Source of the DNA: an uncultured Candidatus Babeliaceae bacterium
GTDB lineage: Bacteria > Babelota > Babeliae > Babelales > Babelaceae
Assembly: GCA_963704655.1 (NCBI GenBank)
Contig: OY969927.1
Location: forward strand, 256,001-320,000
Length of the DNA stretch: 64,000 nucleotides
Reading direction: 5' to 3'
In this document: piece after piece, positions 1 to 64,000 of the stretch
How the letters are laid out: the number at the start of each line of letters is the position of its first letter
Numbering within the stretch: the first letter of the stretch is position 1
The notes under the pieces: model-generated
What the model saw: only the letters and a program-made list of their open reading frames with translations
Databases searched by the model: none
Told to the model about the DNA's origin: nothing
Translations under genes and position numbers: made by a program

Positions 1-1
1 T

Positions 2-361
2 ACAGGTGCAGCTATTTCAGTTACGGCCGTTTTGCCTGAATTTAAAAATAGACTTGCAGCCAATGCGCTGCGTGTTCCGGTGCCGATAGTTTCCCTTGCA
101 GATGTTACCTTATTACTTGAAAAGCCGGTAACCGTTCACGATGTGAATGGCTGGTTTGCCGATGCGGCACAAAGTTCATTAAAAAATGTACTGTCTGTAA
201 CAAATGTGCCATTGGTTTCAAGTGATTTCCAGGGTAACAGCAGCTCAGTTATTTTTGATGCTACTATGACATTAGTCAGTGGGCCCCTTGTGCGTATATA
301 TGGCTGGTATGATAATGAATGGGGTTATAGCAACCGGATCAATGATTTTTTAAAAAAATAG
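2..361 (+). CDS. gap: Glyceraldehyde-3-phosphate dehydrogenase, C-terminal part (5' truncated by window)
   Basis: Frame open from base 2: TGAA...RVPVPIVSLAD...LVSSDF...WYDNEWGYSNR, all type I GAPDH motifs. Confidence 0.95.
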   Translation, partial: TGAAISVTAVLPEFKNRLAANALRVPVPIVSLADVTLLLEKPVTVHDVNGWFADAAQSSLKNVLSVTNVPLVSSDFQGNSSSVIFDATMTLVSGPLVRIYGWYDNEWGYSNRINDFLKK

Positions 362-376
362 CGATTCGCTTTTGTC

Positions 377-419
377 GTGTCACCCTGAACTTGATTCAGG
401 GTCCACCTGTTAAGTTATA
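377..419 (+). repeat. REP-like palindrome (TGTCA family), left arm of a 43-bp inverted pair with 2037-2079
   Basis: gtgtcaccctgaacttgattcagggtccacctgttaagttata; internal hairpin ccctgaa/ttcaggg; 38/43 match to reverse complement of 2037-2079. Confidence 0.9.
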
Positions 420-432
420 ATCCCCTAATATA

Positions 433-460
433 TTGACTTATTTAAACAAAAGTATAAAAT
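433..460 (+). promoter_or_regulatory. Putative sigma70 promoter for the 521-1980 cassette
   Basis: TTGACT-N16-TAAAAT just inside the left repeat. Confidence 0.5.
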
Positions 461-520
461 CTAGTTAAACATATAAGTTAGAAATTAGTTCCCTGGAATG
501 CAACTAAAAGTAAAAAATAT

Positions 521-1168
521 ATGTTGTTCCCTTGGAAAGGAACCCTAGCACACTGGTATGTGGCAAAAGAAGTTAAAAACAGAGTTTTTAAAAACATTTT
601 GTATGAAAGATTTAATATGGTAAACCATATCTCCGAGGTTGAGAATCAAACGAATAATCTAATTGATAAAGCATTAGATGGCCTTAATTTAGAAGCAAAG
701 TCACTCTTTGTGCTTCTAGATAACATTTCCTCAAATTTCCTTAAAGTTGAAAAAAGCTTAAAAGATTTAAAAGCTAATTTTCCATTTAGAGAGCCAATCA
801 AAAAAAATACCACAAGCCCGAAAATACCAAGAGATGATCATAGATCTTCAAATTTCTTAAATTTGGAATATTATGTGACTGAGCAAGTTCATTATTTAGC
901 ATGGGAAGCGGATGATGAGCCTAAGAATTATCGCTTATTTCTTATTTGTGAAGAAAGTGAGATAGTTGGTTGTACTGGTGTTGGAGAATGTTGTAAATTT
1001 AGTGAGGTTTTTACAAAGAAATGTATCTTTAAAAAAACTCTGGTTGGATCAGATTTACAGACTAAATTAGAATACGCTAAATATTTGACTCAGTTTATTT
1101 ACGCATTTAAAAATTATTTAAAAAATTATCGTACATCGATTGAAGAGAACGACAATCTACCGTTTTAG
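521..1168 (+). CDS. Hypothetical protein with acidic SSB-like C-terminal tail; start uncertain (alternative ATG 617)
   Basis: 215-aa ORF in very AT-rich DNA, ends EENDNLPF; no family recognised. Confidence 0.7.
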   Translation: MLFPWKGTLAHWYVAKEVKNRVFKNILYERFNMVNHISEVENQTNNLIDKALDGLNLEAKSLFVLLDNISSNFLKVEKSLKDLKANFPFREPIKKNTTSPKIPRDDHRSSNFLNLEYYVTEQVHYLAWEADDEPKNYRLFLICEESEIVGCTGVGECCKFSEVFTKKCIFKKTLVGSDLQTKLEYAKYLTQFIYAFKNYLKNYRTSIEENDNLPF

Positions 1169-1263
1169 TAGTTTGTTCTAAAGGTAATTGTTAGTTCTTA
1201 TCTCTGATAAGGACTTTCGGTTTAATTCTCAATTTTTAAATAATTTTTTATAGCGAGATATTG

Positions 1264-1980
1264 ATGCATTCAAAAAATATTTTACCACAAATGAGCTGGA
1301 AAAAAGTGAATCTTTTTCAGCAGTGTCGTCGTTGTTTTTATAAAGAGCATGTATTGCAAATGAAAAGGCCCGGTATTGATGCTGATTCCTTCTCACTAAA
1401 TAATGCAGTTGATGTTCTTTGGAAAAATGAATTTGATGTTTACCGTGCAAAACAAATTGCGCACCCCATTATGCTTGCACATAAGATAAATGCTGTCCCA
1501 TTTAATCATGAGCTTGTATTTATGTGGCGAGATTATAAAGCTGGTGGCATCAGATTCGTCGATCAGGTTAACGGCTTAGAGCTTTATGGAATTATTGATG
1601 ATATTTGGATTAATGAAAGTAAAGAGCTCATTATTGTTGATTATAAGGCAACAGCAAAACATAAGCAGTTTATGACATGGCCAAATAAGAACAAATGGGA
1701 TGATAGCAATAAGCGGCAAATGGCTTTTTATGCAGCTCTTCTTAAAAGAAGTGGGCATAAAATATATAATAAAGGTTATTTTGTTTATAGTACAGCGCTT
1801 AAAGATAAGCCTCTTTTTAATCAAAAACTAGAATTTGAAAGCTGTATCAAAGATTGCCCAATAGATGATTCTTGGATGGATTCTACTATGCGAGATTTAC
1901 GGTATTGCCTAGATCAGCCGACAGCTCCAGAAGCATCAAAAGACTGTGAATTTTGTAAATATGAGCTTAATCAGCATTAA
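1264..1980 (+). CDS. PD-(D/E)XK nuclease family protein (RecB/Cas4-like fold, Cys motifs)
   Basis: SWKKVNLFQQCRRCFY, LYGIIDDIW, IIVDYKAT, RQMAFY, C-terminal CEFC. Confidence 0.85.
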   Translation: MHSKNILPQMSWKKVNLFQQCRRCFYKEHVLQMKRPGIDADSFSLNNAVDVLWKNEFDVYRAKQIAHPIMLAHKINAVPFNHELVFMWRDYKAGGIRFVDQVNGLELYGIIDDIWINESKELIIVDYKATAKHKQFMTWPNKNKWDDSNKRQMAFYAALLKRSGHKIYNKGYFVYSTALKDKPLFNQKLEFESCIKDCPIDDSWMDSTMRDLRYCLDQPTAPEASKDCEFCKYELNQH

Positions 1981-1989
1981 TATAGCTTG

Positions 1990-2034
1990 CCCTTCGATAT
2001 GCCGCTCTCATAGAGCGGCACTCAGGGTGCACGG
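1990..2034 (+). repeat. REP-like palindrome (CCTTCGA...CTCAGG family)
   Basis: cccttcgata-tgccgctct cat agagcggca-ctcagggtgcacgg; same ends as 3456-3498. Confidence 0.8.
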
Positions 2035-2036
2035 AG

Positions 2037-2079
2037 TATAACTTAATAGATGGATCCTGAAACAAGTTCAGGATGACAC
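2037..2079 (-). repeat. REP-like palindrome (TGTCA family), right arm of inverted pair with 377-419
   Basis: tataacttaatagatggatcctgaaacaagttcaggatgacac. Confidence 0.9.
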
Positions 2080-2171
2080 CTTTGCGGCATAATTTCATTT
2101 TTTTTAAAATTGCTAGATGCACGGTTAGACAAGAATAAGAAAATACGGTACTCTATCTCTTAGTGTTGGGA

Positions 2172-2248
2172 GGGCCCATAGCTCAGTCGGTCAGAGCAGT
2201 CGGCTCATAACCGAAAGGTCCCAGGTTCAAGTCCTGGTGGGCCCACCA
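2172..2248 (+). tRNA. tRNA with CAT anticodon, most likely tRNA-Ile2 (lysidine)
   Basis: GGGCCCA/TGGGCCC acceptor stem, TCGG-CTCATAA-CCGA anticodon arm, GGTTCAAGTCC T arm, encoded CCA; body resembles Ile2 rather than Met. Confidence 0.9.
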
Positions 2249-2268
2249 GTAACAAGAAAGATAAATAC

Positions 2269-2973
2269 ATGAGTACAGATCCATTTTACAACTTTCTCGC
2301 GTTAGTCACACAAGATACTCATGCTGTTGCAACTCGCAAAAAAATAGCGCAACTTTCCCAAAAACAAGAAGCACTTAAAAGCACTCTTAAAAAATTGCAA
2401 GATGATCTAGCCGATGCACAAGCACAAGCACATAGTGCAAAAAAAAGTCTTGATGCTCAAGAGCTTGAAATTAAAGTCCTCAAGGATCGCCAACGGTCAT
2501 TAAAAAGTAAATTAGAGGCCTCAAGCTCACCAAAAGAGTATTTTTCATTAGAGACGGAGTTGAAAAATATCGCGTTAGATATCGATGCGCAAGAAAATAA
2601 ACTTTTTGAACTCTTTGAAAATTATGAAACTCTAGAAAAAAATATGGGTGAAGTTGATTTTCAGGTAGTTACTGCACGTGCGCAGATTGTACAAGAAGTT
2701 GCCGATATCGACCAACAGATTAAACAATTACAGCAGCAGGGGCAAGAGTATATTCAGAGCTATGATGAATTAAAATCTCAGGTAAACCCCGAGATGCTTG
2801 AAAAGTTTCTTACTATGAAGCAGTCACTGGAAAACCCTGTGGTGCCGGTTGAAAAGAATGCCTGTTCAGCCTGTGGACATACAATTAACGTGCAAGATCT
2901 GGTGAGTATACGTAAACACAAACTTGTTGCATGTCAAAACTGTTTTAGACTTTTATATACTATTGCACCATGA
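2269..2973 (+). CDS. Coiled-coil protein with C4-type zinc ribbon (CT398/DUF164-like)
   Basis: Long heptad-rich helix then CSAC...LVACQNCFRLLY; usual neighbour of RNase H. Confidence 0.9.
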   Translation: MSTDPFYNFLALVTQDTHAVATRKKIAQLSQKQEALKSTLKKLQDDLADAQAQAHSAKKSLDAQELEIKVLKDRQRSLKSKLEASSSPKEYFSLETELKNIALDIDAQENKLFELFENYETLEKNMGEVDFQVVTARAQIVQEVADIDQQIKQLQQQGQEYIQSYDELKSQVNPEMLEKFLTMKQSLENPVVPVEKNACSACGHTINVQDLVSIRKHKLVACQNCFRLLYTIAP

Positions 2974-3455
2974 CCCAATTATCACTTTTTCAACAAGATA
3001 CTACAACAGAGAAATCTCTTATAACATTGTATATTGACGGGGCATCGCGCGGCAACCCGGGCCCATCATCTGTTGGCTGTGTTATTAAACGTGCAGATGT
3101 GGTTATTGAAGAGCATGGGTACTATTTGGGTAAGAAAACAAATAACCAGGCCGAATACTCTGCATTACTTATCGGGCTACATTTTGTAGCGCAGATTATT
3201 AAGCATCAAGATGAGCTTCTTGTTATTTCAGATTCTGAGCTTTTGGTAAAGCAGCTTAATGGTCACTATCGTGTTAAAGACCCAATTTTACAAAAATTAT
3301 TCGCTCGTGCAAAACATATGCTTAAAGACATTGATCATCGTATCACGCATGTCTTGCGTGCGCATAATAGTCATGCAGATATGCTTGCAAATAAAGCGCT
3401 TGACCAGAAAATTAAGCTTCCAGAAGATTTGGCGCCGTTGGTTCACGATGTATAA
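2970..3455 (+). CDS. rnhA: Ribonuclease HI family protein
   Basis: YIDGASRGNPGPS, TNNQAEYSAL, SDSELLVKQLNG, HVLRAHNSHADMLAN. Confidence 0.95.
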   Translation: MTQLSLFQQDTTTEKSLITLYIDGASRGNPGPSSVGCVIKRADVVIEEHGYYLGKKTNNQAEYSALLIGLHFVAQIIKHQDELLVISDSELLVKQLNGHYRVKDPILQKLFARAKHMLKDIDHRITHVLRAHNSHADMLANKALDQKIKLPEDLAPLVHDV

Positions 3456-4725
3456 TCCTTCGATACAAATTCCTGCGGAATTCACTCAGGATGCACGGTT
3501 TGTGCAGGCCGCTCGTGGTGAGCCCTTCGACAATGCTCAGGATAAACTCCATCGAGTCGTCGCCTGTCCGCCGAAGCCTTGGCGTAGGCTGGAAGTCCAT
3601 GCGGCTCTTAAGCGAATTTCTTTTTACATTATGTTATCGATAACCAGTATATCAGTGTATGGCACATGCCATGTGCGAGTATTGTTAGCTGAAGGCGATG
3701 CAACGGAAACTCACGAGTGGCAATTTGTTACTCAGAAAAAAAGTTTTCTCTGTGCACTTTCTGGTGGCGCATTATTATGCAATGGTAAAAAATTAGATAA
3801 AACTGCTTTGCGCATAAGCTCAACCGATAATCGCTGTAGCTATCTTGATAATGTATACGCTGGCGATATCGCTTTAATTATCTCTGGTGGTCGCTGGTAT
3901 ATTATAAATAATATTGCCCTTGAAGATTATGTATACTCTGTTATTCGTTCAGAAGGGTGGCCCGGCTGGCCACTTGAGGTGAATAAAGTATTTGCTGTTA
4001 TGGTGCGCACGTATGCGGTGCATAAGATGATGCTCACAAAAAATAGTGCGCTCAAGCGCACCAAAAAGCAGCTTTTTGATATTAAAGCAACCAATATTCA
4101 TCAAACATATAAAGGCGTGCATGATTATGAGCATCTGCATCAAGCGGTTAAAGAAACAGAAGGTCTTATACTTTCATATAACAAACAACCGATAGTTGCA
4201 ATGTACGATTCATGTTGTGGCGGTGTTATTCCTGCGCACTTAACGGGTTTTGATTTTAAGTCTAATCCGTATTTAGCTCGTTCATATCCGTGCACCTACT
4301 GTACCGAGTGTAAACTTTATCGATGGAAAGTGGTCTATCCGCAAGATCTTTTAATAAATCTTTTACAAAGTGAGCTTCCAGCACTTAAAAGTATTAAAGA
4401 TATCCGGGTGGTGCATGCAGACAAAGCGGGTAAAGTTATTGAGGTTCACGTAAAATCAGGAAGAGCGCATAAAAAAATTTCAGGCGGCTTGATGTATCGA
4501 CTCTGTAAAGATGTTAAAAGTTTTTGTTATACTATCAAAAAAGAGGGTGACAACTTTCTTTTTGAAGGGAAAGGCTTTGGTCATCATGTCGGTGTATGTC
4601 AGTGGGGTGTTCGGAATATGGTTAAACAAGGCTTTTTGTGCAAAGCGATTCTTGATTATTATTACCCAGGAACTGAGCTTATGAAATTAGTCACTATGCA
4701 TCAGGAGTCTGATATTCATGCCTGA
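3448..4725 (+). CDS. SpoIID/LytB domain protein (peptidoglycan lytic transglycosylase family); start uncertain
   Basis: INNIALEDYVYSV, AVMVRTYA, HQTYKG, YDSCCGG, GKGFGHHVGVCQWG, ILDYYYPGTEL; ATG 3448 overlaps the end of rnhA, alternative ATG 3631. Confidence 0.88.
   Translation: MYNPSIQIPAEFTQDARFVQAARGEPFDNAQDKLHRVVACPPKPWRRLEVHAALKRISFYIMLSITSISVYGTCHVRVLLAEGDATETHEWQFVTQKKSFLCALSGGALLCNGKKLDKTALRISSTDNRCSYLDNVYAGDIALIISGGRWYIINNIALEDYVYSVIRSEGWPGWPLEVNKVFAVMVRTYAVHKMMLTKNSALKRTKKQLFDIKATNIHQTYKGVHDYEHLHQAVKETEGLILSYNKQPIVAMYDSCCGGVIPAHLTGFDFKSNPYLARSYPCTYCTECKLYRWKVVYPQDLLINLLQSELPALKSIKDIRVVHADKAGKVIEVHVKSGRAHKKISGGLMYRLCKDVKSFCYTIKKEGDNFLFEGKGFGHHVGVCQWGVRNMVKQGFLCKAILDYYYPGTELMKLVTMHQESDIHA
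3456..3600. repeat. Stack of nested REP-like palindromes
   Basis: 3456-3498 resembles 1990-2034; ccgctcgtggtgag identical to 51150-51163; cccttcgacaatgctcagga and gcctgtccgcc recur at 46103-46142. Confidence 0.8.
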
Positions 4726-5164
4726 ACATAAAACGCACTTATTTGTTGGTTTTTTAGTGTATGTTGCTGTATTATATCTTGTGCTTTTTTTTGGGCCAAT
4801 TTCATGGGAACGCAAAATTGAGCTGTTGATGTACACGCTTATCGGTGCCCTTTTTCCTGACATTGACACAAAAAGTAAAATTCAGCGTGTTATGTATATC
4901 ATGTTTTTTATTCTTCTGCTTTTATTAGCGTATACCAAGCAGTATATCGCAGCAACGGCTACGGGCATCTTGGCCTGTTTGCCTTTAATGGTGCACCACC
5001 GTGGTATTTTTCATTCGATACTCTTTTTAACTTTCTTGGGCGCAACTGCGGTTTTTTGTACTAAACTTTATTATCCTGCATATACCATTATTATGCTCTA
5101 TAATGTTATCTTTTTTCTTGCCGGTGTCTTTTCACATCTTTTTGCCGACCGTCGTCTTTCTTGA
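4718..5164 (+). CDS. Membrane-bound metal-dependent hydrolase (YdjM-like)
   Basis: KTH, GALFPDID, HRGIFHS, SHLFAD motifs with TM helices. Confidence 0.9.
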   Translation: MPEHKTHLFVGFLVYVAVLYLVLFFGPISWERKIELLMYTLIGALFPDIDTKSKIQRVMYIMFFILLLLLAYTKQYIAATATGILACLPLMVHHRGIFHSILFLTFLGATAVFCTKLYYPAYTIIMLYNVIFFLAGVFSHLFADRRLS

Positions 5165-5229
5165 CGTTATTATTATTTACGTGTTAATAACAACTACAAT
5201 ACCTATTTTAAAAAAGAGAGTTAGTAGTT
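5161..5229 (+). promoter_or_regulatory. Conserved fibre-gene leader, copy 1
   Basis: TTGAC-N16-TGTTAATAACAACTACAATA...A6-GAGAGTTAGTAGTT-ATG; recurs at 10188, 15226, 36981. Confidence 0.8.
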
Positions 5230-8200
5230 ATGAAGCAGTATCTTTATGCAGCAATCGCTGCAGCCATGTTATGTTTAGTATCTGTGAATGCGCACATAAA
5301 CTCCTTAGATAAGGCTTTTGAGGCTCTGCATGGGCTTGAAGATGCTCTTGAAAACAACAATCAAAGTGGTCTATCAAGTGATCTTGTTATTTTAGTGCTG
5401 CATGATCTTGCCTGTTATCTTGAACAGGATAGTGCGCTTTCTATAGATGAACATGCGGCTCTTGCAAAAAGAGTTTATCAGCTTGCAAAAAATCTTAATC
5501 TATTAACGCGTGCGCCCCGTTTTGATGCACCAGTAATACCACAAACAGGTATACTTGAAGAAAACTATTATAGAACTCGTGATCTATATTTGCGTAATCT
5601 TTTAATAACCGGATCGCTTATTTTAAATGGTCAGCAAATTGGCGGTAATGTACCAAGTGGATTGTATGTATTAAAAGCTGGTGACATTATGACCGGTGAT
5701 TTAACTATGGCAAACCAGCAGGGTATTGTCTTTGAGGACCTTACTTATACCGGTTCTGTAATTCTCACTGCACCAGCACTGGTAACAACGTCATATACGC
5801 TTGAGCTGCCAAGTCAACCAGGTGCGGCCGGGACAATTTTAGCAACAGATGGTGGCAACCCTGCTATACTTTCATGGGAATTACCCGTTTCACTTTTTAC
5901 GGCAACGGTTCAACTTTATGGTGATGTTATTGGTTCAACATCTGCTGACACCATTAATACTATTTGTGGTCAACAGGCTTGCGCAATTGTCACTACGGTA
6001 ACCAGTGCATCAAGTGGCAATGTATGTGGTACGCTTGTTAAGCGTGATGCAAATTGTAACTTTTCTGCAAACCTCATTACGGCTACGGCTACCAATGCGC
6101 TTATAACACAAACGGCATTATATGCGCAAAGCGCTGGCTCAGCTAACTTTGCCTTTACCTCTTCAAGTGCGTTATATTCAACAACGGCACAATATGCAAC
6201 AAACGCATTACTTTCGGTAACATCCCAATATGCAGCACAGGCAGGTACAGTAAACTTTGCCTTTACGTCTTCAAGTGCGTTATATTCAACAACAGTGCAA
6301 TATGCAACAAATGCATTACTTTCGGTAACATCACAGTATGCACAACAAGCTAGCTCAGCTAATTTTGCCTTTACGTCTTCAAGTGCGTTATATTCAACAA
6401 CAGTGCAATATGCAACAAATGCATTACTTTCGGTAACATCACAATATGCGCAAAATGCAGGTTCAGTTAACTTTGCCTTTACGTCATCTAGTGCGTTATA
6501 TTCAACAACAGCGCAGTATGCAACAAATGCATTACTTTCAGTAACCTCCCAATACGCACCACAAGCAGGTTCAGTGAACTTTGCCTTTACGTCTTCAAGT
6601 GCTTTATATTCTACAACGGCACAATATGCAACAAACGCATTACTTTCGGTAACGTCACAATATGCAACAAACGCAGGTTCAGTTAACTTTGCCTTTACGT
6701 CATCAAGTGCATTATTTTCAACAACAGCGCAATATGCAACCAATGTATTACTTTCAGTAACAACGCAGTATGCTCAAAATGTAAATTCGGCTAACTTTGT
6801 CTTTACGTCTTCTAGCGCGTTATATTCTACAACGGCCCAATATGTAACCAATGCATTACTTTCAGTAACGTCACAATATGCAGCACAAGCAGGCTCAGCT
6901 AATTTTGCCTTTACCTCATCTAGTGCGTTATATTCTACAACGGCCCAATATGCAACAAATGCATTGTTTTCAGTAACCTCCCAATACGCACCACAAGCAG
7001 GTTCAGTGAACTTTGCCTTTACGTCTTCAAGTGCTTTATATTCAACAACGGCACAATATGCAACAAACGCATTACTTTCGGTAACGTCACAATATGCAAC
7101 AAACGCAGGTTCAGTTAACTTTGCCTTTACGTCATCAAGTGCGTTATTTTCAACAACAGCACAATATGCAACAAATGCATTACTTTCAGTAACGTCACAA
7201 TACGCAACAACCGCAGGTACAGTGAACTTTGCCTTTACCTCATCTAGTGCGTTATATTCTACAACGGCCCAATATGCAACAAATGCATTACTTTCAGTAA
7301 CATCACAATATGTGCCATGTGCTGATTCTGCGAACTTTGCCTTTACCTCATCAAGCGCATTATTTTCAACAACGGCCCAATATGTAACAAATGCATTACT
7401 TTCAGTAACATCACAATATGTGCCATGTGCAGATTCAGCTAACTTTGCGTTTACCTCATCAAGCGCATTATTTTCAACAACGGCCCAATATGCAACAAAT
7501 GCATTACTTTCGGTAACGTCGCAATATGCGCCATGTGCAGATTCAGCAAACTTTGCCTTTACATCTTCTAGCGCGTTATATTCAACAACAGCAGTGTATG
7601 CAACAAATGCGTTACTTTCGGTAACCTCACAATATGCAGCACAAGCAGGCTCAGCTAACTTTGCCTTTACGTCATCAAGTGCGCTCTATTCAACAACGGC
7701 TGTGTATGCAACAAATGCATTACTTTCGGTAACATCAGAGTATTTCACCGGGCAATTATATGGTGATGTTATGGGGACACAAACTGCAACTCAAATTGTC
7801 ACCATCTGCGGCGTGCCTGCATGTAATTTAGTACAGGCATTTTCTATGGTACTTTCAGCAACATCATGTGATAGTCCATTAACTCTTATTTTACGAGATA
7901 CCACAGGTAGCTTTGAAGCCACAACTATAACATTAATGGGTAATAGTCTTATTAACTATAGTGAATATGGAGATTGCGATACGGGCCAAAATTTTATTTT
8001 TGCACCACTTAATTACAATACGATTATCGGTATAAATGCTAATAATAATAGTCCATCTGTAGGTTCAGGAAACACGGTCTATGGATTTAACGCACTTGCA
8101 AATAATAGTATGGCAGATGACAACACCGCAATCGGAGCAGATGCTCTTGCTAATACTATCAGTGGGCAATTGACAGCGGTTGGTTCAGGCGCATTATCCA

Positions 8201-10191
8201 GTATTACTTCAGGTACTCAAAATGTTGCTGTTGGCTATTACGCACTTAATGAAGATACTACCGACAACAATAATACTGCTTTAGGGTATCTGGCTATGAT
8301 TTACAGTAGTGGTGGTTCAAATAATACTGCCTGTGGAGCTTATGCATTACAGTATAATAGCGGGCATGATTCTATAGCATTTGGGAATTCCGTATTGCAA
8401 AATAACCAAACCGGTAACAGCATCGGTATCGGAAATTATGCTTTAGAAAGCGCTGGAAGTAATGTTTCAGATCTCATAGGCATTGGGTATCAAGCTTTAA
8501 ATCAGGTGTCTTCGTCAGGGTCATATCCACAGGGGGATGTTGCTATTGGGTCCAATGCTTTAGCCTCTCAGTATTATAGCGCGGGTTCTGTTGCCATAGG
8601 CTATTATAGTTTACGTACGCCCGTTTATGCACAAACCTTTTCCGGAAGCAATATAGCAATTGGCTATCAAACACTGTATAGTAGTGGCTCTACTAGTGAT
8701 AATATTGCACTTGGATCAAATGCTTTATATTCAAACGTTCTTGGCGAAACGCAAATCGCCATTGGGCACCAAGCGTTAGAAAATTTTACAGGTGAAAGTA
8801 TTGGAAATCCTTATGGTAATATAGCGATTGGTTATAATGCGTTACAAGCAAATCTAACGCGTTATATCATTGGGGTAGGTTCTGGTGCATTAGCACAAAA
8901 TACTACCGGCTATCAAAACGTTGGCATTGGTTATTATGCGTTAAACTTAAATACCACCGGAACTTCGAATGTTGCCTGTGGGTATCAAGCGCTTAATAAC
9001 TCTGCTAACTCTTGCAACAGCGCTTTTGGCGCATCAGCATTATCAATAGCATCAGGTTCCAGCAGACTAAACACTGCTGTTGGCTGCAATGCTTTAGGCA
9101 ACTTACAGACGGGTGCGAATAATGTCGCGCTTGGTTACTCAGCAGGGTTAAATTTAATCAGTGGTTCAGGAAATATCTATATTGGTGCAAATATACAGCC
9201 AGTAGGGACATCAGAAAATAATACCATACGGGTTGGTAATATTACCGGTACGCCAATATCAGTCGGAACAACGGTTGTTTCTGATATACAAAATAAAATC
9301 GGTGTTGCCACATCATCGCAAAACTTTAAAAACAATGTTCTGCCTATAACAACTGAGTCAAATAATATCTATGAGCTTAATCCGGTATTATTTACCTATA
9401 AAGATGATCCGCTCAATACCATTCAATATGGTTTTATCGCAGAAGAAGTTGCTACCATCTATCCAGGAACCGTGCCACTTGATCAAAATGGTATGCCCTT
9501 ATCAGTTGATTATCTGCAATTTGTGGCGCTGCTTACGAGTGAGATGCAAAAAGTGCATACTGTTTTACCCTATACAAGCACGTGTAATGTCGTTGTGGGC
9601 GCGCAGTCATTGCCAGAATTAACAAGTGGCACTTCAAATACCATAATTGGTGCTCAGGCAGGCTCAAATATCATCACGGGGTCACAAAATATCTATCTTG
9701 GTTGTGCAGTTACGGGCTCAGGAGATGAAAGCAATGTGATAAGAATCGGGGTGCAAGAGATGCAAACAGCTGCTTATGGTGCGGGCGTGTATAATCAAGC
9801 ATGCGTGCCAACAAATTTGCCGGTTATGATAGATGACACCGGAAAACTTGGTACCGTTTCGTCATCACGGCGTTATAAACATACTATTCAAGATATGGGC
9901 AGCATAACTGATAATATCTATGCATTACGTCCTGTTACTTTCAATAATCTTGAATATGGGCTTGTTGCTGATGAAGTTGAAGCGATCTTTCCAGGAATGG
10001 TTATTAAAAATAATGCTGGCTTGCCAGAAGCGGTTCAATATCAGTATGTGCCTATGATGATGCTTAATGAAAGAAAAAAAGATCATGCCCATATTAAGCG
10101 GCTAAAGGATACCGTCAAAAAACTTGCCAACAGGCTTGCTGAATTGCAGGAAAAATGTGATGCGCTATGCAAAAAAGCGCATCTTACTTGA
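5230..10191 (+). CDS. Giant secreted fibre/adhesin-like protein 1 with tandem Peptidase_S74 chaperone domains
   Basis: Signal peptide MKQYLYAAIAAAMLCLVSVNA; YVLKAGDIMTGDL tail-fibre motif; 15x36-aa repeats; NxAxGxxAL repeats; SSQNFK...YGFIAEEV and SSRRYK...YGLVADEV; terminal coiled coil. Confidence 0.9.
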   Translation: MKQYLYAAIAAAMLCLVSVNAHINSLDKAFEALHGLEDALENNNQSGLSSDLVILVLHDLACYLEQDSALSIDEHAALAKRVYQLAKNLNLLTRAPRFDAPVIPQTGILEENYYRTRDLYLRNLLITGSLILNGQQIGGNVPSGLYVLKAGDIMTGDLTMANQQGIVFEDLTYTGSVILTAPALVTTSYTLELPSQPGAAGTILATDGGNPAILSWELPVSLFTATVQLYGDVIGSTSADTINTICGQQACAIVTTVTSASSGNVCGTLVKRDANCNFSANLITATATNALITQTALYAQSAGSANFAFTSSSALYSTTAQYATNALLSVTSQYAAQAGTVNFAFTSSSALYSTTVQYATNALLSVTSQYAQQASSANFAFTSSSALYSTTVQYATNALLSVTSQYAQNAGSVNFAFTSSSALYSTTAQYATNALLSVTSQYAPQAGSVNFAFTSSSALYSTTAQYATNALLSVTSQYATNAGSVNFAFTSSSALFSTTAQYATNVLLSVTTQYAQNVNSANFVFTSSSALYSTTAQYVTNALLSVTSQYAAQAGSANFAFTSSSALYSTTAQYATNALFSVTSQYAPQAGSVNFAFTSSSALYSTTAQYATNALLSVTSQYATNAGSVNFAFTSSSALFSTTAQYATNALLSVTSQYATTAGTVNFAFTSSSALYSTTAQYATNALLSVTSQYVPCADSANFAFTSSSALFSTTAQYVTNALLSVTSQYVPCADSANFAFTSSSALFSTTAQYATNALLSVTSQYAPCADSANFAFTSSSALYSTTAVYATNALLSVTSQYAAQAGSANFAFTSSSALYSTTAVYATNALLSVTSEYFTGQLYGDVMGTQTATQIVTICGVPACNLVQAFSMVLSATSCDSPLTLILRDTTGSFEATTITLMGNSLINYSEYGDCDTGQNFIFAPLNYNTIIGINANNNSPSVGSGNTVYGFNALANNSMADDNTAIGADALANTISGQLTAVGSGALSSITSGTQNVAVGYYALNEDTTDNNNTALGYLAMIYSSGGSNNTACGAYALQYNSGHDSIAFGNSVLQNNQTGNSIGIGNYALESAGSNVSDLIGIGYQALNQVSSSGSYPQGDVAIGSNALASQYYSAGSVAIGYYSLRTPVYAQTFSGSNIAIGYQTLYSSGSTSDNIALGSNALYSNVLGETQIAIGHQALENFTGESIGNPYGNIAIGYNALQANLTRYIIGVGSGALAQNTTGYQNVGIGYYALNLNTTGTSNVACGYQALNNSANSCNSAFGASALSIASGSSRLNTAVGCNALGNLQTGANNVALGYSAGLNLISGSGNIYIGANIQPVGTSENNTIRVGNITGTPISVGTTVVSDIQNKIGVATSSQNFKNNVLPITTESNNIYELNPVLFTYKDDPLNTIQYGFIAEEVATIYPGTVPLDQNGMPLSVDYLQFVALLTSEMQKVHTVLPYTSTCNVVVGAQSLPELTSGTSNTIIGAQAGSNIITGSQNIYLGCAVTGSGDESNVIRIGVQEMQTAAYGAGVYNQACVPTNLPVMIDDTGKLGTVSSSRRYKHTIQDMGSITDNIYALRPVTFNNLEYGLVADEVEAIFPGMVIKNNAGLPEAVQYQYVPMMMLNERKKDHAHIKRLKDTVKKLANRLAELQEKCDALCKKAHLT
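6133..7752 (+). repeat. Coding tandem repeat, 15 x 108 bp (36 aa)
   Basis: AGSANFAFTSSSALYSTTAQYATNALLSVTSQYAxx counted 15 times. Confidence 0.95.
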
Positions 10192-10259
10192 CGTTATTAT
10201 TATTCGCATGCTAATAACAACTACAATATCTATGTTAAAAAAAGAGAGAGTAAGTATCT
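10188..10259 (+). promoter_or_regulatory. Conserved fibre-gene leader, copy 2
   Basis: TTGACGTTATTATTATT...TGCTAATAACAACTACAATA...A7-GAGAGAG...ATG. Confidence 0.8.
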
Positions 10260-13200
10260 ATGAAGCAGTATTTTTATGCAGCAGTTGCTGCAGCAATGTT
10301 ATACGCACTATCTATGCACGCCCAGATAACATCACCAGATCAAGCCTATGGGGTGTTGCAGGAGCTTGAACTGCTCACGCAGGGTGATCAATATGATGCA
10401 TCACAAGATAATGTTATATTAGTGCTCGATGAGCTTGTGCGTTATCTTGAAAGCGATATACCACTTTCAATGCATGATCGTTTAGCATTGAGTAAAAAGG
10501 TAAGTCAGCTTGCAAAATCTCTTAATCTTCAGACACGCGCGCCTCGTTTTGATGCGCCAGAAATACCACAAACAAGTATACTTGATGAAAATTATTATAG
10601 AACCCGTGATCTATATTTGCGTAATCTTTTAATAACCGGTTCTCTTATTTTAAATGGTCAGCAGGTTGCTGCACATGTTCCAAGTGGGTTGTATGTATTA
10701 AAAGCTGGTGACACCATGACGGGTGATTTAACTATGGCAAGTCAGCATGGCATCGTGTTTGATGATGCTGCAACCGGCTCAGTTACTATCATAGCACCTG
10801 CAACTGTTTCACCCACCTATACACTTGAGTTGCCAACGCAACCGGGTGCAATGGGGACCGTTTTAACAGCAGATGGTAATAACCCAGCACAGCTTTCTTG
10901 GCTGCCAGTTACTGTTGTTACCACAGCAACTATTCAACTTTATGGTGATGTTATTGGCTCATCAACTGCAACCATAGTAAATACTATTTGTGGTCAAAAG
11001 GCATGTAACATTGTTACTACGGTAACTACCGGTACAAGTAACAATGTCTGTGGCACATTGGTAATGCGTGATAGCGACTGTAACTTTTCAGCAAATATCA
11101 TTACGGCAACGGTAACCAACGCGCTTCTTTCACAAACAGCATTATATGCGCCATGCGCAGGTTCTGCTAACTTTGCTTTTACGTCTTCTAGTGCGCTCTA
11201 TTCAACAACGGCAGTGTATGCAACAAACGCATTGCTTTCAGTAACGTCACAATATGCAACGCAAGCGGGTTCTGCTAATTTTGCCTTTACGTCATCAAGT
11301 GCGCTCTATTCAACAACGGCGCAATATGCAACAAATGCTTTACTTTCAGTAACGTCGCAATATGCAACACAAGCGGGTTCTGCTAATTTTGCCTTTACGT
11401 CATCAAGTGCGCTCTATTCAACAACGGCGCAATATGCAACAAATGCTTTACTTTCAGTAACATCACAGTATGCAGCACAAGCAGGTTCAGCAAACTTTGC
11501 CTTTACGTCATCTAGCGCGTTATATTCAACAACAGCGGTCTATGCAACAAATGCATTACTATCAGTAACGTCGCAATATGCAACACAAGCGGGTTCTGCT
11601 AATTTTGCCTTTACGTCATCAAGTGCGCTCTATTCAACAACGGCCCAATATGCAACAAATGCTTTACTTTCGGTAACGTCGCAATATGCAACACAAGCGG
11701 GTTTTGCTAATTTTGCCTTTACGTCATCTAGTGCATTATTTTCAACAACAGCAGTATATGCAACAAATGCATTACTTTCGGTAACGTCGCAGTATGCAAC
11801 GCAAGCAGATTCGGCTAATTTTGCCTTTACTTCTTCTAGTGCATTATTTTCAACAACGGCAGTTTATGCAACAAATGCATTACTTTCGGTGACGGCACAA
11901 TATGCGCCATACGCAGATTCTGCTAACTTTGCCTTTACTTCTTCTAGTGCATTATTTTCAACAACGGCCCAATATGCAACAAATGCATTACTTTCGGTAA
12001 CGTCGCAATATGCAACACAAGCGGGTTTTGCTAATTTTGCCTTTACGTCATCTAGTGCATTATTTTCAACAACAGCAGTATATGCAACAAATGCATTACT
12101 TTCGGTAACGTCGCAGTATGCAACGCAAGCAGATTCGGCTAATTTTGCCTTTACTTCTTCTAGTGCATTATTTTCAACAACGGCAGTTTATGCAACAAAT
12201 GCATTACTTTCGGTGACGGCACAATATGCGCCATACGCAGATTCGGCTAATTTTGCCTTTACGTCATCTAGTGCGTTATATTCAACAACAGCGGTCTATG
12301 CAACAAATGCCTTACTTTCAGTAACGTCACAATATGCGCCATACGCAGATTCTGCTAACTTTGCCTTTACCTCATCAAGCGCATTATTTTCAACAACAGC
12401 CCAATATGCAACAAATGCATTACTTTCGGTAACGGCACAATATGCAGCAACCGCAGGTTCTGCTAACTTTGCCTTTACTTCTTCTAGCGCGTTATATTCA
12501 ACAACTGCGCAATATGCAACTAATGCATTGCTTTCAGTAACGTCGCAATATGCGCAAAACGCAGGTTCTGCTAACTTTGCCTTTACGTCATCGAGCGCGT
12601 TATATTCAACAACAGCGGTCTATGCAACTAACGCATTACTTTCAGTAACGTCGCAATATGCAGCACAAGCAGGCTCAGCTAACTTTGCCTTTACGTCATC
12701 AAGTGCGCTCTATTCAACAACGGCCCAATATGCAACAAATGCATTACTTTCGGTAACTTCGGAGTATTTCACCGGGCAATTATATGGCGATGTTGTGGGA
12801 ACACAAGATGAAACTCAAATTGTCTCTATCTGCGGCGTGCCTGCATGTAATTTAGTACAGACATTTTCTATGGTACTTTCAGCAACATCATGTGATAGTC
12901 CGTTAACTCTTATTTTGCGAGATGACACTGGCAGCTTTGCAGCAACAACTATTACTTTAACGGGCGATAGTCTTATTAATTATAATCCCTATGGTGATTG
13001 TGGCCCTAGTTCTGGTTTTATCTTTTCTCCCATTTATGACAATACGATTATTGGTTTAAATGCTAATAACAACGACCCATTTGCAGGTTCAAATAATACC
13101 GCATATGGTTTTAATGCCCTTGCAAGCAATTATTTGGCAACTGACAACACGGCAATTGGGGTAAATGCACTCAGTAGTAACACTATGATTAGTCAATTGA

Positions 13201-15182
13201 CCGCAGTTGGTTCAGGTGCATTGGCGCAAAATCAATTCGGTTATAACAATGTAGCTGTTGGCTATTTTGCCCTTAATGCAAATTTAGATGATTACAATAA
13301 TACTGCTTTAGGGTATGAGGCTATGAGTAACAGTAGTGGTTCAAATAATACCGCATGTGGGGTGCAAGCATTACAAAATAATACCGGCGGAGATAATATA
13401 GCAATAGGCTTAGAAGTATTGATAAGTAATACTGGTAGCCGCAACATAGGTATTGGAAATTATGCTTTTGGAGAAGCCGTTTGTAATGCATCAGATTGTG
13501 TCGGAATAGGTTATAAAGCTTTAGCAAATCTAACTAACTCTAATTCTCAAGGTGATATTGCTATTGGAACCAATGCTTTAATGAGTCAAATCAATAGCAC
13601 CGGTTCTGTGGCAATTGGTTACCAGGCGTTACAAAACCAAAATACGCTTTACCCGAATGTGGCCATTGGATACCAGGCAATGTATTATAATAACAGTGGT
13701 ATATATAACACCGCAGTTGGCCCCAAAACTTTATATTATAATACTTCTGGAAGCGGGAATGTCGCTATCGGTAATCAAGCATTACAAAATTCCACTTTAA
13801 GTGATAATACCGCAGTTGGAAGTTTTGCATTAGAATTGAATCAAGTGAATCAAAATACTGCAATTGGGTATCAGTCATTAACAATGAATACCTTGGGCGT
13901 TCAAAATGTTGCCGTTGGGTACCAAGCATTGAGCAAAAATACCACGGGCTCATCAAATGTTGCATGTGGGTATCAAGCGCTTGCTAACTCTGTTGGATAT
14001 GGCAACAGCGCTTTTGGCACGTTCGCATTGGGATCATTAGTTTCTGGTTCACAAAACACTGCTGTTGGTGACGGCGCTTTAGGCTCATTGTCCTCGGGTA
14101 AAGGAAATACTGCAATAGGTTATTATGCAGCGTCTAACCAGCCAGGTGGTTCAGGAAACATCTATATTGGTGCAAGTATAGGGGCACAAACAAATGAAAG
14201 TAATACTACACGCATTGGTAATATTCTCAACACGTCAATAACAGGCGGAACAACGGTTGTTATTGATGCACAAAATAAATTAGGATATCTCGCGTCATCG
14301 AAAAATTTAAAAAACAACATTGTGCCTATAACGACAGATTCAAATAATATCTATGGGCTCACTCCAGTATCATTTACCTACAAAAATGACCCGTTAAATA
14401 CCATTCAGTATGGTTTTATTGCTGAAGATGTTTTTACCATTTACCCGGGAACTGTGCCTCTTGATAAAAATGGTTTGCCTTTTTCTGTTCAATACCACCA
14501 ATTTGTACCCTTACTTATCAATGAAATGCAAAAATTACATACTGTTTTACGGTATACAAGCACGTGTAATGTTGCTGTGGGCACACAGGCATTACCAGAC
14601 GTAACCAGTGGTGTTTCAAATACGGTAATCGGTGCACAAGCAGGCTCAAATATTATCACCGGATCACAAAATATCTATCTTGGTTACGGAGTAACCGGAC
14701 CAATAGATGAAAGTAATGTGATAAGAATCGGGGCGCAAGATACGCAAAAATCGGCGTATATTGCTGGTATTTATAATCAAGCATATGGGGCAACTGCCCT
14801 GCCGGTTATGATAGATGAAACGGGAAAACTTGGTACTGTTTCGTCATCGCGCCGTTACAAAAATAATGTTCAGGACATGGGTACTCTCACACAAGATATT
14901 TATAAGCTACGGCCTGTTACCTTCAATTACAAAAATGATACAACAGGTCATCTTGAATATGGTCTGATAGCTGAAGAAGTGGAAGCTATTTATCCAGGAA
15001 TTGTTATTAAAAATAGTGATGGTTTGCCTGAAACGGTTCAATATCAGTATTTGCCTATCATGATGCTTAACGAGCAGCAAAAAGATCATGCCGAGATTAT
15101 CGAATTACATGGTGCAGTTTATGATCTTACGCATAAAATTGCAGAATTAGATGCAAAAATAAATGCATTAATTAACCAGTAA
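10260..15182 (+). CDS. Giant secreted fibre/adhesin-like protein 2 with tandem Peptidase_S74 domains
   Basis: Collinear paralog of 5230-10191; SSKNLK...YGFIAEDV and SSRRYK...YGLIAEEV. Confidence 0.9.
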   Translation: MKQYFYAAVAAAMLYALSMHAQITSPDQAYGVLQELELLTQGDQYDASQDNVILVLDELVRYLESDIPLSMHDRLALSKKVSQLAKSLNLQTRAPRFDAPEIPQTSILDENYYRTRDLYLRNLLITGSLILNGQQVAAHVPSGLYVLKAGDTMTGDLTMASQHGIVFDDAATGSVTIIAPATVSPTYTLELPTQPGAMGTVLTADGNNPAQLSWLPVTVVTTATIQLYGDVIGSSTATIVNTICGQKACNIVTTVTTGTSNNVCGTLVMRDSDCNFSANIITATVTNALLSQTALYAPCAGSANFAFTSSSALYSTTAVYATNALLSVTSQYATQAGSANFAFTSSSALYSTTAQYATNALLSVTSQYATQAGSANFAFTSSSALYSTTAQYATNALLSVTSQYAAQAGSANFAFTSSSALYSTTAVYATNALLSVTSQYATQAGSANFAFTSSSALYSTTAQYATNALLSVTSQYATQAGFANFAFTSSSALFSTTAVYATNALLSVTSQYATQADSANFAFTSSSALFSTTAVYATNALLSVTAQYAPYADSANFAFTSSSALFSTTAQYATNALLSVTSQYATQAGFANFAFTSSSALFSTTAVYATNALLSVTSQYATQADSANFAFTSSSALFSTTAVYATNALLSVTAQYAPYADSANFAFTSSSALYSTTAVYATNALLSVTSQYAPYADSANFAFTSSSALFSTTAQYATNALLSVTAQYAATAGSANFAFTSSSALYSTTAQYATNALLSVTSQYAQNAGSANFAFTSSSALYSTTAVYATNALLSVTSQYAAQAGSANFAFTSSSALYSTTAQYATNALLSVTSEYFTGQLYGDVVGTQDETQIVSICGVPACNLVQTFSMVLSATSCDSPLTLILRDDTGSFAATTITLTGDSLINYNPYGDCGPSSGFIFSPIYDNTIIGLNANNNDPFAGSNNTAYGFNALASNYLATDNTAIGVNALSSNTMISQLTAVGSGALAQNQFGYNNVAVGYFALNANLDDYNNTALGYEAMSNSSGSNNTACGVQALQNNTGGDNIAIGLEVLISNTGSRNIGIGNYAFGEAVCNASDCVGIGYKALANLTNSNSQGDIAIGTNALMSQINSTGSVAIGYQALQNQNTLYPNVAIGYQAMYYNNSGIYNTAVGPKTLYYNTSGSGNVAIGNQALQNSTLSDNTAVGSFALELNQVNQNTAIGYQSLTMNTLGVQNVAVGYQALSKNTTGSSNVACGYQALANSVGYGNSAFGTFALGSLVSGSQNTAVGDGALGSLSSGKGNTAIGYYAASNQPGGSGNIYIGASIGAQTNESNTTRIGNILNTSITGGTTVVIDAQNKLGYLASSKNLKNNIVPITTDSNNIYGLTPVSFTYKNDPLNTIQYGFIAEDVFTIYPGTVPLDKNGLPFSVQYHQFVPLLINEMQKLHTVLRYTSTCNVAVGTQALPDVTSGVSNTVIGAQAGSNIITGSQNIYLGYGVTGPIDESNVIRIGAQDTQKSAYIAGIYNQAYGATALPVMIDETGKLGTVSSSRRYKNNVQDMGTLTQDIYKLRPVTFNYKNDTTGHLEYGLIAEEVEAIYPGIVIKNSDGLPETVQYQYLPIMMLNEQQKDHAEIIELHGAVYDLTHKIAELDAKINALINQ
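11157..12776 (+). repeat. Coding tandem repeat, 15 x 108 bp (36 aa)
   Basis: Same unit as 6133-7752; span is exactly 1620 bp. Confidence 0.95.
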
Positions 15183-15187
15183 TTTTT

Positions 15188-15229
15188 TCAAGAGAGATAT
15201 GTTTTTTTACTATTATATATCTCTCTTGA
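15188..15229. terminator. 13-bp perfect inverted repeat, possible terminator or operator
   Basis: tcaagagagatat-N16-atatctctcttga right after the stop of gene 2; right arm overlaps the TTGAC of the next leader. Confidence 0.55.
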
Positions 15230-15298
15230 CTCATTTATTATTTACATGTTAAGAACTACTACAATATCTACATTTTAAAAAAAAGAGAGTTAGTAGTT
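15226..15298 (+). promoter_or_regulatory. Conserved fibre-gene leader, copy 3
   Basis: TTGAC-N16-TGTTAAGAACTACTACAATATCTACATTTT-A8-GAGAGTTAGTAGTT-ATG. Confidence 0.8.
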
Positions 15299-18200
15299 AT
15301 GAAGCAATATCTTTATGCAGCAATCGCTGCAGTTGTATTATTTGTGGCATCTTTACAAGCAGAAATAACCTCATTAGATAAGGCTTATGGGGTTTTACAA
15401 GAGCTTGAAATGTTCGCACAAGGCGATCAACTTGAAGCATCGAGTGATTCTGTTATGTTAGCACTTGATGAACTTATACGTTACCTTGAAAGTGATACAC
15501 TGCTTTCAGCAAATGTTCGTTTGGATATTTCAAAAAAGATTAATGTTCTTGTTAAAAAAATTAATCTGCAGACACGTGCGCCACGTTTAGATGCACCAGA
15601 AATACATGAAACTACAATACTTAATGAAAATTATTACCCAACGCGCGATCTCTATTTACGCAACTTACTCATTACTGGCTCGCTTATTTTAAATGGCCAG
15701 CAGATCGGCGGTGGCGGCAGTGTGCCAAGTAATCTCTATGTATTAAAAGCTGGCGACACCATGACGGGCGATTTAACCATGGCAGATCAGCACGGCATCG
15801 TCTTTGATGATACCAATTCTGGTTCTATAACTATTACTGCACCAGCAGCTGTTTCACCTGCTGGGACAAACTACACATTTGAATTACCCATAAATGCTGG
15901 CGGAAATGGTCAAGTTTTAACTACAGATGGCGGTAACCCAGCAATGCTTTCCTGGCAACCGGTTACTGCAATAGTAACAGCAACTATTCAATTATATGGT
16001 GATGTTGTTGGTTCAACATCTGCAACAAAAGTCGCATTTGTTTGCGGCGTGCCTGCATGTAACATTGTTCAAACCTATTCGACGGTTCTGTCTGCAACCA
16101 GTGCTAACCAGTGCGGCACACTTGTCTTGAGGGACAGCAACTGCAACTTTTCTGCTAATTTAATTACAGCAACGGTGACAAATGCACTTCTTTCACAAAC
16201 AGCGTTATATGCAACAAATTCATTACTTTCTGTAACATCGCAATATGCACAAAACGCAGGTTCGACTAACTTTGCCTTTACATCATCGCTTGCACAATAT
16301 GCATTAACTTCATTAACTTCAACAAGTGCACAATATGCAACAAATTCATTACTTTCTGTAACGTCACAATATGCAGCGAACGCTGGTTCAACTAACTTTG
16401 CTTTTACGTCATCGCTTGCACAATATGCATTAACAGCATTAACATCAACAAGTGCACAATATGCAACAAATGCGCTACTTTCTGTAACATCGCAATATGC
16501 AGCGAACGCTGGTTCAACTAACTTTGCTTTTACGTCATCGCTTGCACAATATGCACTTACTGCATTAACATCAACAAGTGCACAATATGCAACAAATTCA
16601 TTACTATCGGTAACGTCACAATATGCAGCAGTAGCAGGGGCAACTAACTTTGCCTATACATCTTCAAGTGCATTACTTTCTACAAGTGCACAATATGCTA
16701 ATGTTGCTGGATTTACTAACTTTGCCTTAACAGCATCAAGCGCGCTGCTTTCAACAACGGCACAATATGCAGCAGTAGCCGGGGCAACTAACTTTGCCTA
16801 TACATCTTCAAGTGCGTTACTTTCTACAAGTGCACAATATGCTAATGTTGCTGGATTTACTAACTTTGCCTTAACAGCATCAAGCGCGCTGCTTTCAACA
16901 ACGGCACAATATGCAGCAGTAGCCGGGGCAACTAACTTTGCCTATACATCTTCAAGTGCGTTACTTTCCACAAGCGCACAATATGCTAATGTTGCTGGAT
17001 TTACTAACTTTGCCTTAACAGCATCAAGCGCGCTGCTTTCAACAACGGCGCAATACGCAGCAGTAGCAGGGGCAACTAACTTTGCTTATACATCTTCAAG
17101 TGCATTACTTTCTACAAGTGCACAATATGCTAATGTTGCTGGATTTACTAACTTTGCCTTAACAGCATCAAGCGCGCTGCTTTCAACAACGGCACAATAT
17201 GCAGCAGTAGCCGGGGCAACTAACTTTGCCTATACATCTTCAAGTGCGTTACTTTCCACAAGCGCACAATATGCTAATGTTGCTGGATTTACTAACTTTG
17301 CCTTAACAGCATCAAGCGCGCTGCTTTCAACAACGGCGCAATACGCAGCAGTAGCAGGGGCAACTAACTTTGCTTATACATCTTCAAGTGCATTACTTTC
17401 TACAAGTGCACAATATGCTAATGTTGCTGGATTTACTAACTTTGCCTTAACAGCATCAAGCGCGCTGCTTTCAACAACGGCGCAATACGCAGCAGTAGCA
17501 GGGGCAACTAACTTTGCCTACACATCTTCAAGTGCGTTACTTTCCACAAGTGCACAGTACGCTAATGTTGCTGGATTTACTAACTTTGCATTAACTGCAT
17601 CAAGCGCGCTGCTTTCAACAACGGCACAATATGCAGCAGTAGCCGGGACAACTAACTTTGCCTACACATCTTCAAGTGCATTACTTTCTACAAGTGCACA
17701 GTACGCTAATGTTGCTGGATTTACTAACTTTGCATTAACTGCATCAAGCGCGCTGCTTTCAACAACGGCGCAATACGCAGCAGTAGCAGGGGCAACTAAC
17801 TTTGCCTTTACATCATCGCTTGCACAATATGCATTAACAGCATTAACATCAACAAGTGCACAGTATGCAACAAATTCATTACTATCGGTAACATCGCAAT
17901 ATGCAGCGAACGCTGGTTCGACTAACTTTGCTTTTACATCATCGCTTGCACAATATGCATTAACAGCATTAACATCAACAAGTGCACAGTATGCAACAAA
18001 TTCATTACTATCGGTAACATCGCAATATGCAGCAAACGCTGGCTCAACTAACTTTGCCTTTACATCATCGCTTGCACAATATGCATTAACGGCACTGACA
18101 TCAACAAGTGCACAGTATGCAACAAATTCATTACTTTCTGTAACATCGCAATATGCGCAAAACGCGGGCTCAACTAACTTTGCTTTCACGTCATCAGTTG

Positions 18201-21200
18201 CGCAATATGCATTAACTTCATTAACTTCAACAAGTGCACAATATGCAACTAATGCATTGCTTTCTGTAACGGCACAGTATGCAAAAAATGCAGGTTCAAC
18301 AAACTTTGCTTACACATCATCAAGTGCGTTATATTCAACAACGGCACAATACGCACTTACTGCACTGACATCAACAAGTGCGCAATATGCAACAAATGCG
18401 CTACTTTCTGTAACATCGCAATATGCAGCAACCGCTGGTTCAACTAACTTTGCCTACACATCATCAAGCGCGTTATATTCAACAACGGCACAATACGCAC
18501 TTACTGCATTAATATCAACAAGTGCACAATATGCAACTAACGCGTTACTTTCTGTAACTTCACAATATGCAGCTAATGCTGGCTCAACTAACTTTGCTTA
18601 TACGGCATCGAGTGCGTTATATTCAACAACGGCACAATATGCACAGGTAGCAAACAGCGCCAATTATATTTGCGGCGTGCCAGCATGTAATTTAGTAAAT
18701 ACCTATTCACAGGTACTTTCTGGAACAAGTTATGATATTCCATTAAAGCTGGTTCTACGTGATAGCACCGGCAGCTTTGCAGCAACTACGGTTACGTTAA
18801 CTGGCGCATTAAGGCTGCAAAATGCAAATGGTAATCTTACTACGCTTGAAGCTGGTGCGCAAAGTTTTGCTCCAGTCTATACATTAATATTGCCAACAAC
18901 AATTGGTGGTGATAATCAGGTATTAACAACAGACGGTAATAACCCAGCAAATCTTTTTTGGCAGCCTGTTTCTGCAATAACCACATCGACTATTTTGCTC
19001 TATGGCGATGTTACCGGATCTTCTACTGCAAATAGGGTAACAACTATTTGTGGTGTGCCAGCATGTAATCTGGTGAATACCTACTCATTTGTACTTTCCG
19101 GGACAAGTGCAGATATTCCATTAACCTTAGTTTTACGTGATTCAACCGGAAGTTTTGCAGCAACTACGGTTACGTTAACAGGCGCATTACAATTGCAAAA
19201 TGCAAATGGTAATCTTACTGCGTTTCAAGCGGGTGCGCAAAGTTTTGCTCCAGTTTATACATTAATATTGCCAACATCCGTGGGTGGTGATAATCAGGTA
19301 TTAACAACAGACGGTAATAACCCTGCAAACCTTTCATGGCAGCCTGTTACTGCAATAACCACATCGACTATTTTGCTCTATGGCGATGTTACCGGATCTT
19401 CTACTGCAAATAGGGTAACAACTATTTGTGGCGTGCCAGCATGTAATCTGGTGAATACCTACTCATTTGTACTTTCCGGTACAAGTGCAGATATTCCATT
19501 AACATTAGTTTTACGTGATTCAACAGGAAGTTTTTCAGCAACAACTATAACGGCAAGTTCTATTATTGTTGATAATCAAACACTTGTTGTTGACCCTATT
19601 AATCATTTAGTAGGTATTGGCACCAATCAACCAGCATTATATCCACAAGGACGTTTATTGGAACGCATTACGCCTAATATTCCAAGCTTTAGTGGTATTG
19701 CTCCGGGAAGTTGCTCGGGAGATTTTATTAACTCATCGTATATCGCGCAACCAAGTAGTATTATTGGCGTTAATCAAGTGGGGATCATCTCGATTAATGA
19801 CCCAGTAAATCTCAATCTGGTTGCAACGATAAACGGAGGCTTTCCAACACAAACACGTGTAACGGGAACGACATTATATGTTTTAAATTCAGCAGGCTTT
19901 TTATCACCACGTAACTCCATTGCGCGCTATGATGTAAGTAACCCATTGGACCCTGTTTTTGTAAATGAGTTTAACTGTCTACCATTTCCAGGAAATATAG
20001 CCGTGACATCAAGTAATGTTTACGAAACTGATGTGTTGCGTGGATTATTTATCTATGATTCGGAGCTTGATTATCTAGGCAGCACCACGCCATTTTCTGC
20101 ATTTAGTTTAGCTGTTTCAAATGATATTGCATTAGTCGGTACGCTCGAAGGGCAACTTTATGCCTTTAATGTTTCAAATCCAGCAAATATAGTACCATTA
20201 GGGTCATTGCTCTTCACAAACCCTGTTGTTGATATTAACATTCAGGGGATATATGCATTTGTTTCACTTGCTACACACAATGGAATTCCTGGAAGCGTGC
20301 AGATTGTTAATATTTCAAATCCAAATGCATTAACTATTGCTAACGTTCTTACCACGAATCTTTTATCACCTATACAAACGCTGATAAAAAATAATATATT
20401 GTATGTTGTTGACGCTGTTCTGAATACCATTAATGAATATGATATTACCACGATAACCTCACCAGTGTTCCTTACCAGTTATAATAATGGTACACCGCTT
20501 TCATCGATACTTTCAAATAGCCAAAACCTTTATGCAATTCCGACACAGGGATCACTTTTTGCCCTTAACCCAGCTTCAGAATTCTTGTTAACCGTTACCG
20601 GTGATACGCTTATCGGCGGCATCCTTAATTTATTACCAACAGGTAGCGGCAGTGGACAAATCAAGATTGGTGGGGCTACCGTATTACATACCTTTAATGG
20701 TGGCACCTATGTGGGGCCAAATGCTGGGAATTTCTCGACTATCAATGGCATTGGAAATTTAGAAAGTAATAATATAAGTGAAGCACAAAACAGTACCGCT
20801 GTTGGCGCAAACAGTCTTGCAAATATTATCAGTGGATTTAATAACACCGCAATTGGCGCGCAAGCCAGCCAGTACCTGACAAATGGAAATGATAATACTG
20901 CTGTGGGCTTTGCAACATTACTAGAAAATAACTCTGGCTCACAAAATACTGTTGTTGGTTCACGCGCGTTAAGTGGTTCAGACTACTTATGCACCTCAAC
21001 TATTACCGTAAACGATTGCACCGCAGTCGGCTTTAATGCGCTTAATGTAAATAATGCAGATCAAATTACTGCCATCGGATCTGGTGCATTACAAAATAAT
21101 AGCACCGGGCTACAAAATACTGCTCTTGGTTATAATGCACTTCAAGGTAACATTGCAGGCAATACCAATACCGCTGTTGGCCATAACAGTTTAAACAGCG

Positions 21201-24200
21201 CTCAAAATAGCAGTAACAATACCGTAATCGGTGCAGAATCAGGAACATCTTCAAGTCTTGGTTCGTATAATATCTATCTGGGCGATAGCATTAACTTTGG
21301 TGGAGAAGGTAATACCATACGCATCGGCACCCAAGGTGTACAAGCAGCCGCTTACATGGCTGGGGTTACGGGAAACTTACAACCTTCTGCATTGCCAGTT
21401 ACGATCAATAGTAATGGGCTATTGGGTGTAGGGAATCTCATTACTACAAGCGCTATCTATTTCACCGGGCAATTATATGGTGATGTTATTGGCACACAAA
21501 CAGCGACACAGGTTGTTACGGTCTGCGGAGTGCCTGCATGTAGTTTGGTAAATTCGTATTCAAAAATACTTTTAGCTACAAGCTGTGATAATGCATCAAC
21601 ATTAGTGGAACGTGATGAAACGGGCAGCTTTGAAGTAACCACTATTACCTTTACTGGCAACAGTTTAATTAATTATAGTTCTTTAGGTGGCTGTGATACC
21701 GGCCAAGCCTTTGTCTTTGCGCCAACAAATCAAAATACCATTATTGGTCTTGGAGCAGGCAATAATAATATTTTAACGGGCATCAGCAACGTTGCACTTG
21801 GTTATAATGCGCTTATGAGTGCAACAGCGGCTTTTGACAACATCGCCATTGGCGCATTTGCGGGTCAAAGCCTTGTAGGTGGAGTTGATAATATCGCTAT
21901 TGGTACAGACGCATTAGCATCAACCCAACAAGGTTTTTGTAATGTTGCTATAGGAACCTCGGCATTAATGACGGCAACAGATGTTCCTACGCCTAAGGGA
22001 TTGATCCCTTTACAATATAATGTTGCTATCGGGTACCAAGCTCTCATGAATACATTGGCTGGGGAAGCTGCGGTATCCCCATTCCTTCCTAACAAAATCT
22101 TTATTAATACTGCTGTAGGAAGTTTAGCTTTAACCACTAATATATCGGGCAATGTTAATACCGCCATTGGCTACAGCGCATTAACCAATAATATTGTTGG
22201 TAGCAGGAACACCGCAGTTGGGAATTCGGCATTATCAACTGTAATTTCTGGTGATGGCAATACAGCAATAGGTTCTGGTGCAAATGTTTATGACCCGGAT
22301 GCACAAAACAGAACGGCCATAGGTTCAGGCGCTATTGCTTTTGTTGATAACAGCATCATGCTTGGCTCTAGTGCTGTGCAGTATATTATGCCAGGTGGCT
22401 ATAATTTGACGGATCTTGGTTATCCACCATCTAATCTTTTAAATAATGTGCAGGCAACCCAACTTAATCTTTATGATAGCACTGATACAATATATGCGGG
22501 CATTACTGCGCCAGAAAATTATAATTATACCTATACCTTATACATGCCTGTTAGCCAAGGTTTTGCTAACCAAGCGCTTATGACAGACGGTAATAACCCT
22601 GCGCAACTAAGTTGGGGTACCATCGTTACAAATAGCACCCAATCGTGCGATATACCATCGACCCTTGTCTTACGCGATGATACGGGCAGCTTTGCAGCAA
22701 CAACAATTACACTCACGGGAAATAGTCTTATTAATTACAGCTCACTTGGCGCATGCAATACTGGTTCTGGCTTTATCTTTGCACCAACAAACCAAAATAC
22801 TCTTATTGGTCTTGGTGCAGGCAATAGCAATATTCTCACTGGAACCAATAATACCGCCTTTGGGTATAATGCGCTTGCAGCTATAACATCTGGGTATCAC
22901 AATGCCGCTGTGGGTGTGGGGACATTAAGTGCATTGAATTATAATTCTGCCTATAACACCGCATTAGGAAATTTTGCAGGTAAACATTTGCTTAATGGCA
23001 GTTACAATGTGTTATTAGGTTATGGTGCAGGTGCGGGCTTTACCAATGGTAATAACAATATCGCCATTGGATATCAATCTCTCATTCAAACAGCTACTTT
23101 CTGTGACAATATCGCAATCGGGGCTTTGGCCTTATGGAACAATAGCGCAAACCAAAACCTTGCAATCGGTTCGTATGCCCTTGAATATAATACCTCGGGA
23201 ACAGGCAACAGCGCTATTGGTTATACTGCATTAATCAATAGTACAACCGGAAATTATAATACGGCATTTGGTTATCTTGCAGGTTCAAATTCACTTGGTT
23301 CAAATAATATCTATCTTGGTGCGAATGTTACCGGAAACAGTTCTGATAACGGTGTTATTCAGATCGGCAACCAGGGCGTGCAAAATGCTGCATATGTTGC
23401 GGGCATCTATAATAACTTACAAATGGGTGAACCGGTAGTTATTACCAGCAGTGGCCAACTTGGCATAGGCTCATATTCAAATCTTATTAACACCGCAACT
23501 TCATGCGACAATGCACTTACACTTGTGCTGCGCGACAGCACCGGCAGCTTTGCAGCAACAACAATTACACTCACGGGCAATAGTTTAATTAATTACAGTT
23601 CTGTCGGCGGATGCGATACTGGCCAAAGCTTTATTCTTGCACCAACGCAAGGTAATACCATTATCGGTTTAAGTACCGGCACTGCTATAACAACCGGTAC
23701 GAATAATATTTATCTTGGTGCCAATATTAATAAAGGCAATGAAAGTGGTGCTATCCGTATAGGGAACAGCAATCAAACTTCAGCATATGTTGCGGGCATT
23801 TATAATAACTTACAAGTGGGTGAACCGGTAGTTATTACCAGCAGTGGCCAACTCGGCATAGGCTCATATTCAAATCTTATTAACACCGCAACATCATGCG
23901 ACAATATATTGTCGCTGGTTCTGCGTGACAGCACGGGCAGTTTTGCAGCAACAACAATTACACTCACGGGCAACAGTTTAATTAATTACAGTTCTGTCGG
24001 CGGATGCGATACTGGCAAAAGCTTTATTCTTGCACCAACGCAAGGTAATACCATTATCGGTTTAAATACCGGTACTGCTATAACAACCGGTACGAATAAT
24101 ATTTATCTTGGTGCCAATATTAATAAAGGCAATGAAAGTGGAGCTATCCGTATAGGGAACAGCAACCAAACTGCTGCATATGTTGCCGGCATTTACAATA

Positions 24201-27200
24201 ACTTACAAGTTGGTGAACCGGTAGTTATTACCAGCAGTGGTCAACTTGGTGTGGGGTCATCTTTAAATCTTATTAATACTGCAACATCATGTGATTATGC
24301 TTTAACACTTGTGCTGCGTGATAGTACCGGAAGCTTCTCTGCAACTATGGTTACACTAACAGGTAACACCATGGTAAGTTACGGAACCAGCCCATGCGAC
24401 CCAACAGCATTTATCTTTGCACCATTACAACAAAACACACTCATGGGTGTAAATGCTAATAGCAACAGCCCACTTATTGGTTGGAACAACACTGCTTATG
24501 GATACCAAGCATTAACAAACAACTTAACCGGCTCAGATAACGTTGCAGTAGGCAATAACGCATTAAACAGCAGTTCAAACTTTACTGGTGTTCAACGCAG
24601 CATTGCTATCGGTTCACAAAGTATGCCAAATGTTGGCTCATCAACGGTAGATAATATTGCCATTGGTTACCAATCATTGGGCAATTTAGTAAGTGCTTTT
24701 GATACCTCTTACGGTACTCGAAATATTGCACTTGGCAACCAAGTGATGACCAATGCTCAAGGAAACTCTACCTGCATCGGTATCGGCTATCAAGCATTAC
24801 AAAATACTAATTACTCATCAGATAACATTGGCATAGGAACATCGGCATTGTCACAAAACAGTGGCTCAGCCTCAAATGCTCACATTGCTATTGGGTCAAA
24901 TGCGCTTGAAAGTTTTAATAGTACAAATCTTTCAGGTAATATTGCCATCGGTTATGGCGCAGCAAGTGCATTAACAACAAATACAGGAAGTGGCAGCAGC
25001 GATGCATGCATTATGATTGGTTACCAAGCAGGGGCAACAAACCCTGCCAGATCAACTGCATCAATCTATATTGGAAGTAATCTCAATGCGCCTGTTGCTG
25101 CAGAATTTGACACAATCCGCTTAGGTGCTTTTCCCTATAGCATCGCGCCGGCTGGTGTACCAGCGCATAACATTGCTATTGGTAATTCAGCGCTTTCAAG
25201 CCCAAGCCTTGGCGCTGCAAGCAACAATACCGCAATCGGCTACCAAGCGTTACAAAACAATACCGCAAACCAGCTTACTGCTGTTGGTTCTGGCGCATTA
25301 AGTGCAAACACTGGTGGGATTCAAAATACTGCCGTTGGTTATTATGCACTTAATCAGGTAACAACATCAACAGCAAATACCGCAGTTGGTTACCGTGCAT
25401 TACAAAATATTACCACACGTTTTGGTGGGCAAGTTGCGTTAGGAAGTTTAACGTTAACGTCACTTTCTGATGGCGGCCAAGGTAACACCGGTATTGGGTC
25501 AAGTGCATTTACCTTATTAACTACTGGTAGTATTAATACCGGGCTTGGTTTTAATGCGGGAAGTGGTTTAATTACCGGCACAGGAAACATTCTTATTGGC
25601 GCCTATACCGCGCAAGGGTTAACCTCAGGAGCAAATAATATTATCATCGGCCAGGGTGCAGTTGCAGCAGCATCAACAGCAAGTAATAATACTATTATCG
25701 GTACACTTGTAGGTGTTAATAGTACTTCAAGCAATAATGCTGCTGTTGGGTATCAAGCATTGCAAAATGATACCGCAGGAAACCAAGTTGCTGTTGGGTA
25801 CCAAGCAATGCAAAGTAATACAGCCGGTATACAGAATACTGCTGTTGGGTATCAAGCGCTTAATGCGAATACTACTGGAACATCGAATGTCGCGCTTGGC
25901 TATCAAGCTTTAGCAAATGCAAAAACTATTAACAACTTTGATAATATCGCCATCGGCGCGTTTACGCTTTCTGGTGCAAATATTTTAGGAGATAATATCG
26001 CAATTGGTGTTAACGCACTTTCAAATGCAAACTATAACCAAGGCCAGCAAATTGCTATCGGTTCTGGCGCATTAGCGGCAAATACAGGAGGTACTTATAA
26101 TAGTGCAGTTGGTTACCAAACATTAAATGCAAATACCACAGGAGTACAAAATACCGCTGTTGGTTACCAAGCATTGCAAAAAAATACCACTGGCTATGCA
26201 AATACAGCACTTGGTTATTATGCGTTAAATCAAAACACTATAGGTGATACAAATATGGCAATTGGTGGTCTAGCGCTTCAAAATGCGTCAGCTCAAAGTT
26301 ATAATACAGCAATTGGCTATAACACACTTATTGGTGCAAATATTTTAAGCTATAATGTTGCAATTGGTTCTAGTGCGCTTTCATCACCTAACAATACTCA
26401 AGGCCAGCAAACTGCTGTCGGTTATAGTGCATTACTAAATAATACTTCGGGTGCGAATAATACTGCTGTTGGTTTTCAGACATTATATGAAAATCAAACC
26501 GGTAGCGGAAATACTGCACTTGGTTTGCAGGCGTTATTTAAAGGAACTGCTAATTCAGATAATACTGCTGTAGGGTATTATGCTCTTTTTGGAAACAGCG
26601 GTACTCTTACTGCGGGCCAATTAACTGCAGTTGGTTCAGGAGCGTTGTATAATAATTCATCAGGCGGTCAGAATGTGGCAGTTGGCTATTATGCATTAAA
26701 CTCAAATACAACTGGTACGGCTAACGTTGCACTTGGTACTCTTGCCCTTGCAACAAATATCACCGGAACGGCTAACGTTGCACTTGGTTATAATGCTGGA
26801 GCAGGTGCTACTGGAAATGCCAACACTATCATCGGGTCCTCTGCTGGCTCGGGGGTTCTTTCGGGAAATAACATTATTGTTATTGGAAATGGCCTGGTCG
26901 GTGGTGCCACTCCATTTACAACATATATAGCTGGCATTTCTGGGGCAACGGCAAGTGGTGGCGTAGAGGTATATTGTAATACCAGCAGTCAACTTGGAAC
27001 TCTTAATTCTTCTAGACGTTATAAAGAAAATATTAAGGACCTAGGTAATTTTTCAGATAATATCTATAAATTACGTCCAGTACAATTTAATTACATAAGT
27101 GACCAAGAAAAGTGGTTTGAAGCTGGTTTAATAGCAGAAGAAGTAGTCGATATTTACCCTCAAATAATTGTTTATAAGGATGGTGAAATCGAAACGATAC

Positions 27201-27388
27201 GCTATAAACAGTTGTATATAATGATGCTTAATGAACAGCAAAAAGATCATTCGGTATTACATGAATATAAAAAACGCGTAGAAACACTCGAGACACAAAA
27301 TAATGAGTTTACGCAAACCATCACAACAATGCAGCAGCAAATTAATGATCTCCAGGATAAAATGAACAAACTTGGGCTGTTCCCTTGA
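15299..27388 (+). CDS. Giant secreted fibre/adhesin-like protein 3 (4029 aa) with LVIVD-like propeller insert and C-terminal Peptidase_S74
   Basis: Signal peptide, shared N-domain, about 800-aa A/S-X-X shaft, LRDSTGSF linkers, DVSNP/NISNP repeats, many NTAVGYQAL repeats, SSRRYK...AGLIAEEV, coiled coil. Confidence 0.9.
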   Translation: MKQYLYAAIAAVVLFVASLQAEITSLDKAYGVLQELEMFAQGDQLEASSDSVMLALDELIRYLESDTLLSANVRLDISKKINVLVKKINLQTRAPRLDAPEIHETTILNENYYPTRDLYLRNLLITGSLILNGQQIGGGGSVPSNLYVLKAGDTMTGDLTMADQHGIVFDDTNSGSITITAPAAVSPAGTNYTFELPINAGGNGQVLTTDGGNPAMLSWQPVTAIVTATIQLYGDVVGSTSATKVAFVCGVPACNIVQTYSTVLSATSANQCGTLVLRDSNCNFSANLITATVTNALLSQTALYATNSLLSVTSQYAQNAGSTNFAFTSSLAQYALTSLTSTSAQYATNSLLSVTSQYAANAGSTNFAFTSSLAQYALTALTSTSAQYATNALLSVTSQYAANAGSTNFAFTSSLAQYALTALTSTSAQYATNSLLSVTSQYAAVAGATNFAYTSSSALLSTSAQYANVAGFTNFALTASSALLSTTAQYAAVAGATNFAYTSSSALLSTSAQYANVAGFTNFALTASSALLSTTAQYAAVAGATNFAYTSSSALLSTSAQYANVAGFTNFALTASSALLSTTAQYAAVAGATNFAYTSSSALLSTSAQYANVAGFTNFALTASSALLSTTAQYAAVAGATNFAYTSSSALLSTSAQYANVAGFTNFALTASSALLSTTAQYAAVAGATNFAYTSSSALLSTSAQYANVAGFTNFALTASSALLSTTAQYAAVAGATNFAYTSSSALLSTSAQYANVAGFTNFALTASSALLSTTAQYAAVAGTTNFAYTSSSALLSTSAQYANVAGFTNFALTASSALLSTTAQYAAVAGATNFAFTSSLAQYALTALTSTSAQYATNSLLSVTSQYAANAGSTNFAFTSSLAQYALTALTSTSAQYATNSLLSVTSQYAANAGSTNFAFTSSLAQYALTALTSTSAQYATNSLLSVTSQYAQNAGSTNFAFTSSVAQYALTSLTSTSAQYATNALLSVTAQYAKNAGSTNFAYTSSSALYSTTAQYALTALTSTSAQYATNALLSVTSQYAATAGSTNFAYTSSSALYSTTAQYALTALISTSAQYATNALLSVTSQYAANAGSTNFAYTASSALYSTTAQYAQVANSANYICGVPACNLVNTYSQVLSGTSYDIPLKLVLRDSTGSFAATTVTLTGALRLQNANGNLTTLEAGAQSFAPVYTLILPTTIGGDNQVLTTDGNNPANLFWQPVSAITTSTILLYGDVTGSSTANRVTTICGVPACNLVNTYSFVLSGTSADIPLTLVLRDSTGSFAATTVTLTGALQLQNANGNLTAFQAGAQSFAPVYTLILPTSVGGDNQVLTTDGNNPANLSWQPVTAITTSTILLYGDVTGSSTANRVTTICGVPACNLVNTYSFVLSGTSADIPLTLVLRDSTGSFSATTITASSIIVDNQTLVVDPINHLVGIGTNQPALYPQGRLLERITPNIPSFSGIAPGSCSGDFINSSYIAQPSSIIGVNQVGIISINDPVNLNLVATINGGFPTQTRVTGTTLYVLNSAGFLSPRNSIARYDVSNPLDPVFVNEFNCLPFPGNIAVTSSNVYETDVLRGLFIYDSELDYLGSTTPFSAFSLAVSNDIALVGTLEGQLYAFNVSNPANIVPLGSLLFTNPVVDINIQGIYAFVSLATHNGIPGSVQIVNISNPNALTIANVLTTNLLSPIQTLIKNNILYVVDAVLNTINEYDITTITSPVFLTSYNNGTPLSSILSNSQNLYAIPTQGSLFALNPASEFLLTVTGDTLIGGILNLLPTGSGSGQIKIGGATVLHTFNGGTYVGPNAGNFSTINGIGNLESNNISEAQNSTAVGANSLANIISGFNNTAIGAQASQYLTNGNDNTAVGFATLLENNSGSQNTVVGSRALSGSDYLCTSTITVNDCTAVGFNALNVNNADQITAIGSGALQNNSTGLQNTALGYNALQGNIAGNTNTAVGHNSLNSAQNSSNNTVIGAESGTSSSLGSYNIYLGDSINFGGEGNTIRIGTQGVQAAAYMAGVTGNLQPSALPVTINSNGLLGVGNLITTSAIYFTGQLYGDVIGTQTATQVVTVCGVPACSLVNSYSKILLATSCDNASTLVERDETGSFEVTTITFTGNSLINYSSLGGCDTGQAFVFAPTNQNTIIGLGAGNNNILTGISNVALGYNALMSATAAFDNIAIGAFAGQSLVGGVDNIAIGTDALASTQQGFCNVAIGTSALMTATDVPTPKGLIPLQYNVAIGYQALMNTLAGEAAVSPFLPNKIFINTAVGSLALTTNISGNVNTAIGYSALTNNIVGSRNTAVGNSALSTVISGDGNTAIGSGANVYDPDAQNRTAIGSGAIAFVDNSIMLGSSAVQYIMPGGYNLTDLGYPPSNLLNNVQATQLNLYDSTDTIYAGITAPENYNYTYTLYMPVSQGFANQALMTDGNNPAQLSWGTIVTNSTQSCDIPSTLVLRDDTGSFAATTITLTGNSLINYSSLGACNTGSGFIFAPTNQNTLIGLGAGNSNILTGTNNTAFGYNALAAITSGYHNAAVGVGTLSALNYNSAYNTALGNFAGKHLLNGSYNVLLGYGAGAGFTNGNNNIAIGYQSLIQTATFCDNIAIGALALWNNSANQNLAIGSYALEYNTSGTGNSAIGYTALINSTTGNYNTAFGYLAGSNSLGSNNIYLGANVTGNSSDNGVIQIGNQGVQNAAYVAGIYNNLQMGEPVVITSSGQLGIGSYSNLINTATSCDNALTLVLRDSTGSFAATTITLTGNSLINYSSVGGCDTGQSFILAPTQGNTIIGLSTGTAITTGTNNIYLGANINKGNESGAIRIGNSNQTSAYVAGIYNNLQVGEPVVITSSGQLGIGSYSNLINTATSCDNILSLVLRDSTGSFAATTITLTGNSLINYSSVGGCDTGKSFILAPTQGNTIIGLNTGTAITTGTNNIYLGANINKGNESGAIRIGNSNQTAAYVAGIYNNLQVGEPVVITSSGQLGVGSSLNLINTATSCDYALTLVLRDSTGSFSATMVTLTGNTMVSYGTSPCDPTAFIFAPLQQNTLMGVNANSNSPLIGWNNTAYGYQALTNNLTGSDNVAVGNNALNSSSNFTGVQRSIAIGSQSMPNVGSSTVDNIAIGYQSLGNLVSAFDTSYGTRNIALGNQVMTNAQGNSTCIGIGYQALQNTNYSSDNIGIGTSALSQNSGSASNAHIAIGSNALESFNSTNLSGNIAIGYGAASALTTNTGSGSSDACIMIGYQAGATNPARSTASIYIGSNLNAPVAAEFDTIRLGAFPYSIAPAGVPAHNIAIGNSALSSPSLGAASNNTAIGYQALQNNTANQLTAVGSGALSANTGGIQNTAVGYYALNQVTTSTANTAVGYRALQNITTRFGGQVALGSLTLTSLSDGGQGNTGIGSSAFTLLTTGSINTGLGFNAGSGLITGTGNILIGAYTAQGLTSGANNIIIGQGAVAAASTASNNTIIGTLVGVNSTSSNNAAVGYQALQNDTAGNQVAVGYQAMQSNTAGIQNTAVGYQALNANTTGTSNVALGYQALANAKTINNFDNIAIGAFTLSGANILGDNIAIGVNALSNANYNQGQQIAIGSGALAANTGGTYNSAVGYQTLNANTTGVQNTAVGYQALQKNTTGYANTALGYYALNQNTIGDTNMAIGGLALQNASAQSYNTAIGYNTLIGANILSYNVAIGSSALSSPNNTQGQQTAVGYSALLNNTSGANNTAVGFQTLYENQTGSGNTALGLQALFKGTANSDNTAVGYYALFGNSGTLTAGQLTAVGSGALYNNSSGGQNVAVGYYALNSNTTGTANVALGTLALATNITGTANVALGYNAGAGATGNANTIIGSSAGSGVLSGNNIIVIGNGLVGGATPFTTYIAGISGATASGGVEVYCNTSSQLGTLNSSRRYKENIKDLGNFSDNIYKLRPVQFNYISDQEKWFEAGLIAEEVVDIYPQIIVYKDGEIETIRYKQLYIMMLNEQQKDHSVLHEYKKRVETLETQNNEFTQTITTMQQQINDLQDKMNKLGLFP
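16256..18667 (+). repeat. Composite coding tandem array: 3x126 bp, 8x144 bp, 4x126 bp, 2x144 bp plus a partial unit
   Basis: Unit boundaries at 16256, 16634, 17786, 18290, 18578; every unit starts AGxTNFA. Confidence 0.9.
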
Positions 27389-27468
27389 CCTTACAAGAGG
27401 CGCATGTTAGAGAAACTATAAGTAATGAAATCGTTGAAGAAATTGAAATTTTAAAAAAGGATTTGTAT

Positions 27469-30400
27469 ATGAAGCAGATATTGTACACACTTTTGTTTTT
27501 TGGTTACGTAACGGCTAATATGGCAGAGCAGGAAAATGCTCTTGTCCCCCTGTATCGAATTGATGAAGATACCCAAGAAATCGATCTTGAACCATTTGGC
27601 TATTTTGTTATGGGTAACCGGTTTTGCACCACGGCACCCTATTATACCTTATTGTTACCACCAGCAATAGGTTTGCCCAATCAAGTTCTTGGTCTTGAAA
27701 ACAGTACTTCGGGGCAAATGACGTGGTTGACAACTGTGACCAGCTCAAATCAGCTCAATTTGATTTATAGCGCAACTTCATGTGATGTTCCATTGACGCT
27801 CATATTGCGTGACAACAATGGCAGCTTTGTAGCAACCACTATTACGCTTACGGGCGATAGTTTAATCAATTATGGTTCTGGCCCATGCACCGGTCAAAGC
27901 TTTATTCTTGCACCAACGCAAGGTAATACCATTATTGGTTTAAATACCGGCACTGCTATAACAACCGGTACGAATAATATTTATCTTGGTGCCAATATTA
28001 ATAATGGTAATGAAGGCGGCGCTATCCGTATAGGTAAACAAGGCGCGCAAATTGCTGCATATATTGCCGGTATTTATAATAACTTACAAGTTGGTGAACC
28101 GGTAGTTGTTACCAGCAGCGGCCAACTTGGCGTGGGTTCATATTCAAATCTCATTAACACCGCAACATCATGTGACAATGCATTAACACTTGTGCTGCGC
28201 GACAGCACCGGCAGCTTTGCAGCAACTACAATCACACTCACGGGAAACAGTTTAATTAATTACAGCACAATTGGCGGATGCGATAAGGGTGAAGGCTTTA
28301 TCTTTGCGCCAACAAATCAAAATACTCTTATCGGTTTGAATGCGGGGAATAATAATACGCTTACCGGTACAAGTAATATAGCACTTGGTTATGATGCTCT
28401 TGCAAGTATCACCGCAGGTTTTGACAATATCGCCATTGGTGCATTTGCTGGACAAAGTCTTATAGGTGGAGAGGGTGAAAATAGCTCTTATATTTTTAAT
28501 GGCGCAGCAGATAATATCGCTATTGGTGCAGGCGCATTAGCATCAACGCAACAAGGTTTTTCTAATGTTGCTATAGGAACTTCGGCATTGATGACCGGAA
28601 CAGATTTGGTGGTAAATGGTGGCATCTTTGCTGGAACTTATCCGATGCAATATAATGTTGCCATTGGGTATCAAGCGTCGATGAATGCAATTGCTTATCA
28701 GTTTTTTGGAGATTCAATTCTTGACCCACAACCAGAACCAATTATTAATACTGCAATAGGAAGTTTTGCCTTAACAAATAATATATCGGGCAATGTTAAT
28801 ACCGCCGTTGGCAACAGCGCATTAAGCGCTAATGTAATTGGAAGTTTTAATACCGCAGTGGGCGATTCGGCATTAAGTGCAAATGTTGATGCAGGAGATA
28901 ATACAGCGGTTGGTGTTTCGGCACTATTAACGGTTACTTCTGGTGGTAACAATACCGCAATTGGAGCAAACGCAGATGTTAATGATCAGTATGCACAAAA
29001 CAGAACTGTTATAGGCGCAGGGGCTTCTGGTACCGTTGATAACAGTGTCATGCTCGGTAATAGAGATATACAGTATATTATGCCAGGCGGCCTTGATAAC
29101 AGTACAGATCTTGGCTATGCACCAAGTAATCTTTTCAATAATGTGCAGGCAAAACAGCTTAATATTTATGACAGCAGTGATACAAACTATGCTGGCATTA
29201 ATGCGTACCCTTTAGGATATGCGTATACGTACACCTTACAAATGCCTATTAACCAGGGTTCTGAAAATCAGATGCTTTTTACCGATGGTAATAACCCAGC
29301 GCAACTTTATTGGTCAACAGTTCCAACTCCTACACTACTTACCCATGCAACAAGTGCCGATGTTCCAAATACACTCGTATTGCGTGATGGAACAGGGTCT
29401 TTTGATACCTATACCATCTCACTTGATTGCAGTTTAAAGCTCCCAGCAACAACGGCAACCTGTGGACAAATACAGCTTAATAACCAACCATTTATGCATG
29501 CTTATGGCACACAAAATGCCTTTTTAGGAACCAATGCAGGAAATTTTATATCCACAGGAGCATACAATATCGGTATTGGATATCAAGCTCTTTTTAATAA
29601 CACCAATGGGCAATCTAATGTCGCCATTGGCGCAAGTGCGCTTCAGGCAAACACCAGTGGGCAATCTAATGTCGCCATTGGCGTAAGTGCGCTTCAGGCA
29701 AACATCAGTGGTAATGAAAATATTGCCATTGGCGCAAGTGCGCTTCAAACTAACACAAATGGGTTCGCAAATATTGCCATTGGTGCATCTGCACTTTTAA
29801 GTAATACCAATGGCTCAAATAATATTGCATTAGGTTTGGCAGCGCTTTCAAATAATAATGGATATCAAAATATTGCCATTGGCACCGCCAGTCTTGAAAA
29901 TAACAGCAGCGGAAATGATAATATAGCAATTGGCAATACCAGCCTTCTTGCCAATATAACAGGAAGTGAACAAGTTGCTATTGGCTCAAATGCGCTCCAC
30001 AACAATACCACGGGGATAAATAATGTTGCTATTGGTTATCAAACTCTTCAAACAAATACTTCTGGATCAAATAATACAGCTTTAGGGTATGAAGCAAATG
30101 TTGGTAGCAAAAACCTTACTAATGCAACAGCAATTGGTGCACAAGCAATTGTCAATGCAAGCAACACTATTGTTCTTGGCAACAGTAGCGTAACTAATAT
30201 ACTTCCTGGAAACGATAGAACCGTTGATTTTGGTAGCAGCGCCGTTCGCTTAAATACTCTACATGCATTAACTGACCGGTTATATGACACCAATAATAAT
30301 TATGCGGCACTTACAGCGCCAATTGCAAATTATTCTCCAGGGTCTTATACGCTTCAACTTCCACTTTATCAAGGTTCTGCTAATCAAGTATTAAGCACAG

Positions 30401-33400
30401 ACGGTAATACCCCTGCGCAACTTTCATGGGTAACAACACTCACTAATAGTGCACAACTTAATTTGCTCTATACCGCAACTTCATGCGACAACGCATTGGC
30501 ACTTGTGCTGCGCGACAGCACCGGCAGCTTTGCAGCAACAACTATTACGCTCACGGGCAACAGTTTAATTAATTATAGCTCTGTTGGCGGATGCGATACT
30601 GGCCAAAGCTTTATTCTTGCACCAACGCAAGGTAATACCATTATTGGTTTAAATACCGGCACTGCTATAACAACCGGTACGAATAATATTTATCTTGGTG
30701 CCAATATCAATAATGGCAATGAAGGCGGCGCTATCCGTATAGGTAAACAAGGCGCGCAAATTGCTGCATATATTGCCGGTATTTATAATAACTTACAAGT
30801 GGGTGAACCGGTGGTTGTTACTAGCAGCGGCCAACTTGGTGTGGGTTCATACTCAAATCTCATTAACACGGCAACATCATGTGACAATATATTGTCGCTG
30901 GTTCTGCGTGACAGCACGGGCAGCTTTGTAGCAACAACTATTACGCTCACGGGCAACAGTTTGATTAATTATAGCTCTGTTGGCGGATGCGACAGCGGCG
31001 CCGGCTTTGTCTTTGCGCCGACACATCAAAACACTATTATTGGTCTTAATGCAGGTAATAGTAATAACTTAACTGGAACATCAAATGTTGCACTTGGTTA
31101 TCAAGCGCTTGCAAACAATATCACTGGGTATAATAACACTGCACTCGGGTTTGGCACGCTTGCAACCAATACTAATAAGAGCAACAACGTTGCTATCGGT
31201 ACCAACGCAATGGCCTCAGCTAATCCGTTGTTTGGAAACTCTGTTGCAATTGGCTATCAAGCACTTGCTCATGATCTTTCTGGCTACAACGTTGCCGTTG
31301 GCTCACAAGCATTAAGTGCAAATACTAGCGGATATGAAAATACAGCAGTTGGCACATTTGCTTTACAAGACAATAACTCAGGGACAGGAAACAGCGCATT
31401 TGGTGCTTCTGCGTTATCAGCAAATACATCCGGCGGTTCAAATACCGCAATTGGCACTTTGGCACTCAATGCTAATATGATTGGTAATTATAATACTGCA
31501 GTTGGTTCGCAAGCAATGTACGCAACAACAGCTGGTTATTATAATACCGCGCTTGGAATTAATGCGATGAACAGCGCACAGGCTTCTCATGACGTTGCTA
31601 TTGGATATAATTCATTAGGACTAGATAGTGCAGGGTTTAATGTAGCTGTTGGAGAGGCAACTTTATCTAACATAATAACGGGAACTTACAATGTTGCACT
31701 TGGTTATGAAGCTGGCGTAAACGCAGGAACAAGCACTTCAAATAGTATTTATATTGCAAATCAAGGTAATTCAACTGATAGTAACGTTACGTATATCGGT
31801 ACACAAGGAACGCAAACTGCTGCATATGTTGCGGGCATTTACAATAACTTACAAGTGGGTGAACCGGTGGTTGTTACCAGCAGCGGCCAACTTGGCATAG
31901 GTTCGTACTCAAATCTTATTAACACGGCAACATCATGTGACAATGCATTAACACTCGTTCTACGCGACAGCACCGGCAGCTTTGCAGCAACAACCGTCAC
32001 ACTCACCGGTAACAGTTTAATAAATTACAGCTCTATTGGTGGTTGTGGTATTGGACAAGGCTTTGTCTGGGCGCCAACAAACCAAAACACTATTATCGGG
32101 TTAGGTGCAGGTAATAATAATGTCCTTACAGGAACATCAAACATTGCTCTTGGCTACCAAGCACTTGCAAATGCAAAAACTATCAATAACTTTGACAATA
32201 TCGCTATCGGTGCATTTACTCTTACAGCAACTGCTGTATTGGGTGACAATATAGCTATCGGTGTAAATGCGCTTTCAAGTGCAAACTATTCTGGTGGACA
32301 GCAGATTGCTATAGGCACAAATAATTTAGCATTAAATACAACAGGGACAGCAAATATTGCAATAGGCTACGAGGTGCTTGATGCAAATACCGTTGGTTCA
32401 TCAAATGTTGGTGTTGGATTTATGGCTTTAGGAAACAATGTGAGTGGTAATGACAACACAGCAATTGGAACGCTAGCACTGTATAATAATACGACAAGTC
32501 AATTAACTGCCGTCGGTTCTGGAGCATTATATAACAATACTTCTGGTAGTGATAATGTTGCCATTGGATATTACGCATTAAATGCAAATACAACCGGCCA
32601 AAACAATGTTGCAGTAGGCAATCAAGCATTATCGGTTAGCGTTAATAATAACGGCAATACCGCAGTTGGAACAAATGCGTTACAAAATAATATCACTTTG
32701 CGCCTTACGGCAGTCGGTGCTAACGCATTGCAACATAATACTTCCGGCATTCAAAATGTCGCTGTTGGGTATAATGCATTAACTGCAAATACTACCGGCA
32801 CGAATAACGTAGCAGTTGGTTACAACGCGCTTTCAGAAAATTTAATCGGAACGTCTAATATCGCCATTGGTTATCAAGCACTTACAGCAAATACCGCCGG
32901 CGATGACAATATCGGTATCGGAACAAATGCATTAGTTAATGCACAAGGAAATAGAAATGTGGCAATGGGCTCCAGTGCATTCCAGACGATAAGTGGAAAT
33001 ACAGCATCAGATAACGTTGCTTTAGGTTATTATGCGCTTATTGTCTCGACTACAGGTCAAAGCGTTGCTATCGGCTCTGGTGCGTTAGCCGCTAATACTT
33101 TTGGAACTCAAAATACCGCTGTTGGCTATTATGCGCTTAATGCGAATATTACTGGAACATCGAATGTCGCGCTTGGCTATCAAGCTTTAGCAAATGCTAA
33201 AACCATAAACAACTTTGATAATATCGCAATTGGCGCATTTACACTTTCGGGAACCGCTGTTCTTGGTGATAATATTGCAATAGGTGTAAATGCGCTTTCA
33301 AATGCAAACTATAACCAAGCTAATCAGATAGCAATTGGTTCAGGCGCATTGCAAAATAACACATCTGGCTTTCAGAATACTGCTGTTGGGTATCAAGCAC

Positions 33401-35394
33401 TTAACTCATTAACCACATCAACAGCAAATACCGCAATTGGTTATCGTGCATTACAAAATGTTACTACACGTTTTGGTGGGCACGTTGCTCTGGGAAGTTT
33501 AACGTTAACGTCACTTTCTGGTGGCGGCCAAGGAAACACGGGTATTGGCTCAAGTGCGTTTACCCAATTAACCACGGGAAGCATCAATACGGCACTTGGT
33601 TTTAATGCGGGCAATAGCTTAACTACTGGAACAGGAAATATTATCATTGGCGCCTATACCGCGCAAGGTTTAACCTCTGGAGCAAATAACATTATCATCG
33701 GCCAGGGTGCAGTTGCAGCAGCATCAACAGCAAGTAATAATACTATTATCGGTACACTTGTAGGTGTTAATAGTACCTCAAGCAATAATGCTGTAGTTGG
33801 GTATCAAGCATTGCAAAATGATACCGCAGGAAACCAAGTTGCTGTTGGATACCAAGCAATGCAAAGTAATACAGCCGGTATACAGAATACTGCTGTTGGC
33901 TATTATGCGCTTAATGCGAATATTACTGGAACATCAAACGTTGCTATTGGATTTAGGGCACTTGCAAATGCTAATACCATAAATAACTTTGACAATATCG
34001 CAATTGGTGCATTTACTTTAACAAGCACAACAGCTTTTGGTGATAATGTTGCAATTGGCGCAAATGCATTAGCAAGCCCGAATTATTATAATCTTATAAG
34101 CGCGTTACCAACTTTTCCTGGAGGGCAGCAAGTTGCTATCGGCTCAGGCGCTTTACAGAATAACACGAATGGTTTTTTTAATACCGCAATAGGATATTAT
34201 GCATTACAAGCAAATACAGAGGGGTTTGGTAATACTGCCGTTGGTTACCAAGCATTAGTCAATACCAATGGTCCAGGCTTTCCAACTCTAACAGGTTGTT
34301 ATAATGTTGGTTTAGGGGCTGAAGTGCTTCAAAATAATACCACCGGCGCTAGAAATACCGCTGTTGGTTATAGTGCACTGCAACTTTCTACTACTGTATC
34401 TGACAATACCGCAGTTGGTTATGGTGCACTTTCTGGAACACTCACAGGAGGATCAACAGCAATTGGTAGCTCGGCACTAATTGAAAATACTACAGGTATT
34501 CAAAATACTGCAGTTGGATATTCTGCACTTAAGGGAAATACAATTGGCAATAGCAATACCGTATTAGGGTATAATGCAGGAGCTGATTTTACGACAGGTA
34601 GCCAAAATACCTTTATAGGTTACAGTGCCGGAATTGGAGGTGTAAACCCAACTGGATCATTTAATACAATAGTTGGTTCTTCTGCAGGTTCATTAATTAC
34701 AACAGGAACATGCAATATTATTATTGGACAAAGTAGCGCCGTAAATTTAAGCTCCGGCTCGAATAACGTGATAATTGGTCAAGGTGCAGCAAGCGCAATT
34801 ACTACAGGGACTAATAACATTATCATTGGAAACTTAGCACTTTCGGGAAATGTAGCAGCTAACATCAATAATAGTATCATTATCGGAGACCCAAACCCTG
34901 GTTTTGCTGCAGGATCTAGCGGTAATATTCAAATTGGTTTTTTTACGGGTAATCCCGCTGCAACAGTATGTTATATCGATGGCATCTATGGAAAAGCTGG
35001 AAGCGGAAATGCTGTGTCATGTACAACTTCTGGTCAATTAGTAGCACCAAGCTCATCCAAAAAATATAAAGAAAATGTTATAAATTTAACAAATATCTCA
35101 GAAAATATTTTTAAATTACGTCCTATAAGTTTTAATTATATTGCTGATACTAAAAAAGAAATCGCTTATGGGCTTCTTGCTGAAGAAGTCGAAGAAGTTT
35201 TACCAGAGTTGATTGTTAAAACTGAACAAGGCGTAACAGATTCTGTAAAATATCTTTACTTACCAATTTTGATGCTTAATGAGCAGCAAAAAGATCATGC
35301 ACGCATTGTGGCCCTTGAAAAAGAGAATGTTCTGATGCGCGGACAGATTTATGATCTTCAAGTAAAAATAGAGAAGTTACTTGCACAGGCATAA
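27469..35394 (+). CDS. Giant fibre/adhesin-like protein 4 with C-terminal Peptidase_S74; different N-terminus, no triplet shaft
   Basis: ATG 27469 has AAGGA RBS and starts MKQILYTLLFFGYVTA; LRDxxGSF linkers; NxAxG repeats; SSKKYK...YGLLAEEV. Confidence 0.88.
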   Translation: MKQILYTLLFFGYVTANMAEQENALVPLYRIDEDTQEIDLEPFGYFVMGNRFCTTAPYYTLLLPPAIGLPNQVLGLENSTSGQMTWLTTVTSSNQLNLIYSATSCDVPLTLILRDNNGSFVATTITLTGDSLINYGSGPCTGQSFILAPTQGNTIIGLNTGTAITTGTNNIYLGANINNGNEGGAIRIGKQGAQIAAYIAGIYNNLQVGEPVVVTSSGQLGVGSYSNLINTATSCDNALTLVLRDSTGSFAATTITLTGNSLINYSTIGGCDKGEGFIFAPTNQNTLIGLNAGNNNTLTGTSNIALGYDALASITAGFDNIAIGAFAGQSLIGGEGENSSYIFNGAADNIAIGAGALASTQQGFSNVAIGTSALMTGTDLVVNGGIFAGTYPMQYNVAIGYQASMNAIAYQFFGDSILDPQPEPIINTAIGSFALTNNISGNVNTAVGNSALSANVIGSFNTAVGDSALSANVDAGDNTAVGVSALLTVTSGGNNTAIGANADVNDQYAQNRTVIGAGASGTVDNSVMLGNRDIQYIMPGGLDNSTDLGYAPSNLFNNVQAKQLNIYDSSDTNYAGINAYPLGYAYTYTLQMPINQGSENQMLFTDGNNPAQLYWSTVPTPTLLTHATSADVPNTLVLRDGTGSFDTYTISLDCSLKLPATTATCGQIQLNNQPFMHAYGTQNAFLGTNAGNFISTGAYNIGIGYQALFNNTNGQSNVAIGASALQANTSGQSNVAIGVSALQANISGNENIAIGASALQTNTNGFANIAIGASALLSNTNGSNNIALGLAALSNNNGYQNIAIGTASLENNSSGNDNIAIGNTSLLANITGSEQVAIGSNALHNNTTGINNVAIGYQTLQTNTSGSNNTALGYEANVGSKNLTNATAIGAQAIVNASNTIVLGNSSVTNILPGNDRTVDFGSSAVRLNTLHALTDRLYDTNNNYAALTAPIANYSPGSYTLQLPLYQGSANQVLSTDGNTPAQLSWVTTLTNSAQLNLLYTATSCDNALALVLRDSTGSFAATTITLTGNSLINYSSVGGCDTGQSFILAPTQGNTIIGLNTGTAITTGTNNIYLGANINNGNEGGAIRIGKQGAQIAAYIAGIYNNLQVGEPVVVTSSGQLGVGSYSNLINTATSCDNILSLVLRDSTGSFVATTITLTGNSLINYSSVGGCDSGAGFVFAPTHQNTIIGLNAGNSNNLTGTSNVALGYQALANNITGYNNTALGFGTLATNTNKSNNVAIGTNAMASANPLFGNSVAIGYQALAHDLSGYNVAVGSQALSANTSGYENTAVGTFALQDNNSGTGNSAFGASALSANTSGGSNTAIGTLALNANMIGNYNTAVGSQAMYATTAGYYNTALGINAMNSAQASHDVAIGYNSLGLDSAGFNVAVGEATLSNIITGTYNVALGYEAGVNAGTSTSNSIYIANQGNSTDSNVTYIGTQGTQTAAYVAGIYNNLQVGEPVVVTSSGQLGIGSYSNLINTATSCDNALTLVLRDSTGSFAATTVTLTGNSLINYSSIGGCGIGQGFVWAPTNQNTIIGLGAGNNNVLTGTSNIALGYQALANAKTINNFDNIAIGAFTLTATAVLGDNIAIGVNALSSANYSGGQQIAIGTNNLALNTTGTANIAIGYEVLDANTVGSSNVGVGFMALGNNVSGNDNTAIGTLALYNNTTSQLTAVGSGALYNNTSGSDNVAIGYYALNANTTGQNNVAVGNQALSVSVNNNGNTAVGTNALQNNITLRLTAVGANALQHNTSGIQNVAVGYNALTANTTGTNNVAVGYNALSENLIGTSNIAIGYQALTANTAGDDNIGIGTNALVNAQGNRNVAMGSSAFQTISGNTASDNVALGYYALIVSTTGQSVAIGSGALAANTFGTQNTAVGYYALNANITGTSNVALGYQALANAKTINNFDNIAIGAFTLSGTAVLGDNIAIGVNALSNANYNQANQIAIGSGALQNNTSGFQNTAVGYQALNSLTTSTANTAIGYRALQNVTTRFGGHVALGSLTLTSLSGGGQGNTGIGSSAFTQLTTGSINTALGFNAGNSLTTGTGNIIIGAYTAQGLTSGANNIIIGQGAVAAASTASNNTIIGTLVGVNSTSSNNAVVGYQALQNDTAGNQVAVGYQAMQSNTAGIQNTAVGYYALNANITGTSNVAIGFRALANANTINNFDNIAIGAFTLTSTTAFGDNVAIGANALASPNYYNLISALPTFPGGQQVAIGSGALQNNTNGFFNTAIGYYALQANTEGFGNTAVGYQALVNTNGPGFPTLTGCYNVGLGAEVLQNNTTGARNTAVGYSALQLSTTVSDNTAVGYGALSGTLTGGSTAIGSSALIENTTGIQNTAVGYSALKGNTIGNSNTVLGYNAGADFTTGSQNTFIGYSAGIGGVNPTGSFNTIVGSSAGSLITTGTCNIIIGQSSAVNLSSGSNNVIIGQGAASAITTGTNNIIIGNLALSGNVAANINNSIIIGDPNPGFAAGSSGNIQIGFFTGNPAATVCYIDGIYGKAGSGNAVSCTTSGQLVAPSSSKKYKENVINLTNISENIFKLRPISFNYIADTKKEIAYGLLAEEVEEVLPELIVKTEQGVTDSVKYLYLPILMLNEQQKDHARIVALEKENVLMRGQIYDLQVKIEKLLAQA

Positions 35395-35409
35395 AGATAA
35401 CCTTGTTAT

Positions 35410-35450
35410 AAAAAAAAAGGGGCCGTGGACAAATCCACGGCCCCTCTTTT
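35410..35450. terminator. Bidirectional intrinsic terminator
   Basis: A-run, GGGGCCGTGGA-caaa-TCCACGGCCCC, T-rich tail, between convergent genes. Confidence 0.9.
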
Positions 35451-35470
35451 GTGAGCGTTCATTAACTAAA

Positions 35471-36829
35471 TTAACTGTTGGTACAATTATTGCTGCATAT
35501 TTGGGTCACAGTTGTACTTTCAGCCAGTGAAACATTATTGTAAGCATCAATAGCAACAACATAGTAGGTATTTGATGGCGGGTTGACGGTGTAATCTATA
35601 TATTGATAGATTGTTGATGGCACGGATGCTACCAGTTCTGTCAGCGCTGCATCATAATAAATATTATATGATACCGGTGGATTAATCTCACTTGCCGGTG
35701 CTGACCACTTGATTACATTTGATAGAGAAATCGGTTGATTAAGGGCTATCGTTTTTTGCATGCAGGAAGATACATTTTGTGGCGCGTTAGTAAGTACCGT
35801 TCTTAGTGTAGATACGCTGTTGCCCGTATAATTGGCTACGTAGGCATAATAGTTATCTGGGTGTATAACTAATGCAATTGGTCCTGAAAATCCTGGAACT
35901 GTTGTTATAACTGTTGGGTTTGCCGGGTTCATGAGATTAAGCGCGGTAACAGAGTTGGTAGATTCATCACATACATAAGCGTATAATCCACTGGGGGTTA
36001 CGGCAATAGCAGTTGGGTTGCTAACGGCAACTGATGCGCCAACTACAGGTGTTGTAGGGTCAGAAAGATTAAGTGTGGTAACAGCGTTTCCACTTTGGTT
36101 GCATACATATGCGTAATTACCTGATGGGTGAATGGCAATTGCAACGGGGTTGTTAATAGTTACAGAATTGCCAGCTGTTGGGCTTGCAGGGGTTGTTAAA
36201 TCTTGAACAAGAACCACATTATCAACTGCGTCGCACACATAGGCATATTGACCACTTGGAATTATTGCCATGGCAGCAGGGTTATTAACAGTAGTAAAGG
36301 TATTGTATGCGCTTGCTGATTCAGGAGTTGAATAGAAAATTACATAGCCGGTGTTGCTTGATTCATTGAGTACATACAGATAATAACCGGCACCAGGGTA
36401 CATTGCGGTTACTACTGGTGTAACCAATGATGGAAATGTATAAAAAATTCCATATGATGGTTCAGCAGGATCTGTGAACGCGAAGTAATATATAATGCCT
36501 GTTGCACCATTGTTAGTGCCTATATAACCATATTGGCCCCCGTATAATCCGCCGGGTATAATAGTTAGGTTGCTCGTTGGTTCTAAAGGAAATGTAATGT
36601 AATAACCAACGATACTTGGTGCTGCAGGATTTGTTAGATCAAGACTATTAAGTGCTGGAGTGCTTGAAATAGTATCTATCACATACGCAAAGTCACCTTG
36701 TGGGCGTATGGCAATTGTGCTTGGGGTATCTAATGGGCCTGCTGTATTGACAATGGTATTTGGTGGGTTAAGAGCATAGACAATGTTTGATAATGTCACT
36801 AGCGCACTTAAAAATATTTTTTTATTCAT
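35471..36829 (-). CDS. Secreted beta-propeller protein (YVTN/lactonase-like) with C-terminal FN3-like domain
   Basis: Signal peptide; repeated PxAIAIxPxGxYAYVxN blades; IKWSAP...SYNIY...YYVVAIDAYNNVS. Confidence 0.85.
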   Translation of the reverse strand: MNKKIFLSALVTLSNIVYALNPPNTIVNTAGPLDTPSTIAIRPQGDFAYVIDTISSTPALNSLDLTNPAAPSIVGYYITFPLEPTSNLTIIPGGLYGGQYGYIGTNNGATGIIYYFAFTDPAEPSYGIFYTFPSLVTPVVTAMYPGAGYYLYVLNESSNTGYVIFYSTPESASAYNTFTTVNNPAAMAIIPSGQYAYVCDAVDNVVLVQDLTTPASPTAGNSVTINNPVAIAIHPSGNYAYVCNQSGNAVTTLNLSDPTTPVVGASVAVSNPTAIAVTPSGLYAYVCDESTNSVTALNLMNPANPTVITTVPGFSGPIALVIHPDNYYAYVANYTGNSVSTLRTVLTNAPQNVSSCMQKTIALNQPISLSNVIKWSAPASEINPPVSYNIYYDAALTELVASVPSTIYQYIDYTVNPPSNTYYVVAIDAYNNVSLAESTTVTQICSNNCTNS

Positions 36830-36980
36830 AGGTTTTTTCCTTTGTTTTTTGAATACATGCTTGATAGAAAGTTACCTAATAGCAGCTTTACAAGTCAAGT
36901 TGCATAAGGATTTTCTGCGTTCTGATAATTTACGGTGTCGTTTATACGCAAATACATTAAGAGCTGTTATTGATTATGTA

Positions 36981-37052
36981 TTGACTCATGTCATATTTGC
37001 ATGTTAATAACAACTACAATATCTACATTTTAAAAAAAGAGAGTTAGTAGTT
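36981..37052 (+). promoter_or_regulatory. Conserved fibre-gene leader, copy 4
   Basis: TTGAC-N16-TGTTAATAACAACTACAATATCTACATTTT-A7-GAGAGTTAGTAGTT-ATG. Confidence 0.8.
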
Positions 37053-40000
37053 ATGAAGCAATATCTTTATGCAGCAGTCGCTGCAGCCATGTTATGTGTA
37101 TCTTTACAAGCAGAAATAATCTCATTGGAACAGGCTTATGTGGTTTTACAAGAGCTTGAAATGTTCGCACAAGGCGATCAACTTGATGCATCGAGTGATA
37201 CTATTATGTTCGCGCTTGATGAACTTATAGGTTATCTTGAAAGTGATACACAGCTTTCAGCAGATGTTCGTTTGGATATTTCAAAAAAGATTAATCTGCT
37301 TGTTAAAAAAATTAATCTGCAGACACGTGCGCCACGTTTAGATGCACCAGAAATACGTGAAACTACAATACTTAATGAAAATTATTACCCAACGCGCGAT
37401 CTCTATTTACGCAACTTACTCATTACCGGCTCGCTTATTTTAAATGGCCAGCAGATCGGCGGTGGCGGCAGTGTGCCAAGTAATCTCTATGTATTAAAAG
37501 CTGGCGACACCATGACGGGCGATTTAACCATGGCAGACCAGCATGGCATTGTATTAGAAGATGCTTCTGGCGCCAATGCAATTACCGTGCAAGCCCCAAA
37601 TACTACCGAAACTTATAGCTTTACGTTGCCAGATAGTGCTGGCGCTGCAAACCAAGCGCTTACTACAGACGGCTTTGGGAATTTAACGTGGGCATCTGCG
37701 ATTGCAACAACCTCTGGATTACAAAGTATTAATAATCTCACAACACCGCACCAATATCTTCTTACCAGCACGGGGACATCAACTGCATTTCAGTTTATCG
37801 AAACAAGTTCTTCGCATATTTTAAATATTCCATACGTTCAGGATTCTAGCCAAGGGTATGGTCTTCTAGATTCTGCTGATTACAATAATTTTGTTAATGC
37901 CGCAAACATGGTTAATGCTGCAACCAGCGACGACGTTTGTGGCACACTTGTAAAGCGTGATGCTAATTGTAATTTTTCAGCTAATATAATTACGGCAACC
38001 GTAACGTATGCTAACTTTGCCTTAACGTCTTCAAGTGCATTAACGGCAGTAACATCAACAACGGCACAATATGCACAGGTAGCAAACAGCGCCAACTATC
38101 TTTGTGGCGTACCTGCATGTAATTTAGTAAGTACCTATTCACAAGTTCTTTCCGGGACAAGTTTTGATATTCCATTAACACTCGTCTTGCGTGATAGCAC
38201 CGGCAGCTTTGCAGCAACAACTATTACACTCACCGGTGAATTGTTGTTACAAAATGCAAATGGTAATCTAACAGCGCTTCAAGCAGGTGCGCAAAGTTTT
38301 GCTCCAGTGTATACACTGATATTGCCAACAACAATTGGTGGTGATAATCAGGTATTAACAACAGACGGTAATAACCCAGCAAATCTTTTTTGGCAGCCTG
38401 TTTCTGCAATTGTAACTTCTACAATTGAACTTTATGGCGATGTTATGGGGTCATCAACTGCAAATATCGTTAATACTATATGCGGACAAAGTGCATGTTC
38501 AATTGTTACCACCGTTACCACTGCAACAAGTGACAATATCTGTGGTACTTTGGTAAAACGTGACAGTAACTGTAACTTTTCTGCTAATTTAATTACTGCA
38601 ACGGTGACAAATGCACTTCTTTCACAAACAGCATTATATGCAACTAATGCGCTACTTTCGGTAACTTCGCAATATGCGCAAAACGCAGGTTCGACTAACT
38701 TTGCTTACACGTCATCGCTTGCACAATATGCACAGGTAGCAAACAGTGCCAACTATCTTTGTGGTGTGCCTGCATGTAATTTAGTAAATACATATTCACA
38801 GGTACTTTCCGGGACAAGTTTTGATATTCCATTAACACTCGTCTTGCGTGATAGCACCGGCAGCTTTGCAGCAACAACTATTACACTCACCGGTGAATTG
38901 TTGTTACAAAATGCAAATGGTAATCTAACAGCGCTTGAAGCTGGTGCGCAAAGTTTTGCTCCAGTCTATACATTAATATTGCCAACAACAATTGGTGGTG
39001 ATAATCAGGTATTAACAACAGACGGTAATAACCCAGCAAATCTTTTTTGGCAGCCTGTTTCTGCAATTGTAACTTCTACAATTGAACTTTATGGCGATGT
39101 TATGGGGTCATCAACTGCAAATCATGTTGCATTTGTATGTGGCGTGCCTGCATGTGCACTCGCACAAACGTATTCAACGGTTCTTTCAGCAACTGCATGT
39201 GATATTCCACTCACGCTTATATTGCGTGACAGCACGGGCAGCTTTGCGGCAACAACTATTACACTCACGGGAAACAGTTTAATAAATTACAGCTCTGTCG
39301 GCGGATGCAACACTGGAGCTGGCTTTGTCTTTGCTCCGACAAAACAAAACACCATTATCGGGCTTGGTGCTGGTAATAATAACGTTCTCACTGGAACATC
39401 AAACATTGCAGTTGGATATCAGGCACTTGCAAAAAATACTTCTGGTTATAATAATGTGGCTCTTGGATTTAAGGCACTTGCAAATGGCAATACGATCAAT
39501 AACTTTGACAATATCGCCATTGGCGCCAATACGCTTTCTGGCGCATCTATTTTAGGTGATAACGTTGCAGTTGGAACAAATGCGCTTTCTGCGTCGGGTT
39601 ATACCGGCGGGCAGCAGATAGCAATTGGAACGGGTGCGTTACAAGCAAATACCACCGGTACTGGAAACATCGCAATTGGTTATGATGCATTACAAACAAA
39701 TACAAGTGGGGTAAATAATATAGCAATAGGCGCTTATGCACTGAGTAAGTTAAACTATAACCTACCGTTTCTTGGTATACCTAGCGGGGCAAATAATATT
39801 GCTATAGGCTCCAATGCATTAAGTAATATAGCTATAGCTGGTGAAAATGTCGCTATAGGCTCAAATACCTTACAGAATGGATCTTTTTCATACGGAAATG
39901 TTGCTATTGGTTATAACGCATTTGTTTTTGGCAATTCAGCATTCAATGTGGCTGTTGGTAATTCGAGTATGGTCAGCAATAATACGGGCGCAAGCAACAC

Positions 40001-42941
40001 AGCTGTTGGTTATTATTCACTTTCTGGTAACATAAGTGGCAATAGCAATACAGCTATAGGTTCTTATTCACTTTCTGGTAACATAACTGGCTTTAATAAC
40101 ACTGCAGTTGGTTATAATGCTCTAACGGCTTCAGTTGGCAGTGACCTTACTGCTGTGGGAGCTCAAGCTTTACAAAATAATACCTTAGGTACTCAAAACG
40201 TTGGCGTGGGTTATAGCGCACTACAAGACAATACTATAGGATCTAATAGTACTGCTGTTGGATACAATGCTCTTATCAATGCAGTAAGCTCAAACAATAA
40301 TACTGCCATTGGTAATTTTACACTTAACAATGCGGCTGTTGGTTCAGACAATACCGCTGTTGGTAATCAGGCTCTATCAAATACCCAAACAAGTTCGTTG
40401 GTTGGAATAGGTTCTGGTGCGCTATTCAATAATAGCACCGGCGCACAAAATGTTGCTGTTGGTTATTATGCACTTAATGCAAATACAACTGGTGGATCAA
40501 ACACTGCGTTAGGATACAATGTGCTCAACCAATCAACCGGCAGCAATAACACGGTAGTCGGCGCAAACTCTGGCACCGGCATAACATCTGGAGCACATAA
40601 TATTTATCTTGGTGACAGCATTAATAATGGCAATGAAAGTAATACTATACGAATTGGCAACAGTAACCAAACTGAAGCATATGTTGCGGGCATTTATGGA
40701 ACATCATTACCAAGTGGTTCACCTGTTGTTGTTACATCAAGTGGCCAGCTTGGCATCGGTTCTTCAACAACAGTCACCGGCACCAGCTGCGATACAGCAC
40801 TCACGTTTATATTGCGTGACAGCACGGGCAGCTTTGCAGCAACAACCGTCACACTCACCGGCCACAGCTTAATTAATTACAGCTCTGTGGGCGGGTGCGA
40901 TACGGGCGCTGGCTTTGTCTGGGCGCCAACAAACCAAAATACTATTATCGGCTTAAACGCAGGAAATAATAATGTCATTACTGGCACATCAAACGTTGCT
41001 TTAGGCTACCATGCACTTGCAAATGCAAAAACTATAAATAACTTTGACAATATAGCTATCGGCGCATTTACCCTTACTGGAACTGCCGTGCTTGGCGACA
41101 ATATCGCAATTGGGGTGAATGCCCTTTCAAATGTGAACTATAACAAAGGCCAGCAGATTGCTATTGGTACTGGAGCATTGCAAAATAATACAAGCGGTAT
41201 ACAAAATACTGCAGTGGGTTATTATGCGTTAAACTTAAATACAACCGGAACATCAAACGTCGCTCTAGGTTATAATGCTGGAAGTGGTTTAATTACTGGT
41301 ACAGGGAACATTATCATTGGCGCATATACCGCCCAAGGTTTAACCTCTGGAGCAAATAATATTATTATCGGGCAAGGCGCTACCGCAGCAGCATCAACCG
41401 CAAGTAATAATACTACTATTGGTACACTTGTAGGTGTTAATAGTACCTCGAGTAATAATGTCGTAGTTGGTTATCAAGCATTACAAAATGATACGGCCGG
41501 AAACCAAGTTGCTGTTGGATATCAAGCATTACAAAATAACACTGACGGTTCACAAAATACTGCTGTTGGGTACCAAGCGCTTAATGCGAATACTACTGGA
41601 ACATCAAATGTGGCTCTTGGGTTTAAGGCACTTGCAAATGGCAATACTATCAATAATTCTCGCAATATAGCAATTGGGGCCAATGCCCTTTCTGGATCTG
41701 CCGTGCTTGGTGACAATGTCGCAATTGGGGTGAATGCACTTTCAAATGTGAACTATAACCAGAAGCAGCAGATAGCTATCGGAACAGGTGCATTGCAAGA
41801 TAATACAAACGGTACGCAAAATATTGCTATAGGATATCAAGCGCTTAATGCAAATACTGGGTCAGGACAGAACGTTGTTATAGGGACCGAAGCATTATCA
41901 TCTGTTAATGATGCTAGTTCGTTTTCTAATGTAGTAATAGGGCATCAAGCTCTACAAACTGGGAACAATACCATATATGAAAACGTGGCCATTGGTTATC
42001 AAGCAATGCAAGCGAATAATGCTAGTGCCCAATGCGTTGCTATCGGTTGTCAGGCACTTCTAAATAATCAAAATCCGTATATAACCGCTATAGGTTATCA
42101 GGCACTTCAAATGAATAATGCGGGAGCGCTAAACACGGCAGTGGGAGCAGGTGCATTAAGTCAATCAAGTGGTCAAGCTAACAATACAGCCGTGGGCTAT
42201 AGTGCATTAGCTAATAATTCCAATGGTAATAATAATACCGCGGTGGGTACTTATGCTTTATCCGGAGGAGCTGTAAGTACTGGTTATTACAATGTTGGAG
42301 TTGGGGTTGGGGCTGGTACACAAATAACATCTGGAAATTCAAATACGCTTATTGGTTGTATCGCAGGTACAAATCTTGACTCAGGCAACAATAATACCAT
42401 GATTGGTTATAATACAGGCGGCAGCGTTACTACTGGAAACAACGTTATTGTTATTGGAGCAGGCCTGCCCGGTTCAAACACTGCAAACAGCACATATATA
42501 GCTGGCATTTCTGGGGCAACGGCAAGTGGTGGCGTAGAGGTATATTGTAATACCAGCAGTCAACTTGGAACTGTTAATTCTTCTCGACGTTATAAAGAAA
42601 ATATTAAGGACCTAGGTAATTTTTCAGATAATATCTATAAATTACGTCCCGTGCAATTTAATTACATAAGTGATCAAGAAAAGTGGTTTGAAGCTGGTTT
42701 AATAGCAGAAGAAGTAGAGGATGTTTATCCAGAAATAATTGTTTATAACAAAGATGGTGAAGTTGAAACGATACGCTATAAACAGGTGTATATGATGATG
42801 CTTAATGAACAGCAAAAAGATCATGCACGCATTGCCACCCTTGAAGATCAATGTAGTGCATTGCAACAAACCAATAACCTGATGTCCGCACAGATCGCCG
42901 ATCTCCAAGCAAAAATTGAGATGTTATTAGCAAAGGCATAA
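37053..42941 (+). CDS. Giant secreted fibre/adhesin-like protein 5 with C-terminal Peptidase_S74
   Basis: N-terminus and S74 nearly identical to protein 3; only vestigial triplet shaft; SSRRYK...AGLIAEEV. Confidence 0.9.
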   Translation: MKQYLYAAVAAAMLCVSLQAEIISLEQAYVVLQELEMFAQGDQLDASSDTIMFALDELIGYLESDTQLSADVRLDISKKINLLVKKINLQTRAPRLDAPEIRETTILNENYYPTRDLYLRNLLITGSLILNGQQIGGGGSVPSNLYVLKAGDTMTGDLTMADQHGIVLEDASGANAITVQAPNTTETYSFTLPDSAGAANQALTTDGFGNLTWASAIATTSGLQSINNLTTPHQYLLTSTGTSTAFQFIETSSSHILNIPYVQDSSQGYGLLDSADYNNFVNAANMVNAATSDDVCGTLVKRDANCNFSANIITATVTYANFALTSSSALTAVTSTTAQYAQVANSANYLCGVPACNLVSTYSQVLSGTSFDIPLTLVLRDSTGSFAATTITLTGELLLQNANGNLTALQAGAQSFAPVYTLILPTTIGGDNQVLTTDGNNPANLFWQPVSAIVTSTIELYGDVMGSSTANIVNTICGQSACSIVTTVTTATSDNICGTLVKRDSNCNFSANLITATVTNALLSQTALYATNALLSVTSQYAQNAGSTNFAYTSSLAQYAQVANSANYLCGVPACNLVNTYSQVLSGTSFDIPLTLVLRDSTGSFAATTITLTGELLLQNANGNLTALEAGAQSFAPVYTLILPTTIGGDNQVLTTDGNNPANLFWQPVSAIVTSTIELYGDVMGSSTANHVAFVCGVPACALAQTYSTVLSATACDIPLTLILRDSTGSFAATTITLTGNSLINYSSVGGCNTGAGFVFAPTKQNTIIGLGAGNNNVLTGTSNIAVGYQALAKNTSGYNNVALGFKALANGNTINNFDNIAIGANTLSGASILGDNVAVGTNALSASGYTGGQQIAIGTGALQANTTGTGNIAIGYDALQTNTSGVNNIAIGAYALSKLNYNLPFLGIPSGANNIAIGSNALSNIAIAGENVAIGSNTLQNGSFSYGNVAIGYNAFVFGNSAFNVAVGNSSMVSNNTGASNTAVGYYSLSGNISGNSNTAIGSYSLSGNITGFNNTAVGYNALTASVGSDLTAVGAQALQNNTLGTQNVGVGYSALQDNTIGSNSTAVGYNALINAVSSNNNTAIGNFTLNNAAVGSDNTAVGNQALSNTQTSSLVGIGSGALFNNSTGAQNVAVGYYALNANTTGGSNTALGYNVLNQSTGSNNTVVGANSGTGITSGAHNIYLGDSINNGNESNTIRIGNSNQTEAYVAGIYGTSLPSGSPVVVTSSGQLGIGSSTTVTGTSCDTALTFILRDSTGSFAATTVTLTGHSLINYSSVGGCDTGAGFVWAPTNQNTIIGLNAGNNNVITGTSNVALGYHALANAKTINNFDNIAIGAFTLTGTAVLGDNIAIGVNALSNVNYNKGQQIAIGTGALQNNTSGIQNTAVGYYALNLNTTGTSNVALGYNAGSGLITGTGNIIIGAYTAQGLTSGANNIIIGQGATAAASTASNNTTIGTLVGVNSTSSNNVVVGYQALQNDTAGNQVAVGYQALQNNTDGSQNTAVGYQALNANTTGTSNVALGFKALANGNTINNSRNIAIGANALSGSAVLGDNVAIGVNALSNVNYNQKQQIAIGTGALQDNTNGTQNIAIGYQALNANTGSGQNVVIGTEALSSVNDASSFSNVVIGHQALQTGNNTIYENVAIGYQAMQANNASAQCVAIGCQALLNNQNPYITAIGYQALQMNNAGALNTAVGAGALSQSSGQANNTAVGYSALANNSNGNNNTAVGTYALSGGAVSTGYYNVGVGVGAGTQITSGNSNTLIGCIAGTNLDSGNNNTMIGYNTGGSVTTGNNVIVIGAGLPGSNTANSTYIAGISGATASGGVEVYCNTSSQLGTVNSSRRYKENIKDLGNFSDNIYKLRPVQFNYISDQEKWFEAGLIAEEVEDVYPEIIVYNKDGEVETIRYKQVYMMMLNEQQKDHARIATLEDQCSALQQTNNLMSAQIADLQAKIEMLLAKA

Positions 42942-42963
42942 TGATACTATTGTTATAACAAGG

Positions 42964-42997
42964 GGGGCCGTGGAGATATCCATGGCCCCTTGTTTTT
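42964..42997 (+). terminator. Intrinsic terminator, paralog of 35419-35444
   Basis: GGGGCCGTGGA-gata-TCCATGGCCCC-TTGTTTTT. Confidence 0.85.
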
Positions 42998-43064
42998 ATG
43001 TGCAGTTGCATAAGAATTGTCTGCGTTGTATGCTTTCCCCAAATAAAAAAAGGGAGTTAGTTGT

Positions 43065-43958
43065 ATGATGCAGATGTATAAAAAAATATTTTTTTTAATC
43101 GTAGTGTGTGTGTCGCTTTTTCATGCGCGGGATTCTCATGCTCTGGATATGATTTCTTTTATTATGCCCTGTTATAATGCAGACAAATTAGAACATGCGC
43201 TTGCAAGTATTTATCGGCAAAAAATAGATTGCCCGTTTGAAGTTATCTGTTGTGACGATGGCTCGACAGATGATACCTTTAAAAGGCTTTTAAGTTGTAA
43301 GCGAATGTACCCAAATCTTAAAGTGGTTCGCCATGGTACCAATAAAGGTGCCGGCGCTGCAGCAAATACCTGTGTACAATACAGCAAGGGTAAGTGGTTA
43401 TACCGATTAGATTCTGATAATATGTTGCCCGAACCAGAGCTTGAAGTGATTAATAAGTTAGTTGCACTTTTAGAGAGCAGTGGGTGCGATGCGGCTATGG
43501 TTGAAACGATGGTGCTCTTTGAAGGTGACAGAAATATTAAAGCGCTGTGGCGCTATGAATCAGCAAGTGGTATGTGTGACCTTGAACATTGTATTACCGT
43601 GCCACATGATCCTGCAATGTCAGGTAATTTTTTAATGCGCAAAAGTGCCTATCTGCGCGTAGGCGGTTACCCAGAGGATCACGGTTCTGATACCTTTAGA
43701 TTCGGCTTTAAATTATATGCAACCGGTGGCAAAGTGGCGATTTTACGCGGTGCGTGGTACTGGCACTTTTATAACCCACATGGTTACTGGTGGCGCGAAC
43801 AAAAATCAGGTAATAATGACGCTAAAGCGTTGCAGACCGTTATGGAACATAAAGATCTTTTTACACGCACTTCGCAACGGTATTTACATGATGCGCAAAT
43901 GGGAAAAACAACACTATTTTTATTGATACATAATAAATTACTTCAATTAAAAAACTAA
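43065..43958 (+). CDS. Glycosyltransferase family 2 with N-terminal signal/TM segment
   Basis: ISFIMPCYN, EVICCDDGSTD, NKGAGAAAN, LDSD (DxD), VGGY. Confidence 0.9.
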   Translation: MMQMYKKIFFLIVVCVSLFHARDSHALDMISFIMPCYNADKLEHALASIYRQKIDCPFEVICCDDGSTDDTFKRLLSCKRMYPNLKVVRHGTNKGAGAAANTCVQYSKGKWLYRLDSDNMLPEPELEVINKLVALLESSGCDAAMVETMVLFEGDRNIKALWRYESASGMCDLEHCITVPHDPAMSGNFLMRKSAYLRVGGYPEDHGSDTFRFGFKLYATGGKVAILRGAWYWHFYNPHGYWWREQKSGNNDAKALQTVMEHKDLFTRTSQRYLHDAQMGKTTLFLLIHNKLLQLKN

Positions 43959-44046
43959 TAGTATATTTAAAATATAATGCATTATATTGGTATTTTGGTA
44001 AAATGGTTATATAAAAAAATTATAACCATTTTTACCTGAGTACTCT

Positions 44047-44520
44047 ATGAAAACATTGTATTTATTTTTAGTATCTGTAGTAATTTTGAGCATTTCAGCC
44101 ATGCAGCATGAAGAATTTTTTATTGCCCCGACTTTGGAAAATGATAAATTGTCATTGTTTCAAGAAGTATGTGGCCGTAATGATAAAGATTTTCTCTGCA
44201 ATTTACATGATGAAATTGAGCAATTGACTCCGGAGATAAGACAGAAGATAGACGAAGAAATAAACCGGCTAGAATTTCAAGTTGCTGGTTTGTCTGACAA
44301 TAAACCTGCCTTATTGACGGTAAATTCGAAGCTTATGTTTTTTGAGAGAAAACGATTAAATATTTCGATTGCGGCTATTTATGCACAAAATGTTTTAGAG
44401 TTGTATAAGCAATTTCCGTTGTGTGAGAGTAGTGACAACAATGCTAGCTTAATCCAGAGTTCTCTCAAAAATGCTCGTTTAATAATGCTACAAAATAAAT
44501 CTTTGCTTAGATTTTATTAA
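44047..44520 (+). CDS. Hypothetical secreted protein
   Basis: 157-aa ORF with signal peptide MKTLYLFLVSVVILSISA; no family recognised. Confidence 0.7.
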   Translation: MKTLYLFLVSVVILSISAMQHEEFFIAPTLENDKLSLFQEVCGRNDKDFLCNLHDEIEQLTPEIRQKIDEEINRLEFQVAGLSDNKPALLTVNSKLMFFERKRLNISIAAIYAQNVLELYKQFPLCESSDNNASLIQSSLKNARLIMLQNKSLLRFY

Positions 44521-44522
44521 TA

Positions 44523-44602
44523 TAACGTGAGTTCGATGAAAAGCCTTTTAATTTAAGCAATTTTTGATCCCGTCAGTATCATGGAGCGCTATGTGCTCTA
44601 CT
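44523..44602 (+). repeat. Partial copy of the MITE-like element at 57017-57311
   Basis: taacgtgagttcga and tcccgt..catggagc.ctatgtgctctact shared with 57018-57096. Confidence 0.75.
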
Positions 44603-44647
44603 GGTGCGTTTAGCGCACTATTTTCGGGCTTAATGATGATTAAGATG

Positions 44648-45487
44648 TTAGCGATTGTTTGTAAACTTAAAAAGCGTCTCAGCATTTGCACTGGTGATGC
44701 GTGCAACGTCTTCTATGTTGCTCTGTGTAAGTTCAGCGATATAGTCCGCAATGGTCGCAATCTGTTCAGGTGAATTTGTTTTGCCGCGAATAACTTGTGG
44801 CGGCAAAAATGGCGCATCTGTTTCTAACACAATATGTTCAACACCAACAGTTTTAACAATCTCACGCAATGCATTATTTTTTGGATAGGTCACCGTGCCA
44901 CCAATTCCCAAAAACCATCCCCATGCGGTGACCGCTTGTGCAAATTGCATGTCATTAGAATAACAATGAATCGTTACTCTTTTTAATTGATCTTTATACT
45001 GCTCAAGAACCGCGTAGGTTTCGTCTTGCGCGTCGCGGGTGTGGACGACAAGCGCTTTGTCATAGTGAAGCGCTAGCTCGATTTGTGCCCTAAATAAATC
45101 GATTTGCGCGGTGATGTTATAATCCGGGTAATGTTTATCAAGTCCACATTCGCCAACGCCAACAATTTTTTCATGATGCGACGCAAGAAGATTTTTTAAA
45201 AAGAGAGCATCTTCTTTCCAATTTCCTTGTGCTTCATGAGGGTGTATTCCGACAACGGAGGAGACAGTTTCAAAAAGTTTTGCAATTTCTATTGCTAAAG
45301 CGCTGTCGATTTTAGTGGTGCCAATTTCTATAATATGGGTAACATTCTTGAGTGAGGCTTGATGTAGAATTTTACGAATCTCTTGAATCTCATTGTCTGA
45401 AAATGCGCTTATAGACGTTTTATCGATCATGTGTAAAAGATGGCAGTGGGTGTCGACAAGTTGAAAAGCAGAATCGTATTTTTTCAT
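44648..45487 (-). CDS. tatD: TatD family DNase
   Basis: DTHCH, VGIHPH, VGECGLD, VHTRDA, IHCY, LETDAPFL. Confidence 0.95.
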   Translation of the reverse strand: MKKYDSAFQLVDTHCHLLHMIDKTSISAFSDNEIQEIRKILHQASLKNVTHIIEIGTTKIDSALAIEIAKLFETVSSVVGIHPHEAQGNWKEDALFLKNLLASHHEKIVGVGECGLDKHYPDYNITAQIDLFRAQIELALHYDKALVVHTRDAQDETYAVLEQYKDQLKRVTIHCYSNDMQFAQAVTAWGWFLGIGGTVTYPKNNALREIVKTVGVEHIVLETDAPFLPPQVIRGKTNSPEQIATIADYIAELTQSNIEDVARITSANAETLFKFTNNR

Positions 45488-45687
45488 GAAGTTTCTCTTT
45501 ATGTTATAAATTTTTTTTAGTTTTTATTGACAAAGTATTAAATGAAATTAGTATATTTTAGTGGTCATAATAAGCTATGTGTTATATGCAAGTCAATTAA
45601 TACCTAGTTTATCTGATCACAAGCAGTGTTACAAACAAAAAAAATGTGAGTGTGACTCACAATAACCTATATCTCAAGGAGCGTCTT

Positions 45688-45966
45688 ATGAATAAGACTG
45701 AGTTAATAGATTCGTTAAGCGAAGAAACAACTTTCAGCAAAAAAGATATTACTCGTGTACTCGATGCGTTAACACGCATTGTTATGCGTACATTAAAAAA
45801 GGGTAATAAATTACAATGGTCTGGCTTTGGAACATTTTCTTTAGCACAGCGTCCAGAACGTAATGGAATTAATCCTGCTACTAAAGAAAAAATTCGTCTT
45901 CCACAAACGAATGTTCCTAAGTTCAAAGCAGGTAAAAACTTCAAAGAAGCTGTACGCCAAGTTTAA
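45688..45966 (+). CDS. hup: HU family DNA-binding protein
   Basis: MNKTELID...GFGTF...RNGINPATKEKI...PKFKAGK; AAGGAG RBS. Confidence 0.95.
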   Translation: MNKTELIDSLSEETTFSKKDITRVLDALTRIVMRTLKKGNKLQWSGFGTFSLAQRPERNGINPATKEKIRLPQTNVPKFKAGKNFKEAVRQV

Positions 45967-46003
45967 GTAGATGTTGCTTTAAATATCAAGCTTTTACCCT
46001 TTC

Positions 46004-46030
46004 AAAAAGCCGCTTTTATAGCGGCTTTTT
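46004..46030 (+). terminator. Intrinsic terminator after HU gene
   Basis: aaaaagccgc...gcggcttttt. Confidence 0.85.
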
Positions 46031-46067
46031 CTTTGCATCTTTCATTTTTTTCAAGTATTCTTTATGG

Positions 46068-46211
46068 TGTCATTCCGGACCTATAAGTGTCATCCCGGAC
46101 TTGCCTGTCCGCCATAGCCCTTCGGCAAGCTCAGGAGTAAACCCGAGGTGACGGCTGGGATCTGGGATCTTATACGTTAATTAAGAGACCCTGAGACACG
46201 CTCAGGGTGAC
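46068..46211. repeat. REP doublet with nested palindrome insertions
   Basis: tgtcatcccggactt[gcctgtccgccatagc[ccttcggcaagctcaggagtaaac]ccgaggtgacggctgg]gatctgggatct ... gagaccctgagacacgctcagggtgac. Confidence 0.8.
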
Positions 46212-46235
46212 TAGTGAAATTAAGAAAGAGCCTCT

Positions 46236-47474
46236 ATGATAGATTTAGCACTTGTACGTGAAAACCCAGATACGTTTAAGCAATTGATTTTAAAAAAAGA
46301 TCCAGAATTTCCAGTGGATCGTTTTATAGAACTTGAAAAAAAACAGTCCAGTCTAAAACGTGAAATTGAACATCTTCGTTCAGAAAAAAACCGCCTTGCA
46401 AAAGAAGCACAAAAAGGTGTAACTCCAGAAATTCGTCAAGAGTCTCAAAAAATTGGCGCAGAACTTAAAGAAAAAGAATCACTTTTTGAAACTGTTGAAG
46501 CTGAATTTAATAACCTCTATTTACACTGCCCAAACTTGCCAGCAGAAGATATCCCAGTTGGGAATAAAGAGTCTAATAAAGTAGTTAAAGTGGTTGGTGA
46601 ACAACCAACATTTATGTTTGAGCCAAAAAACCATGTTGAATTAGGTAAGCAGCTTGGTTGGTTCGATTTTGAAGCTGCCGCTGCAATGACCGGCAGTAAC
46701 TTTGCCCTTTATAAAGGTGACGCTGTCCGTATGCTCTACTCTTTAACTATGATGATGTTAAATAACAATTCTCAGCACGGCTATAGTCCAGTGCTGCCTC
46801 CCTATTTGGTGACTGAACAATCGTTGACCAATGCAAGTAATTTTCCACGATTTAAAGATAATGTATACAAGGTCAGTGATGAAAATTTGTATTTAACGCC
46901 AACAGCGGAAGTTAATATTACCAATTTGTACCGCGATACCATTTTTGCAGCCCAAGATTTGCCGCAACGCACTACTGCCTGGACAAGCTGTTTCAGAAAA
47001 GAGGCCGGCACCTATGGCGCTACAGAGCGTGGGCTTATTCGTATTCATCAATTTGAAAAGGTTGAGGCTTATACTGTTTGTACGCCAGAACAGGCTCAAG
47101 CTGAACATGAGCGTATGCTTGCATGTGCAGAATCTATTTTGCAAAAATTAGGGTTACATTATCGCGTGAGTCTTTTGGCTGCGCAGGACTGTTCTTTTGC
47201 GGCATTTAAAACGTATGATATTGAGGTCTGGATGCCCGGGCAAAAGGCTTACTATGAAGTTTCATCTTCAAGTAACTGTACCGATTTTCAGGCGCGGCGT
47301 ACGGGTATCCGTTTTAAAAATCAGCCAGCCGATAAGGCCCAATATGCGTATACGCTTAATACATCATCACTTGCAGTTCCGCGATTGATGGTTGCGCTTA
47401 TGGAAACATATCAGCAGGCAGATGGCTCGATAGTTTGGCCGGAGGCACTTAAAAATATTTCGATACAGTTTTAA
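46236..47474 (+). CDS. serS: Serine--tRNA ligase
   Basis: LTPTAEV, CFRKEAG, GLIRIHQFEKVE, KTYDIEVWMPG, EVSSSSNCTDFQARR. Confidence 0.97.
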   Translation: MIDLALVRENPDTFKQLILKKDPEFPVDRFIELEKKQSSLKREIEHLRSEKNRLAKEAQKGVTPEIRQESQKIGAELKEKESLFETVEAEFNNLYLHCPNLPAEDIPVGNKESNKVVKVVGEQPTFMFEPKNHVELGKQLGWFDFEAAAAMTGSNFALYKGDAVRMLYSLTMMMLNNNSQHGYSPVLPPYLVTEQSLTNASNFPRFKDNVYKVSDENLYLTPTAEVNITNLYRDTIFAAQDLPQRTTAWTSCFRKEAGTYGATERGLIRIHQFEKVEAYTVCTPEQAQAEHERMLACAESILQKLGLHYRVSLLAAQDCSFAAFKTYDIEVWMPGQKAYYEVSSSSNCTDFQARRTGIRFKNQPADKAQYAYTLNTSSLAVPRLMVALMETYQQADGSIVWPEALKNISIQF

Positions 47475-47492
47475 AACACAGTTTTCATAATC

Positions 47493-47522
47493 AAGCCTTG
47501 CGTTATGTGAGGCTTTTTTTTC
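47493..47522 (+). terminator. Intrinsic terminator after serS
   Basis: aagcct...aggctt followed by T-run. Confidence 0.65.
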
Positions 47523-47607
47523 TGGCGTGTGCGTTATTGTATATTCTTTGGTGGCACATCATGTGTCAGCCGAGCGAGTCACAGGCTCTCTTTGGCGTTA
47601 TACCACG

Positions 47608-47897
47608 TGTCACCCTGAGCGTGTCTCAGGGTCTTTTTATTAGATTAAAGACTGACAGGGATATTTTTTTTGTAAAAGCGCTTCCACTTTGGTGAATATG
47701 CTCAAATAATCTTCGCGCAAGATTATTAGTGATACCAATATATAAAGTTCCGTGAGGTTTGTTTGTAAGAATATAAACATAATAAATTTTCATAGTATGA
47801 TTTATTATATTGTTTTTTGTTGTTAAAAAAATATTCTTATCATGAAATACAACATGATGCTTTAAGTTAACAAAGAGACCCTGAGACGCGCTCAGGG
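47608..47897. mobile_element. REP-bounded element carrying a GIY-YIG remnant
   Basis: 38-bp inverted repeats 47613-47650 and 47860-47897 (33/38 match), each with a ccctgag..ctcaggg hairpin. Confidence 0.7.
47626..47793 (-). pseudogene. Truncated small GIY-YIG nuclease (YhbQ/SLX1-like)
   Basis: MKIYYVYILTNKPHGTLYIGITNNLARRLFEH...AFTKK; homology ends at an A8 run, C-terminal half with the catalytic Glu is missing, stop lies inside the REP. Confidence 0.85.
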
Positions 47898-48060
47898 AAG
47901 CGGAGTTTATCGTACCGCGTCCGCCATAGCTCGCGAGAGCGCCGGTCGAAACAGAGCACACAATGCCTCATGACATTAATATGCTTCTGCTACGCATTAT
48001 TTTTATAATTATGATATACTTTAACTCAATAAATTTTTTAAACTTAAACTCATATTAATT

Positions 48061-49230
48061 ATGTTATTTAGTTCATCTTGTGACGTTGCGTCATTGTATA
48101 TTCATTGGCCATTTTGCCCCTATAAATGCCATTTTTGTCCCTTTGTAGCACTTGCGTCACATGATGAATACATGGAGCAGTACCATAATGCACTTACTAA
48201 AGAGATTATGCTTTATGGCGACTATGCCCAGAAAGTGCCTATTAAAACAATCTTTTTTGGGGGTGGCACTCCAAGTACGTATCCACCAAAGTTGCTACTT
48301 GACACGTTTGGTATACTAAGAAGTACATTCGAGTTTGACCCTGCGTGTGAGATTACGCTTGAGGTGAATCCTGGAACCGTGACCCCGGAAAAAATACGTG
48401 CCTGGAAAGATGCTGGAATAACAAGATTGAGTATTGGTGTGCAGAGTTTAAATAACGATGTATTAACGTCACTTAATCGGCATCAAAAAGCCGCTGATGT
48501 TTTAGAACTGCTTAAGCAGGCGTCGCCGCATTTTGAAGTTCTTTCAGTTGATTTGATTTTGGGGCTGCCTGGAATTAGTTTTGCTGAATGGCAAGAGCTT
48601 ATAAGAACTGTTGTTACGTGGCCGATTAAGCATCTTTCGGTATATTTTTTGACGGTGCATGAAGATACACCGTTATATTATGGGGTTGCGCGGAAAAAGA
48701 TTCATCTACCAACTGATGATGTGATGGTTGATACGTATCAATGGACGGCACAAGTATTAGAAGAGCATGGTTTTATGCAGTATGAAGTTTCAAATTTTGC
48801 CCGTACTGGTTTTGAATCTCGTCACAATAGTATCTATTGGAAGCGATTGCCTTATAAGGGCTTTGGAATGGGCGCCTGTTCGTTTGATGGCGCATCCCGG
48901 TTTCAGACAGAAAAGAACCTTATGAACTATTTAAAAATAGTTGAGCAGGCAAACTCTATGCAAGAGCTTGAAAAACTTTCTATAGTGGCAGAAACCTTAA
49001 CTGAAAACCAAGTTTGGATTGAAGAGCTTATGTTGGGCCTTCGTCAAAAAAATGGCATTGCCTGGCAGGTAATTCAGGTAAAGCTACCAATAGAAAAGCA
49101 AGCTTTTTTTAAAAATAAGATTGCTGAATTTGTTGCATTGGGATACGTCGTGGATGATCAGCAGCGGTTTTGGCTCACTACATTAGGGCGCGCAGTAGAA
49201 AATGAAATTGTAGTTGCACTCTTGCAGTAG
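48061..49230 (+). CDS. hemW: Radical SAM heme chaperone HemW (HemN-like)
   Basis: LYIHWPFCPYKCHFC, FGGGTPS, EITLEVNP, RLSIGVQS, YEVSNFA, HNSIYW. Confidence 0.92.
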   Translation: MLFSSSCDVASLYIHWPFCPYKCHFCPFVALASHDEYMEQYHNALTKEIMLYGDYAQKVPIKTIFFGGGTPSTYPPKLLLDTFGILRSTFEFDPACEITLEVNPGTVTPEKIRAWKDAGITRLSIGVQSLNNDVLTSLNRHQKAADVLELLKQASPHFEVLSVDLILGLPGISFAEWQELIRTVVTWPIKHLSVYFLTVHEDTPLYYGVARKKIHLPTDDVMVDTYQWTAQVLEEHGFMQYEVSNFARTGFESRHNSIYWKRLPYKGFGMGACSFDGASRFQTEKNLMNYLKIVEQANSMQELEKLSIVAETLTENQVWIEELMLGLRQKNGIAWQVIQVKLPIEKQAFFKNKIAEFVALGYVVDDQQRFWLTTLGRAVENEIVVALLQ

Positions 49231-49265
49231 AAAAATAATTATAACCACAAGATTAAAGGATAGTC

Positions 49266-49727
49266 ATGGCAAAAAACGTAGGCATTAAGTTGCCAGAAGA
49301 TCTGGTAAAGATACTTAAGCAGGAAAAGACCGTTGCGATTTTGGCAACTTTTTCTGAAAAAGGGCTCCCGCATACTACCCCTATTCAATGTGTTTATCCA
49401 AAAGGGCTTGAAAGTATTTTAATGACCATTAATAAAGAGCATATTGGCTACCACAATATGGTTTGGCAAAAAAAAGTTATGCTCTGTTTTCTTGATGAAG
49501 GCAACGTTGCTTATAGCATTTTGGGACGTGCTGGCGTAGTTCGCGCACCTTCTTTGGTTCATCCGCTTATGAACGTTGTGCGTATTGATATTATTGATAT
49601 CAAGTGTGACCGATCAATTGTTACCCGTGTTGATTCTGGCGTCCGTTGGAGTTATACTTCTTCAGAAGCAGAAGAATTATCAGTTGCGTTAATGGATGAG
49701 CTTAAGGAGCTTGCACGTACGTTATAA
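49266..49727 (+). CDS. Pyridoxamine 5'-phosphate oxidase-like FMN-binding split-barrel protein
   Basis: AILATFSEKGLPHTTPI motif, about 150 aa, AAGGA RBS. Confidence 0.7.
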   Translation: MAKNVGIKLPEDLVKILKQEKTVAILATFSEKGLPHTTPIQCVYPKGLESILMTINKEHIGYHNMVWQKKVMLCFLDEGNVAYSILGRAGVVRAPSLVHPLMNVVRIDIIDIKCDRSIVTRVDSGVRWSYTSSEAEELSVALMDELKELARTL

Positions 49728-49738
49728 GGAGCTACTTG

Positions 49739-50824
49739 ATGAACAAAAAAAAGTTTGTATATATTGGATTATTACTACCGTTAGTTTGCAGGGCGCAGGA
49801 GCAAGAAGCTCCTGCTCCGGTACTTTCACGCAAGGCTGATGAACAAGAAATGGTCGCTTTGCAACCAGATGTTGGGGTATCAGAAGATCTTAAAAATCAG
49901 CAAGCCAGTGGTGAACAAGCCGAGGGTCTGGAAGATGAGAGTCTGGATGACGAGCAGGATGACGAAGGTCAGGATGACTCGTCAGAATCAGACATAGATT
50001 TAACCGAGTCCCCTGAGTATGCGCGGGGTAACTGGTATGAAAAACAACAGACACTTAAACAGGCCCATGATGTTTACCAAGAGGTTCGTCAAAAAGAGGC
50101 TGGTGTCGCTCAGTTTGAAACTACGTTTATCACTAAGAAAAATGAGTTGACCAACAAGTTTGAAGAGTTTTCACAGTCGTTAAACGTTGCTTTGCCGAGT
50201 TTACATAAGGCCATTGTTGACGAGCTTGAAAAGCTTGAGGCTATACCTAAACCCACTGGGCAATTAACGCAAGAAGAACGTATTAAAATTACGCAGGATC
50301 AAGAAACAAAGAATGTTCTTACGCAGTTGAAAAAAGATCTTGATGCGATAACTGAACTATATAAAGCAGCAGACCAAGCTATGGTTGTTCTTATGCAACA
50401 AATTACCGCGACTCATAATTTCGAACAAAAAGCATTTGAATCGTACGAAAAAATTGCACAGGTACTGAGTGACCAAGTAGCTAAGCAGCTTTATGCAGAG
50501 ATAGTAGCCGCGCGTGAAAATATATCCGGAATTGCTGAGTATATTAAGGGTGATTTTTCACGTTATTTTGATGAGCTATCTGAAAATATTACAAAATCTA
50601 TTACCTTGGTGCATCAACAGCTTGCGACATTGAAAGAGCGTGGATTGGATCTCACCAAAACGCATGATGAAAAAATTGTTGAGGTAAAGGTGGTTGTACC
50701 TGAGCCGGCAAAGCCATCGCAAAGTTATTTTAGTACATTCATTTCTGGCGTCTATAATTTTTGGTTCGCTTTAGCGAACTACTTTGTGGGAATTTGGCGC
50801 TGGTTTGTAGGATTTTTTGCGTAA
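49739..50824 (+). CDS. Hypothetical exported coiled-coil protein with acidic tract and aromatic C-terminal helix
   Basis: AAGGAG RBS, signal peptide, D/E-rich stretch, long helices, FWFALANYFVGIWRWFVGFFA end. Confidence 0.8.
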   Translation: MNKKKFVYIGLLLPLVCRAQEQEAPAPVLSRKADEQEMVALQPDVGVSEDLKNQQASGEQAEGLEDESLDDEQDDEGQDDSSESDIDLTESPEYARGNWYEKQQTLKQAHDVYQEVRQKEAGVAQFETTFITKKNELTNKFEEFSQSLNVALPSLHKAIVDELEKLEAIPKPTGQLTQEERIKITQDQETKNVLTQLKKDLDAITELYKAADQAMVVLMQQITATHNFEQKAFESYEKIAQVLSDQVAKQLYAEIVAARENISGIAEYIKGDFSRYFDELSENITKSITLVHQQLATLKERGLDLTKTHDEKIVEVKVVVPEPAKPSQSYFSTFISGVYNFWFALANYFVGIWRWFVGFFA

Positions 50825-50957
50825 AAGGTGAGCGTTAAATTTTCGATGATTTTATTTGCAAGAATAAAGGTTATCTGGTACATTTAATGACATGTAAATC
50901 CCCAAGTCTTTGCTTATTCAGGCCTACAGGCTTGGCAAGCTTCTACGGGGCTAACGC

Positions 50958-51043
50958 GCGGAAGTGGTGAAATGGTATACACGCAGCCTTGAGGTGGCTG
51001 TGGGAGAAATCCCGTGGGGGTTCGAGTCCCTTCTTCCGCACCA
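50958..51043 (+). tRNA. tRNA-Leu(GAG)
   Basis: GCGGAAG/CTTCCGC acceptor, CAGCC-TTGAGGT-GGCTG anticodon arm, long variable arm, TTCGAGTCC, CCA. Confidence 0.95.
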
Positions 51044-51094
51044 TCCTGCACTTATCCGGGCGTAAACGCTCGGCAAGTTTCGGATGGCAGGCCA
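51044..51094 (+). repeat. Post-tRNA hairpin element, paralog of 52846-52896
   Basis: 35/51 ungapped identity, both begin right after CCA. Confidence 0.6.
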
Positions 51095-51149
51095 GTTTAC
51101 GTTTCTTCTCAACCTGCTACTTTGATTATGTTCAGTAATGGGGCCCGCG

Positions 51150-51182
51150 CCGCTCGTGGTGAGCGAAGTCGAATCCATGGCG
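51150..51182. repeat. REP-like element (uninterrupted form of 3509-3600)
   Basis: ccgctcgtggtgagcgaagtcgaatccatggcg. Confidence 0.65.
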
Positions 51183-51245
51183 AAGGCCGGGTGAAAGTGT
51201 TAGCGAAAATAAGTTATTCTTACAAACAAAAAAAGGGTTTTGAGT

Positions 51246-52652
51246 ATGACAGTTTCTTTAAAAAGAGTTCTATTTTCCCAGTTGGGCGTTTGGTTTTTAA
51301 TCACGCTTTTTGGGGTCTATTTTCTCCTGAATTTACGACAAAATTTAAACTTTGGTATCGATCTTGTAGGTGGAACCTATATAACACTTGAAGTAAAAAC
51401 AGATTTATTACTTGAGCATGAACAGGCGTTGCGTGGCAAAGAGGGCAAACCCCTTAATGATCGCGAAAAGCAAGAAGTTGTAAGAAATGCAGTTCATGAC
51501 AATATCGAAGTTCTGCGTTCACGTTTAGATAAATCGGGTGTTGGCGAAGTAACTATCGCGGCACATGGTGACAAAAATATATTGATTGAACTTCCTAATG
51601 TGCATAATCCTGAACAAGCAAAGGCTATGATCGGCAAATCTGCATTATTAGAAGTTAAACTTGTTGAAGATTCAGCTAGTTCAGAAGAAGAGCTTTTAGA
51701 AAAATATAAAGGTAAACTTCCTGATGATAAAATCATTGTTAAAGAGATCAGAAACCGTGGTTACAGCGCTCAACCAATGGCAACCTATCATGTTGTAGCT
51801 AAATTTACCGATCTTACGGGTAAATTATTAAAAACGGCACAAGCTCGTTTAAGTGATGCGAAAAGTCTTTCAATTGCGCCGGTTATTGCTTTTGAATTTA
51901 AACCAGAAGGTGCTGAAAAGTTTTACCAACTTACAAAGAAAAATGTAGGTAAATCGATTGCTCTTATTCTTGATAATGAAGTTATTACCGCTCCTCGAGT
52001 TAATGAGCCTATTAATGGTTCTGGTCAAATTAGCGGTGACTTTGATATGCAAGAGGCAAAAGATATTGCACTTATGTTGCGTACCGGTGCTTTTACCGCT
52101 CCAGTTCAGATTGTTGAAGAACGTCACATTGGGCCATCTTTAGGTGAGGCTGCAATTTCACAAGGGCTCACTTCATGCCTTATTGGCTTGGCTCTGTTAT
52201 TCCTGTTCAGTATAATCTTTTATAAAGTTGCTGGCCTTTTTGCTTTTATCGTATTATTGTACAATTTATTGCTGATACTTTTTGCTCTTTCTTGGTTCCA
52301 AGCGGCGCTTACGCTTCCTGGTATTGCTGGGATAGTGTTGAGTATCGGTATGGCAATTGATGCTTCAATTTTAATTTATGAGCGTATCAAAGAGGTCCTG
52401 GCAAGTGGGGCATCTCTCAAAAAAGCTGTTGATGAAGGCTTTTCCGGTGCACTTACGGTAATTTTAGATGCTAATATTACCCACTTTATCGTTGCGGTTG
52501 TATTATACTATCTTGGTGCTGGCCCTATTCAAGGTTTTGCTGTAACCATGATTATTGGTATCATTGCAACGTTGTTGACCGGGATACTCTTATTACGTGC
52601 TATTTTTGAATTTTATACCTCAGTTTTAGGTATACAAAAAATTTCAATTTAG
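51246..52652 (+). CDS. secD: Protein translocase subunit SecD
   Basis: LNFGIDLVGG, ILIELP, IGPSLG, LTLPGIAGIVLSIGMAIDASILIYERIKE, ILDANIT, GPIQGFAVT. Confidence 0.95.
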   Translation: MTVSLKRVLFSQLGVWFLITLFGVYFLLNLRQNLNFGIDLVGGTYITLEVKTDLLLEHEQALRGKEGKPLNDREKQEVVRNAVHDNIEVLRSRLDKSGVGEVTIAAHGDKNILIELPNVHNPEQAKAMIGKSALLEVKLVEDSASSEEELLEKYKGKLPDDKIIVKEIRNRGYSAQPMATYHVVAKFTDLTGKLLKTAQARLSDAKSLSIAPVIAFEFKPEGAEKFYQLTKKNVGKSIALILDNEVITAPRVNEPINGSGQISGDFDMQEAKDIALMLRTGAFTAPVQIVEERHIGPSLGEAAISQGLTSCLIGLALLFLFSIIFYKVAGLFAFIVLLYNLLLILFALSWFQAALTLPGIAGIVLSIGMAIDASILIYERIKEVLASGASLKKAVDEGFSGALTVILDANITHFIVAVVLYYLGAGPIQGFAVTMIIGIIATLLTGILLLRAIFEFYTSVLGIQKISI

Positions 52653-52663
52653 TATAATATACG

Positions 52664-52732
52664 TGTCACCATGGACTCGTTTCAGAGTCTCTTTATTAGC
52701 GAATAAGATGCTGAACCACGTTCAGCATGACA
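52664..52732. repeat. Empty REP doublet (TGTCA family)
   Basis: tgtcaccatggactcgtttcagagtct-N16-gatgctgaaccacgttcagcatgaca. Confidence 0.7.
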
Positions 52733-52768
52733 ATGCGGACAAGTAGGTATTGAAATAAAGTTTTATGT

Positions 52769-52845
52769 GGCGGCGTAGCTCAGCTGGTTAGAGCGACGGA
52801 ATCATAACCCGTAGGTCCGGGGTTCGAGTCCCTGCGCCGCCACCA
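52769..52845 (+). tRNA. tRNA-Met(CAT), elongator type
   Basis: GGCGGCG/CGCCGCC paired acceptor (no C1:A72 mismatch), CAT anticodon, GGTTCGAGTCC, CCA. Confidence 0.9.
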
Positions 52846-52896
52846 TCTTGCGCATATCCACGCCTGCAAACTTGGCATGCTACAGATGGCGGGCCA
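52846..52896 (+). repeat. Post-tRNA hairpin element, paralog of 51044-51094
   Basis: tcttgcgcatatcc...ggcatgctacagatggcgggcca. Confidence 0.6.
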
Positions 52897-52976
52897 TATT
52901 CGGGCCTTATATAAAGTAAATTTACAGTTCCAAAAGTGTCATTCTAGTACTTAGATAAATAAAGTATTCAATACTC

Positions 52977-53000
52977 GCTCATCCTGAGCGTGTCGAAGGG
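52977..53000 (-). repeat. REP-like element (CCTTCGA...CTCAGG family)
   Basis: Reverse complement cccttcgacacgctcaggatgagcg resembles 3523-3542. Confidence 0.7.
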
Positions 53001-53012
53001 TTAGCGAAATTA

Positions 53013-53525
53013 ATGAACATATCCCTTATTTTTACTCTCTTACGTCTTTTTCTTTCGCCATTACTCTTGGCGCCACTTATCGCGCTGCAAGCGCCTGTTC
53101 TTCTTACTTTTTCTTTGTATGTCTTTTTAGCATTAACAGATTTTTTTGACGGTTTTTTTGCGCGTAAATTTAATCAAGTTAGTGGGTTAGGTGCGTTTCT
53201 TGACCAATTTGCCGATAAGATTTTTCTCTTCTCTGTTGTTTTTGCAACATTGTATACGCATCAATTGCCATTACATATCGCGTTATTGTTAGCGTTTCGT
53301 GAACTTGGGGTTATGGGCATGCGTGAGTATGGTATGCAAAAAAATATCCAATTGCCTGTTATTTTTTCAGCAAAATTAAAAACGGCGTTTCAGATGATTC
53401 TTTTTGGCTGGATTATTTTAAATCAGCACTTTCCTGGAGCAGAATATATCACCGCGTCTCTCTTTTTTATTACCATTGGATTATCGTATTATTCTGCATA
53501 TTTTTATGTAAGAAAATTTTTGTAA
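53013..53525 (+). CDS. pgsA: CDP-alcohol phosphatidyltransferase (PgsA-like)
   Basis: TDFFDGFFARKFNQVSGLGAFLDQFADK signature, AKLKTAFQM. Confidence 0.85.
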   Translation: MNISLIFTLLRLFLSPLLLAPLIALQAPVLLTFSLYVFLALTDFFDGFFARKFNQVSGLGAFLDQFADKIFLFSVVFATLYTHQLPLHIALLLAFRELGVMGMREYGMQKNIQLPVIFSAKLKTAFQMILFGWIILNQHFPGAEYITASLFFITIGLSYYSAYFYVRKFL

Positions 53526-53587
53526 TTTTCATGCTGCGGTATGGTATACTAATTGTAACGTAAAGCTATTTAAAAATTGGATTATCT

Positions 53588-55357
53588 ATGAAATTTCAAG
53601 AAGTAGTATCTGTCTTTGAGTCTATAGAAAAACTGGCGTCACGTAATGCTATCATGGAACTTCTAGCAGATATTTTCAAGCGCGCTACGCCTCATGAAGC
53701 ACAAATGCTTACCTATCTTTCTGTTGGGCAGGTTCGCCCGACCTATTTAGGGAGCCAGTTTAATATTGCCGATAAGACACTTAAAAAAGTTATTCAAGAG
53801 ATCACTCAGCTTTCACCAACTGATTTTGCGCATCAAGTAAAAGAGTTTGGTGATCTGGGGACGTTGTTGGCTGCACAAAGTTGGCAACCGAATGAAACCC
53901 TGACACTTAAATATGTCTTTGATGCTCTTGTCGAGTTACAAACTATCTCTGGCGAAGGTTCACAAGATGTACGTGCACAATTCCTGGAAAAGCTTTTGCG
54001 CCAATTGAGTCCTGCCGGCGCAGGCTTTGTGGTACGTATTATTTTAGGTAAACTGCGTACCGGATTTTCTGATATGACCATTATTGATGCATTCTCTTGG
54101 ATGCTTGCCGGTAATAAAAGCCTAAGCAAAGAGATCGAGCATGCCTATAATGTCTGTGCCGATTTGGGGCTTATTGCCTATACGTTAAAAAAAGATGGGC
54201 AAGCGGGTCTTGAACATATTCATATTACCGTTGGTATACCTATTTTGCCCTCACTTGCAGAACGTTTGGCAACAGCGTTAGAGATTGTCGATAAATTGGG
54301 TCACTGTGCCGCACAGCCAAAACTTGATGGGTTTAGACTCCAAGTGCATATTGTGCATAGTGACAAAACCAAAGGACCGAAGGTCTATTTTTACTCACGT
54401 AATTTAATAAACATGACGCATATGTTTCCCGATCTTACCCGCGCAGCTGAAAAGCTGCCAGTTGAAGATGCGATCTTTGAAGGTGAAGCTATTGTCTTTG
54501 ACGAGTCAACCGGGGCATTTCTGCCTTTTCAAGAGACGGTAAAACGTAAACGAAAACATGACATTGAAACTGTTGCACAAGAGTTCCCTTTAAAACTTTT
54601 TGTTTTTGATCTTTTGTATCTTAATGGTGAATCGATGCTCAATAAAGGGCACGAAACCCGCAGAAAAGCAGCGCTTACATTTTTATCAGCTGATCATGCC
54701 GATACTCTTTCATTAATCGATGAGCGTGAGGTTAACACACCACAAGAGCTTGAAGATTATTTTCTTGAATGCATAGAAGAGGGTCTTGAAGGTTTGGTGG
54801 TAAAAAAAATGAATGCGCATTATCAGCCGGGTAAACGAAATTTTAATTGGATAAAACTAAAACGTACACAAGAGTCCGGAACGCTTACTGACACTATCGA
54901 CGCAGTAGTTTTAGGCTATTATCATGGCCGCGGAAGACGTGCCGCTTTTGGCATCGGCGCCTTTTTAATTGGCGTTTATGACAAAAAACATGACCGTTTT
55001 GAAACACTTGCTAAAGTGGGTACCGGGCTTTCCGACCAGGGCTTTAAAGATATAAAAAAAATGTGCGATGGAATAAAAATTGATCATAAACCTTTTAATG
55101 TAGTTTGCGCAAAAGAGCTTTTTCCCGATGTTTGGGTGGTACCAAAGCTTGTGTGGGTAGTTATTGCTGATGAAATTACTCGTTCACCACTGCATACAGC
55201 TGGCAAGACAGAACATGAATTGGGCTATGCCTTACGTTTTCCACGGGCGATTGAATATCGTGCGGATAAAGATGAAAATCAAGCCACTACGGTTGATGAA
55301 ATAATTCATATGTTTAATAATTCGCATCTTAAAAAAGCTGAAAATAGAAAACAGTGA
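53588..55357 (+). CDS. ATP-dependent DNA ligase, three-domain archaeal/eukaryotic LigI-like
   Basis: N-terminal DNA-binding domain, KLDGFRLQVH (motif I), FEGE, FVFDLL, EGLVVK, WIKLK, LRFPR. Confidence 0.95.
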   Translation: MKFQEVVSVFESIEKLASRNAIMELLADIFKRATPHEAQMLTYLSVGQVRPTYLGSQFNIADKTLKKVIQEITQLSPTDFAHQVKEFGDLGTLLAAQSWQPNETLTLKYVFDALVELQTISGEGSQDVRAQFLEKLLRQLSPAGAGFVVRIILGKLRTGFSDMTIIDAFSWMLAGNKSLSKEIEHAYNVCADLGLIAYTLKKDGQAGLEHIHITVGIPILPSLAERLATALEIVDKLGHCAAQPKLDGFRLQVHIVHSDKTKGPKVYFYSRNLINMTHMFPDLTRAAEKLPVEDAIFEGEAIVFDESTGAFLPFQETVKRKRKHDIETVAQEFPLKLFVFDLLYLNGESMLNKGHETRRKAALTFLSADHADTLSLIDEREVNTPQELEDYFLECIEEGLEGLVVKKMNAHYQPGKRNFNWIKLKRTQESGTLTDTIDAVVLGYYHGRGRRAAFGIGAFLIGVYDKKHDRFETLAKVGTGLSDQGFKDIKKMCDGIKIDHKPFNVVCAKELFPDVWVVPKLVWVVIADEITRSPLHTAGKTEHELGYALRFPRAIEYRADKDENQATTVDEIIHMFNNSHLKKAENRKQ

Positions 55358-55432
55358 GCTGGAGAGCGGTGTTACCATGGGCGTGTCTCAGTTCTTCAAG
55401 GATGGATATTTTAGTAGTCGTGAGTAATTTAG

Positions 55433-56056
55433 TTAATCGTGAATTAATTTATAAAACTTTTCAGCCTCAGCTGCTGGGTTAGCGGCAGAAGTTATCTCCT
55501 TGCCAATAACTATTGCAGCAGGGTTAAGTTCGATAATTGTAGGTAAGGTTTCAGGTGAGATATTGCCCGAAATATATACCGGCAATGGTGTGTTACCCTT
55601 AACCATATCCCAGGTTTCCAAAAAGGTAAGTTGAGAAGAATCTTGTGTTGGCATAGGCAATAATAATGCATCAACACCAAAACTTTTAGCTTCGAGTGCA
55701 GATTGCCCTAATGAGCTTGCATCGATAAGATCAAGCATCACCTTTTTGCCGCGTTCATGTGCAGCATTGCATGCGCTATGTATCACATTGCGACGCGTGC
55801 CTGCAAGAACTGTTACCCAGTCTGCTCCAGCATCTGAACATAAAAGAGTTGCCTCTTTTGCGCGATCGGCGATTTTTACATCAGCAAGAATCGTTTTGTG
55901 GGGAAACTGCTGTTTAAAGCGTGTTACTGCCTGCATGCCGTTTTTGTAGATAAGCAGAGAGCCGACCTCAAAAATATCAGCGTATTTTTCTATGCTCTGC
56001 GCGATTGAAAGGGCGGTTTCAAGATCTGTAAGATCAAATGCAATGTGCAACTTCAT
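55433..56056 (-). CDS. 3-hexulose-6-phosphate synthase / OMP decarboxylase superfamily protein
   Basis: IAFD, IFEVGS, ILADVKIAD, AGADWVTVL, SGNI, IVIGKEIT. Confidence 0.85.
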   Translation of the reverse strand: MKLHIAFDLTDLETALSIAQSIEKYADIFEVGSLLIYKNGMQAVTRFKQQFPHKTILADVKIADRAKEATLLCSDAGADWVTVLAGTRRNVIHSACNAAHERGKKVMLDLIDASSLGQSALEAKSFGVDALLLPMPTQDSSQLTFLETWDMVKGNTPLPVYISGNISPETLPTIIELNPAAIVIGKEITSAANPAAEAEKFYKLIHD

Positions 56057-56140
56057 ATCTTAATAATCCTTTAGTGGTACCTGAAAATGGTCGAATACTT
56101 CAAAAAAAGTATAGCAGCAACTAGAATAATTATCTATTAT

Positions 56141-56872
56141 TTATGCTTTAATTGCTTGCGCAAAAGATTGCGGTTCAACCTTTTTCTCAATAACCAATGG
56201 CGCAAAAAAGCGGTTAATCTTTAAAAATTTTAAAACGCAAAATGGCGTATCGATAGATGTATGCACAAAGATATCGGGTAATATGAAATTCGGCCCAGGG
56301 ACACTTTCATGGGTACCTTGTGTAATTTCTATATCTTTTGGTTTTGCCATAATAATAAGTGCGTGACTGTCTATCTGTGATTTTGCCGGACGTTCAAGCT
56401 GTGTGATATTCCAGTACCATTTTTTATGCTGTTCATCATGCTTAAGATTATAACGGTAAAATGTGGCATTAACTTCTTCTGGAACTTCAAAATGGTGCAC
56501 CGTGTTCCCCTGGAACATTACCGGGTATATCTGGCTTGTTACCACTACCGTTAAAGAATTACTGCTTTCTTTATTGGGCAACAGTATTTCGCCCTGATAA
56601 TCGGTATATGTTATATACCCTACATAATTAACATAAACTCCCTGTACTAAGGGACTTGTTAAATGGCGCTGTAATATCATGTTGCTGATATCGGCATGCG
56701 AGCTGATAAGTCCAGTTAATTTGTCTGCGGGGAACTTTTTAGCGCATGCGGGGTTGCTGGCGCAGGGCACCATAAAAAAGCTGATAACATGTGGCGTTGG
56801 CGCAGATTGCCCATAGGTTGTAAGCGGTATAAAACTACTTAACCAAAAAAGAAGAAATAAGATTTTTTTCAT
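56141..56872 (-). CDS. Hypothetical exported protein
   Basis: Signal peptide MKKILFLLFWLSSFIPLTTYG; about 243 aa; no family recognised. Confidence 0.8.
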   Translation of the reverse strand: MKKILFLLFWLSSFIPLTTYGQSAPTPHVISFFMVPCASNPACAKKFPADKLTGLISSHADISNMILQRHLTSPLVQGVYVNYVGYITYTDYQGEILLPNKESSNSLTVVVTSQIYPVMFQGNTVHHFEVPEEVNATFYRYNLKHDEQHKKWYWNITQLERPAKSQIDSHALIIMAKPKDIEITQGTHESVPGPNFILPDIFVHTSIDTPFCVLKFLKINRFFAPLVIEKKVEPQSFAQAIKA

Positions 56873-57016
56873 TGACACTTCCCCCCAGAAATAGACTATT
56901 TGCTTTCAGTTTACTTAATTACAATGGCAGATTGCAACTTTTAAATAAGATCCCACCCATTTTTATTAATTACCAAATGTTAACTAGACTTAACATATAG
57001 TTCAACTAAGTGTTAA

Positions 57017-57311
57017 TTAACGTGAGTTCGACTAAAATAAGCCATACTTAAAGCCTCTTATTTCCCGTAGTGTCATGGAGCACTATGTGCTCTACTTTCG
57101 GGCAGTGACCCGGAATCTATCTATTAAAGTAAATTTCGATAATAATATTGATCTATTCGATTTTTTTTTACAAAGTAAGATAGACCCCGACTCCAGCCGT
57201 CGCTTATCCAGGCCTTCCTATCGAAGTACGGGGGTGACACCTTAATAATTCGTAATTAAACTTTGAAACAACAATATTTTCTGCTATTTTTTATCATCGA
57301 ACTCATGTTAA
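57017..57311. mobile_element. MITE-like element with IS982-like terminal inverted repeats, containing a degenerate REP doublet
   Basis: TTAACGTGAGTTCGA ... TCGAACTCATGTTAA (14/15 inverted match); no ORF; left end duplicated at 44523; no clear target duplication. Confidence 0.65.
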
Positions 57312-57316
57312 CTTAA

Positions 57317-58771
57317 TTACTCACCAGTTCTTTTTGCCTGAACCTTTCCCGTTCCAAAAAGCCTTTGGAATAGAGTTTTTTCCTTTTTCTCTTCTTCCTC
57401 TTGCTCTTGCTCAGGCTCAAGGTTTGCTTGTGAAGATGATGCTGATGTTTTTGCCGGCTTACGCTCAGGTTCATGGCCAGCGAGTCTCGATGTAACACGT
57501 TCATAACTCTGAGTTGAAGCAATGTTTTTGCGACTTTTAATTATTGCATTTTTTTGTGCTTGACTCATAAGACCTTCAAGTATAGCCTTTTCAAATTCAT
57601 CCCCAGAAAGCCTTAAGGCCTTTTGAGCATGACCAATTGCAAGAGCATATTCCTCTTTATTAAAATATATCTTTGCTAATTCAGACTCTACATAAAAGTT
57701 CTTATCAGTTTTTAATGTAGCATCTTTAAGTATAAGAAACACTTCGTCCTCAATGTCTTTTTGTGAGCGTTGTGACTTATTTTCACGTATTTCGCGAACT
57801 CTTATTGCATAAGATTCATTTTTAAGTGCACCAGACAATTCCAGAGCCTGTGTTTTTAAATGTTCAGGTGCCAATGGTATTGCATAATCTATATATTTTT
57901 TTGCTAAATCCAAGTTCCCGTTTTCATAATATAATTTTGCTAAATTATACTCTACATTATAAAGGGAATGGTTAGTTCTTTTACTCGCTTGCAAAAGCAA
58001 CTGCAAAGCTTCATTCTTTAAGCTAAGGCGCTTTGTTACATCATTTTCTTGCTCAGCATTACCTAGAATGATTAATGCTTGCGATGCAAGATCAAGAGCC
58101 TCTTTATCCCAAATCTCTTTGGCTTTTCCTTTGCCACGAGCAGCTTCTTTGGCTAATTGAGCACGATATAGCTTTTCTTTGCTTGCTAACCATTTTTTAT
58201 GTTTTGGCTCCAAGTCTAAAGAATAACGCGTACCAGATAAATTTTTATATTTCCCATCTTTTATAATATCAAGTAAAATTTGTGCAAATGTAGTAGTATC
58301 CTCTTTTTGCAACTGTGCAAGCAGAAAAAGCTCATCATAACATTTAACTATTTTGAAAGAATATACTTTTACACTTTCTGGATCTTGCTCTTGGCCTTTT
58401 TGATAATATTCCTTGACAGCTTCAGCTGCTTTAATTTTTGCAATATACCCAGGAATACTATTTGTGTGCGCCTCAGCAGCCTGCTTTAACGTTTGCAAGG
58501 CCTCAGTTTTTCTATTTGCTTTATTAAGAGCTAAAGCATTTTCATAAAGAAGCTCAGGCTCTTGCTTTTGTGCTGGTATAAACATACGGTTACCACTGCT
58601 TGAACTGGCAACAGTTTTTTGTGTTACTACAGGCATTCGGCTACTACTACTACTACTACTTGAACCTGCTTGACGATAATCACCTAAAAGATCTAAATCG
58701 AACTCACCGGCAAAAGCTGGTGCACTAGCATATAACGCTAGCAGATATACTTTATTTTTCATATTCTTCAT
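57317..58771 (-). CDS. Secreted TPR-like helical repeat protein, candidate effector
   Basis: GGAGAG RBS, signal peptide, Ser tract, YNLAKLYYENGNLDLAKKYIDYAI and ELAKIYFNKEEYALAIGHAQKAL TPR-like helices, charged tail. Confidence 0.8.
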   Translation of the reverse strand: MKNMKNKVYLLALYASAPAFAGEFDLDLLGDYRQAGSSSSSSSSRMPVVTQKTVASSSSGNRMFIPAQKQEPELLYENALALNKANRKTEALQTLKQAAEAHTNSIPGYIAKIKAAEAVKEYYQKGQEQDPESVKVYSFKIVKCYDELFLLAQLQKEDTTTFAQILLDIIKDGKYKNLSGTRYSLDLEPKHKKWLASKEKLYRAQLAKEAARGKGKAKEIWDKEALDLASQALIILGNAEQENDVTKRLSLKNEALQLLLQASKRTNHSLYNVEYNLAKLYYENGNLDLAKKYIDYAIPLAPEHLKTQALELSGALKNESYAIRVREIRENKSQRSQKDIEDEVFLILKDATLKTDKNFYVESELAKIYFNKEEYALAIGHAQKALRLSGDEFEKAILEGLMSQAQKNAIIKSRKNIASTQSYERVTSRLAGHEPERKPAKTSASSSQANLEPEQEQEEEEKKEKTLFQRLFGTGKVQAKRTGE

Positions 58772-58904
58772 AACACTCTCCTTAATGGCCATATAATATC
58801 CTATTTATTCACTCTATTTCTCTATTTTTTTCAGCTTAAACAAAGCGTAAACGCAGAGTCAACAATTTCAAATATATATTTATAGAAATTCCCCTAATAC
58901 CTTT

Positions 58905-61900
58905 CTATGCCACCAACTTCTCTATTTTTGTTTGAAGATCAGCAATTTGCTCCTGCATAGTCGCAATTGTTTCCTTATAACATATTTCTAACGTCTCTAA
59001 ACGTTTTCTATAGTCAAGTAACATTGCACGATCTTTTTGCAGCTCATTAAGCATCATCAAAGGGATATACTGATATTGCACTGTTTGAGGCTGTCCATAA
59101 GCATCCTTAATAACAATGCCAGGATAGATTTCTTCAACCTCTTCAGCAATAAGACCATATTCTAGATGATCTTCATAACCATCCCAAATATAATTAAATG
59201 TTACCGGGCGTAGCTTATGCAGATCTTCTGTAATATTATCCATATCTTGAATATTTTTCTTAACACGTCGCGTTGATGCTGTTGTACCAAGCTTTCCATT
59301 AGACCCTATGCTAACTGCTGCTCCCCCTGTGGTATAGGTCTGTCCAAAGATACCTTGAATATAACAAGCACCCGAGCCCGCACCATACAGAGCTCCTATA
59401 CGAATCGTATCACTTTCAGCTGTGGATGTTGTTATTGCACCAGCATATACGTTGGCACCAATATAAATATTACCCGTACCTGTCAATAAATTTGTTCCAG
59501 CATTATAACCAATAGCAACATTATTTGTGCCAGTAGTTAAAGCAGCAAGTGCATCGGCGCCAATTGCGGTGTTATTGCCCCCATAGGTGATCGTGCCACT
59601 CAATTTAGTAAGTGCATAACATCCGACAGCAACGTTATTGACACTTGCAGTATTTGCAGCAAGTGTTTGGTGCCCAATAGCAACGTTAGATGTGCCGGTG
59701 GTGTTTGCATTTAATGCATAATACCCAACAGCGGTATTTTGAATGCCAGTAGTAGCATTTGCTAATGCACCTGAACCAACTGCGGTGAGCTGACTTGCTG
59801 TACTATTTGCCAGAGCATTTGTACCAATTGCTGTATTATCATTGCCACTAATATTAATGGTTAATGCTTCATTTCCAAGCGCCACATTGTTTGACCCAAT
59901 GGTATTTGCATCTAATACTTGGTAACCGATACCAACGTTTGCCGTGCCTGTGGTATTAAATTGTAACACGCCGGTTCCAATACCAGTTTGCTGGCCGCCA
60001 GTATAGTTTGCGCTTGATAATGCGTTATAACCAATAGCAATATTATCACCAAGTATACTTGCTCCGGAAAGTGCAAATGCGCCGATGGCAATATTGTCAA
60101 AGTTATTTATAGTTTTAGCATTTGCAAGTGCTTGATAACCAATTGCAACGTTTGATGTTCCGGTTGTATTTGCATTAAGCGCATAATACCCCTCAGCATG
60201 ATTTTGTACACCACTCGTGTTATTTTGCAATGCACCAGTACCAATAGCAATCTGCTGACCCTTATTATAGTTTGCGCTTGATAATGCGTTATAACCAATT
60301 GCTATATTATCACCAAGCACTGCAGTTCCGGTTAATGTAAATGCGCCAATGGCAATATTGTCAAAGTTATTAATTGTTCTTGCATTTGCAAGCGCTTGGT
60401 AACCAATTGCAATATTTGAAGTTCCGGTGGTATTTAAGTTTAATGCATTGAAACCAACTGCGGTATTTTGAATGCCAGTAGTAGCATTTGCTAATGCACC
60501 TGAACCAACTGCGGTGAGCCGACTTGCGGTGCTATTTGCCAGAGCATTTGTACCAATTGCCGTATTATCATTGCCACTAATATTAATGGTTAATGCTTCA
60601 TTTCCAAGCGCCACATTGTTTGACCCAATGGTATTTGCATCTAATACTTGGTAACCGATACCAACGTTTGCCGTGCCAGTGGTGTTAAACTGTAACACGC
60701 CCGTCCCAATAGCAGTCTGCTGGCCCTTTGTGTAGTTTGCGCTTGATAATGCGTTATAACCAATTGCGATATTATCACCTAAAATAGATGCCCCAGAAAG
60801 CGTATTTGCACCGATAGCAATATTATCAAAGTTATTTGCAGTGTTAGCATTTGCAAGCGCTTGGTAACCAAGTGCGGTGTTATTGAACCCAGTAATATTA
60901 GCATTTAATGCATAATAACCAACGGCAACATTTTGTGCGCCGGTGGTATTATTGAATAATGCACCAGAACCTATTCCAACCAACGAGCTTGTTTGGTTAG
61001 TTGATAAAGCCTGGTTACCAACTGCGGTATTGTCTGAACCAACAGCCGCATTGTTAAGTGTTAAATTTCCGATGGCAGTATTATTGTTTGAAAATTGTGA
61101 TAATGACAGCGCATTGAATCCAACAGCAGTATTATTAGACCCTGATGTATTTGATTGTAAGGTACTATAACCCACGCCAACGTTTTGAGTGCCTAAGGTA
61201 TTATATTGTAAAGCTCCAGACCCCACAGCAGTAAGGGCATTGCCAACTGAAGCCGTGAGAAGAGCATTATAACCAACTGCAGTGTTATTAAAGCCAATTA
61301 TGTTACCAGAAAGTGAATAAGAACCTATAGCTGTATTGCTATTGCCAGTTGTGTTACCAGAAAGTGAATAGTAACCAACAGCTGTGTTGCTTGCGCCCGT
61401 ATTATTGCTGCCCATACTCGAATTACCAACAGCCACATTGAACGCTGAATTGCCAAAAACAAATGCATTATAACCAATAGCAACGTTTCCGTATGAAAAA
61501 GATCCATTCTGTAAGGTATTTGAGCCTATAGCGACATTTTCACCAGCTTGAATTATATTACTTAATGCATTGGAGCCTATAGCAATATTATTTGCCCCGC
61601 TAGGTATACCAAGAAACGGTAGGTTATAGTTTAACTTACTCAGTGCATAAGCGCCTATTGCAATATTATTTACCCCACTTGTATTTGTTTGTAATGCATC
61701 ATAACCAATTGCGATGTTTCCAGTACCTGTAGTATTTGCCTGTAACGCGCCCGTTCCAATTGCTATCTGCTGCCCGCCGGTATAACCCGACGCAGAAAGC
61801 GCATTTGTTCCAACAGCGATGTTATCACCTAAAATAGATGCGCCAGAAAGCGTATTTGCCCCAATTGCAATATTGTCAAAATTATTAATACCTGCAGCAT

Positions 61901-63998
61901 TTGCTAATGCTTGATAGCCTAATGCAACGTTTGATGTGCCGGTTGTATTTGAGCCAAGAGCATTATACCCAAGAGCAGTATTTTGAATACCTGTAGTATT
62001 CGAACCAAGCGCATAATACCCAACCGCTGTTAAATTATTTGCACGATTGCTATAAAGACTTTGGTACCCAACTCCAACGTTATTACTTACATTCTTGGCA
62101 GCACTAGCGCCATTTCCAAATAATGCACTAGTACCAAGAGCAACATTATAAGATCCAGAAGTATTTGTTCCTAGCGAAGAGATACCCATAGCAACGTTAT
62201 TAACGCCTGTAGTGTTATTAGTCATGCTACTGAAACCTATTGCAATATTAAAACCTATAGTATCGCTTGGTAATGTAAGCGCCCCGATTGCTATATCTTG
62301 ACCATTTATTGGCGTGGCATTCTGCATTGCTAAACTGCCAATAGCAATATTAGCTCCTTGACCATTATCTTTTTGCAATGCACTGTATCCTATAGCAATA
62401 TCTGAAGCAGCAGCATTTAATGGTGTAGCATTTTGCATTGCACCAGAACCAATCGCCACATTTTGACCAATTGCACCATTGAAAGTCGCTAATGCATTAT
62501 TGCCAAGTGCAACATTATCACTAGATGTCATATTAGATTTTGCAGCTTGATATCCTACTGCAGTATTATTTTTTCCCGTTGTATTTGCATTAAGTGCTTG
62601 ATTACCTAATGCGACATTTAATGTGCCGGTGAGGGTATTATTATTTCCTGCATTCAAGCCGATAATGGTATTACCATATGTTGGCGCAAAGACAAAGCCC
62701 TGACCAATATTGCAACCGCCGACAGAACTGTAATTAATTAAACTATTACCGGTGAGTGTGACTGTTGTTGCTTCAAAGCTGCCGGTGCTATCACGTAAAA
62801 TGAGTGTTAATGCGGTGTCACATGATGTTGCCGTGTTAATAAGATTTGAGTATGAGCCTATGCCAAGTTGGCCGCTGCTGGTAACAACCACCGGTTCACC
62901 CACTTGTAAGTTATTGTAAATGCCAGCAACATATGCAGCAGTTTGCGTTCCTTGTGTACCGATATACGTAACGTTACTATCAGTTGAATTACCTTGATTT
63001 GCAATATAAATACTATTTGAAGTGCTTGTTCCTGCGTTTACGCCAGCTTCATAACCAAGTGCAACATTGTAAGTTCCCGTTATTATGTTAGATAAAGTTG
63101 CCTCCCCAACAGCTACATTAAACCCTGCACTATCTAGTCCTAATGAATTATATCCAATAGCAACGTCATGAGAAGCCTGTGCGCTGTTCATCGCATTAAT
63201 TCCAAGCGCGGTATTATAATAACCAGCTGTTGTTGCGTACATTGCTTGCGAACCAACTGCAGTATTATAATTACCAATCATATTAGCATTGAGTGCCAAA
63301 GTGCCAATTGCGGTATTTGAACCGCCGGATGTATTTGCTGATAACGCAAAAGCACCAAATGCGCTGTTTCCTAACCCTGAGTTATTGTCTTGTAAAGCAA
63401 ATGTGCCAACTGCTGTATTATCATATCCGGTAGTATTTGCACTTAATGCTTGTGAGCCAACGGCAACGTTGTAGCCAGAGCTATCATGAGCAAGTGCTTG
63501 ATAGCCAATTGCAACAGAGTTTCCAAAATATGGATTAGCCGAGGCCATTGCGTTGGTACCGATAGCAACGTTGTTGCTCTTATTAGTATTGGTTGCAAGC
63601 GTGCCAAACCCGAGTGCAGTGTTATTATACCCAGTGATATTGTTTGCAAGCGCTTGATAACCAAGTGCAACATTTGATGTTCCAGTTAAGTTATTACTAT
63701 TGCCTGCTCCAAGACCAATAAGGGTATTTTGTTTTGTTGGTGCCCAGACAAAACCAGCGCCTGTATCGCATCCGCCAACAGAGCTATAATTGATTAAGCT
63801 GTTGCCCGTGAGTGTGATAGTGGTTGCTGCAAAGCTGCCCGTGCTGTCGCGCAGCACAAGTGCTAATGCATTGTCACATGATGTTGCGGTGTTAATAAGA
63901 TTTGAATATGATCCCACACCAAGTTGTCCGTTGCTGGTAATAACTACCGGTTCACCCACTTGTAAGTTATTGTAAATGCCCGCAACATACGTTTGGGT
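58905..63998 (-). CDS. Giant fibre/adhesin-like protein 6 with C-terminal Peptidase_S74 (5' end beyond window)
   Basis: Frame open to window edge (TQTYVAGIYNNLQVGEP); LRDSTGSF linkers; NxAxG repeats; STRRVK...YGLIAEEV. Confidence 0.9.
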   Translation of the reverse strand, partial: TQTYVAGIYNNLQVGEPVVITSNGQLGVGSYSNLINTATSCDNALALVLRDSTGSFAATTITLTGNSLINYSSVGGCDTGAGFVWAPTKQNTLIGLGAGNSNNLTGTSNVALGYQALANNITGYNNTALGFGTLATNTNKSNNVAIGTNAMASANPYFGNSVAIGYQALAHDSSGYNVAVGSQALSANTTGYDNTAVGTFALQDNNSGLGNSAFGAFALSANTSGGSNTAIGTLALNANMIGNYNTAVGSQAMYATTAGYYNTALGINAMNSAQASHDVAIGYNSLGLDSAGFNVAVGEATLSNIITGTYNVALGYEAGVNAGTSTSNSIYIANQGNSTDSNVTYIGTQGTQTAAYVAGIYNNLQVGEPVVVTSSGQLGIGSYSNLINTATSCDTALTLILRDSTGSFEATTVTLTGNSLINYSSVGGCNIGQGFVFAPTYGNTIIGLNAGNNNTLTGTLNVALGNQALNANTTGKNNTAVGYQAAKSNMTSSDNVALGNNALATFNGAIGQNVAIGSGAMQNATPLNAAASDIAIGYSALQKDNGQGANIAIGSLAMQNATPINGQDIAIGALTLPSDTIGFNIAIGFSSMTNNTTGVNNVAMGISSLGTNTSGSYNVALGTSALFGNGASAAKNVSNNVGVGYQSLYSNRANNLTAVGYYALGSNTTGIQNTALGYNALGSNTTGTSNVALGYQALANAAGINNFDNIAIGANTLSGASILGDNIAVGTNALSASGYTGGQQIAIGTGALQANTTGTGNIAIGYDALQTNTSGVNNIAIGAYALSKLNYNLPFLGIPSGANNIAIGSNALSNIIQAGENVAIGSNTLQNGSFSYGNVAIGYNAFVFGNSAFNVAVGNSSMGSNNTGASNTAVGYYSLSGNTTGNSNTAIGSYSLSGNIIGFNNTAVGYNALLTASVGNALTAVGSGALQYNTLGTQNVGVGYSTLQSNTSGSNNTAVGFNALSLSQFSNNNTAIGNLTLNNAAVGSDNTAVGNQALSTNQTSSLVGIGSGALFNNTTGAQNVAVGYYALNANITGFNNTALGYQALANANTANNFDNIAIGANTLSGASILGDNIAIGYNALSSANYTKGQQTAIGTGVLQFNTTGTANVGIGYQVLDANTIGSNNVALGNEALTINISGNDNTAIGTNALANSTASRLTAVGSGALANATTGIQNTAVGFNALNLNTTGTSNIAIGYQALANARTINNFDNIAIGAFTLTGTAVLGDNIAIGYNALSSANYNKGQQIAIGTGALQNNTSGVQNHAEGYYALNANTTGTSNVAIGYQALANAKTINNFDNIAIGAFALSGASILGDNIAIGYNALSSANYTGGQQTGIGTGVLQFNTTGTANVGIGYQVLDANTIGSNNVALGNEALTINISGNDNTAIGTNALANSTASQLTAVGSGALANATTGIQNTAVGYYALNANTTGTSNVAIGHQTLAANTASVNNVAVGCYALTKLSGTITYGGNNTAIGADALAALTTGTNNVAIGYNAGTNLLTGTGNIYIGANVYAGAITTSTAESDTIRIGALYGAGSGACYIQGIFGQTYTTGGAAVSIGSNGKLGTTASTRRVKKNIQDMDNITEDLHKLRPVTFNYIWDGYEDHLEYGLIAEEVEEIYPGIVIKDAYGQPQTVQYQYIPLMMLNELQKDRAMLLDYRKRLETLEICYKETIATMQEQIADLQTKIEKLVA

Positions 63999-64000
63999 TT

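Follow-up and report, generated by a model that had tools for sequence, protein, structure and literature searches.

Organization of the Cassette Locus

The window analyzed here is a 64,000-nucleotide stretch of the genome of an uncultured Candidatus Babeliaceae bacterium (contig OY969927.1, positions 256,001 to 320,000 of the forward strand). All coordinates are window positions unless marked as genome positions, and handles beginning with G denote genomes, with G000 being the bacterium's own. Near the start of the window, a two-gene cassette lies between gap and a tRNA gene, flanked by an inverted pair of hairpin repeats ("arms") resembling the NTS/SRM repeats that are partners of Ssn mini GIY-YIG ssDNA nucleases (Chenal et al., 2025; PMC11893778). 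The features of this locus, followed by repeat pairs of the same family elsewhere in the window, are:

2–361, plus strand: 3′ end of gap (glyceraldehyde-3-phosphate dehydrogenase; Pfam Gp_dh_C, E = 3.3e-27)
353–2118, no strand: lineage-specific segment of ∼1766 bp, not present between gap and tRNA-Met in G001 and G002
377–423, plus strand: left arm, an NTS/SRM-like hairpin unit (GTGTCAC box, 8-bp stem, 5-nt loop) with a 21-nt inner extension
433–460, plus strand: sigma-70-like promoter match, TTGACT-16-TAAAAT, 10/12 (consensus match only)
617–1168, plus strand: ORF1, 182 aa (alternative start at 521, 215 aa), uncharacterized family, partner of the nuclease
1193–1215, plus strand: terminator-like hairpin between ORF1 and ORF2 (pattern match only)
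1264–1980, plus strand: ORF2, Cas4-like/RecB-family PD-(D/E)XK nuclease by prediction, 238 aa, with conserved Cys residues
1986–2036, plus strand: single unit belonging to a second hairpin-repeat family, CCCTTCGATA-hairpin-CACTCAGGGTGCACGG (fold −13.2 kcal/mol, z −4.5)
2033–2079, minus strand: right arm, an inverted NTS/SRM-like hairpin unit with the same inner extension
2119–2171, plus strand: conserved tRNA upstream region (GCACGGTTAGACAA...), where homology to the empty site resumes
2172–2248, plus strand: tRNA-Met (anticodon CAT; Rfam tRNA, 71.7 bits)
46087–46211, no strand: arm-family doublet, its left hairpin split by a ∼55-nt insert, which together with the pair at 47608 brackets serS
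47608–47897, no strand: arm-family hairpin pair around a 55-aa GIY-YIG remnant (ORF 47626–47793, minus strand)
52664–52732, no strand: arm-family doublet of 69–70 bp without a gene, upstream of a second tRNA(CAT) at 52769–52845

An earlier sequence-only reading had placed between gap and a tRNA an AT-rich insert with a promoter-like motif, a hypothetical gene and a PD-(D/E)XK nuclease, and this description holds. GC content is 0.27–0.36 between positions 301 and 1950 (300-nt windows) vs. 0.44 in both flanks and 0.380 genome-wide. The left arm begins 15 nt past the gap stop codon, and promoter-like sites are not enriched at the locus (6 observed vs. 8.4 expected from shuffles). Units like the second-family one at 1986–2036 border other mini GIY-YIG genes of this genome. 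In agreement with the sequence-only reading, a scan of 21 window ORFs, which set aside six giant fiber genes, found no transposase or integrase family, and Rfam searches (E ≤ 1) of the cassette locus and eight other repeat or GIY-YIG loci of this genome returned tRNAs only.

The Arms and Their Repeat Family

The arms are 47 nt long, complementary at 41 of 47 positions (87%), and separated by 1609 nt. The inverted repeat originally read at 377–419 and 2037–2079 (38/43) is confirmed within this fuller extent, as is its continuation beyond the 8-bp-stem hairpin, which runs ∼21 nt inward rather than the ∼15 bp first given. A 26-nt left-arm probe allowing up to three mismatches matched only the two arms in the window, and none of 100 shuffles reached two matches. 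As ssDNA the left arm folds at −8.4 kcal/mol (z −3.6); neither arm carries a T-run and neither was called terminator-like. The inner extension faces inward in both arms, as it does in gene-less doublets, and 18 of its 21 bases are common to the two. This sharing also fits the ends of one unit arriving whole, and to that extent weighs against the interpretation that we prefer below.

The arms are not a private pair; they are members of a hairpin family that is specific to the host and its genus. Manual curation of own-genome matches with E < 1 gave ∼34 units in 24 intergenic gaps. The 26-nt box plus hairpin of the right arm is identical to the unit at genome position 209651, and the hairpin parts of the two arms are not each other's closest relatives. 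A strict repeat pattern matched 18 units in G000, nine in G001, 18 in G002 and six in G004 (reversed control, 0); G003, G005 and 35 genomes from 20 other genera had no match. Structural selection acts on the hairpin: across 22 units, pairing is kept in 173 of 176 stem cells (56–99 of 176 in slid controls), both-side (compensatory) changes occur at four of the eight stem pairs, and the GTGTCA box is present in all units except one, which reads ATGTCA (21/22).

The family forms empty doublets and brackets nuclease (mini GIY-YIG) genes, as the sequence-only reading had recognized. The doublet at 52664–52732 is real, with a divergent right arm, and lies 36 nt upstream of the second tRNA(CAT); gene-less doublets of ∼110–120 bp with the same inner extension occur in G002 (L146) and at genome position 354841 of the own genome. 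The pair at 47608–47897 does hold a GIY-YIG remnant, and its right arm lacks the GTGTCA box. The remnant covers positions 2–43 of the 78-position Pfam model, and its NCBIfam match, a group I intron endonuclease, is sub-threshold. In G001 (L180), family units bracket another GIY-YIG remnant, whose ORF has the arm's inner extension as its leader. These two remnants were the only GIY-YIG associations found for the arm family, and no intact cognate GIY-YIG gene for the arm-type repeat was found in six genomes of the genus. The bracketing is also not specific to nucleases, contrary to what had been supposed: repeat-bearing gaps no more than three genes apart form six pairs vs. 1.33 expected (P ∼0.0009), and five of the six enclosed gene sets are ordinary (serS; Maf, Stealth, and saccharopine dehydrogenase; a ComM-like gene; peptidases; and one unknown).

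Proteins Encoded by the Cassette

ORF2 matches PDDEXK_1 (E = 2.3e-11; 44.6 bits, cut-off 22). In 22 sequences, the residues of the D...DxK and QxxxY motifs (D112/D113, D126-x-K128, Q152, and Y156) are strictly or almost strictly conserved, and C21, C24, C215, C228, and C231 are invariant. The AF2 model (pLDDT 84.6, pTM 0.83) predicts a Cas4-like fold, with 18 Foldseek matches in the PDB at E ≤ 0.001 (best E = 5.6e-5; TM-scores 0.14–0.53), the top ones being Cas4 (8d3l, 4ic1, and 4r5q), AdnAB, RecE, MGME1, and Exo5; PDB profile and sequence searches with the nuclease alignment found nothing. From its conserved motifs and fold matches the nuclease looks functional, and ORF2 is probably an Fe-S PD-(D/E)XK exonuclease. 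ORF2 does not lie in a cas adaptation module, its neighbors at this locus being gap, ORF1, and a tRNA gene, and its TIGR00372 (cas4) score is 23.7 bits vs. a cut-off of 65. A metagenome locus scan with the nuclease returned two loci only, 40% identical.

ORF1 has no family over the cut-off in Pfam and none in PHROGs, PADLOC, or NCBIfam. Its model (pLDDT 84.2) reached a best Z of 4.7 among 48,161 chains and had no Foldseek match at E ≤ 0.001 in the PDB and BFVD (all E above 0.02). These structure searches bear on a possible phage-type exonuclease plus single-strand annealing protein pair (Red/RecET), in which ORF1 would have an annealase fold (Rad52, Redbeta, RecT, or Erf). An ESM Atlas search returned unnamed clusters only, some of them phage-labeled, with a best score of 0.91 and low recognition. 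A single match of the ORF1 alignment in viral contigs, 26% identical, spans two ORFs and was discounted.

The Gene Pair and the gap/tRNA-Met Interval in Related Genomes

The nuclease clade (≥45% identity) was found in 8 of 261 Dependentiae genomes, belonging to four families. An ORF1 homolog lies directly upstream of the nuclease in G001, G113, G231, G014, G198, and G164, and the pair occupies a different site in each of these six other Dependentiae genomes. By sequence comparison, ORF1 and the nuclease are a conserved accessory pair in Dependentiae. The partner was absent near the CPR nuclease homologs scanned, its two matches among 104 loci both being from Dependentiae. G113 and G231 have in common a five-gene block comprising a small ORF, a Rep-like protein, ORF1, the nuclease, and an HNH endonuclease. 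Their Rep-like proteins are 64% identical, with one weak PHROG match (phrog_702, E = 2.3e-7) and no Pfam, NCBIfam, or PDB support, and the small ORF, Rep-like, and HNH genes are absent from the own genome. Identity between the nuclease and that of G001 is 63%, close to the 69–72% of housekeeping proteins between the same genomes, and vertical descent with relocation is inseparable from transfer. A literature search found no paper on hairpin repeats or on the ORF1/nuclease pair in Dependentiae. The ORF1 family (259 representative clusters) is uncharacterized and structurally unmatched and appears to be carried by mobile elements of Dependentiae together with a Cas4-like nuclease, and the pair offers a concrete target for biochemistry.

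The sequence-only reading had taken the repeats as ends of, or landing pads for, nuclease cargo, and had named homologs that are never repeat-flanked as evidence to the contrary. GC-rich flanking hairpins or inverted repeats were found at none of the seven related loci checked, that of G001 included. The cassette is also single-copy, G000 having no paralogs of ORF1 or ORF2, and no target duplication was found. These results speak against the repeats as cargo ends.

The succession of gap, tRNA-Met, and a CT398-like gene is conserved. The gap/tRNA-Met interval is ∼50 bp in G001 and G002 and 1810 bp here, and in other relatives it measures ∼1180 bp with ParE/ParD (G003) and ∼680 bp (G011); it is a permissive hotspot for accessory genes. 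Comparison of this interval among relatives, which had been proposed as a check, showed that the empty sites of G001 and G002 lack the arms and the cassette between them altogether. Gap-side homology with the congener empty sites ends at ∼352 (alignment to G001), and both arms lie within the missing segment, 24 bp (left) and 39 bp (right) from its limits. G003 retains at the tRNA only a degenerate GTGTCAC...CAGGGTCC trace, and none of the relatives compared carries an empty doublet at this site. As to target-site duplication, in a comparison that is between species and could miss weak duplications, the flanks have only the low-complexity match TTTTTTAAAA in common, which 32 of 2000 shuffles score as well. 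Apart from T/A runs, neither outer flank shows a convincing repeat, direct or inverted, and the idea that the right flank holds an ancient duplicate of the gap 3′ end was dropped on this ground.

Across four metagenome runs, exact contigs cover 60–413 and 409–559 (X2) and 1883–2056 and 2051–2228 (X1); these may derive from the sample used for the genome assembly. Candidate excision joints linking 400–405 to 2049–2056 were rejected, having sides of only 22–27 nt with foreign letters between them, and were attributed to hairpin doublets of other loci or organisms.

Interpretation of the Repeat-Framed Cassette

The locus is probably a horizontally acquired accessory gene pair that sits in a hotspot and is framed by a doublet of host repeats. 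The arms would be a frame rather than transposon ends, because the cassette would be lodged in a host doublet that, in a compact genome, was nearly the only disruptable DNA at the site. The 1.77-kb segment seems to have come from a larger Dependentiae element, either mobile or episomal. The arms are host units of the genus-specific NTS/SRM-like family, whose natural partner would be an Ssn-type mini GIY-YIG, here present as remnants. We infer that a repeat doublet, or a decayed GIY-YIG element, already lay at the site and that the cassette landed in it or replaced its interior; illegitimate or repeat-assisted recombination may have been the route of entry. The earlier suggestion that such doublets serve as landing pads may hold, perhaps in a purely passive sense, because from the gap stop codon to the tRNA promoter no DNA other than the doublet would be dispensable. 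The nuclease and ORF1 may process DNA ends when the parent element recombines or replicates, or may act in defense or anti-defense; this role is put forward conditionally because ORF1 has no recognizable fold.

The arms might instead have arrived independently, the cassette having come first and hairpin units having settled later on each side, in inverted orientation by chance. The general clustering of repeat-bearing gaps around mostly ordinary genes would suit this history, as would arms that are not closest relatives in their hairpin part, a second-family unit that also settled at 1986–2036, and the occurrence of units upstream of tRNA genes elsewhere. We nevertheless consider it unlikely, given that both arms carry the same inward-facing extension seen in gene-less doublets, that both fall inside the missing segment and close to its limits, and that no active cognate GIY-YIG able to spread the repeat recently was found in the genus.

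Very unlikely, in our judgment, is a composite mobile unit of 1.7 kb with the arms as terminal inverted repeats, moved by its own nuclease and ORF1 or by an Ssn-type GIY-YIG acting in trans on the ssDNA hairpins. Its layout would match that of NTS-ssnA-NTS, which its authors likened to an insertion sequence (PMC11893778), the empty sites lack the unit in its entirety, and a promoter-like site is on board. Against this, the cassette is single-copy with no target duplication found, and hairpins flank none of the seven related cassettes, even in G001, which has nine such units elsewhere. A genome search found no Y1, rve, or TnpB family and tyrosine recombinases at two loci elsewhere only, and the cassette encodes no transposase, ORF1 being without a family and ORF2 being PDDEXK_1/Cas4-like.

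We give similarly little credence to functional insulation, in which hairpins on both sides would alter the recombination of incoming or replicating ssDNA or act as RNA terminators or stabilizers and so protect or isolate the cassette, by analogy with SsnA, which cuts NTS-flanked transforming DNA and reduces its integration in Neisseria meningitidis (PMC11893778): the structural selection on the hairpin and the start of the left arm so soon after gap would fit, but all GIY-YIG genes tied to the arm-type repeat are truncated and the arms, lacking T-runs, were not called terminator-like.

Returning to the cassette as an accessory pair framed by host repeats, a further proposal, which we regard as quite doubtful, is that Ssn-type hairpin doublets are reusable integration slots, where hairpins that cause single-strand breaks or stall replication would let selfish nuclease cassettes (mini GIY-YIG or ORF1/Cas4-like) swap without a transposase. 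The ORF1/Cas4-like pair may then supply the end-processing that completes the swap.

Comparison With Known Systems

The "minimal mobile elements" of Neisseria are variable gene slots between conserved genes, and the gap/tRNA-Met site is like them in that small cassettes differ among relatives. Minimal mobile elements exchange through homologous recombination in their flanks, whereas the gap/tRNA-Met slot is described here by comparing alleles among relatives. The site provides a three-state example (empty, ParDE toxin-antitoxin, and ORF1 plus nuclease cassette) of repeats framing swappable accessory genes beside a tRNA.

REPs, which have a 5′ GTAG box, are extragenic palindromes that occur singly or as inverted doublets and can frame a gene. 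The arm family is like REP/BIME in these arrangements, and unlike REP/RAYT in that the framed genes are not transposases, the 5′ box is GTGTCA, and the genome has no Y1_Tnp (PF01797, 0 matches in G000; the control was positive in 6 of 14 reference genomes). "REP-derived," the label first applied to the arms, is therefore not the best one, the genome lacking Y1/RAYT and the GTCAT box that abuts the stem on its 5′ side resembling NTS/SRM. REP/BIME elements with RAYT, as "REPtrons," are named in the discussion of PMC11893778.

Solo or MGE-borne Cas4-like nucleases (pfam12705) occur outside CRISPR loci, are common in small-genome environmental bacteria, and have been taken up by mobile elements on repeated occasions (Hudaiberdiev et al., 2017; PMC5704561). 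ORF2 is likewise stand-alone, and it differs in being paired with a conserved partner of the ORF1 family, of which we found no mention in the available part of that paper.

The closest likeness is to the NTS/SRM class described in 2025, which the arm family resembles in sequence. The Ssn/NTS system occurs in host-associated bacteria, and for NTS-gene-NTS arrangements in Neisseria an effect on recombination of single-stranded DNA has been proposed (PMC11893778). The GIY-YIG partner in the Ssn system belongs to CDD cd10448 and cuts its repeat as ssDNA. The arm family has in common with NTS a 5′ GTCAT box abutting the stem, a CCC/GGG stem core, and a 3′ C. Both are oriented hairpins found as inverted pairs around a small GIY-YIG gene, as gene-less pairs, and as clusters around other genes (NTS-gene-NTS). 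Unlike NTS/SRM, arm-family stems (CCTGAA/TTCAGG) fail the published SRM search motif: a regular expression built from it gave four own-genome matches, three of them arm-family units (of ∼34), and matched neither arm, so the SRM-like label rests on resemblance. The only Dependentiae row found in the tables of PMC11893778, for Babela massiliensis, has all zeros and NO in what appear to be its count and call fields. The arm family further departs from the Ssn system in having only ∼34 units, its cognate GIY-YIG as remnants, and a Cas4-like two-gene cassette as cargo. The locus reveals no new transposition mechanism and is a further example of a known arrangement rather than a new mobile element, one that extends the NTS/SRM hairpin class to Dependentiae as a variant motif missed by the published search pattern.

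Inverted Hairpin Repeats Frame a Two-Gene Cassette

The genome carrying the window (G000; 1.298 Mb, one contig, 38.0% GC) harbors ORF1 and a Cas4-like nuclease gene between two inverted units ("arms") of a host hairpin-repeat family. Judged by the organisms in which its close protein relatives occur, the genome falls in Babeliales/Dependentiae. The inverted repeat proposed in the sequence-only reading proved real: its arms are complementary at 87% over 47 nt, and a 26-nt arm probe matched the window twice, at the two arms, a number that no shuffle reached. As single-stranded DNA, the left and right arms each form a hairpin whose 8-bp stem closes a 5-nt loop (−8.4 and −6.1 kcal/mol; z −3.6 and −3.2, respectively), and the similarity between them runs ∼21 nt further inward than the hairpin.

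Features of the cassette and its flanks
377-423, left arm: hairpin repeat unit with inner extension
433-460, promoter-like site, no enrichment over shuffles
617-1168, ORF1, between the arms
1264-1980, PDDEXK_1 nuclease, between the arms, 3′ of ORF1
1986-2036, one unit of a second hairpin-repeat family, between the arms
2033-2079, right arm: inverted hairpin repeat unit with inner extension
Flanks of arm-cassette-arm: gap on one side, tRNA-Met(CAT) on the other

For ORF1, the upstream ATG at 521 appears the less likely start, given that the database form and every homolog begin near 617. Two further repeat sites in the window, one with a GIY-YIG remnant (47608-47897) and one an empty doublet (52664-52732), were as first described.

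In their hairpin part the arms are not mutual nearest relatives, the right arm being identical over 26 nt to a unit at genome position 209651; in the inner extension they have 18 of 21 bases in common. That repeat units settled independently on the two sides of the cassette strikes us as unlikely.

The Hairpin Family in the Genome and Genus

A profile built from 20 copies gave 25 matches in G000 at E < 0.01, and hand curation, which included weaker profile matches, gave ∼34 units in 24 intergenic gaps. Each unit has a GTGTCA(Y) box, then an 8-bp stem closing a 5-nt loop, then TC. Over 22 units, 173 of 176 stem cells were paired (56–99 of 176 in slid controls), with both-side changes at four of the eight pairs. 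One kind of unit forms doublets of 60–86 bp with the center TCTT..GTTAAC..AGAGA; the other, to which both arms belong, has the inner extension CCATCTAnTAA.... Doublets of ∼110–120 bp without a gene, with the extension at both sides, were found in the congener G002 and at 354841 in G000. The family is genus-restricted: of the genus's six genomes, four had strict-pattern units (18, 9, 18, and 6), with none in the other two, none in the 35 genomes from 20 further genera of the same taxonomic family, and no matches for a reversed-pattern control.

Repeat-bearing gaps cluster, with six pairs ≤3 genes apart vs. 1.33 expected (P ∼0.0009, 10,000 draws; rough gene calls, ORFs ≥90 aa). Besides the cassette, five gene sets are framed: serS; Maf, Stealth, and saccharopine dehydrogenase; a ComM-like ATPase; two peptidases and an unknown; and one unknown gene. 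Framing is thus a property of the hairpin family, without nuclease specificity.

Several further observations concern the family's surroundings. Within 52664-52845, only 36 nt separate the doublet without a gene from a second tRNA(CAT) downstream of it, and family units lie upstream of tRNA genes in the congeners G001 and G002 too (loci L151 and L157/L183); tRNA-proximal gaps seem to be favored sites. The doublet at 46087-46211 has its left hairpin loop interrupted by a ∼55-nt insert, and that at G000:C1:630079-630164 has its center interrupted by a unit of a 54-copy repeat family. At 3300-3750, GC rises to 0.47–0.49, and a long ORF called from 3259 crosses a stretch translating like GC-rich repeats (…EPFDNAQDKL…), so the SpoIID-like gene probably starts downstream of 3259 and a further repeat cluster probably occupies 3300-3750. 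Metagenome contigs (runs X1, X5, and X7; depth ∼3 to 90) join window positions 400-405 to 2049-2056, with the arms 6–37 nt apart, a sign that, in those samples, further loci or organisms may commonly carry short doublets of a closely similar hairpin.

The gap/tRNA-Met Interval Across Relatives

Gene order at the site (gap, tRNA-Met, CT398-like gene) is conserved. The gap-tRNA interval measures ∼50 bp in G001 and G002, 1810 bp in G000, and ∼1180 bp in the congener G003, and ∼680 and ∼170 bp in the further genomes G011 and G006, respectively. In G003, the closest relative by CT398-like protein (76% identity), it contains a ParE/ParD toxin-antitoxin pair with a 142-bp direct repeat on each side (98% identical to each other), and a degenerate hairpin-unit trace adjoins the tRNA.

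Features of the G003 interval (locus L092, G003:C3)
295-436 and 1116-1257, direct repeats
483-755 and 755-979, minus strand, ORFs of the ParE-like/ParD-like pair

Homology to the empty sites ends near 352 and returns at 2119. The segment in between, 353-2118, is lineage-specific and thus takes in both arms together with 24 and 39 bp beyond them. No target duplication was found at the cassette site in the alignment with empty sites. Searches of G000 found no Y1/RAYT transposase, rve, or TnpB families, and tyrosine recombinases at only two loci, both away from the cassette. We consider it very unlikely that arm, cassette, and arm form a composite mobile unit.

ORF1 and the Nuclease

In G001, G113, G231, G014, and G198, an ORF1 homolog (29–37% identical) immediately precedes the nuclease, and another does so in G164. 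None was found beside the nuclease in G075 or G245, or beside nuclease homologs from other phyla (104 further loci scanned gave two matches, both Dependentiae). The family comprises 259 representative clusters at E ≤ 0.001 and matched no family in Pfam, PHROG, PADLOC, or NCBIfam; its confident model (pLDDT 84.2), a long helix, a four-stranded sheet, and a helix, had no structural match above Z 4.7.

At E ≤ 0.001, 4517 of 4546 candidates were nuclease relatives, most of them ∼40–44% identical and from Patescibacteria. Among 261 Dependentiae genomes, 31 had a match at E ≤ 1e-30, and the clade at ≥45% identity was limited to eight genomes, over four families; among the eight, the G245 copy contains an internal stop. 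In the alignment the catalytic motifs are invariant or nearly so and five cysteines are invariant, and the model (pLDDT 84.6) best matched the folds of Cas4, AdnAB, RecE, MGME1, and Exo5. The gene fits the "solo/MGE Cas4-like" class of Hudaiberdiev et al. (2017; PMC5704561).

G113 and G231, from different families, have in common a block of small ORF, 380–393-aa protein, ORF1, nuclease, and HNH endonuclease (L131, 6047-10051, and L132, 7888-12159, respectively). The 380–393-aa protein is 64% identical between them, with one weak PHROG "replication protein" match (E 2.3e-7), and the block may be an integrated replicon. A LAGLIDADG gene follows the nuclease in G001, and neighbors elsewhere include HigBA-like pairs, a GIY-YIG gene, an Mrr-helicase, and AbiU2. 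G000 has no paralogs of ORF1 or the nuclease and none of the other block genes. We therefore read the pair as a putative piece broken from a mobile or episomal element; a possible role in end-processing for the parent element's recombination or replication is tentatively favored over defense.

Origin of the Arrangement

We consider it probable that a mobile-element-derived pair of ORF1 and Cas4-like genes occupies a permissive hotspot, framed by host repeats resembling NTS/SRM, the hairpin repeats of Ssn nucleases. The cassette would have entered a pre-existing doublet or a decayed GIY-YIG element, and such entry may require no targeting, because from the gap stop to the tRNA promoter hardly any DNA besides the doublet would be open to disruption. 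Retention of the arms for recombination or an RNA-level role seems highly improbable. What merits testing is the slot idea, together with the ORF1 family.

Comparison With NTS/SRM Repeats and Mini GIY-YIG Genes

Elsewhere in G000, at least five more mini GIY-YIG genes lie between inverted, GC-rich hairpin repeats that belong to other families (loci L170-L174).

Other framed mini GIY-YIG loci (G000:C1)
482400-483100
488180-488780
767480-768100
474480-475100
375360-375930

One repeat family at these loci has a 22-nt core in 54 copies (≤4 mismatches), and the element at 767.6 kb has a flanking direct duplication of ∼22 bp spanning the upstream gene's end and the next gene's start region. UvrC is the sole GIY-YIG match in G003 and G005, which lack strict-pattern units; G000, G001, G002, and G004, which have them, gave 3–10 matches each, UvrC included.

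In the genus, no intact GIY-YIG gene cognate to the hairpin family was found. The degenerate SRM motif, as published, fits only three units and neither cassette arm, a count with no shuffle background behind it. In the tables of Chenal et al. (2025; PMC11893778), the sole Dependentiae row found, Babela massiliensis, has zeros and NO throughout its apparent count and call fields. Searches of the literature and of that paper's supplement yielded no report of such an arrangement in Dependentiae.

According to that paper (PMC11893778), NTS-type repeats occur as inverted pairs on the two sides of mini GIY-YIG "Ssn" ssDNA nucleases and are clustered around other genes as well, framing being likewise reported as a property of the repeats. 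The GIY-YIG remnant in the window (47626-47793, 55 aa) is framed by hairpin-family units, as is a 76% identical remnant in G001, where the left arm's inner extension is the leader running into the GIY-YIG start codon; these two framed remnants fit the NTS/Ssn plan. The hairpin family follows the plan of the NTS motif (PMC11893778), in which a GTCAT box adjoins the stem, the stem core is CCC/GGG, and a C stands on the 3′ side. The arrangement is NTS-gene-NTS-like, with a variant motif.

Follow-up and report, generated by a model that had tools for sequence, protein, structure and literature searches.

What do giant proteins that resemble bacteriophage tail fibres do in a bacterium with a reduced genome? 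The question is raised by the window analysed here (the whole stretch of 64,000 nucleotides), which belongs to a genome recovered as a single contig of 1.30 Mb and 96% complete. By the titles of related records, its source is a member of the Dependentiae (TM6), Babeliales, and presumably a reduced-genome parasite of protists. Six giant ORFs of 1,640 to 4,777 aa touch the window, five on the forward strand and one on the reverse strand that runs past position 64,000, as a sequence-only reading of this DNA had reported. That reading described an array of five genes and a sixth, which is right for the window and understates the extent of the family. Genome-wide, there are nine fibre genes with Peptidase_S74 (S74) domains, at four places, as well as two non-S74 relatives of 909 and 1821 aa in which a C-terminal globular domain of ~200 aa replaces S74. 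The tip domain of the 1821-aa relative had no matches in PDB. Together, these genes occupy ~5.85% of the genome's DNA.

The genes of the window are built from a common set of parts. Gene B (5230..10191, +, 1653 aa) encodes, from N to C terminus, a signal-like N-terminus, a helical N-domain, a KAGD module, 15 repeats of 36 aa and a collar (RD..G.F), after which come a 17-aa NTAVG shaft, an internal S74 domain, a short shaft and a terminal S74 domain with a heptad tail. Gene C (10260..15182, +, 1640 aa) follows the same plan, including the two S74 domains. Gene D (15299..27388, +, 4029 aa) has the N-domain of B, and its interior holds arrays of 24-, 42- and 48-aa repeats, an insert of ~400 aa and several shaft blocks linked by S74-less "pre-S74" modules, ahead of a terminal S74. 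Gene E (27469..35394, +) encodes 2641 aa from an ATG (MKQILYTLLFF), the likelier start; an alternative TTG at 27385, given in the ORF listing, would yield 2669 aa. Its product starts with another, second type of N-terminus, which lacks the helical/KAPR region, and continues through a long NTAVG shaft to a terminal S74. Gene F (37053..42941, +, 1962 aa) combines the N-domain of B to D with three KAGD-type/collar modules, an NTAVG shaft and a terminal S74. Finally, gene G is represented by its 3′ part (58905..64000, −, 1697 codons) before it leaves the window; the whole gene (genome C1:314908-329280) encodes 4777 aa with an E-type N-terminus, ~107 NTAVG repeats and a terminal S74. Scans for promoters (42 found vs. 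35.2 ± 6.8 in shuffled controls) and terminators (13 found vs. 10.1 ± 3.1) gave counts close to those of the controls, and contigs from three DNA sequencing runs covered positions 30001-50000 in short, low-depth pieces only.

One clue to the nature of these proteins lies at their C-termini. All six window proteins end in an S74 domain followed by a heptad tail, located at 9820..10176 (+, SSRRYK) in B, 14802..15179 (+) in C, 26966..27376 (+) in D, 35011..35388 (+) in E, 42537..42935 (+) in F and 58908..59318 (−) in G. Pfam PF13884 (Peptidase_S74) scored above its gathering score in all six genes, with E-values of 2.7e-8 to 4e-23, and across the genome it marked 12 stretches in nine ORFs, each above the cut-off. 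An S-x4-K dyad (SSRRYK-like) occupies the aligned position in 12/12 of these stretches, G[LF][ILV]A[ED]EV is found in every copy, and the dyad Ser and Lys are almost invariant in an alignment (A4) of the C-terminal regions. When compared with solved structures, a profile of the C-terminal region matched a long tail fibre (6f45, 2.5e-8), MyRF (7dc3, 1.7e-4) and the L-shaped tail fibre of phage T5 (8hqz, 4e-4). The earlier identification of terminal S74 chaperone domains, with S-x4-K and GLIAEEV-type motifs and a coiled coil, is thus confirmed. Phage tail fibres and tailspikes (8hqz, 6f45) likewise carry S74 with the dyad and a helical segment after it, and the K1F endosialidase, cited in PMC10769870, is a phage tailspike with a C-terminal intramolecular chaperone. 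The MyRF ICA domain (7dc3) is also of the S74 type, trimerises and cleaves itself, but it belongs to a eukaryotic membrane-bound transcription factor without a fibre shaft.

A second clue comes from the shafts. Spacings between NTAVG repeats put the period at 17 residues: 17 was counted 172 times, and 16 and 19 were counted 16 times each. The value of 14, which the sequence-only reading had given as the period, falls outside the 12 commonest spacings and has to be replaced. The 36-residue repeats are encoded by 108-bp tandem arrays, at 6139..7737 (+, 14.8 copies, 85% matches) in B and 11157..12761 (+, 14.9 copies, 86% matches) in C, and gene D holds 126/144-bp arrays at 16207..18644 (+), in which the 144-bp unit occurs in 8.4 copies with 95% matches. 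In PHROGs, the NTAVG region matched families of tail spikes and of virion structural proteins, with values from 1e-41 to 1e-53. A 441-aa query from this region matched 73 phage records, 17 of which cover at least 80% of it. The best E-value was for the tail fibre of Pelagibacter phage HTVC111P (38% identity, E 2e-44), and identities of 34-39% over 76-93% of the query were seen among the 15 phage records listed. The shafts here and those of Pelagibacter and Roseobacter phage tail fibres are therefore homologous, and derivation of the Dependentiae shaft from phage fibres, as had been proposed, is supported by these sequence matches.

The same cannot be said of every part. The RD..G.F motif occurs in 6/6 window genes, in agreement with the earlier description of tail-fibre motifs; KAGD.M.G.L, which had been ascribed to all of them, occurs in 4/6, being found neither in gene E (27469-35394) nor in gene G. 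Residues 141-300, comprising the KAGD module and collar, had no tblastn match at E <= 1e-3 in 50,697 phage records, so a phage origin is not demonstrable for every module. Searches of PDB with phmmer returned 0 matches for the whole of gene C and 0 for the 441-aa NTAVG block. In the ESM Atlas, a homologue (P0012) gave best scores of 0.85-0.88, including a Phage_fiber_2 cluster, and these serve as leads only.

At the N-terminus, all 11 fibre proteins start with M-K, continue with a hydrophobic stretch and end it in an A-x-A-like sequence; in the window proteins, M-K-x precedes a 12-residue window whose mean Kyte-Doolittle value is 1.5-2.8. Since the call combines this crude hydropathy measure with a reading of the sequence, the signal peptides are putative. 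In gene C, the region used as query (10260..10940, +) comprises the signal-like residues 1-21, helices at about residues 26-88 and a KAGDTMTGDL module at residues 144-217, and it includes the conserved block TRAPRFDAP...RDLYLRNLLITGSL. A motif of the form KAPR...RDxYLRNLxxTGSL characterises this type of N-terminal region. Among the paralogues, this region is the most conserved part, with 63-70% identity over four genes and invariant blocks. When the first 227 residues were modelled as a monomer, the mean pLDDT was a poor 52, and only the helices at ~26-88 came near 70. Pfam, NCBIfam and PHROGs gave no match for residues 1-300, the gene D insert or the gene E N-terminus. A phyletic survey of the N-domain, which the sequence-only reading had suggested, located full-length copies solely within this genus.

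The family as a whole is far more widely distributed than this N-domain. A scan of relatives, using alignment A3, produced 44 related loci, of which 20 are titled Dependentiae, TM6 or Babeliales and 12 come from Bdellovibrio, Bdellovibrionales, Bacteriovoracaceae or Peredibacter, with the KAGD module in common. Within the phylum, S74 occurs in 70/261 genomes, with a maximum of 17 matches per genome. The paralogues of the present genome, nine with S74 and two with other tips, form a mosaic family: seven DNA segments of 390-1373 bp are common to different paralogues at 88-94% identity and at non-collinear positions. Fibre genes also diverge much faster than their neighbours, with synteny conserved. 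In a genome of the same genus (G003), the order of YdjM followed by a fibre gene is kept, and YdjM is 82% identical, whereas the three best alignments with a G003 fibre protein reach 40-44%.

The occurrence of relatives in Bdellovibrio-like predators leads to the closest known counterpart. Bdellovibrio uses mosaic adhesive trimer (MAT) proteins as prey-gripping fibres (Caulton et al. 2024, PMC10769870), and the available part of that paper describes proteins in which a signal peptide is followed by a conserved N-domain, a mosaic trimeric shaft and a tip that is either S74 or another domain. The N-terminal region is presumed there to keep the fibre attached to the cell, and the S74 subgroup includes Bd3182 of Bdellovibrio bacteriovorus. 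As far as that account goes, the Dependentiae proteins resemble the S74 subgroup in their signal-like N-terminus, paralogue-conserved N-terminal region, long mosaic shaft and terminal S74 chaperone-protease with a Ser/Lys dyad, in having non-S74 members with other tip domains, and in forming multigene, partly contiguous families without phage context. Moreover, a module of ~70 residues (KAGDTMTG...LP...G..L..DG) is homologous to one in proteins of Bdellovibrio-like predators. A 704-aa Peredibacter protein, for example, has a signal, an N-domain, the KAGD module, S74 and a heptad tail, and BLASTP with gene C aligned only its S74 (7e-16) and its module (1e-9). The N-domain of this protein occurs in 13 copies in the Peredibacter genome, and for the same strain PMC13147790 reports 29 MAT proteins, of which 20 are encoded contiguously.

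There are differences from MAT as well. In the part of the MAT paper available, the N-domain is beta-rich, measures ~130 aa and follows the signal peptide, whereas here predicted helices precede KAPR...RDxYLRNL. By BLASTP, with the 13-copy Peredibacter N-domain as a stand-in for the MAT of HD100, no MAT-type N-domain was found here, and searches of two predator genomes turned up no copy of the N-domain of the Dependentiae fibres. The MAT capping-loop motif V-G-G/N-pi-x-x-P-x-x-x-L, common to MAT and MyRF in the same partial source (PMC10769870), was sought as a loosened regular expression, which was positive in 17/155 collected proteins, in 0/11 fibre proteins and in 0/14 large proteins scanned from the genome. 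The Dependentiae fibres are also 2 to 5 times larger, their shafts consist of the 17-residue NTAVG repeat and 36-residue arrays, three of them have internal S74 domains, and their owner parasitises protists while Bdellovibrio preys on bacteria. The fibres are, in short, of a MAT-like kind already described, distinct in N-domain, capping loop, size and internal S74. The suggestion of an undescribed system must accordingly be given up, as MAT has the same plan and a common module, and relatives are already entered at NCBI under the name "tail fiber domain-containing protein".

Considered together, these observations make it probable, though well short of certain, that the genes constitute a repertoire, encoded on the chromosome and passed on vertically, of giant fibres on the MAT plan, exported, trimerised through S74, held by their N-termini and used in binding to a host. 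In such a scheme, an N-terminal Sec-type signal would export each precursor, and the C-terminal S74 and heptad tail would align three chains and nucleate folding of a beta-structured shaft. S74 would then sever itself from the chain, with the cut at the dyad Ser (S-x4-K), exposing the distal tip. The conserved N-terminal region, with its helical segment and KAPR...RDxYLRNLxxTGSL motif, would keep the fibre on the cell surface, and the variable, recombining shafts and tips could bind structures on the host cell and so promote attachment and uptake of the bacterium. A genome search found two Omp85 and two secretin genes, which implies that an outer membrane is present and provides a possible exit route by which the fibres might cross it.

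Another way to read the same proteins is that they leave the cell, or make up a loose coat of fibrils, instead of acting as individually anchored adhesins. Such a coat might lure phagocytic protists or protect the cell outside its host, with the N-terminal region serving export or fibre-fibre contacts. Several features are in keeping with this idea. A search of residues 1-300 for an anchoring device found neither a lipobox nor a transmembrane anchor, and neither a barrel nor a domain known to bind the cell wall; by composition count, the fibre proteins have very few charged residues and abundant N, T, A, G and S; and the next gene downstream of F encodes a GT2 glycosyltransferase. The internal S74 domains, present in three fibre proteins of the genome and located in the window at 9274..9561 (+, SSQNFK) in B and 14253..14555 (+, SSKNLK) in C, also deserve attention here, as they would, if active, sever the downstream shaft from the anchored part and free it, an outcome for which the simple model does not account. 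On the other hand, the present data contain no sign of release, and the region most conserved among the paralogues is the N-terminal one, just as in MAT, where, in the available account, that region is thought to hold the fibre. A released coat is therefore a serious but rather unlikely alternative to fibres held by their N-termini.

It is also conceivable that the target of the fibres is not a eukaryotic host but other bacteria, in the way that MAT targets prey. They have a module and a plan in common with proteins of Bdellovibrio-like predators, and their homologues among phage tail fibres bind bacterial surfaces. The lineage speaks against this, given that cultured Dependentiae are described as parasites living inside protist cells in the available parts of two papers (PMC12172432; PMC6561590). 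So does a genome search that found TLC ATP/ADP translocases (two ORFs, seen as three matches), which are typical for energy parasites of eukaryotic cells. Bacterial targets are accordingly improbable, and binding to the protist host is the better reading.

Much less credible still is the idea that the genes are tail fibres of a remnant prophage, tailocin or contractile injection system, for all that their S74 and shaft are homologous to those of phage fibres. A search of the whole genome for four phage particle families gave 0 matches for each, namely Phage_sheath_1 (PF04984), HK97 Phage_capsid (PF05065), Terminase_6N (PF03237) and Baseplate_J (PF04865). The neighbours of the fibre genes are housekeeping genes (GAPDH, SpoIID, YdjM, GT2, TatD, SerRS, SecDF and a DNA ligase), their position is conserved in the genus, and the nine S74 genes are scattered over four places. 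A virion protein that is assembled in the cytoplasm would need no signal-like N-terminus of the sort seen here, and these proteins have neither a virion to attach to nor a phage-type N-terminal adaptor. The earlier statements that capsid, terminase and baseplate genes are missing, and that no prophage or tailocin lies nearby, both held over this search.

Long repetitive surface fibres for attachment are, of course, well known in Gram-negative bacteria as trimeric autotransporter adhesins such as YadA and BadA, which are held by a C-terminal barrel and whose YadA-head/Hep_Hag repeats are of a 14-residue type. That the Dependentiae fibres belong to this class is the least credible reading of all, the repetitive NxAxG shaft and heptad segment being only superficially alike, and membership is ruled out by the missing anchor: YadA_anchor (PF03895) has 0 matches in the genome, as had been anticipated, the C-termini are S74, the polarity is opposite, and neither YadA nor Hep_Hag families were detected at E <= 0.01, so that the beta-roll of YadA-head type once proposed gives way to phage tail fibre homology with a period of 17. 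Any likeness would be one of functional analogy only. The single classical autotransporter barrel of this genome is encoded elsewhere, at 829-830 kb.

A broader parallel exists with Omnitrophota and Patescibacteria, for which giant adhesin-like ORFs have been described in reduced-genome symbionts (PMC10066038, in the part available). There, too, host-dependent bacteria devote a large share of the genome to huge, poorly annotated, fast-evolving surface proteins; those ORFs have few recognisable domains in that account, whereas the plan seen here, with S74 and a phage-fibre shaft, is recognisable. A literature search returned no paper tying Dependentiae to tail-fibre-like or S74 proteins, and the term "mosaic adhesive trimer" led to Bdellovibrio-like predators only. 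The Chromulinavorax paper (PMC6561590), in its available portion, mentions only "surface antigens of unknown function".

For the Dependentiae, a repertoire of N-terminally held fibres would have clear consequences. With ~6% of a 1.3 Mb genome given over to them, S74 present in 70/261 genomes and rapid divergence, these genes are concrete candidates for determinants of host range. More tentatively, and as a possibility rather than an expectation, they may represent a branch of fibres peculiar to Dependentiae, with a helical N-terminal holdfast, giant shafts derived from the fusion of once separate fibre genes, some "polyprotein" fibres from which internal S74 domains excise further fibres, and a fast-recombining repertoire that determines by which protists the cell is taken up. 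If so, the repertoire would serve the bacterium as receptor-binding fibres serve phages and as surface fibrils serve giant viruses. The MAT idea would also reach beyond a predator among the bacteria and take in parasites of eukaryotes, with one toolkit of S74 and modules recruited together with differing N-terminal holdfasts.

The source genome is a single contig (C1) of 1,298,077 bp with a GC content of 0.38, in which the window occupies positions 256001–320000. As the sequence-only reading had described, the window holds five very large ORFs and a sixth running off its end, all with a terminal S74 domain. Fibre genes B (5230–10191; 1653 aa), C (10260–15182; 1640 aa), D (15299–27388; 4029 aa), E (27385/27469–35394; 2641 aa from the likelier ATG) and F (37053–42941; 1962 aa) lie on the plus strand, and gene G (58905 to past the window end; 4777 aa in the genome) lies on the minus strand. 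The assignment of their C-terminal domains to Peptidase_S74 was borne out, as Pfam PF13884 matched the C-terminus of all six above the gathering score (E 2.7e-8 to 4e-23). The remaining Pfam matches in these proteins were a compositional Plasmodium_HRP match and two below the cut-off. The C-terminal 263 residues, taken as a profile, matched three solved chains with S74-type domains: phage long tail fibre 6f45 (2.5e-8), whose SSDRRIK aligns with SSRRYK here, MyRF 7dc3 (1.7e-4) and the T5 L-shaped tail fibre 8hqz (4e-4). The S-x4-K residues are kept at the aligned position in all 12 S74 stretches of the genome. After every terminal S74 comes a short heptad-like tail, which on our reading is a predicted coiled coil and which weakly matched TolA_bind_tri (0.0043) and a designed coiled coil (0.057).

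A PF13884 search of the genome found nine such ORFs, six of them in or overlapping the window; the others lie at C1:343404–349034 in locus L046 (1869 aa, two S74 domains), 152–158 kb (2017 aa) and 811–817 kb (1993 aa). Two further relatives in L046 (C1:340599–343397, 909 aa; C1:349013–354499, 1821 aa) carry collar or KAGD motifs and end instead in a globular domain of ~200 residues (...EPSRES.FFDDF...YINDV.VG...LDY....Y...S.R). This ending gave a weak, sub-threshold SO2946-like_C match in one relative (1.3e-5) and no PDB sequence match; it also occurs in P0119, a gathered protein from elsewhere. Counted from the start Met, the eleven fibre genes amount to 25,311 codons, or 75.9 kb and 5.85% of the genome. 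In their products charged residues are very scarce (K 1.1, R 0.9, E 1.6 and D 2.7%) and A, T, N, G and S abound. An HMM built from the S74 domains of this genome found that 28 of 155 gathered proteins end in S74 (the six window translations and 22 others, gene G itself among the 22); many of the rest, as we read them, appear to have other recurrent C-terminal endings.

The N-terminal region is conserved among paralogues. Its first 227 residues are 63–70% identical across four window genes and comprise a signal-like segment, predicted helices at ~26–88, a TRAPR.DAP...RDLYLRNLLITGSLILNGQQ block that is invariant among the four, and the KAGDTMTGDL module. A monomer model gave the helices a pLDDT near 70, with the rest below 50 and a mean of 52. 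Residues 1–300 had no match in Pfam, NCBIfam or PHROGs, and residues 141–300, searched by tblastn at E <= 1e-3, matched none of 50,697 phage records, although the short KAGDTMTG motif is present in the solved phage tail fibre 8jov. Against 1.84 billion representative proteins, residues 1–300 gave 327 matches at E <= 1e-3. Among the 150 listed, the best stretch began before query residue 80 in 11, and the others covered residues ~142–218 (the KAGD module) and ~220–290 (the collar), units that recur within proteins as long as 6021 aa. With residues 22–140 alone, matches were found in 6 of 261 phylum genomes, the source included, all of the same genus, and in none of the 255 outside it; a profile including the KAGD module matched 47 of the 261, the longest ORF having 7397 aa, and matches over profile positions 1–232 were confined to the genus.

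A prophage or tailocin origin of the array was rejected on a search for four particle families and on the genes around it. Phage_sheath_1, Phage_capsid (HK97), Terminase_6N and Baseplate_J, the four families searched, had no match in this 96%-complete genome and did match in control genomes, while the flanks encode housekeeping functions (GAPDH, SpoIID, YdjM, a GT2 glycosyltransferase, TatD, SerRS, a HemN-like protein, SecDF and an ATP-dependent DNA ligase), so the earlier claim that no capsid, terminase or baseplate gene is present stands for these families. None of the window's three tRNA genes flanks the array. The claimed lack of an autotransporter anchor was likewise upheld: YadA_anchor is absent from the genome by family search, and the sole classical autotransporter barrel, at 829–830 kb, lies outside every fibre gene. 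Two Omp85 and two secretin genes indicate that an outer membrane is present and would have to be crossed by the fibres; exit through the secretin pathway is only a guess.

The shaft, by these alignments, is homologous to phage tail fibre proteins. The NTAVG region matched tail spike and virion structural families of PHROGs at 1e-41 to 1e-53, and a 441-aa query matched 73 phage records by tblastn, 17 of them over at least 80% of its length, led by the tail fibre of Pelagibacter phage HTVC111P (38% identity, E 2e-44), with Roseobacter CRP phages and cyanophage P-SSM2 next. The repeat, previously given as 14 residues long, has a period of 17 (172 spacings of 17 versus 16 of 16 and 16 of 19), and 14 falls outside the 12 commonest spacings, so that the resemblance to the YadA head, with its 14-residue repeat, breaks down. 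Nor is a YadA-head-like shaft supported by the Pfam search of the window fibre proteins, in which no YadA, Hep_Hag or autotransporter family appeared at E <= 0.01. As for the tail-fibre-type motifs, the RD..G.F collar motif is general (six of six window genes, with one to nine copies each), but KAGD.M.G.L occurs in only four.

The genes are also mosaic. The 36-residue repeats are encoded by tandem arrays of a 108-bp unit (14.8 and 14.9 copies, 85–86% matches), and gene D carries arrays of 126/144 bp. Seven DNA segments of 390–1373 bp are common to paralogues at 88–94% identity in non-collinear positions, and modules that normally precede the S74 cleavage site (...IRIGN...AAYVAGIYNNLQVGEPVV.TSSGQLG) also occur without S74 inside D, E, F and G. 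We read these segments and modules as probable signs of recombination and fusion of once-separate fibre genes. An insert of ~400 residues breaks up the fibre of gene D (window ~19600–20900, residues ~1440–1860); it has repeated hydrophobic strands and a propeller-like look, had no Pfam match at E <= 1, and may be a lateral binding domain. A neighbouring propeller protein, to which the insert showed no significant similarity (E 0.065), is encoded on the opposite strand between genes E and F (35471–36829; 452 aa, signal-like N-terminus, Lactonase-type 7-bladed beta-propeller PF10282, 9.6e-14). Directly downstream of gene F on the plus strand is a family 2 glycosyltransferase with a hydrophobic N-terminus (43065–43958; PF00535, 2.9e-24), and glycosylation of the fibres by this enzyme is a possibility. 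Farther along the plus strand, at 53588–55357, this reduced bacterial genome encodes an ATP-dependent DNA ligase in which the three domains PF04675, PF01068 and PF04679 are all present.

S74 was found in 70 of 261 genomes of the phylum, with up to 17 matches in one genome of 1.3–1.5 Mb; in a first sample it occurred in each of the five other members of the genus, in 15 of 24 genomes from the family and in 2 of 16 from other families of the order. Open frames that exceed all those here in length (6301–7403 aa) combine the KAGD module with a terminal S74 in other Dependentiae genomes of 1.1–1.7 Mb (G231, G255, G254 and G010). In the same-genus genome G003, SpoIID is again followed by YdjM and then a fibre gene, and YdjM is 82% identical; between gene C and a fibre protein of 1308 aa from another part of that G003 contig, the three best local alignments show 40–44% identity. 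The kept order and these unequal identities thus point to vertical inheritance with fast divergence. Relatives are named [quoted passage not shown] at NCBI, and our literature search found no paper connecting Dependentiae with tail-fibre-like or S74 proteins.

The plan itself, proposed earlier as that of an undescribed system, is a known one. According to the account of the mosaic adhesive trimer (MAT) fibres of Bdellovibrio (PMC10769870), 13 of 21 end in S74 with SDxxxK and 8 in other tip domains, the fibres were shown on the predator surface, Bd3182 was shown to cleave itself, and its authors propose that the N-domain attaches to some element of the predator's surface. The predicted fibres here share that plan. 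An N-terminal alignment scan with one genome per species gave 44 loci, by record title 20 from Dependentiae, TM6, Babeliales or Babeliaceae, 12 from Bdellovibrio, Bdellovibrionales, Bdellovibrionia, Bacteriovoracaceae or Peredibacter, 8 from bacteria of no named group, and 4 weakly matching ones from elsewhere. Residues 1–226/227 were matched by six of the loci, from four Babeliaceae, one Dependentiae and one other bacterium. These affiliations, together with the ATP/ADP translocase ORFs described below, place the organism in Dependentiae. A candidate MAT of 704 aa from Peredibacter (L023:2005–4119) combines a signal, N-domain, KAGD module, S74 and heptad tail, and aligns with gene C in both S74 (7e-16) and the KAGD module (1e-9); its N-domain has 13 copies in its genome, and a report on that strain gives 29 MAT proteins, 20 of them contiguous (PMC13147790). 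The link to proteins of Bdellovibrio-like predators is, by these comparisons, one of homology and not of analogy alone. However, the two N-domains are unrelated by sequence comparison and a low-confidence monomer model, and the MAT capping-loop motif occurs in none of 11 fibre proteins here (a loosened pattern matches 17 of the 155 gathered proteins). Since these two defining features are lacking, we file the fibres as a putative MAT-like, phage-fibre-derived kind and not as MAT members.

Trimerisation, cleavage, outer-membrane export, anchoring and ligand are all inferred from sequence, and the following course appears most likely. The precursor would be exported by Sec, after which the S74 domain would set three chains in register, chaperone shaft folding and cleave itself at the dyad Ser; the conserved N-terminal region would hold the fibre on the cell, and the variable shafts and tips would bind host surface structures. 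The main rival, in which the fibres come off the cell or make up a loose coat and do not act as anchored adhesins, seems unlikely. That they bind bacteria and not protists is quite improbable; cultured Dependentiae are described as intracellular parasites of protists (PMC6561590, PMC12172432), and two adjacent TLC ATP/ADP translocase ORFs (C1:575536–578513, as three matches to PF03219, best 4.7e-27) would fit an energy-parasitic intracellular lifestyle. Returning to anchored, host-binding fibres, Pfam placed a second, internal S74 stretch in genes B and C, and the internal domain has an intact S-x4-K in three fibre proteins (9274–9561 in B, 14253–14555 in C, and C1:343404–349034); in the last, 757 residues come after it and make up another shaft with another S74. 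Such domains may mark tandem "polyprotein" fibres or be the scars, or fossil joints, of gene fusions. If they are active, the downstream shaft would be detached.

Follow-up and report, generated by a model that had tools for sequence, protein, structure and literature searches.

The S74 domain is a standard example of an intramolecular chaperone. In the available passages of papers on phage fibres and on the MAT (mosaic adhesive trimeric) fibres of Bdellovibrio bacteriovorus, it is present singly and leaves after one cut, and in MyRF it is internal to the polypeptide. The accessible part of the MAT report describes fibres that carry a conserved N-terminal domain behind a signal peptide, of which 13 of 21 end in S74, with self-cleavage demonstrated for one, Bd3182 (PMC10769870). 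For MyRF, the portion of the study available attributes trimerisation mainly to the C-terminal coiled coil and finds that cleavage requires the trimer; the R590A mutation did not fully block the cut (PMC8326128). Here, we describe two adjacent fibre genes from a member of the Babeliaceae, F1 and F2, each of which encodes two S74 domains in a single chain. A conserved tandem whose inner copy is without a trimerising helix constitutes a natural experiment on the contribution of the coiled coil, and can be used to probe whether one S74 folds another and whether fibre genes self-process as polyproteins.

A family of giant fibre genes in a Babeliaceae chromosome

F1 and F2 are carried on an approximately 1.3 Mb chromosome of a Babeliaceae (Dependentiae) bacterium, with housekeeping genes around them. 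Within the window, meaning the whole 64-kb stretch of DNA that was analysed, they belong to a group of six giant paralogues, F1 to F6, that occupy 64% of the sequence; a Dependentiae protist parasite thus devotes nearly two thirds of this stretch to phage-like fibres. Pfam places PF13884, the S74 family, at the C-terminal end of all six paralogues, and their N-termini, as read from the translations, are hydrophobic with an A-x-A-like site, pointing to apparent secretion. Two conserved N-terminal types can be distinguished, one comprising F1, F2, F3, and F5 (55-76% identity within the type) and the other F4 and F6 (45%). The paralogues are otherwise mosaic and repeat-rich. The four that accompany F1 and F2 are, in window coordinates:

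15299..27388, plus strand: F3, 4029 aa; one terminal S74; four internal tip-module junctions without S74
27469..35394, plus strand: F4, approximately 2641 aa if the ATG at 27469 is the start; one terminal S74; two junctions without S74
37053..42941, plus strand: F5, 1962 aa; one terminal S74; one junction without S74
58905..64000, minus strand: F6, C-terminal 1697 aa in the window, the gene running off its edge; one terminal S74

The F4 ORF as listed opens at a TTG at 27385, upstream of the ATG at 27469, and the full length of F6, 4777 aa, was deduced from P0005, the tail of which is identical. Seven junctions in F3, F4, and F5 therefore connect fibre units without any S74.

To define the setting of these genes, 23 ORFs of the window (five fibre paralogues and 18 non-fibre ORFs) were covered by a Pfam domain scan. 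This revealed SpoIID, YdjM, SerRS, SecD, HemN, TatD, and DNA ligase among the neighbours, and no phage structural domains in the 18 non-fibre ORFs. An assignment of F1 and F2 as phage or prophage tail-fibre genes was rejected on the basis of these housekeeping neighbours and the lack of phage structural domains nearby. The SerRS encoded in the window is 87% identical to a protein from a Babeliaceae MAG, and its relatives belong to Babeliaceae and Dependentiae; a chlamydial origin, raised by a CT398-like match, was rejected on this ground and on a CdsZ score of 55 versus a cut-off of 275. We also considered whether F1-F6 are trimeric autotransporter adhesins, and set this aside as a C-terminal YadA-like membrane anchor was absent from F1-F6 in the Pfam scan; the head repeats have only a weak fold resemblance to YadA-like heads (Foldseek, E ≥ 0.02). 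By analogy with the MAT fibres of Bdellovibrio, F1-F6 are probably host-attachment fibres. As candidate host-attachment organelles they bear on attachment and entry by Dependentiae, which are poorly known, and fibres or adhesins are not mentioned in the Dependentiae genome papers recovered by our literature search.

Two S74 domains in F1 and F2

F1 and F2 are adjacent paralogues that are 72% identical overall, and both ORFs are uninterrupted. F1, which matches phage tail-spike and fibre PHROG entries, begins with a hydrophobic, signal-peptide-like N-terminus and ends in a tandem S74 cassette, with 36-aa repeats and then a beta-helical head in between, and F2 has the same architecture:

5230..10191, plus strand: F1, 1653 aa; ORF with two PF13884 stretches and PHROG matches
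6139..7737, plus strand: F1 repeat array, 108-bp (36-aa) unit, 14.8 copies; stalk region (Tandem Repeats Finder)
9313..9561, plus strand: F1 internal S74 core, residues 1362-1444, SSQNFK; followed by no coiled coil
9562..9861, plus strand: F1 mini-head (tip module B), residues 1445-1544
9862..10188, plus strand: F1 terminal S74, residues 1545-1653, SSRRYK; core and 33-aa tail
10260..15182, plus strand: F2, 1640 aa; architecture as F1
11157..12761, plus strand: F2 repeat array, 108-bp unit, 14.9 copies (Tandem Repeats Finder)
14295..14543, plus strand: F2 internal S74 core, residues 1346-1428, SSKNLK; followed by no coiled coil
14544..14843, plus strand: F2 mini-head (tip module B), residues 1429-1528
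14844..15179, plus strand: F2 terminal S74, residues 1529-1640, SSRRYK; core and 29-aa heptad coiled-coil tail

Pfam PF13884 reports two stretches in F1 and two in F2. When the four segments were scanned singly against this model, which has a gathering score of 22 bits, the internal and terminal copies of F1 scored 42.1 bits (E 1e-10) and 29.5 bits (E 9e-7), and those of F2 scored 44.7 bits (E 1.6e-11) and 49.1 bits (E 7e-13), respectively. A custom S74-core HMM recognized the internal copies with E-values of 1e-37 (F1) and 8e-39 (F2). The two S74 domains per chain that a first-pass annotation had proposed, from motifs alone, were thus borne out by the HMM scan, with all four segments above the cut-off. 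Its motifs are found exactly at 9313 (SSQNFK), 9862 (SSRRYK), 14295 (SSKNLK), and 14844 (SSRRYK), and the L.PV.FTY and YGFIAE motifs it had placed after the internal pair are seen in both translations. It was also right that the internal copies keep Ser and Lys and lose Arg, the latter being replaced by Asn in both F1 and F2, and that a short NxxxG repeat head separates the two S74s. Five such rungs can be read in the segment between the copies (NVAVG, NTVIG, NIITG, NIYLG, and NVIRIG); in F1, the N-x-x-x-G rungs lead into NIYLG..ESNVIRIG..PVMIDDTGKLGTVS. The same annotation had passed over the lack of an internal coiled coil, the loss of Arg23, the cellular setting, and the seven S74-free junctions.

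Most relatives carry a conserved module ahead of S74, and the tip module between the copies is homologous to it (best stretch at approximately residues 88-290 of the query). Pfam gave no match to the two 87-residue inter-copy segments, and the NCBIfam scan of F1 and F2 returned nothing. A search of the ESM Atlas with the N-terminal 260 residues of F2 gave scores that were all below 0.9, and phmmer found no PDB sequence that matches its C-terminal 440 residues at E ≤ 0.01.

The two copies differ at their C-terminal ends. The internal core passes from ..NEMQKLHTVL directly into RYTSTCNVAVG with no heptad pattern, and as the N-x-x-x-G rungs start within approximately 10 residues of the end of the core, the C-terminal coiled coil is missing. 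The terminal copies have this coiled coil, as judged by their heptad pattern and a long helix in the structural model; in the F2 tail, hydrophobic residues are spaced 3-4-3-4 across 29 residues. The alignments further indicated that the internal copies are without an approximately 15-residue stretch of the usual pre-S74 segment, and that an 8-residue deletion in the F1 terminal core takes out Tyr29.

Structural models of the F2 C-terminal region were generated with AlphaFold2 as monomers and are driven by their alignments. The terminal S74 was modelled with a pLDDT of 95-98 and a long C-terminal helix at model residues 285-329, and matched 7dc3 in Foldseek with an E-value of 6e-4, while the mini-head was modelled as short strands at regular spacing (pLDDT 70-91). 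In a first run, in which only three sequences covered the region, the internal S74 had a pLDDT below 50; with a 70-sequence alignment, pLDDT rose above 90 over most of the domain, although this confident model is driven by ordinary S74 homologues and leans towards their fold. Its best Foldseek match was 7dc3, the MyRF ICA domain, with a weak E-value of 0.013 and a probability of 1.00. The internal and terminal models have their best PDB matches in common (7dc3, 3gud, and 3gw6), and their secondary-structure elements lie at equal offsets from the Ser. Given a deep alignment, the internal copy therefore models as an S74 fold.

Conservation and recurrence of the internal copy

Ser1 and Lys6 (S-x-x-x-x-K) are invariant in all eight S74 copies of the window and in 313 of 313 single-copy relatives. 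The internal copies retain 11 further columns that are invariant across the eight window copies, and positions conserved at 95% or more in the 313 single-copy relatives are kept except for Leu41, which is Phe in both internal copies, and Leu75, which is Ile in F2 and Thr in F1. Arg4, the Arg of the S-D-x-R-x-K motif, which is present in 93% of the single-copy relatives and so usual but not universal, is Asn in the internal copies of F1 and F2 and Arg in their terminal copies; Arg23 (92%) and Asp11 (78%) are absent from both internal copies. A profile alignment pairs Arg4, Lys6, Phe27, and Tyr29 with R590, K592, Y615, and Y617 of MyRF.

In the comparison of F1 with F2, a single gene pair with dS of 0.76-0.94 and thus near saturation, dN/dS was 0.17 for the internal S74 and 0.15 for the terminal core, versus 0.61 for the head just upstream. 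On these ratios, purifying selection appears to act on the internal S74 as strongly as on the terminal copies. The tip module, with a dN/dS of 0.26, is under purifying selection of its own. In a tree built from 85 columns, the internal copies of F1, F2, and the relative P0008 cluster separately from their terminal copies, on a branch (SH-aLRT 84) that is under the starred support level. Because these internal copies group together, the tree suggests that the tandem arrangement predates the split of F1 and F2 and was kept.

More than one S74 per chain, with two or three domains in each, was found in 10 of the 324 relatives examined, a set that was enriched by the two-S74 query and from which no population frequency can be read. 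The ten are P0004, P0007, P0008, P0009, P0010, P0011, P0016, P0028, P0035, and P0158, all from genomes or metagenomes and all uncharacterised. The first-pass annotation had reserved judgement in case double-S74 proteins proved common and already characterised; they are indeed recurrent among these relatives, but we found no characterised example. Ser and Lys are kept in 13 of the 14 internal copies of other multi-S74 proteins. P0008 is the only relative with the compact order of an S74 without coiled coil, a mini-head, and an S74 with coiled coil. It is 52% identical to F2 across the whole tandem region, the internal copies of the two are connected by a long path in the tree, and unlike those of F1 and F2, its internal copy retains Arg4. 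The other nine differ from F1 and F2 in having a tail of its own after each S74 and then a new full unit, the tails being coiled-coil-like except for that of P0011, which is hydrophobic. As the copies within one chain of these nine are mutual closest relatives in the tree, they point to separate recent duplications. One further candidate, P0390, considered as an internal single S74, was set aside as its tail is low-complexity.

A tblastn search of 50,697 phage records matched 51, none of which covers at least 80% of the tandem query; the long match in S-B28 was rejected as a phage tandem since both S74 copies of the query fall on one 91-aa stretch. A profile scan of genome contigs with the tandem alignment found only four distant Verrucomicrobia loci, which match the mini-head. 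No account of S74 or IMC domains in tandem, double, or multiple form turned up in our literature searches, and the passages of papers on S74 proteins that were checked have single copies throughout. Judging by sequence comparison, the tandem S74 arrangement recurs in nature, with no description of it found in print.

Possible roles of the internal copy and comparison with known systems

The reading we prefer, at a probability of roughly 0.45, is a C-to-N relay in which a complete terminal S74 replaces the missing coiled coil of the internal copy and both copies cut. From the domains present, their conservation, and the absent coiled coil, we infer trimerisation, an order of folding, and two cleavages. 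The composite cassette would consist of an S74 core without its own coiled coil, a tip module of approximately 100 residues, and a complete S74 with coiled coil. The terminal S74 would trimerise via its heptad coiled coil and nucleate the small tip module, the trimer of which would then substitute for the lost coiled coil and keep the three internal cores in register. The internal S74 could then chaperone the main fibre and cut before Ser1362 (F1) or Ser1346 (F2), and the terminal S74 would cut before Ser1545 (F1) or Ser1529 (F2). The predicted products are a mature fibre, a 183-residue piece in which the internal S74 is joined to the tip module, and a chaperone that is 109 residues long for F1 and 112 for F2.

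Because of the purifying selection on the internal copy, its retention of near-invariant positions, the Ser-Lys dyad in 13 of 14 internal copies elsewhere, and the cleavage that persists in MyRF R590A, the results lean towards an active internal copy, which makes a purely structural relic less likely than staged folding or a polyprotein. It is nonetheless conceivable, if rather unlikely, that the internal S74 remains uncut and connects the main head to the distal tip module as a trimeric knob or joint, in which case the terminal S74 would be the sole chaperone and protease and the mature fibre would end at Ser1544 (F1) or Ser1528 (F2). The lack of Arg4, Arg23, Asp11, and a coiled coil is consistent with such a joint, as is the purifying selection on the tip module itself. 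Moreover, since units are concatenated without S74 at seven junctions of F3, F4, and F5, the family routinely extends its fibres distally, and the tip module could be merely more fibre with the internal S74 as an uncut joint. Against this, F1, F2, and P0008 all retain Ser1 and Lys6 despite substantial divergence between the F2 and P0008 internal copies, the same pair persists in nearly all internal copies elsewhere, and the MyRF R590A mutant still cleaves in the part of that study available (PMC8326128).

The evidence for an active internal copy serves equally for a true polyprotein, in which cleavage at both sites would release the 183-residue piece as a mini-fibre functional in itself, the internal S74 forming the base of the trimer at its N-terminus, and one gene would give two adhesive products. 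Short proteins of a head and an S74 do exist, such as P0058, a 428-aa Babeliaceae protein with a signal-peptide-like start, and eight multi-S74 proteins repeat whole units, each with its own S74 and coiled-coil-like helical tail, as does P0011 with its hydrophobic one. However, the 183-residue piece would itself lack a signal peptide and any known anchor, and its head amounts to only approximately 100 residues of the conserved pre-S74 module with no variable tip, making this reading improbable for F1 and F2. A broader proposal, that multi-S74 genes are autoproteolytic polyproteins in which an internal S74 cuts off the upstream fibre and stays as the trimer base of the next unit, is doubtful as well, if less so. 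Were it true, several trimeric products would arise per gene, and the compact internal S74 of F1, F2, and P0008 would have passed trimerisation to the second S74 in a chaperone-of-a-chaperone relay, which could also yield two fibre lengths or tips per gene if the internal cut were only partial. Finally, the arrangement might have arisen by accident, either because recombination between paralogues left a neutral scar or because repeated genes were misassembled, and the internal copy would then have no role. The mosaic, repeat-rich paralogues would favour such an event, and the genome of the window, which would allow an independent check, was not found in the genome collection scanned. Yet two diverged adjacent genes and the independent protein P0008 have the arrangement in common, dN/dS is low, and both ORFs are open throughout, all of which makes an accident very hard to credit.

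Returning to the C-to-N relay and to the systems in which S74 has been described, F1 and F2 have PF13884 in common with the phage S74 chaperones (K1F endosialidase, 3GW6; T5 pb1, 4UW8 and 8HQZ), and a profile of the eight window S74 copies matches the T5-like fibre 8hqz with an E-value of 5e-6. Like phage S74 fibres, they have a Ser and a Lys five residues apart and a beta-helical segment upstream, and their terminal copies bear a C-terminal coiled coil, as described for T5 pb1 in the portion of that paper available (PMC4690869). They differ in having two copies, the inner one without a coiled coil, in a cellular gene, and in lacking a counterpart of the sensor Arg found 14 residues before the Ser (endoNF R897, pb1 R1250); the F2 terminal copy has Pro at -14 from the Ser and Lys at -6. 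The best structural match of both the internal and terminal models is the MyRF ICA domain (7DC3), and MyRF resembles the F1 and F2 internal copies in that its S74 lies within the chain with more protein downstream. Unlike F1 and F2, however, it has one copy that keeps its own coiled coil, according to the part of the study available (PMC8326128), and its S74 is followed by a transmembrane segment in the available text of an earlier paper (PMC3742443), rather than by a fibre module and a second S74.

The closest characterised analogue of F1-F6, likened by architecture and published description, is the MAT family of Bdellovibrio. Both are chromosomal multigene families of long, S74-ended fibres, and the host of the MAT fibres likewise attacks other cells, although the F1-F6 bacterium is a protist parasite, unlike Bdellovibrio. 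MAT proteins are approximately 1000 aa long versus up to 4777 aa for F1-F6, and whereas a single terminal S74 is reported for them in the accessible part of their description (PMC10769870), F1 and F2 have two.

Paired S74 domains in two adjacent fibre proteins

Translation and Pfam searches located four S74 motifs in two adjacent giant fibre-like ORFs, F1 and F2, in exact agreement with the positions read by the first-pass annotation:

5230-10191, + strand: F1, ORF of 1653 aa
9313, + strand: SSQNFK, internal S74 of F1, residue 1362
9862, + strand: SSRRYK, terminal S74 of F1, residue 1545
10260-15182, + strand: F2, ORF of 1640 aa
14295, + strand: SSKNLK, internal S74 of F2, residue 1346
14844, + strand: SSRRYK, terminal S74 of F2, residue 1529

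The pair of domains suspected in each protein was borne out by the HMM scan, which returned two stretches of Peptidase_S74 (PF13884) in F1 and two in F2. Scanned singly, the F1 internal, F1 terminal, F2 internal and F2 terminal segments scored 42.1, 29.5, 44.7 and 49.1 bits, respectively, all passing the gathering score of 22 bits, and the 87-residue inter-copy segments of the two proteins gave no Pfam match. The double S74 of F1 and F2 is confirmed far above chance level, and profile and dyad alike place both copies in the S74 family. The F1 terminal score is the lowest of the four because this copy (9862-10089) is 8 residues shorter than its counterparts in F2 and the other paralogues, through a deletion that takes out Tyr29 (residues are counted from the motif Ser); the larger defect in F1 lies in its terminal copy, not its internal one.

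A family of six fibre paralogues in a Babeliaceae genome

F1 and F2 belong to a set of six paralogues, F1-F6, that takes up 40,886 of the 64,000 bases of the window (64%; 5230-42941 and 58905-64000) in a genome of ~1.3 Mb, the longest within the window reaching 4029 aa. The other members and the repeat arrays of F1 and F2 are:

6139-7737: near-perfect 108-bp (36-aa) repeat array in F1, ~15 copies
11157-12761: near-perfect 108-bp (36-aa) repeat array in F2, ~15 copies
15299-27388: F3, 4029 aa
27385/27469-35394: F4, fibre paralogue
37053-42941: F5, 1962 aa
58905 to beyond the window end, minus strand: F6, 4777 aa in full, from the database relative P0005 (identical tail)

Each protein begins with a hydrophobic signal-peptide-like segment and ends in PF13884. 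One type of N-terminus is shared by F1, F2, F3 and F5 (55-76% identity over the first 230 residues) and a second by F4 and F6 (45% mutual identity). The F4 ORF as listed opens at a TTG at 27385, overlapping the F3 stop; the signal-peptide-like MKQILYTLLFF.. at 27469, 28 codons downstream, is the more likely start. The 36-aa repeats are rich in Ser, Thr and Ala, with related longer arrays in F3, and drew a spurious Pfam match to a Plasmodium histidine-rich protein family. Relatives are named in their sources 'tail fiber domain-containing protein' (Candidatus Babeliaceae or Dependentiae bacterium) or 'trimeric autotransporter adhesin'; an autotransporter identity was rejected for the F1-F6 proteins, in which the Pfam scans showed no YadA-like membrane anchor.

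The locus is not that of a phage, given its housekeeping neighbours, its Babeliaceae seryl-tRNA synthetase (SerRS) and the large contig. Products of the non-fibre ORFs include SpoIID/LytB, YdjM, SerRS, SecD, a HemN-like radical SAM enzyme, TatD, OMP decarboxylase, a CDP-alcohol phosphatidyltransferase and an ATP-dependent DNA ligase, and a phage structural domain was found in none of the 18 scanned. The SerRS, listed on a 1,307,222-bp contig, is 87% identical to a protein of a MAG that NCBI names 'Candidatus Babeliaceae bacterium', and its other named relatives come from Dependentiae or Babeliales. The ligase (53588-55357; TIGR00574, 398 bits) is of the eukaryote/archaeon type, and a CT398/CdsZ-like protein (2269-2973) combines a coiled-coil hairpin with a zinc ribbon (NCBIfam score 55, far under the cut-off of 275). 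A lactonase-type 7-bladed beta-propeller family gene (35471-36829, minus strand) lies between F4 and F5, and a family 2 glycosyltransferase gene (43065-43958) downstream of F5; the fibres or the cell surface are possible targets of either product.

The tip module that precedes S74 also occurs internally in F3 (four times), F4 (twice) and F5 (once), at these S74-free junctions:

F3: residues 2040, 2719, 2850 and 2981
F4: residues 246 and 1149, counted from the TTG at 27385
F5: residue 1231

The junctions follow the pattern NIYLG..IRIG..AYVAGIY..GQLG then SYSNLINTATSCD..LVLRDSTGSF, in which ..PVVITSSGQLG meets IGSYSNLINTATSCD..LVLRDSTGSF.. and a new unit starts at once with no S74; F6 starts within the window at a junction of the same kind. 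Because the tip module directly precedes new units, joining fibre units end to end appears to be routine for these proteins, among which only F1 and F2 keep an S74 core at the junction.

Anatomy and predicted structure of the cassette

Thirteen columns are invariant across the window's eight S74 copies, including Ser1, Lys6, Leu22, Pro24, Phe27, Gly40, Ala43 and Tyr67. Between F1 and F2 the internal copies share 76% identity; their identity to the terminal copies is just 32-47%. After ..NEMQKLHTVL the internal copies pass, without a coiled coil, to RYTSTCNVAVG.., which opens a series of five N-x-x-x-G rungs, whereas all terminal copies carry a ~30-residue tail after the core, in F2 with hydrophobic residues at 3-4-3-4 spacing. 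The inter-copy segment of ~100 residues (..NIYLG..ESNVIRIG..AYIAGIYN..PVMIDETGKLGTVS), or mini-head, is a module widely conserved before S74 in relatives. The 295-residue F2 cassette (internal S74 core, mini-head and terminal S74), used as a phmmer query against 1.84 billion representatives, gave 25,345 matches at E <= 0.001, and most of the 150 matches listed align to query positions ~88-290, the mini-head and terminal S74.

Measured against 313 single-copy relatives aligned to the S74-core HMM, the F1 and F2 internal copies keep every position conserved at 95% or more with two exceptions: Leu41, replaced by Phe, and Leu75, replaced by Ile in F2 and by Thr in F1. They have lost Arg4 (93% Arg in the single-copy set), Arg23 (92%) and Asp11 (78%), so that the first-pass annotation was right about Arg4 and overlooked the other two. 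Arg4 and the coiled coil are usual but not universal in the S74 family, and both are missing from the internal copy. Profile alignment equates Arg4, Lys6, Phe27 and Tyr29 with R590, K592, Y615 and Y617 of MyRF, in which, according to excerpts of the published study, cleavage is abolished by S587A, by K592A and by the Y615A/Y617A double mutation and only perturbed by R590A (PMC8326128); the missing Arg4 therefore does not argue that the internal copy is inactive.

A profile built from all eight copies matched three solved structures: the T5-like L-shaped tail fibre 8hqz (E 5e-6), the long-tail-fibre tip 6f45 (E 3.8e-4) and the MyRF ICA domain 7dc3 (E 0.015). An AlphaFold2 monomer model of F2 1311-1640, built on 47 sequences, gave pLDDT of 95-98 for the terminal S74, 70-91 for the mini-head and below 50 for the internal S74, the last because only three sequences span that region. 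When F2 1246-1447 was modelled on 70 sequences with ordinary S74 domains alignable to the internal copy, pLDDT exceeded 90 over most of the internal domain and dropped to 45-53 where the rungs start. Internal and terminal models place their elements at matching offsets from the Ser (helix ~+14 to +20, strands +24 to +26 and +37 to +39, helix +42 to +48, long helix from +66), and for both the top Foldseek match was 7dc3 (terminal E 6e-4, internal 0.013), followed by 3gud and 3gw6. The F2 internal region scores above the Pfam cut-off and is predicted to fold as S74, the good model being alignment-driven. The head repeats weakly resemble YadA-like adhesin heads and left-handed beta-helices (Foldseek E >= 0.02).

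Recurrence, history and possible function

Scanning 324 relatives from outside the window with the S74-core HMM revealed two copies in 6 proteins, three in 4, one in 313 and none in 1, a 3% share that is not a population frequency since a two-S74 query fetched the set and enriched it for multi-copy proteins. Nine of the ten multi-copy proteins follow one plan: every S74 carries a C-terminal tail, coiled-coil-like in all but the relative P0011, and another full unit comes next; within each of these nine, the copies are mutual nearest relatives in the S74 tree (77 cores, 85 columns), which points to repeated independent duplications. Ser1 and Lys6 are kept in 13 of the 14 internal copies of the ten proteins, the exception being the first copy of P0010. 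Four relatives (P0004, P0007, P0010 and P0028) hold three complete units of fibre, S74 and coiled-coil-like tail per chain, reaching 7103 aa, with the Ser-Lys motif intact in nearly all copies. Among 50,697 phage records searched, 51 matched the cassette, none with coverage of at least 80%. The first-pass annotation had allowed that double-S74 proteins might prove common and already characterised; they do recur, but full-text literature searches found no description of tandem, double or multiple S74, ICA or IMC domains, and the S74 accounts found, in the portions seen, concern single terminal copies. The F1/F2 tandem is genuine and conserved, recurs in databases and is apparently undescribed in the literature searched; it is a domain duplication of interest to specialists.

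The F1 and F2 internal copies pair in the tree (SH-aLRT 98) and are joined, apart from all terminal copies, by the internal copy of P0008 (SH-aLRT 84), a 605-aa relative, probably a fragment, that shares family-specific motifs with the window's fibre proteins. Its order is that of F1 and F2, an S74 without coiled coil, a mini-head and an S74 with coiled coil, and its internal motif, SSKRFK, retains the Arg. This grouping and shared order suggest that the cassette predates the F1/F2 split and has been kept since.

Published S74 mechanisms and the anatomy of the cassette together favour a relay, to which we give a probability of roughly 45%. In excerpts of the published accounts, MyRF trimerises chiefly through its C-terminal coiled coil and needs the trimer for cleavage (PMC8326128), and the chaperones of T5 pb1 and endoNF fold the upstream beta-helix and depart after the Ser-Lys cut (PMC4690869). 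By analogy, the complete terminal S74 of F1 and F2 would trimerise and nucleate the mini-head, the resulting trimer would replace the coiled coil lost by the internal S74, and the internal S74 would then chaperone and free the main fibre; trimerisation, folding order and cleavage are all inferred.

Somewhat less probable is that the internal S74, with its dyad kept and its coiled coil lost, stays uncut and acts as a joint. A polyprotein whose 183-residue product functions in its own right seems unlikely; the product would comprise the internal S74 and the mini-head. The S74-free junctions of F3, F4 and F5 bear on these rival readings. Nei-Gojobori dN/dS between F1 and F2, rough values from one gene pair with dS of 0.55-0.94, was 0.17 for the internal S74, 0.15 for the terminal core, 0.26 for the mini-head and 0.61 for the head just upstream, and a neutral scar or assembly artefact is very improbable. 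Bd3182, a chromosomal MAT fibre of the predatory bacterium Bdellovibrio, in excerpts of its published description self-cleaves at S74, the cut being blocked by S782A (PMC10769870); the F1-F6 proteins probably work like the Bdellovibrio MAT fibres and may be their relatives.

Follow-up and report, generated by a model that had tools for sequence, protein, structure and literature searches.

How do giant genes of one bacterial chromosome, otherwise far diverged from each other, come to share long stretches of similar DNA, some of them in inverted orientation? This question is raised by a 64-kb stretch of DNA (hereafter the window) from a 1.3-Mb, 96%-complete genome of a Dependentiae (Babeliaceae) bacterium. 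Dependentiae are common across habitats, are largely uncultured, and parasitise amoebae and other protists. Fibre genes fill approximately 56 kb of the window, and more fibre loci are found elsewhere in the 1.3-Mb genome. The initial annotation had described these genes as mosaics of near-identical modules, built into combinatorial adhesins by ongoing gene conversion or shuffling, with a possible inversion of the DNA lying between the oppositely oriented members.

Fibre genes and the proteins they encode

The window carries six fibre genes (g1-g6, Table 1) from a family of about nine; gB, a further member, is situated 490 kb away from g6. Uninterrupted frames of 1,640-4,779 codons were found in all fibre genes of the cluster, and all six genes possess a start codon, a leader, a full open frame and a promoter-like motif upstream. 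The true start of g4 is likely the ATG at 27466, which precedes a hydrophobic leader, and g4 corresponds colinearly to the ~2,700 aa at the C-terminal end of g6. The interval between g5 and g6 contains genes for GT2, TatD, SerRS, a HemN-like protein, SecD, tRNA-Leu, tRNA-Met, a PgsA-like protein, an ATP-dependent DNA ligase, PyrF and a TPR protein.

All six giant ORFs matched PF13884 (Peptidase_S74) above the cut-off, with 34-82 bits against a gathering score of 22, and 12 S74 matches were present genome-wide. Each of the eight family members looked at has the S-x4-K motif, and in all eight S[ST][RK][RK]xK opens the S74 domain, with the Asp of SDxxxK replaced by Ser or Thr. The C-terminal Peptidase_S74 is predicted from sequence to be a self-cleaving chaperone. 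PHROG tail-spike and virion-structural families were matched with E values of 1e-83 to 1e-177, while PDB entry 6f45, a long tail fibre distal subunit, gave a weak sequence match (E 2e-5). The N-termini are hydrophobic and leader-like, as judged by eye, and are of two types, one shared by g1, g2, g3, g5 and gB and the other by g4 and g6. The proteins are probably exported by the Sec pathway, with an N-terminal leader and a docking region. Their shaft is made of long runs of 17-residue beta-helix repeats, and a junction domain of ~110 aa with the signature ATSxDxxxTLVLRDxxGSFxA recurs between these runs. Junction copies are 78-87% identical, alike within genes and between genes; the domain has no Pfam match at E<=0.05, and its AlphaFold2 model, for which 26 paralogous copies were used, reached a mean pLDDT of 51.6. 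The module of tract T1 (Table 1) is without a sequence match in PDB.

Modelled as a trimer, the C-terminal 330 aa of g5 obtained a score of 0.94, with 0.00 for the best control; resemblance to solved S74 trimers may explain this pass. Of 30 solved pairs 21 attained the score mark, and of 23 single chains none. Contact agreement between runs was at least 97%, partner pLDDT was 90, and contacts recur every ~17 residues. The fibres are presumably trimeric and placed on the cell surface, where they may have a role in host-cell attachment or uptake. Pfam detected neither a YadA anchor nor Hep_Hag in the six proteins, which end in S74, and absence of the C-terminal YadA-type membrane anchor led us to reject the class of trimeric autotransporter adhesins. 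With the start codons chosen here, g1, g2 and g4 have no exact entry in the protein collection searched. The g3 and g5 proteins are recorded there in identical form, on three contigs of up to 1,307,222 nt (1,298,077 nt in the genome studied). It may be added that some relatives bear the JGI name "trimeric autotransporter adhesin".

Tracts of shared DNA

By simple reasoning, exact inverted matches expected by chance in 64 kb are ~16 nt long, so the observed tracts are far beyond chance. Identities of the cores were calculated without gaps, at the coordinates of the initial annotation. Both inverted matches reported there were found again: g4 31057-31942 is 98.2% identical to the reverse complement of g6 62816-63701 (16 mismatches in 886 nt, longest exact run 243 nt), and g5 39498-40123 is 96.0% identical to the reverse complement of g6 61261-61886 (25 mismatches in 626 nt). 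These tracts reach beyond their cores, to 1,299 nt at 93.8% (T1) and 992 nt at 92.2% (T3). The match of g3 25364-25884 with g4 33415-33935 also exists, but with 44 mismatches in 521 nt (91.6%) it is similar and not, as had been stated, near-identical. The partial match between g3 and g5 (25544-25884 with 41265-41605) is 86.5% over 341 nt, and their common 5' part, 93.7% identical over 573 nt, already begins 73 nt before the ATG. At least five tracts were added to those already noted, which makes at least nine altogether; these are T2 (g4/g6), T5 (g3/g5, C-terminal), T7 (g3/g4), T8 (g3/g5) and one between g6 and gB. Genome-wide, 181 of 256 megablast repeat HSPs involve fibre genes. The segments neighbouring the tracts had been called unrelated, which proved wrong: in protein-guided alignments they are diverged homologues with 41-52% nucleotide and 17-60% amino acid identity.

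Table 1. Fibre genes and shared tracts, in window coordinates; g3, g4, g5 and g6 are genes 3, 4, 5 and 6 of the initial annotation.
Feature	Position	Strand	Description
g1	5230..10191	+	fibre gene, 1,653 aa, signal-peptide-like N-terminus, two Peptidase_S74 matches
g2	10260..15182	+	fibre gene, 1,640 aa, two S74 matches, 72% aa identity with g1
g3	15299..27388	+	fibre gene, 4,029 aa, C-terminal S74
g4	27385..35394	+	fibre gene, 2,669 aa counted from TTG
g5	37053..42941	+	fibre gene, 1,962 aa, C-terminal S74
Housekeeping interval	43065..58792	.	separates convergent g5 and g6
g6	58905..64000	-	3' third of a 4,779-aa fibre gene; rest outside the window, to 73244
T1 arm, g4	30781..32079	+	1,299 nt, 93.8% to g6; core 31057-31942 98.2%, dS 0.033
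T1 arm, g6	62679..63977	-	inverted partner of 30781-32079
T2 arm, g4	28033..28886	+	854 nt, 91.7% to g6; core 28360-28809 97%, dS 0.051
T2 arm, g6	65293-66146		inverted partner of 28033-28886, outside the window
T3 arm, g5	39498..40485	+	992 nt, 92.2% to g6; core 39498-40123 96.0%, dS 0.114
T3 arm, g6	60896..61886	-	inverted partner of 39498-40485
T4 arm, g3	15226..15798	+	promoter-like region and first ~167 codons; 93.7% to g5, dS 0.108
T4 arm, g5	36981..37549	+	partner of g3 15226-15798
T5 arm, g3	26921..27250	+	S74 domain region; 94.3% to g5, dS 0.171
T5 arm, g5	42492..42824	+	partner of g3 26921-27250
T6 arm, g3	25359..25884	+	91.4% to g4 (dS 0.267); 86.4% to g5 41268-41620
T6 arm, g4	33410..33935	+	partner of g3 25359-25884
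T7 arm, g3	23492..24009	+	90.2% to g4 30472-30992, dS 0.432
T8 arm, g3	18632..18978	+	90.5% to g5 38721-39067

Probable gene conversion between old paralogues

Synonymous divergence (NG86 dS) of tracts T1-T7 was 0.033, 0.051, 0.114, 0.108, 0.171, 0.267 and 0.432, respectively, with 0.03-0.11 in tract cores and 0.17-0.43 in older tracts. Outside the tract cores it was 0.60-0.83 in the shoulders of T1, and flanks had values of 1.3-3.7 or allowed no calculation. Third-position identity among identical codons was 0.92-1.00 within cores, and beyond them it was 0.2-0.5. A tract dS of 0.03-0.43 next to saturated flanks argues against conservation by selection, and identity at synonymous sites rules out purifying selection as the cause of tract identity; the same comparison points to repeated non-reciprocal copying, i.e. 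gene conversion, at different times. The edges of tracts are sharp, with identity dropping within ~100 nt, and the nearest paralogue changes along each gene (in g5, for example, it is g3, g6, g4 and again g3). Tract dS compared with flanks, sharp edges and the switching nearest paralogue are in accordance with the gene conversion proposed initially, and we conclude that old, highly diverged fibre paralogues have very probably exchanged DNA repeatedly by ectopic gene conversion. The one indication that this exchange is ongoing is the gradation of dS.

In the mechanism we propose, the fibre genes are old, far diverged paralogues, and homologous recombination would copy stretches of 0.3-1.3 kb between them without crossover, in direct and inverted orientation alike. 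The pathway is presumably RecA-dependent break repair, RecA being encoded in the genome, and the outcome would be tracts of graded age within otherwise saturated sequence. MutS and MutL are encoded as well and should suppress exchange between junction elements that are 78-87% identical, which counts against the conversion reading. Junction domains as preferred recombination sites were rejected, as they hold 8 of 28 tract ends while making up 22-29% of gene length, and no preferred site was found at these 28 ends. Blocks of 88-96% identity between fibre paralogues are present in two of three other Babeliaceae sampled (7 in G003, 5 in G009 and 0 in G014). As for a comparison of strains, metagenome contigs provided three loci at 38-44% identity and genome contigs one locus at 42%, and five genomes of the same genus match the g4 tract over merely 32-250 nt, at 67-88%.

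Possible inversion on the evolutionary time scale

Three tracts, T1, T2 and T3, form inverted repeats that pair g4 or g5 with g6 in frame. They are 0.85-1.3 kb long, and between their arms, 20.4-30.6 kb apart, lie genes for SerRS, SecD and DNA ligase. A crossover between g4/g5 and g6 would invert the housekeeping interval 43065..58792. The initial proposal of inversion through g6 stands in that such an event is geometrically possible and would be in frame, but no evidence points to its being active; against it, essential genes lie between the arms and no recombinase lies within 60 kb. That inverted fibre paralogues undergo reciprocal crossovers on rare occasions, and so flip the intervening DNA and swap gene ends, in an unregulated way and over evolutionary time, is a serious possibility, although somewhat short of probable. 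It is compatible with gene conversion and both can act together.

Besides the repeats supplied by T1-T3, genomes of congeners favour such crossovers. In four of them (G001, G002, G004 and G005) a single contig carries both SpoIID and the interval, and in one, G004, the interval with its flanking fibre genes is inverted relative to SpoIID. Its contig C26 is colinear with the studied genome to window position 5149, just past SpoIID, and continues with a fibre gene of ~4,470 aa on the plus strand, the interval in inverted order (orf245...GT2) and a fibre 3' end on the minus strand; in G001, G002 and G005 the GT2 end of the interval faces SpoIID. Positions of fibre genes also vary among congeners, with none at either border in G002. 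However, the G004 MAG is 66% complete and rich in frameshifts; a misjoin within its repetitive fibre DNA is possible, and the second breakpoint is off the contig. Segment-wise best hits of its giant gene are scattered over several paralogues and do not show chimerism, and G003 has convergent fibre genes around the interval as does the studied genome. One congener with an inverted interval and fibre genes makes rare inversion across fibre genes plausible on this time scale. Logan contigs of the locus (~3x, 150-380 nt, parts uncovered) are too short to speak for or against inversion; none spans an arm, and the listed joints have sides of 20-26 nt, in repeats.

Duplication, programmed switching and artefact

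It is improbable that the tracts are recent insertions of duplicated modules, i.e. segmental duplications, and not replaced homologous stretches. Fibres are indeed modular with a variable number of modules, g6 reads as g4-like sequence joined to ~2,000 other residues, and internal tandem duplications of 95-99% identity are known within g3, g5, g6 and gB. On the other hand, colinearity of g4 with the C-terminal part of g6 extends through both T2 and T1, and junction copies at matching positions are mutual best hits (85.4-86.7%). The sequences that flank a tract on either side can be aligned as diverged homologues, which indicates that the tracts replace pre-existing homologous sequence. For single tracts, insertion of a module instead of replacement retains some small probability.

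Very unlikely is a programmed inversion by a recombinase, in the style of shufflons, Gin/Min or Type I hsdS, through which a population would switch the C-termini of its fibres. As in the gene-altering programmed inversions treated in the part of the survey used here, inverted repeats are found within coding sequences of opposite orientation, which encode a protein of the specificity type, and the targets known for such systems include tail fibre genes of phages (Milman et al. 2023, PMC9881135). In contrast to those systems, the fibre cluster has no recombinase nearby: in genome-wide searches with PF00589 and PF00239 none was found within 60 kb, tyrosine recombinases (PF00589) being present only at 389 kb and 530 kb of the genome and a serine recombinase (PF00239) only at 840 kb, and a scan of 19 other ORFs of the window detected no recombinase. 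The arms are long and imperfect, 92-98% identical over ~1 kb and not short exact sites, and they lie 20-31 kb apart around essential genes, while the same part of the survey took flanked regions of <=15 kb. Each tract is, moreover, a patch with divergence on both sides. Diversity-generating retroelement (DGR) targets were rejected, since no reverse transcriptase (PF00078) match is present in the 96%-complete genome, and so was silent-cassette variation of the pilE/pilS type, as all six genes are complete ORFs with start, leader and promoter-like motif. With no recombinase or reverse transcriptase nearby and all genes looking expressible, a programmed switch is unsupported.

That misassembly or polishing homogenised paralogous repeats is hardly credible, even though the source genome is a single contig, assembled in an unstated way, and such errors usually arise in repeats, for the copies differ at 16 sites in the T1 core and 25 in the T3 core, every fibre gene retains its open frame, and contigs from several runs repeat both versions, together with diagnostic letters and the flank specific to g4. 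Short contigs (runs X1, X2 and X3) on g4/g5 carry the exact g6-diagnostic letters (31653, 31833, 31902, 31905; 39917-40036) and others fit the g4 version with 0 differences, in runs that may include the genome's own source sample and are of uncertain independence.

Comparison with known systems

Phage tail fibre genes (Mu, P1, P2, T-even) evolve as mosaics through recombination. The Babeliaceae genes have the same protein architecture, according to their PHROG tail-spike matches, and the same block-wise exchange of segments, but in phages it takes place between different phage genomes and here between paralogues of one cellular chromosome, in some cases inverted and across essential genes. Silent-cassette gene conversion is known from Neisseria pilE/pilS, Borrelia vlsE, Anaplasma msp2 and Mycoplasma genitalium MgPa, systems with one expression site, promoterless donor cassettes and high-frequency switching. 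Non-reciprocal copying between paralogous, probably surface-protein sequences in a small genome is common to these and to the fibre genes, which differ in being six complete genes with tract ages spread over dS 0.03-0.43.

The closest known system is the S74 subgroup of the mosaic adhesive trimer (MAT) fibres of Bdellovibrio bacteriovorus, a superfamily of 21 members, 13 of them with S74; the comparison extends to part of its description (Caulton et al. 2024, PMC10769870). Both are multi-copy families encoded by a host-dependent bacterium and not by a phage. In both, a signal peptide (putative in the Babeliaceae proteins) is followed by a conserved N-terminal region, which in MAT proteins is a beta-rich domain of ~130 aa, homologous among members; this likeness is judged by description. 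The beta-helical shaft, trimeric in MAT and probably also here, resembles the fibres of phages T5 and K1F; further points in common are the S74 chaperone/protease at the C-terminus, with its Ser...Lys motif (SDxxxK in MAT), and a proposed recognition of the cell to be invaded. Compared with MAT fibres as presented in that part, the Babeliaceae proteins have 2-5 times the length (up to 4,779 aa). They possess a recurring junction domain without Pfam match and, in two members, an extra internal S74, and they belong to a parasite of eukaryotes. The MAT "mosaic" is there a mosaic of domains, and neither near-identical DNA tracts nor gene conversion are described in that part of the paper (PMC10769870), where the word recombination is confined to Methods.

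Meaning for the Dependentiae

Support for combinatorial adhesins was not obtained: the exchanged tracts are located in repeats of the shaft, in the leader at the N-terminus and in the S74 chaperone, while the region before S74 stays paralogue-specific; the 300 aa preceding the S74 cleavage motif have 28-50% best-HSP identity among g3-g6. It is rather unlikely that the fibre array serves an obligate parasite of protists as an organised system by which host attachment is diversified. If it did, the giant inverted g6 and the tandem g1-g5 would act as mutual donors, and shaft, leader and chaperone modules would be continually reassorted around paralogue-specific tips. Convergent placement around essential genes would mean that crossovers invert only and never delete, so that exchange would be tolerated, and rare inversions would swap whole C-terminal halves and alter host range.

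The mechanism of gene conversion is ordinary, textbook gene-family evolution, and copying between family members is a familiar evolutionary route of surface-protein families; the host group is new. In the literature searched for Dependentiae tail fibres or adhesins we found no description of S74 fibre families, and the terms fiber, fibr-, adhes- and attachment are absent from the searched passages of the Chromulinavorax paper. DNA exchange between fibre genes explains why MAGs of Dependentiae break at these loci. With ~56 kb of 64 kb, and further loci, encoding phage-like fibres that exchange DNA, these proteins are prime candidates for host-recognition factors, and as such they bear on how Dependentiae attach to or enter their protist hosts.

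Results

The fibre genes of this locus had been described in the initial annotation as mosaics of near-identical DNA modules, some of them in inverted orientation. A repeat search and self-BLAST of the window recovered the inverted matches between fibre genes, and each proposed block held where it had been placed: by ungapped identity g4 and g6 match at 98.2% over 886 nt (longest exact run 243 nt), g5 and g6 at 96.0% over 626 nt, g3 and g4 at 91.6% over 521 nt and, partially, g3 and g5 at 86.5% over 341 nt, while the common 5' end of g3 and g5 (T4) begins 73 nt upstream of the ATG. Nine tracts (T1-T9) were taken from a stricter genome-wide megablast, in which fibre genes are involved in 181 of the 256 repeat HSPs of the genome (one contig of 1,298,077 nt, completeness rating 96%). 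The original observation is confirmed and extended.

Fibre genes, shared tracts and other features (window positions unless stated; tracts by megablast, dS by NG86)
Feature	Position or genes	Length	Identity	dS	Remark
g1	5230-10191				+; ORF listing, very large frame
g2	10260-15182				+; ORF listing, very large frame
g3	15299-27388				+; ORF listing, very large frame
g4	27385-35394				+; ORF listing, very large frame
g5	37053-42941				+; ORF listing, very large frame
g6	from 58905, past window end	4,779 aa			minus strand; ORF listing, very large frame; whole-genome end at window coordinate 73244
Promoter-like, g1	5150-5229				motif-bearing
Promoter-like, g2	10190-10259				motif-bearing
Promoter-like, g3	15226-15298				motif-bearing
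Promoter-like, g5	36981-37052				motif-bearing
Promoter-like, g4	27400-27465				similar layout
Promoter-like, g6	upstream of g6, beyond window				similar layout
T1	g4/g6	1,299 nt	93.8%	core 0.033; shoulders 0.60, 0.83
T2	g4/g6	854 nt	91.7%	core 0.051	g6 arm outside window
T3	g5/g6	992 nt	92.2%	core 0.114
T4	g3/g5	573 nt	93.7%	0.108	5' end
T5	g3/g5	333 nt	94.3%	0.171	S74 region
T6	g3/g4	526 nt	91.4%	0.267
T7	g3/g4	521 nt	90.2%	0.432
T8	g3/g5	347 nt	90.5%
T9	g6/gB	491 nt	90.6%		gB, a further fibre gene, 490 kb away
200-codon flanks				1.3-3.7, or not computable
Tandem repeats, g1	6031-7842			80-93%		~15 units of 108 nt (36 aa)
Tandem repeats, g2	11055-12866			80-93%		~15 units of 108 nt (36 aa)
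g7a, g8	genome 340599-354502				window coordinates 84.6-98.5 k, outside window
Hairpin-like	51141-51190	30-50 nt			GC-rich, intergenic
Hairpin-like	~52974-53009	30-50 nt			GC-rich, intergenic

All six giant proteins have a C-terminal match to Pfam Peptidase_S74 (S74) above the curated cut-off, g4 and g5 hit tail-spike and virion-structural families of PHROG (E 1e-83 to 1e-177), and close relatives are annotated 'tail fiber domain-containing protein [Candidatus Babeliaceae bacterium]'. Short hydrophobic leaders were recognized by eye at the N-termini. Housekeeping genes (among them SpoIID, SerRS, SecD, ATP-dependent ligase and PyrF) make up the rest of the ORFs of the window, and the locus is therefore cellular and not a prophage; a single related locus was present in the genome collection, from a Dependentiae MAG, which assigns the organism to Dependentiae/Babeliaceae. 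In g1 and g2 S74 is matched twice, internally and terminally, and the Plasmodium_HRP match of these two genes is spurious because of their 36-aa tandem repeats. The fibre-like genes g7a and g8 lack S74 and have in common a different C-terminal domain ending in ...LDYxxYxYxxxSxR.

The protein encoded by the tracts is built from repeats of 17 residues (type NTAVGxxALxxNTxGxx), broken by a junction domain of about 110 aa (ATSxDxxxTLVLRDxxGSFxA, with R, D and F invariant) that has 2-12 copies per gene and no match in Pfam. Tract ends are not enriched in it (8 of 28 ends). Modelled as three copies, the last 330 aa of g5 scored 0.94, with 0.00 for the best control; on this scale 21 of 30 solved pairs and none of 23 single chains reached the mark. 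At least 97% of contacts agreed between runs, with a period of about 17 residues and a partner pLDDT of 90. Likeness to solved S74 trimers may be the source of this result. All eight family members examined carry an S-x4-K motif, and the 300 aa preceding it are paralogue-specific (best-HSP identity 28-50%, except 69% for g1/g2 and 65% for g6/g7), so the exchanged DNA is mostly shaft, leader and chaperone and not the presumed binding end. These data do not demonstrate the earlier idea of combinatorial adhesins.

Discussion

Along protein-guided codon alignments, identity at the nucleotide level climbs from 0.35-0.55 outside to 0.95-1.00 within the tracts and drops again within about 100 nt. For identical codons, third positions agree at 0.92-1.00 in the cores and at 0.2-0.5 beyond them. 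Conserved sequence as an explanation is ruled out by the low dS, as selection on the protein (dN/dS within tracts 0.14-0.49) is unable to hold synonymous sites; the tracts are therefore copies from different times. In addition, g4 runs colinear to g6 over the C-terminal ~2,700 aa of the latter at 43% aa identity, and junction copies at matching positions of the two are mutual best matches, which indicates that tracts replace homologous sequence rather than add new modules. When each gene was painted by its best-matching paralogue, the partner changed along its length, the incongruence expected of the proposed mosaics. Gene conversion among the fibre paralogues is well supported by these sequence comparisons.

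Misassembly of the shared blocks was checked in public data, namely Logan contigs (~3x depth) from four metagenome runs. Contigs of X1, X2 and X3 on the g4 tract differ exactly at the positions where g6 differs (31653, 31833, 31902, 31905), and in the g5 tract a single X3 contig has the same g6-type pattern at 39917-40036. Other contigs are g4 without difference over the g4-diagnostic sites and the left edge of the tract (record 2, 30976-31279). Both versions therefore occur outside the assembly, although some of the runs may be its source. The runs with strain-identical contigs (~3x, 27385-42941) come from two studies and carry the labels marine, soil and freshwater sediment metagenome, which is an unusual range for a single strain. 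Proteins identical to g3 and g5 are recorded on three contigs, the longest of 1,307,222 nt or ~9 kb above the present genome; the species therefore has further assemblies, whose fibre region could be different.

As for the mechanism, a DGR does not fit, as the genome has no reverse transcriptase, nor does a silent-cassette system, since each of the fibre genes comes with a promoter-like motif, start codon and leader of its own. A shufflon is likewise a misfit, the only site-specific recombinases being at 389, 530 and 840 kb of the genome. General homologous recombination with non-crossover outcomes fits the fibre-gene architecture; RecA, MutS and MutL are encoded. Upstream of g1, g2, g3 and g5 lies a common motif (CTTGAC, ~17 nt, CATGTTAATAAC, then an AAGAGAG ribosome-binding-like site), which suggests an own, similar promoter for each fibre gene.

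It had also been proposed that the inverted g6 could allow inversion of the intervening DNA. T1-T3 are in-frame inverted repeats, so that a crossover would flip 20-31 kb and exchange the ends of the genes; the interval of housekeeping genes between g5 and g6 (43065-58792), essential genes included, would survive this. None of the run contigs bridges an arm. Gene order was compared in five genomes of the same genus (G001-G005), and features of programmed inversions were taken from PMC9881135. SpoIID adjoins the GT2 end of the interval in G001, G002 and G005, and in G003 convergent fibre genes surround the interval as in the present genome. Contig C26 of G004 is colinear with the present genome until just past SpoIID, followed by a ~4,470-aa fibre gene (+), the reversed interval and the 3' end of another fibre gene (-), so that interval and flanking fibre genes (L018, L014, L015) are inverted relative to SpoIID. 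An inversion whose breakpoints fell within or next to the outer fibre genes would be expected to yield this order. The G004 MAG is 66% complete and has many frameshifts, and an attempt to show chimerism of its fibre gene was unsuccessful; a rare inversion across fibre genes, additional to conversion, is a tentative reading towards which we lean slightly less than against. The geometry of T1-T3 and the one inverted congener are compatible with inversion but do not demonstrate an active switch. Positions of fibre genes differ among species of the genus. On contig C43 of G002 (L016, L017) they are at neither border of the interval (empty sites), and on C86 of G001 (L010) a fibre gene lies between tRNA-Met and a PgsA-like gene. 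Copies of the hairpin-like elements, 90-100% identical, are present on many contigs in each of the five congeneric genomes.

Gene conversion among fibre paralogues can be set beside their wider distribution. Within the family, 15 of 24 other genomes have S74 matches; among genomes from the order's remaining families, 2 of 16 do. Blocks of 88-96% identity between fibre paralogues number seven in G003 and five in G009, both Babeliaceae, with none in the sampled loci of G014 of the same family. Among the candidates scored, 827 relatives of g4 were found at E<=1e-30, from Limnobacter, Flavobacteria, Patescibacteria and others. No description of Dependentiae fibre families was found in the literature searched; the closest described system is the Bdellovibrio MAT family (PMC10769870). 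The conversion-mosaic fibre genes found here are a further case of a known phenomenon.
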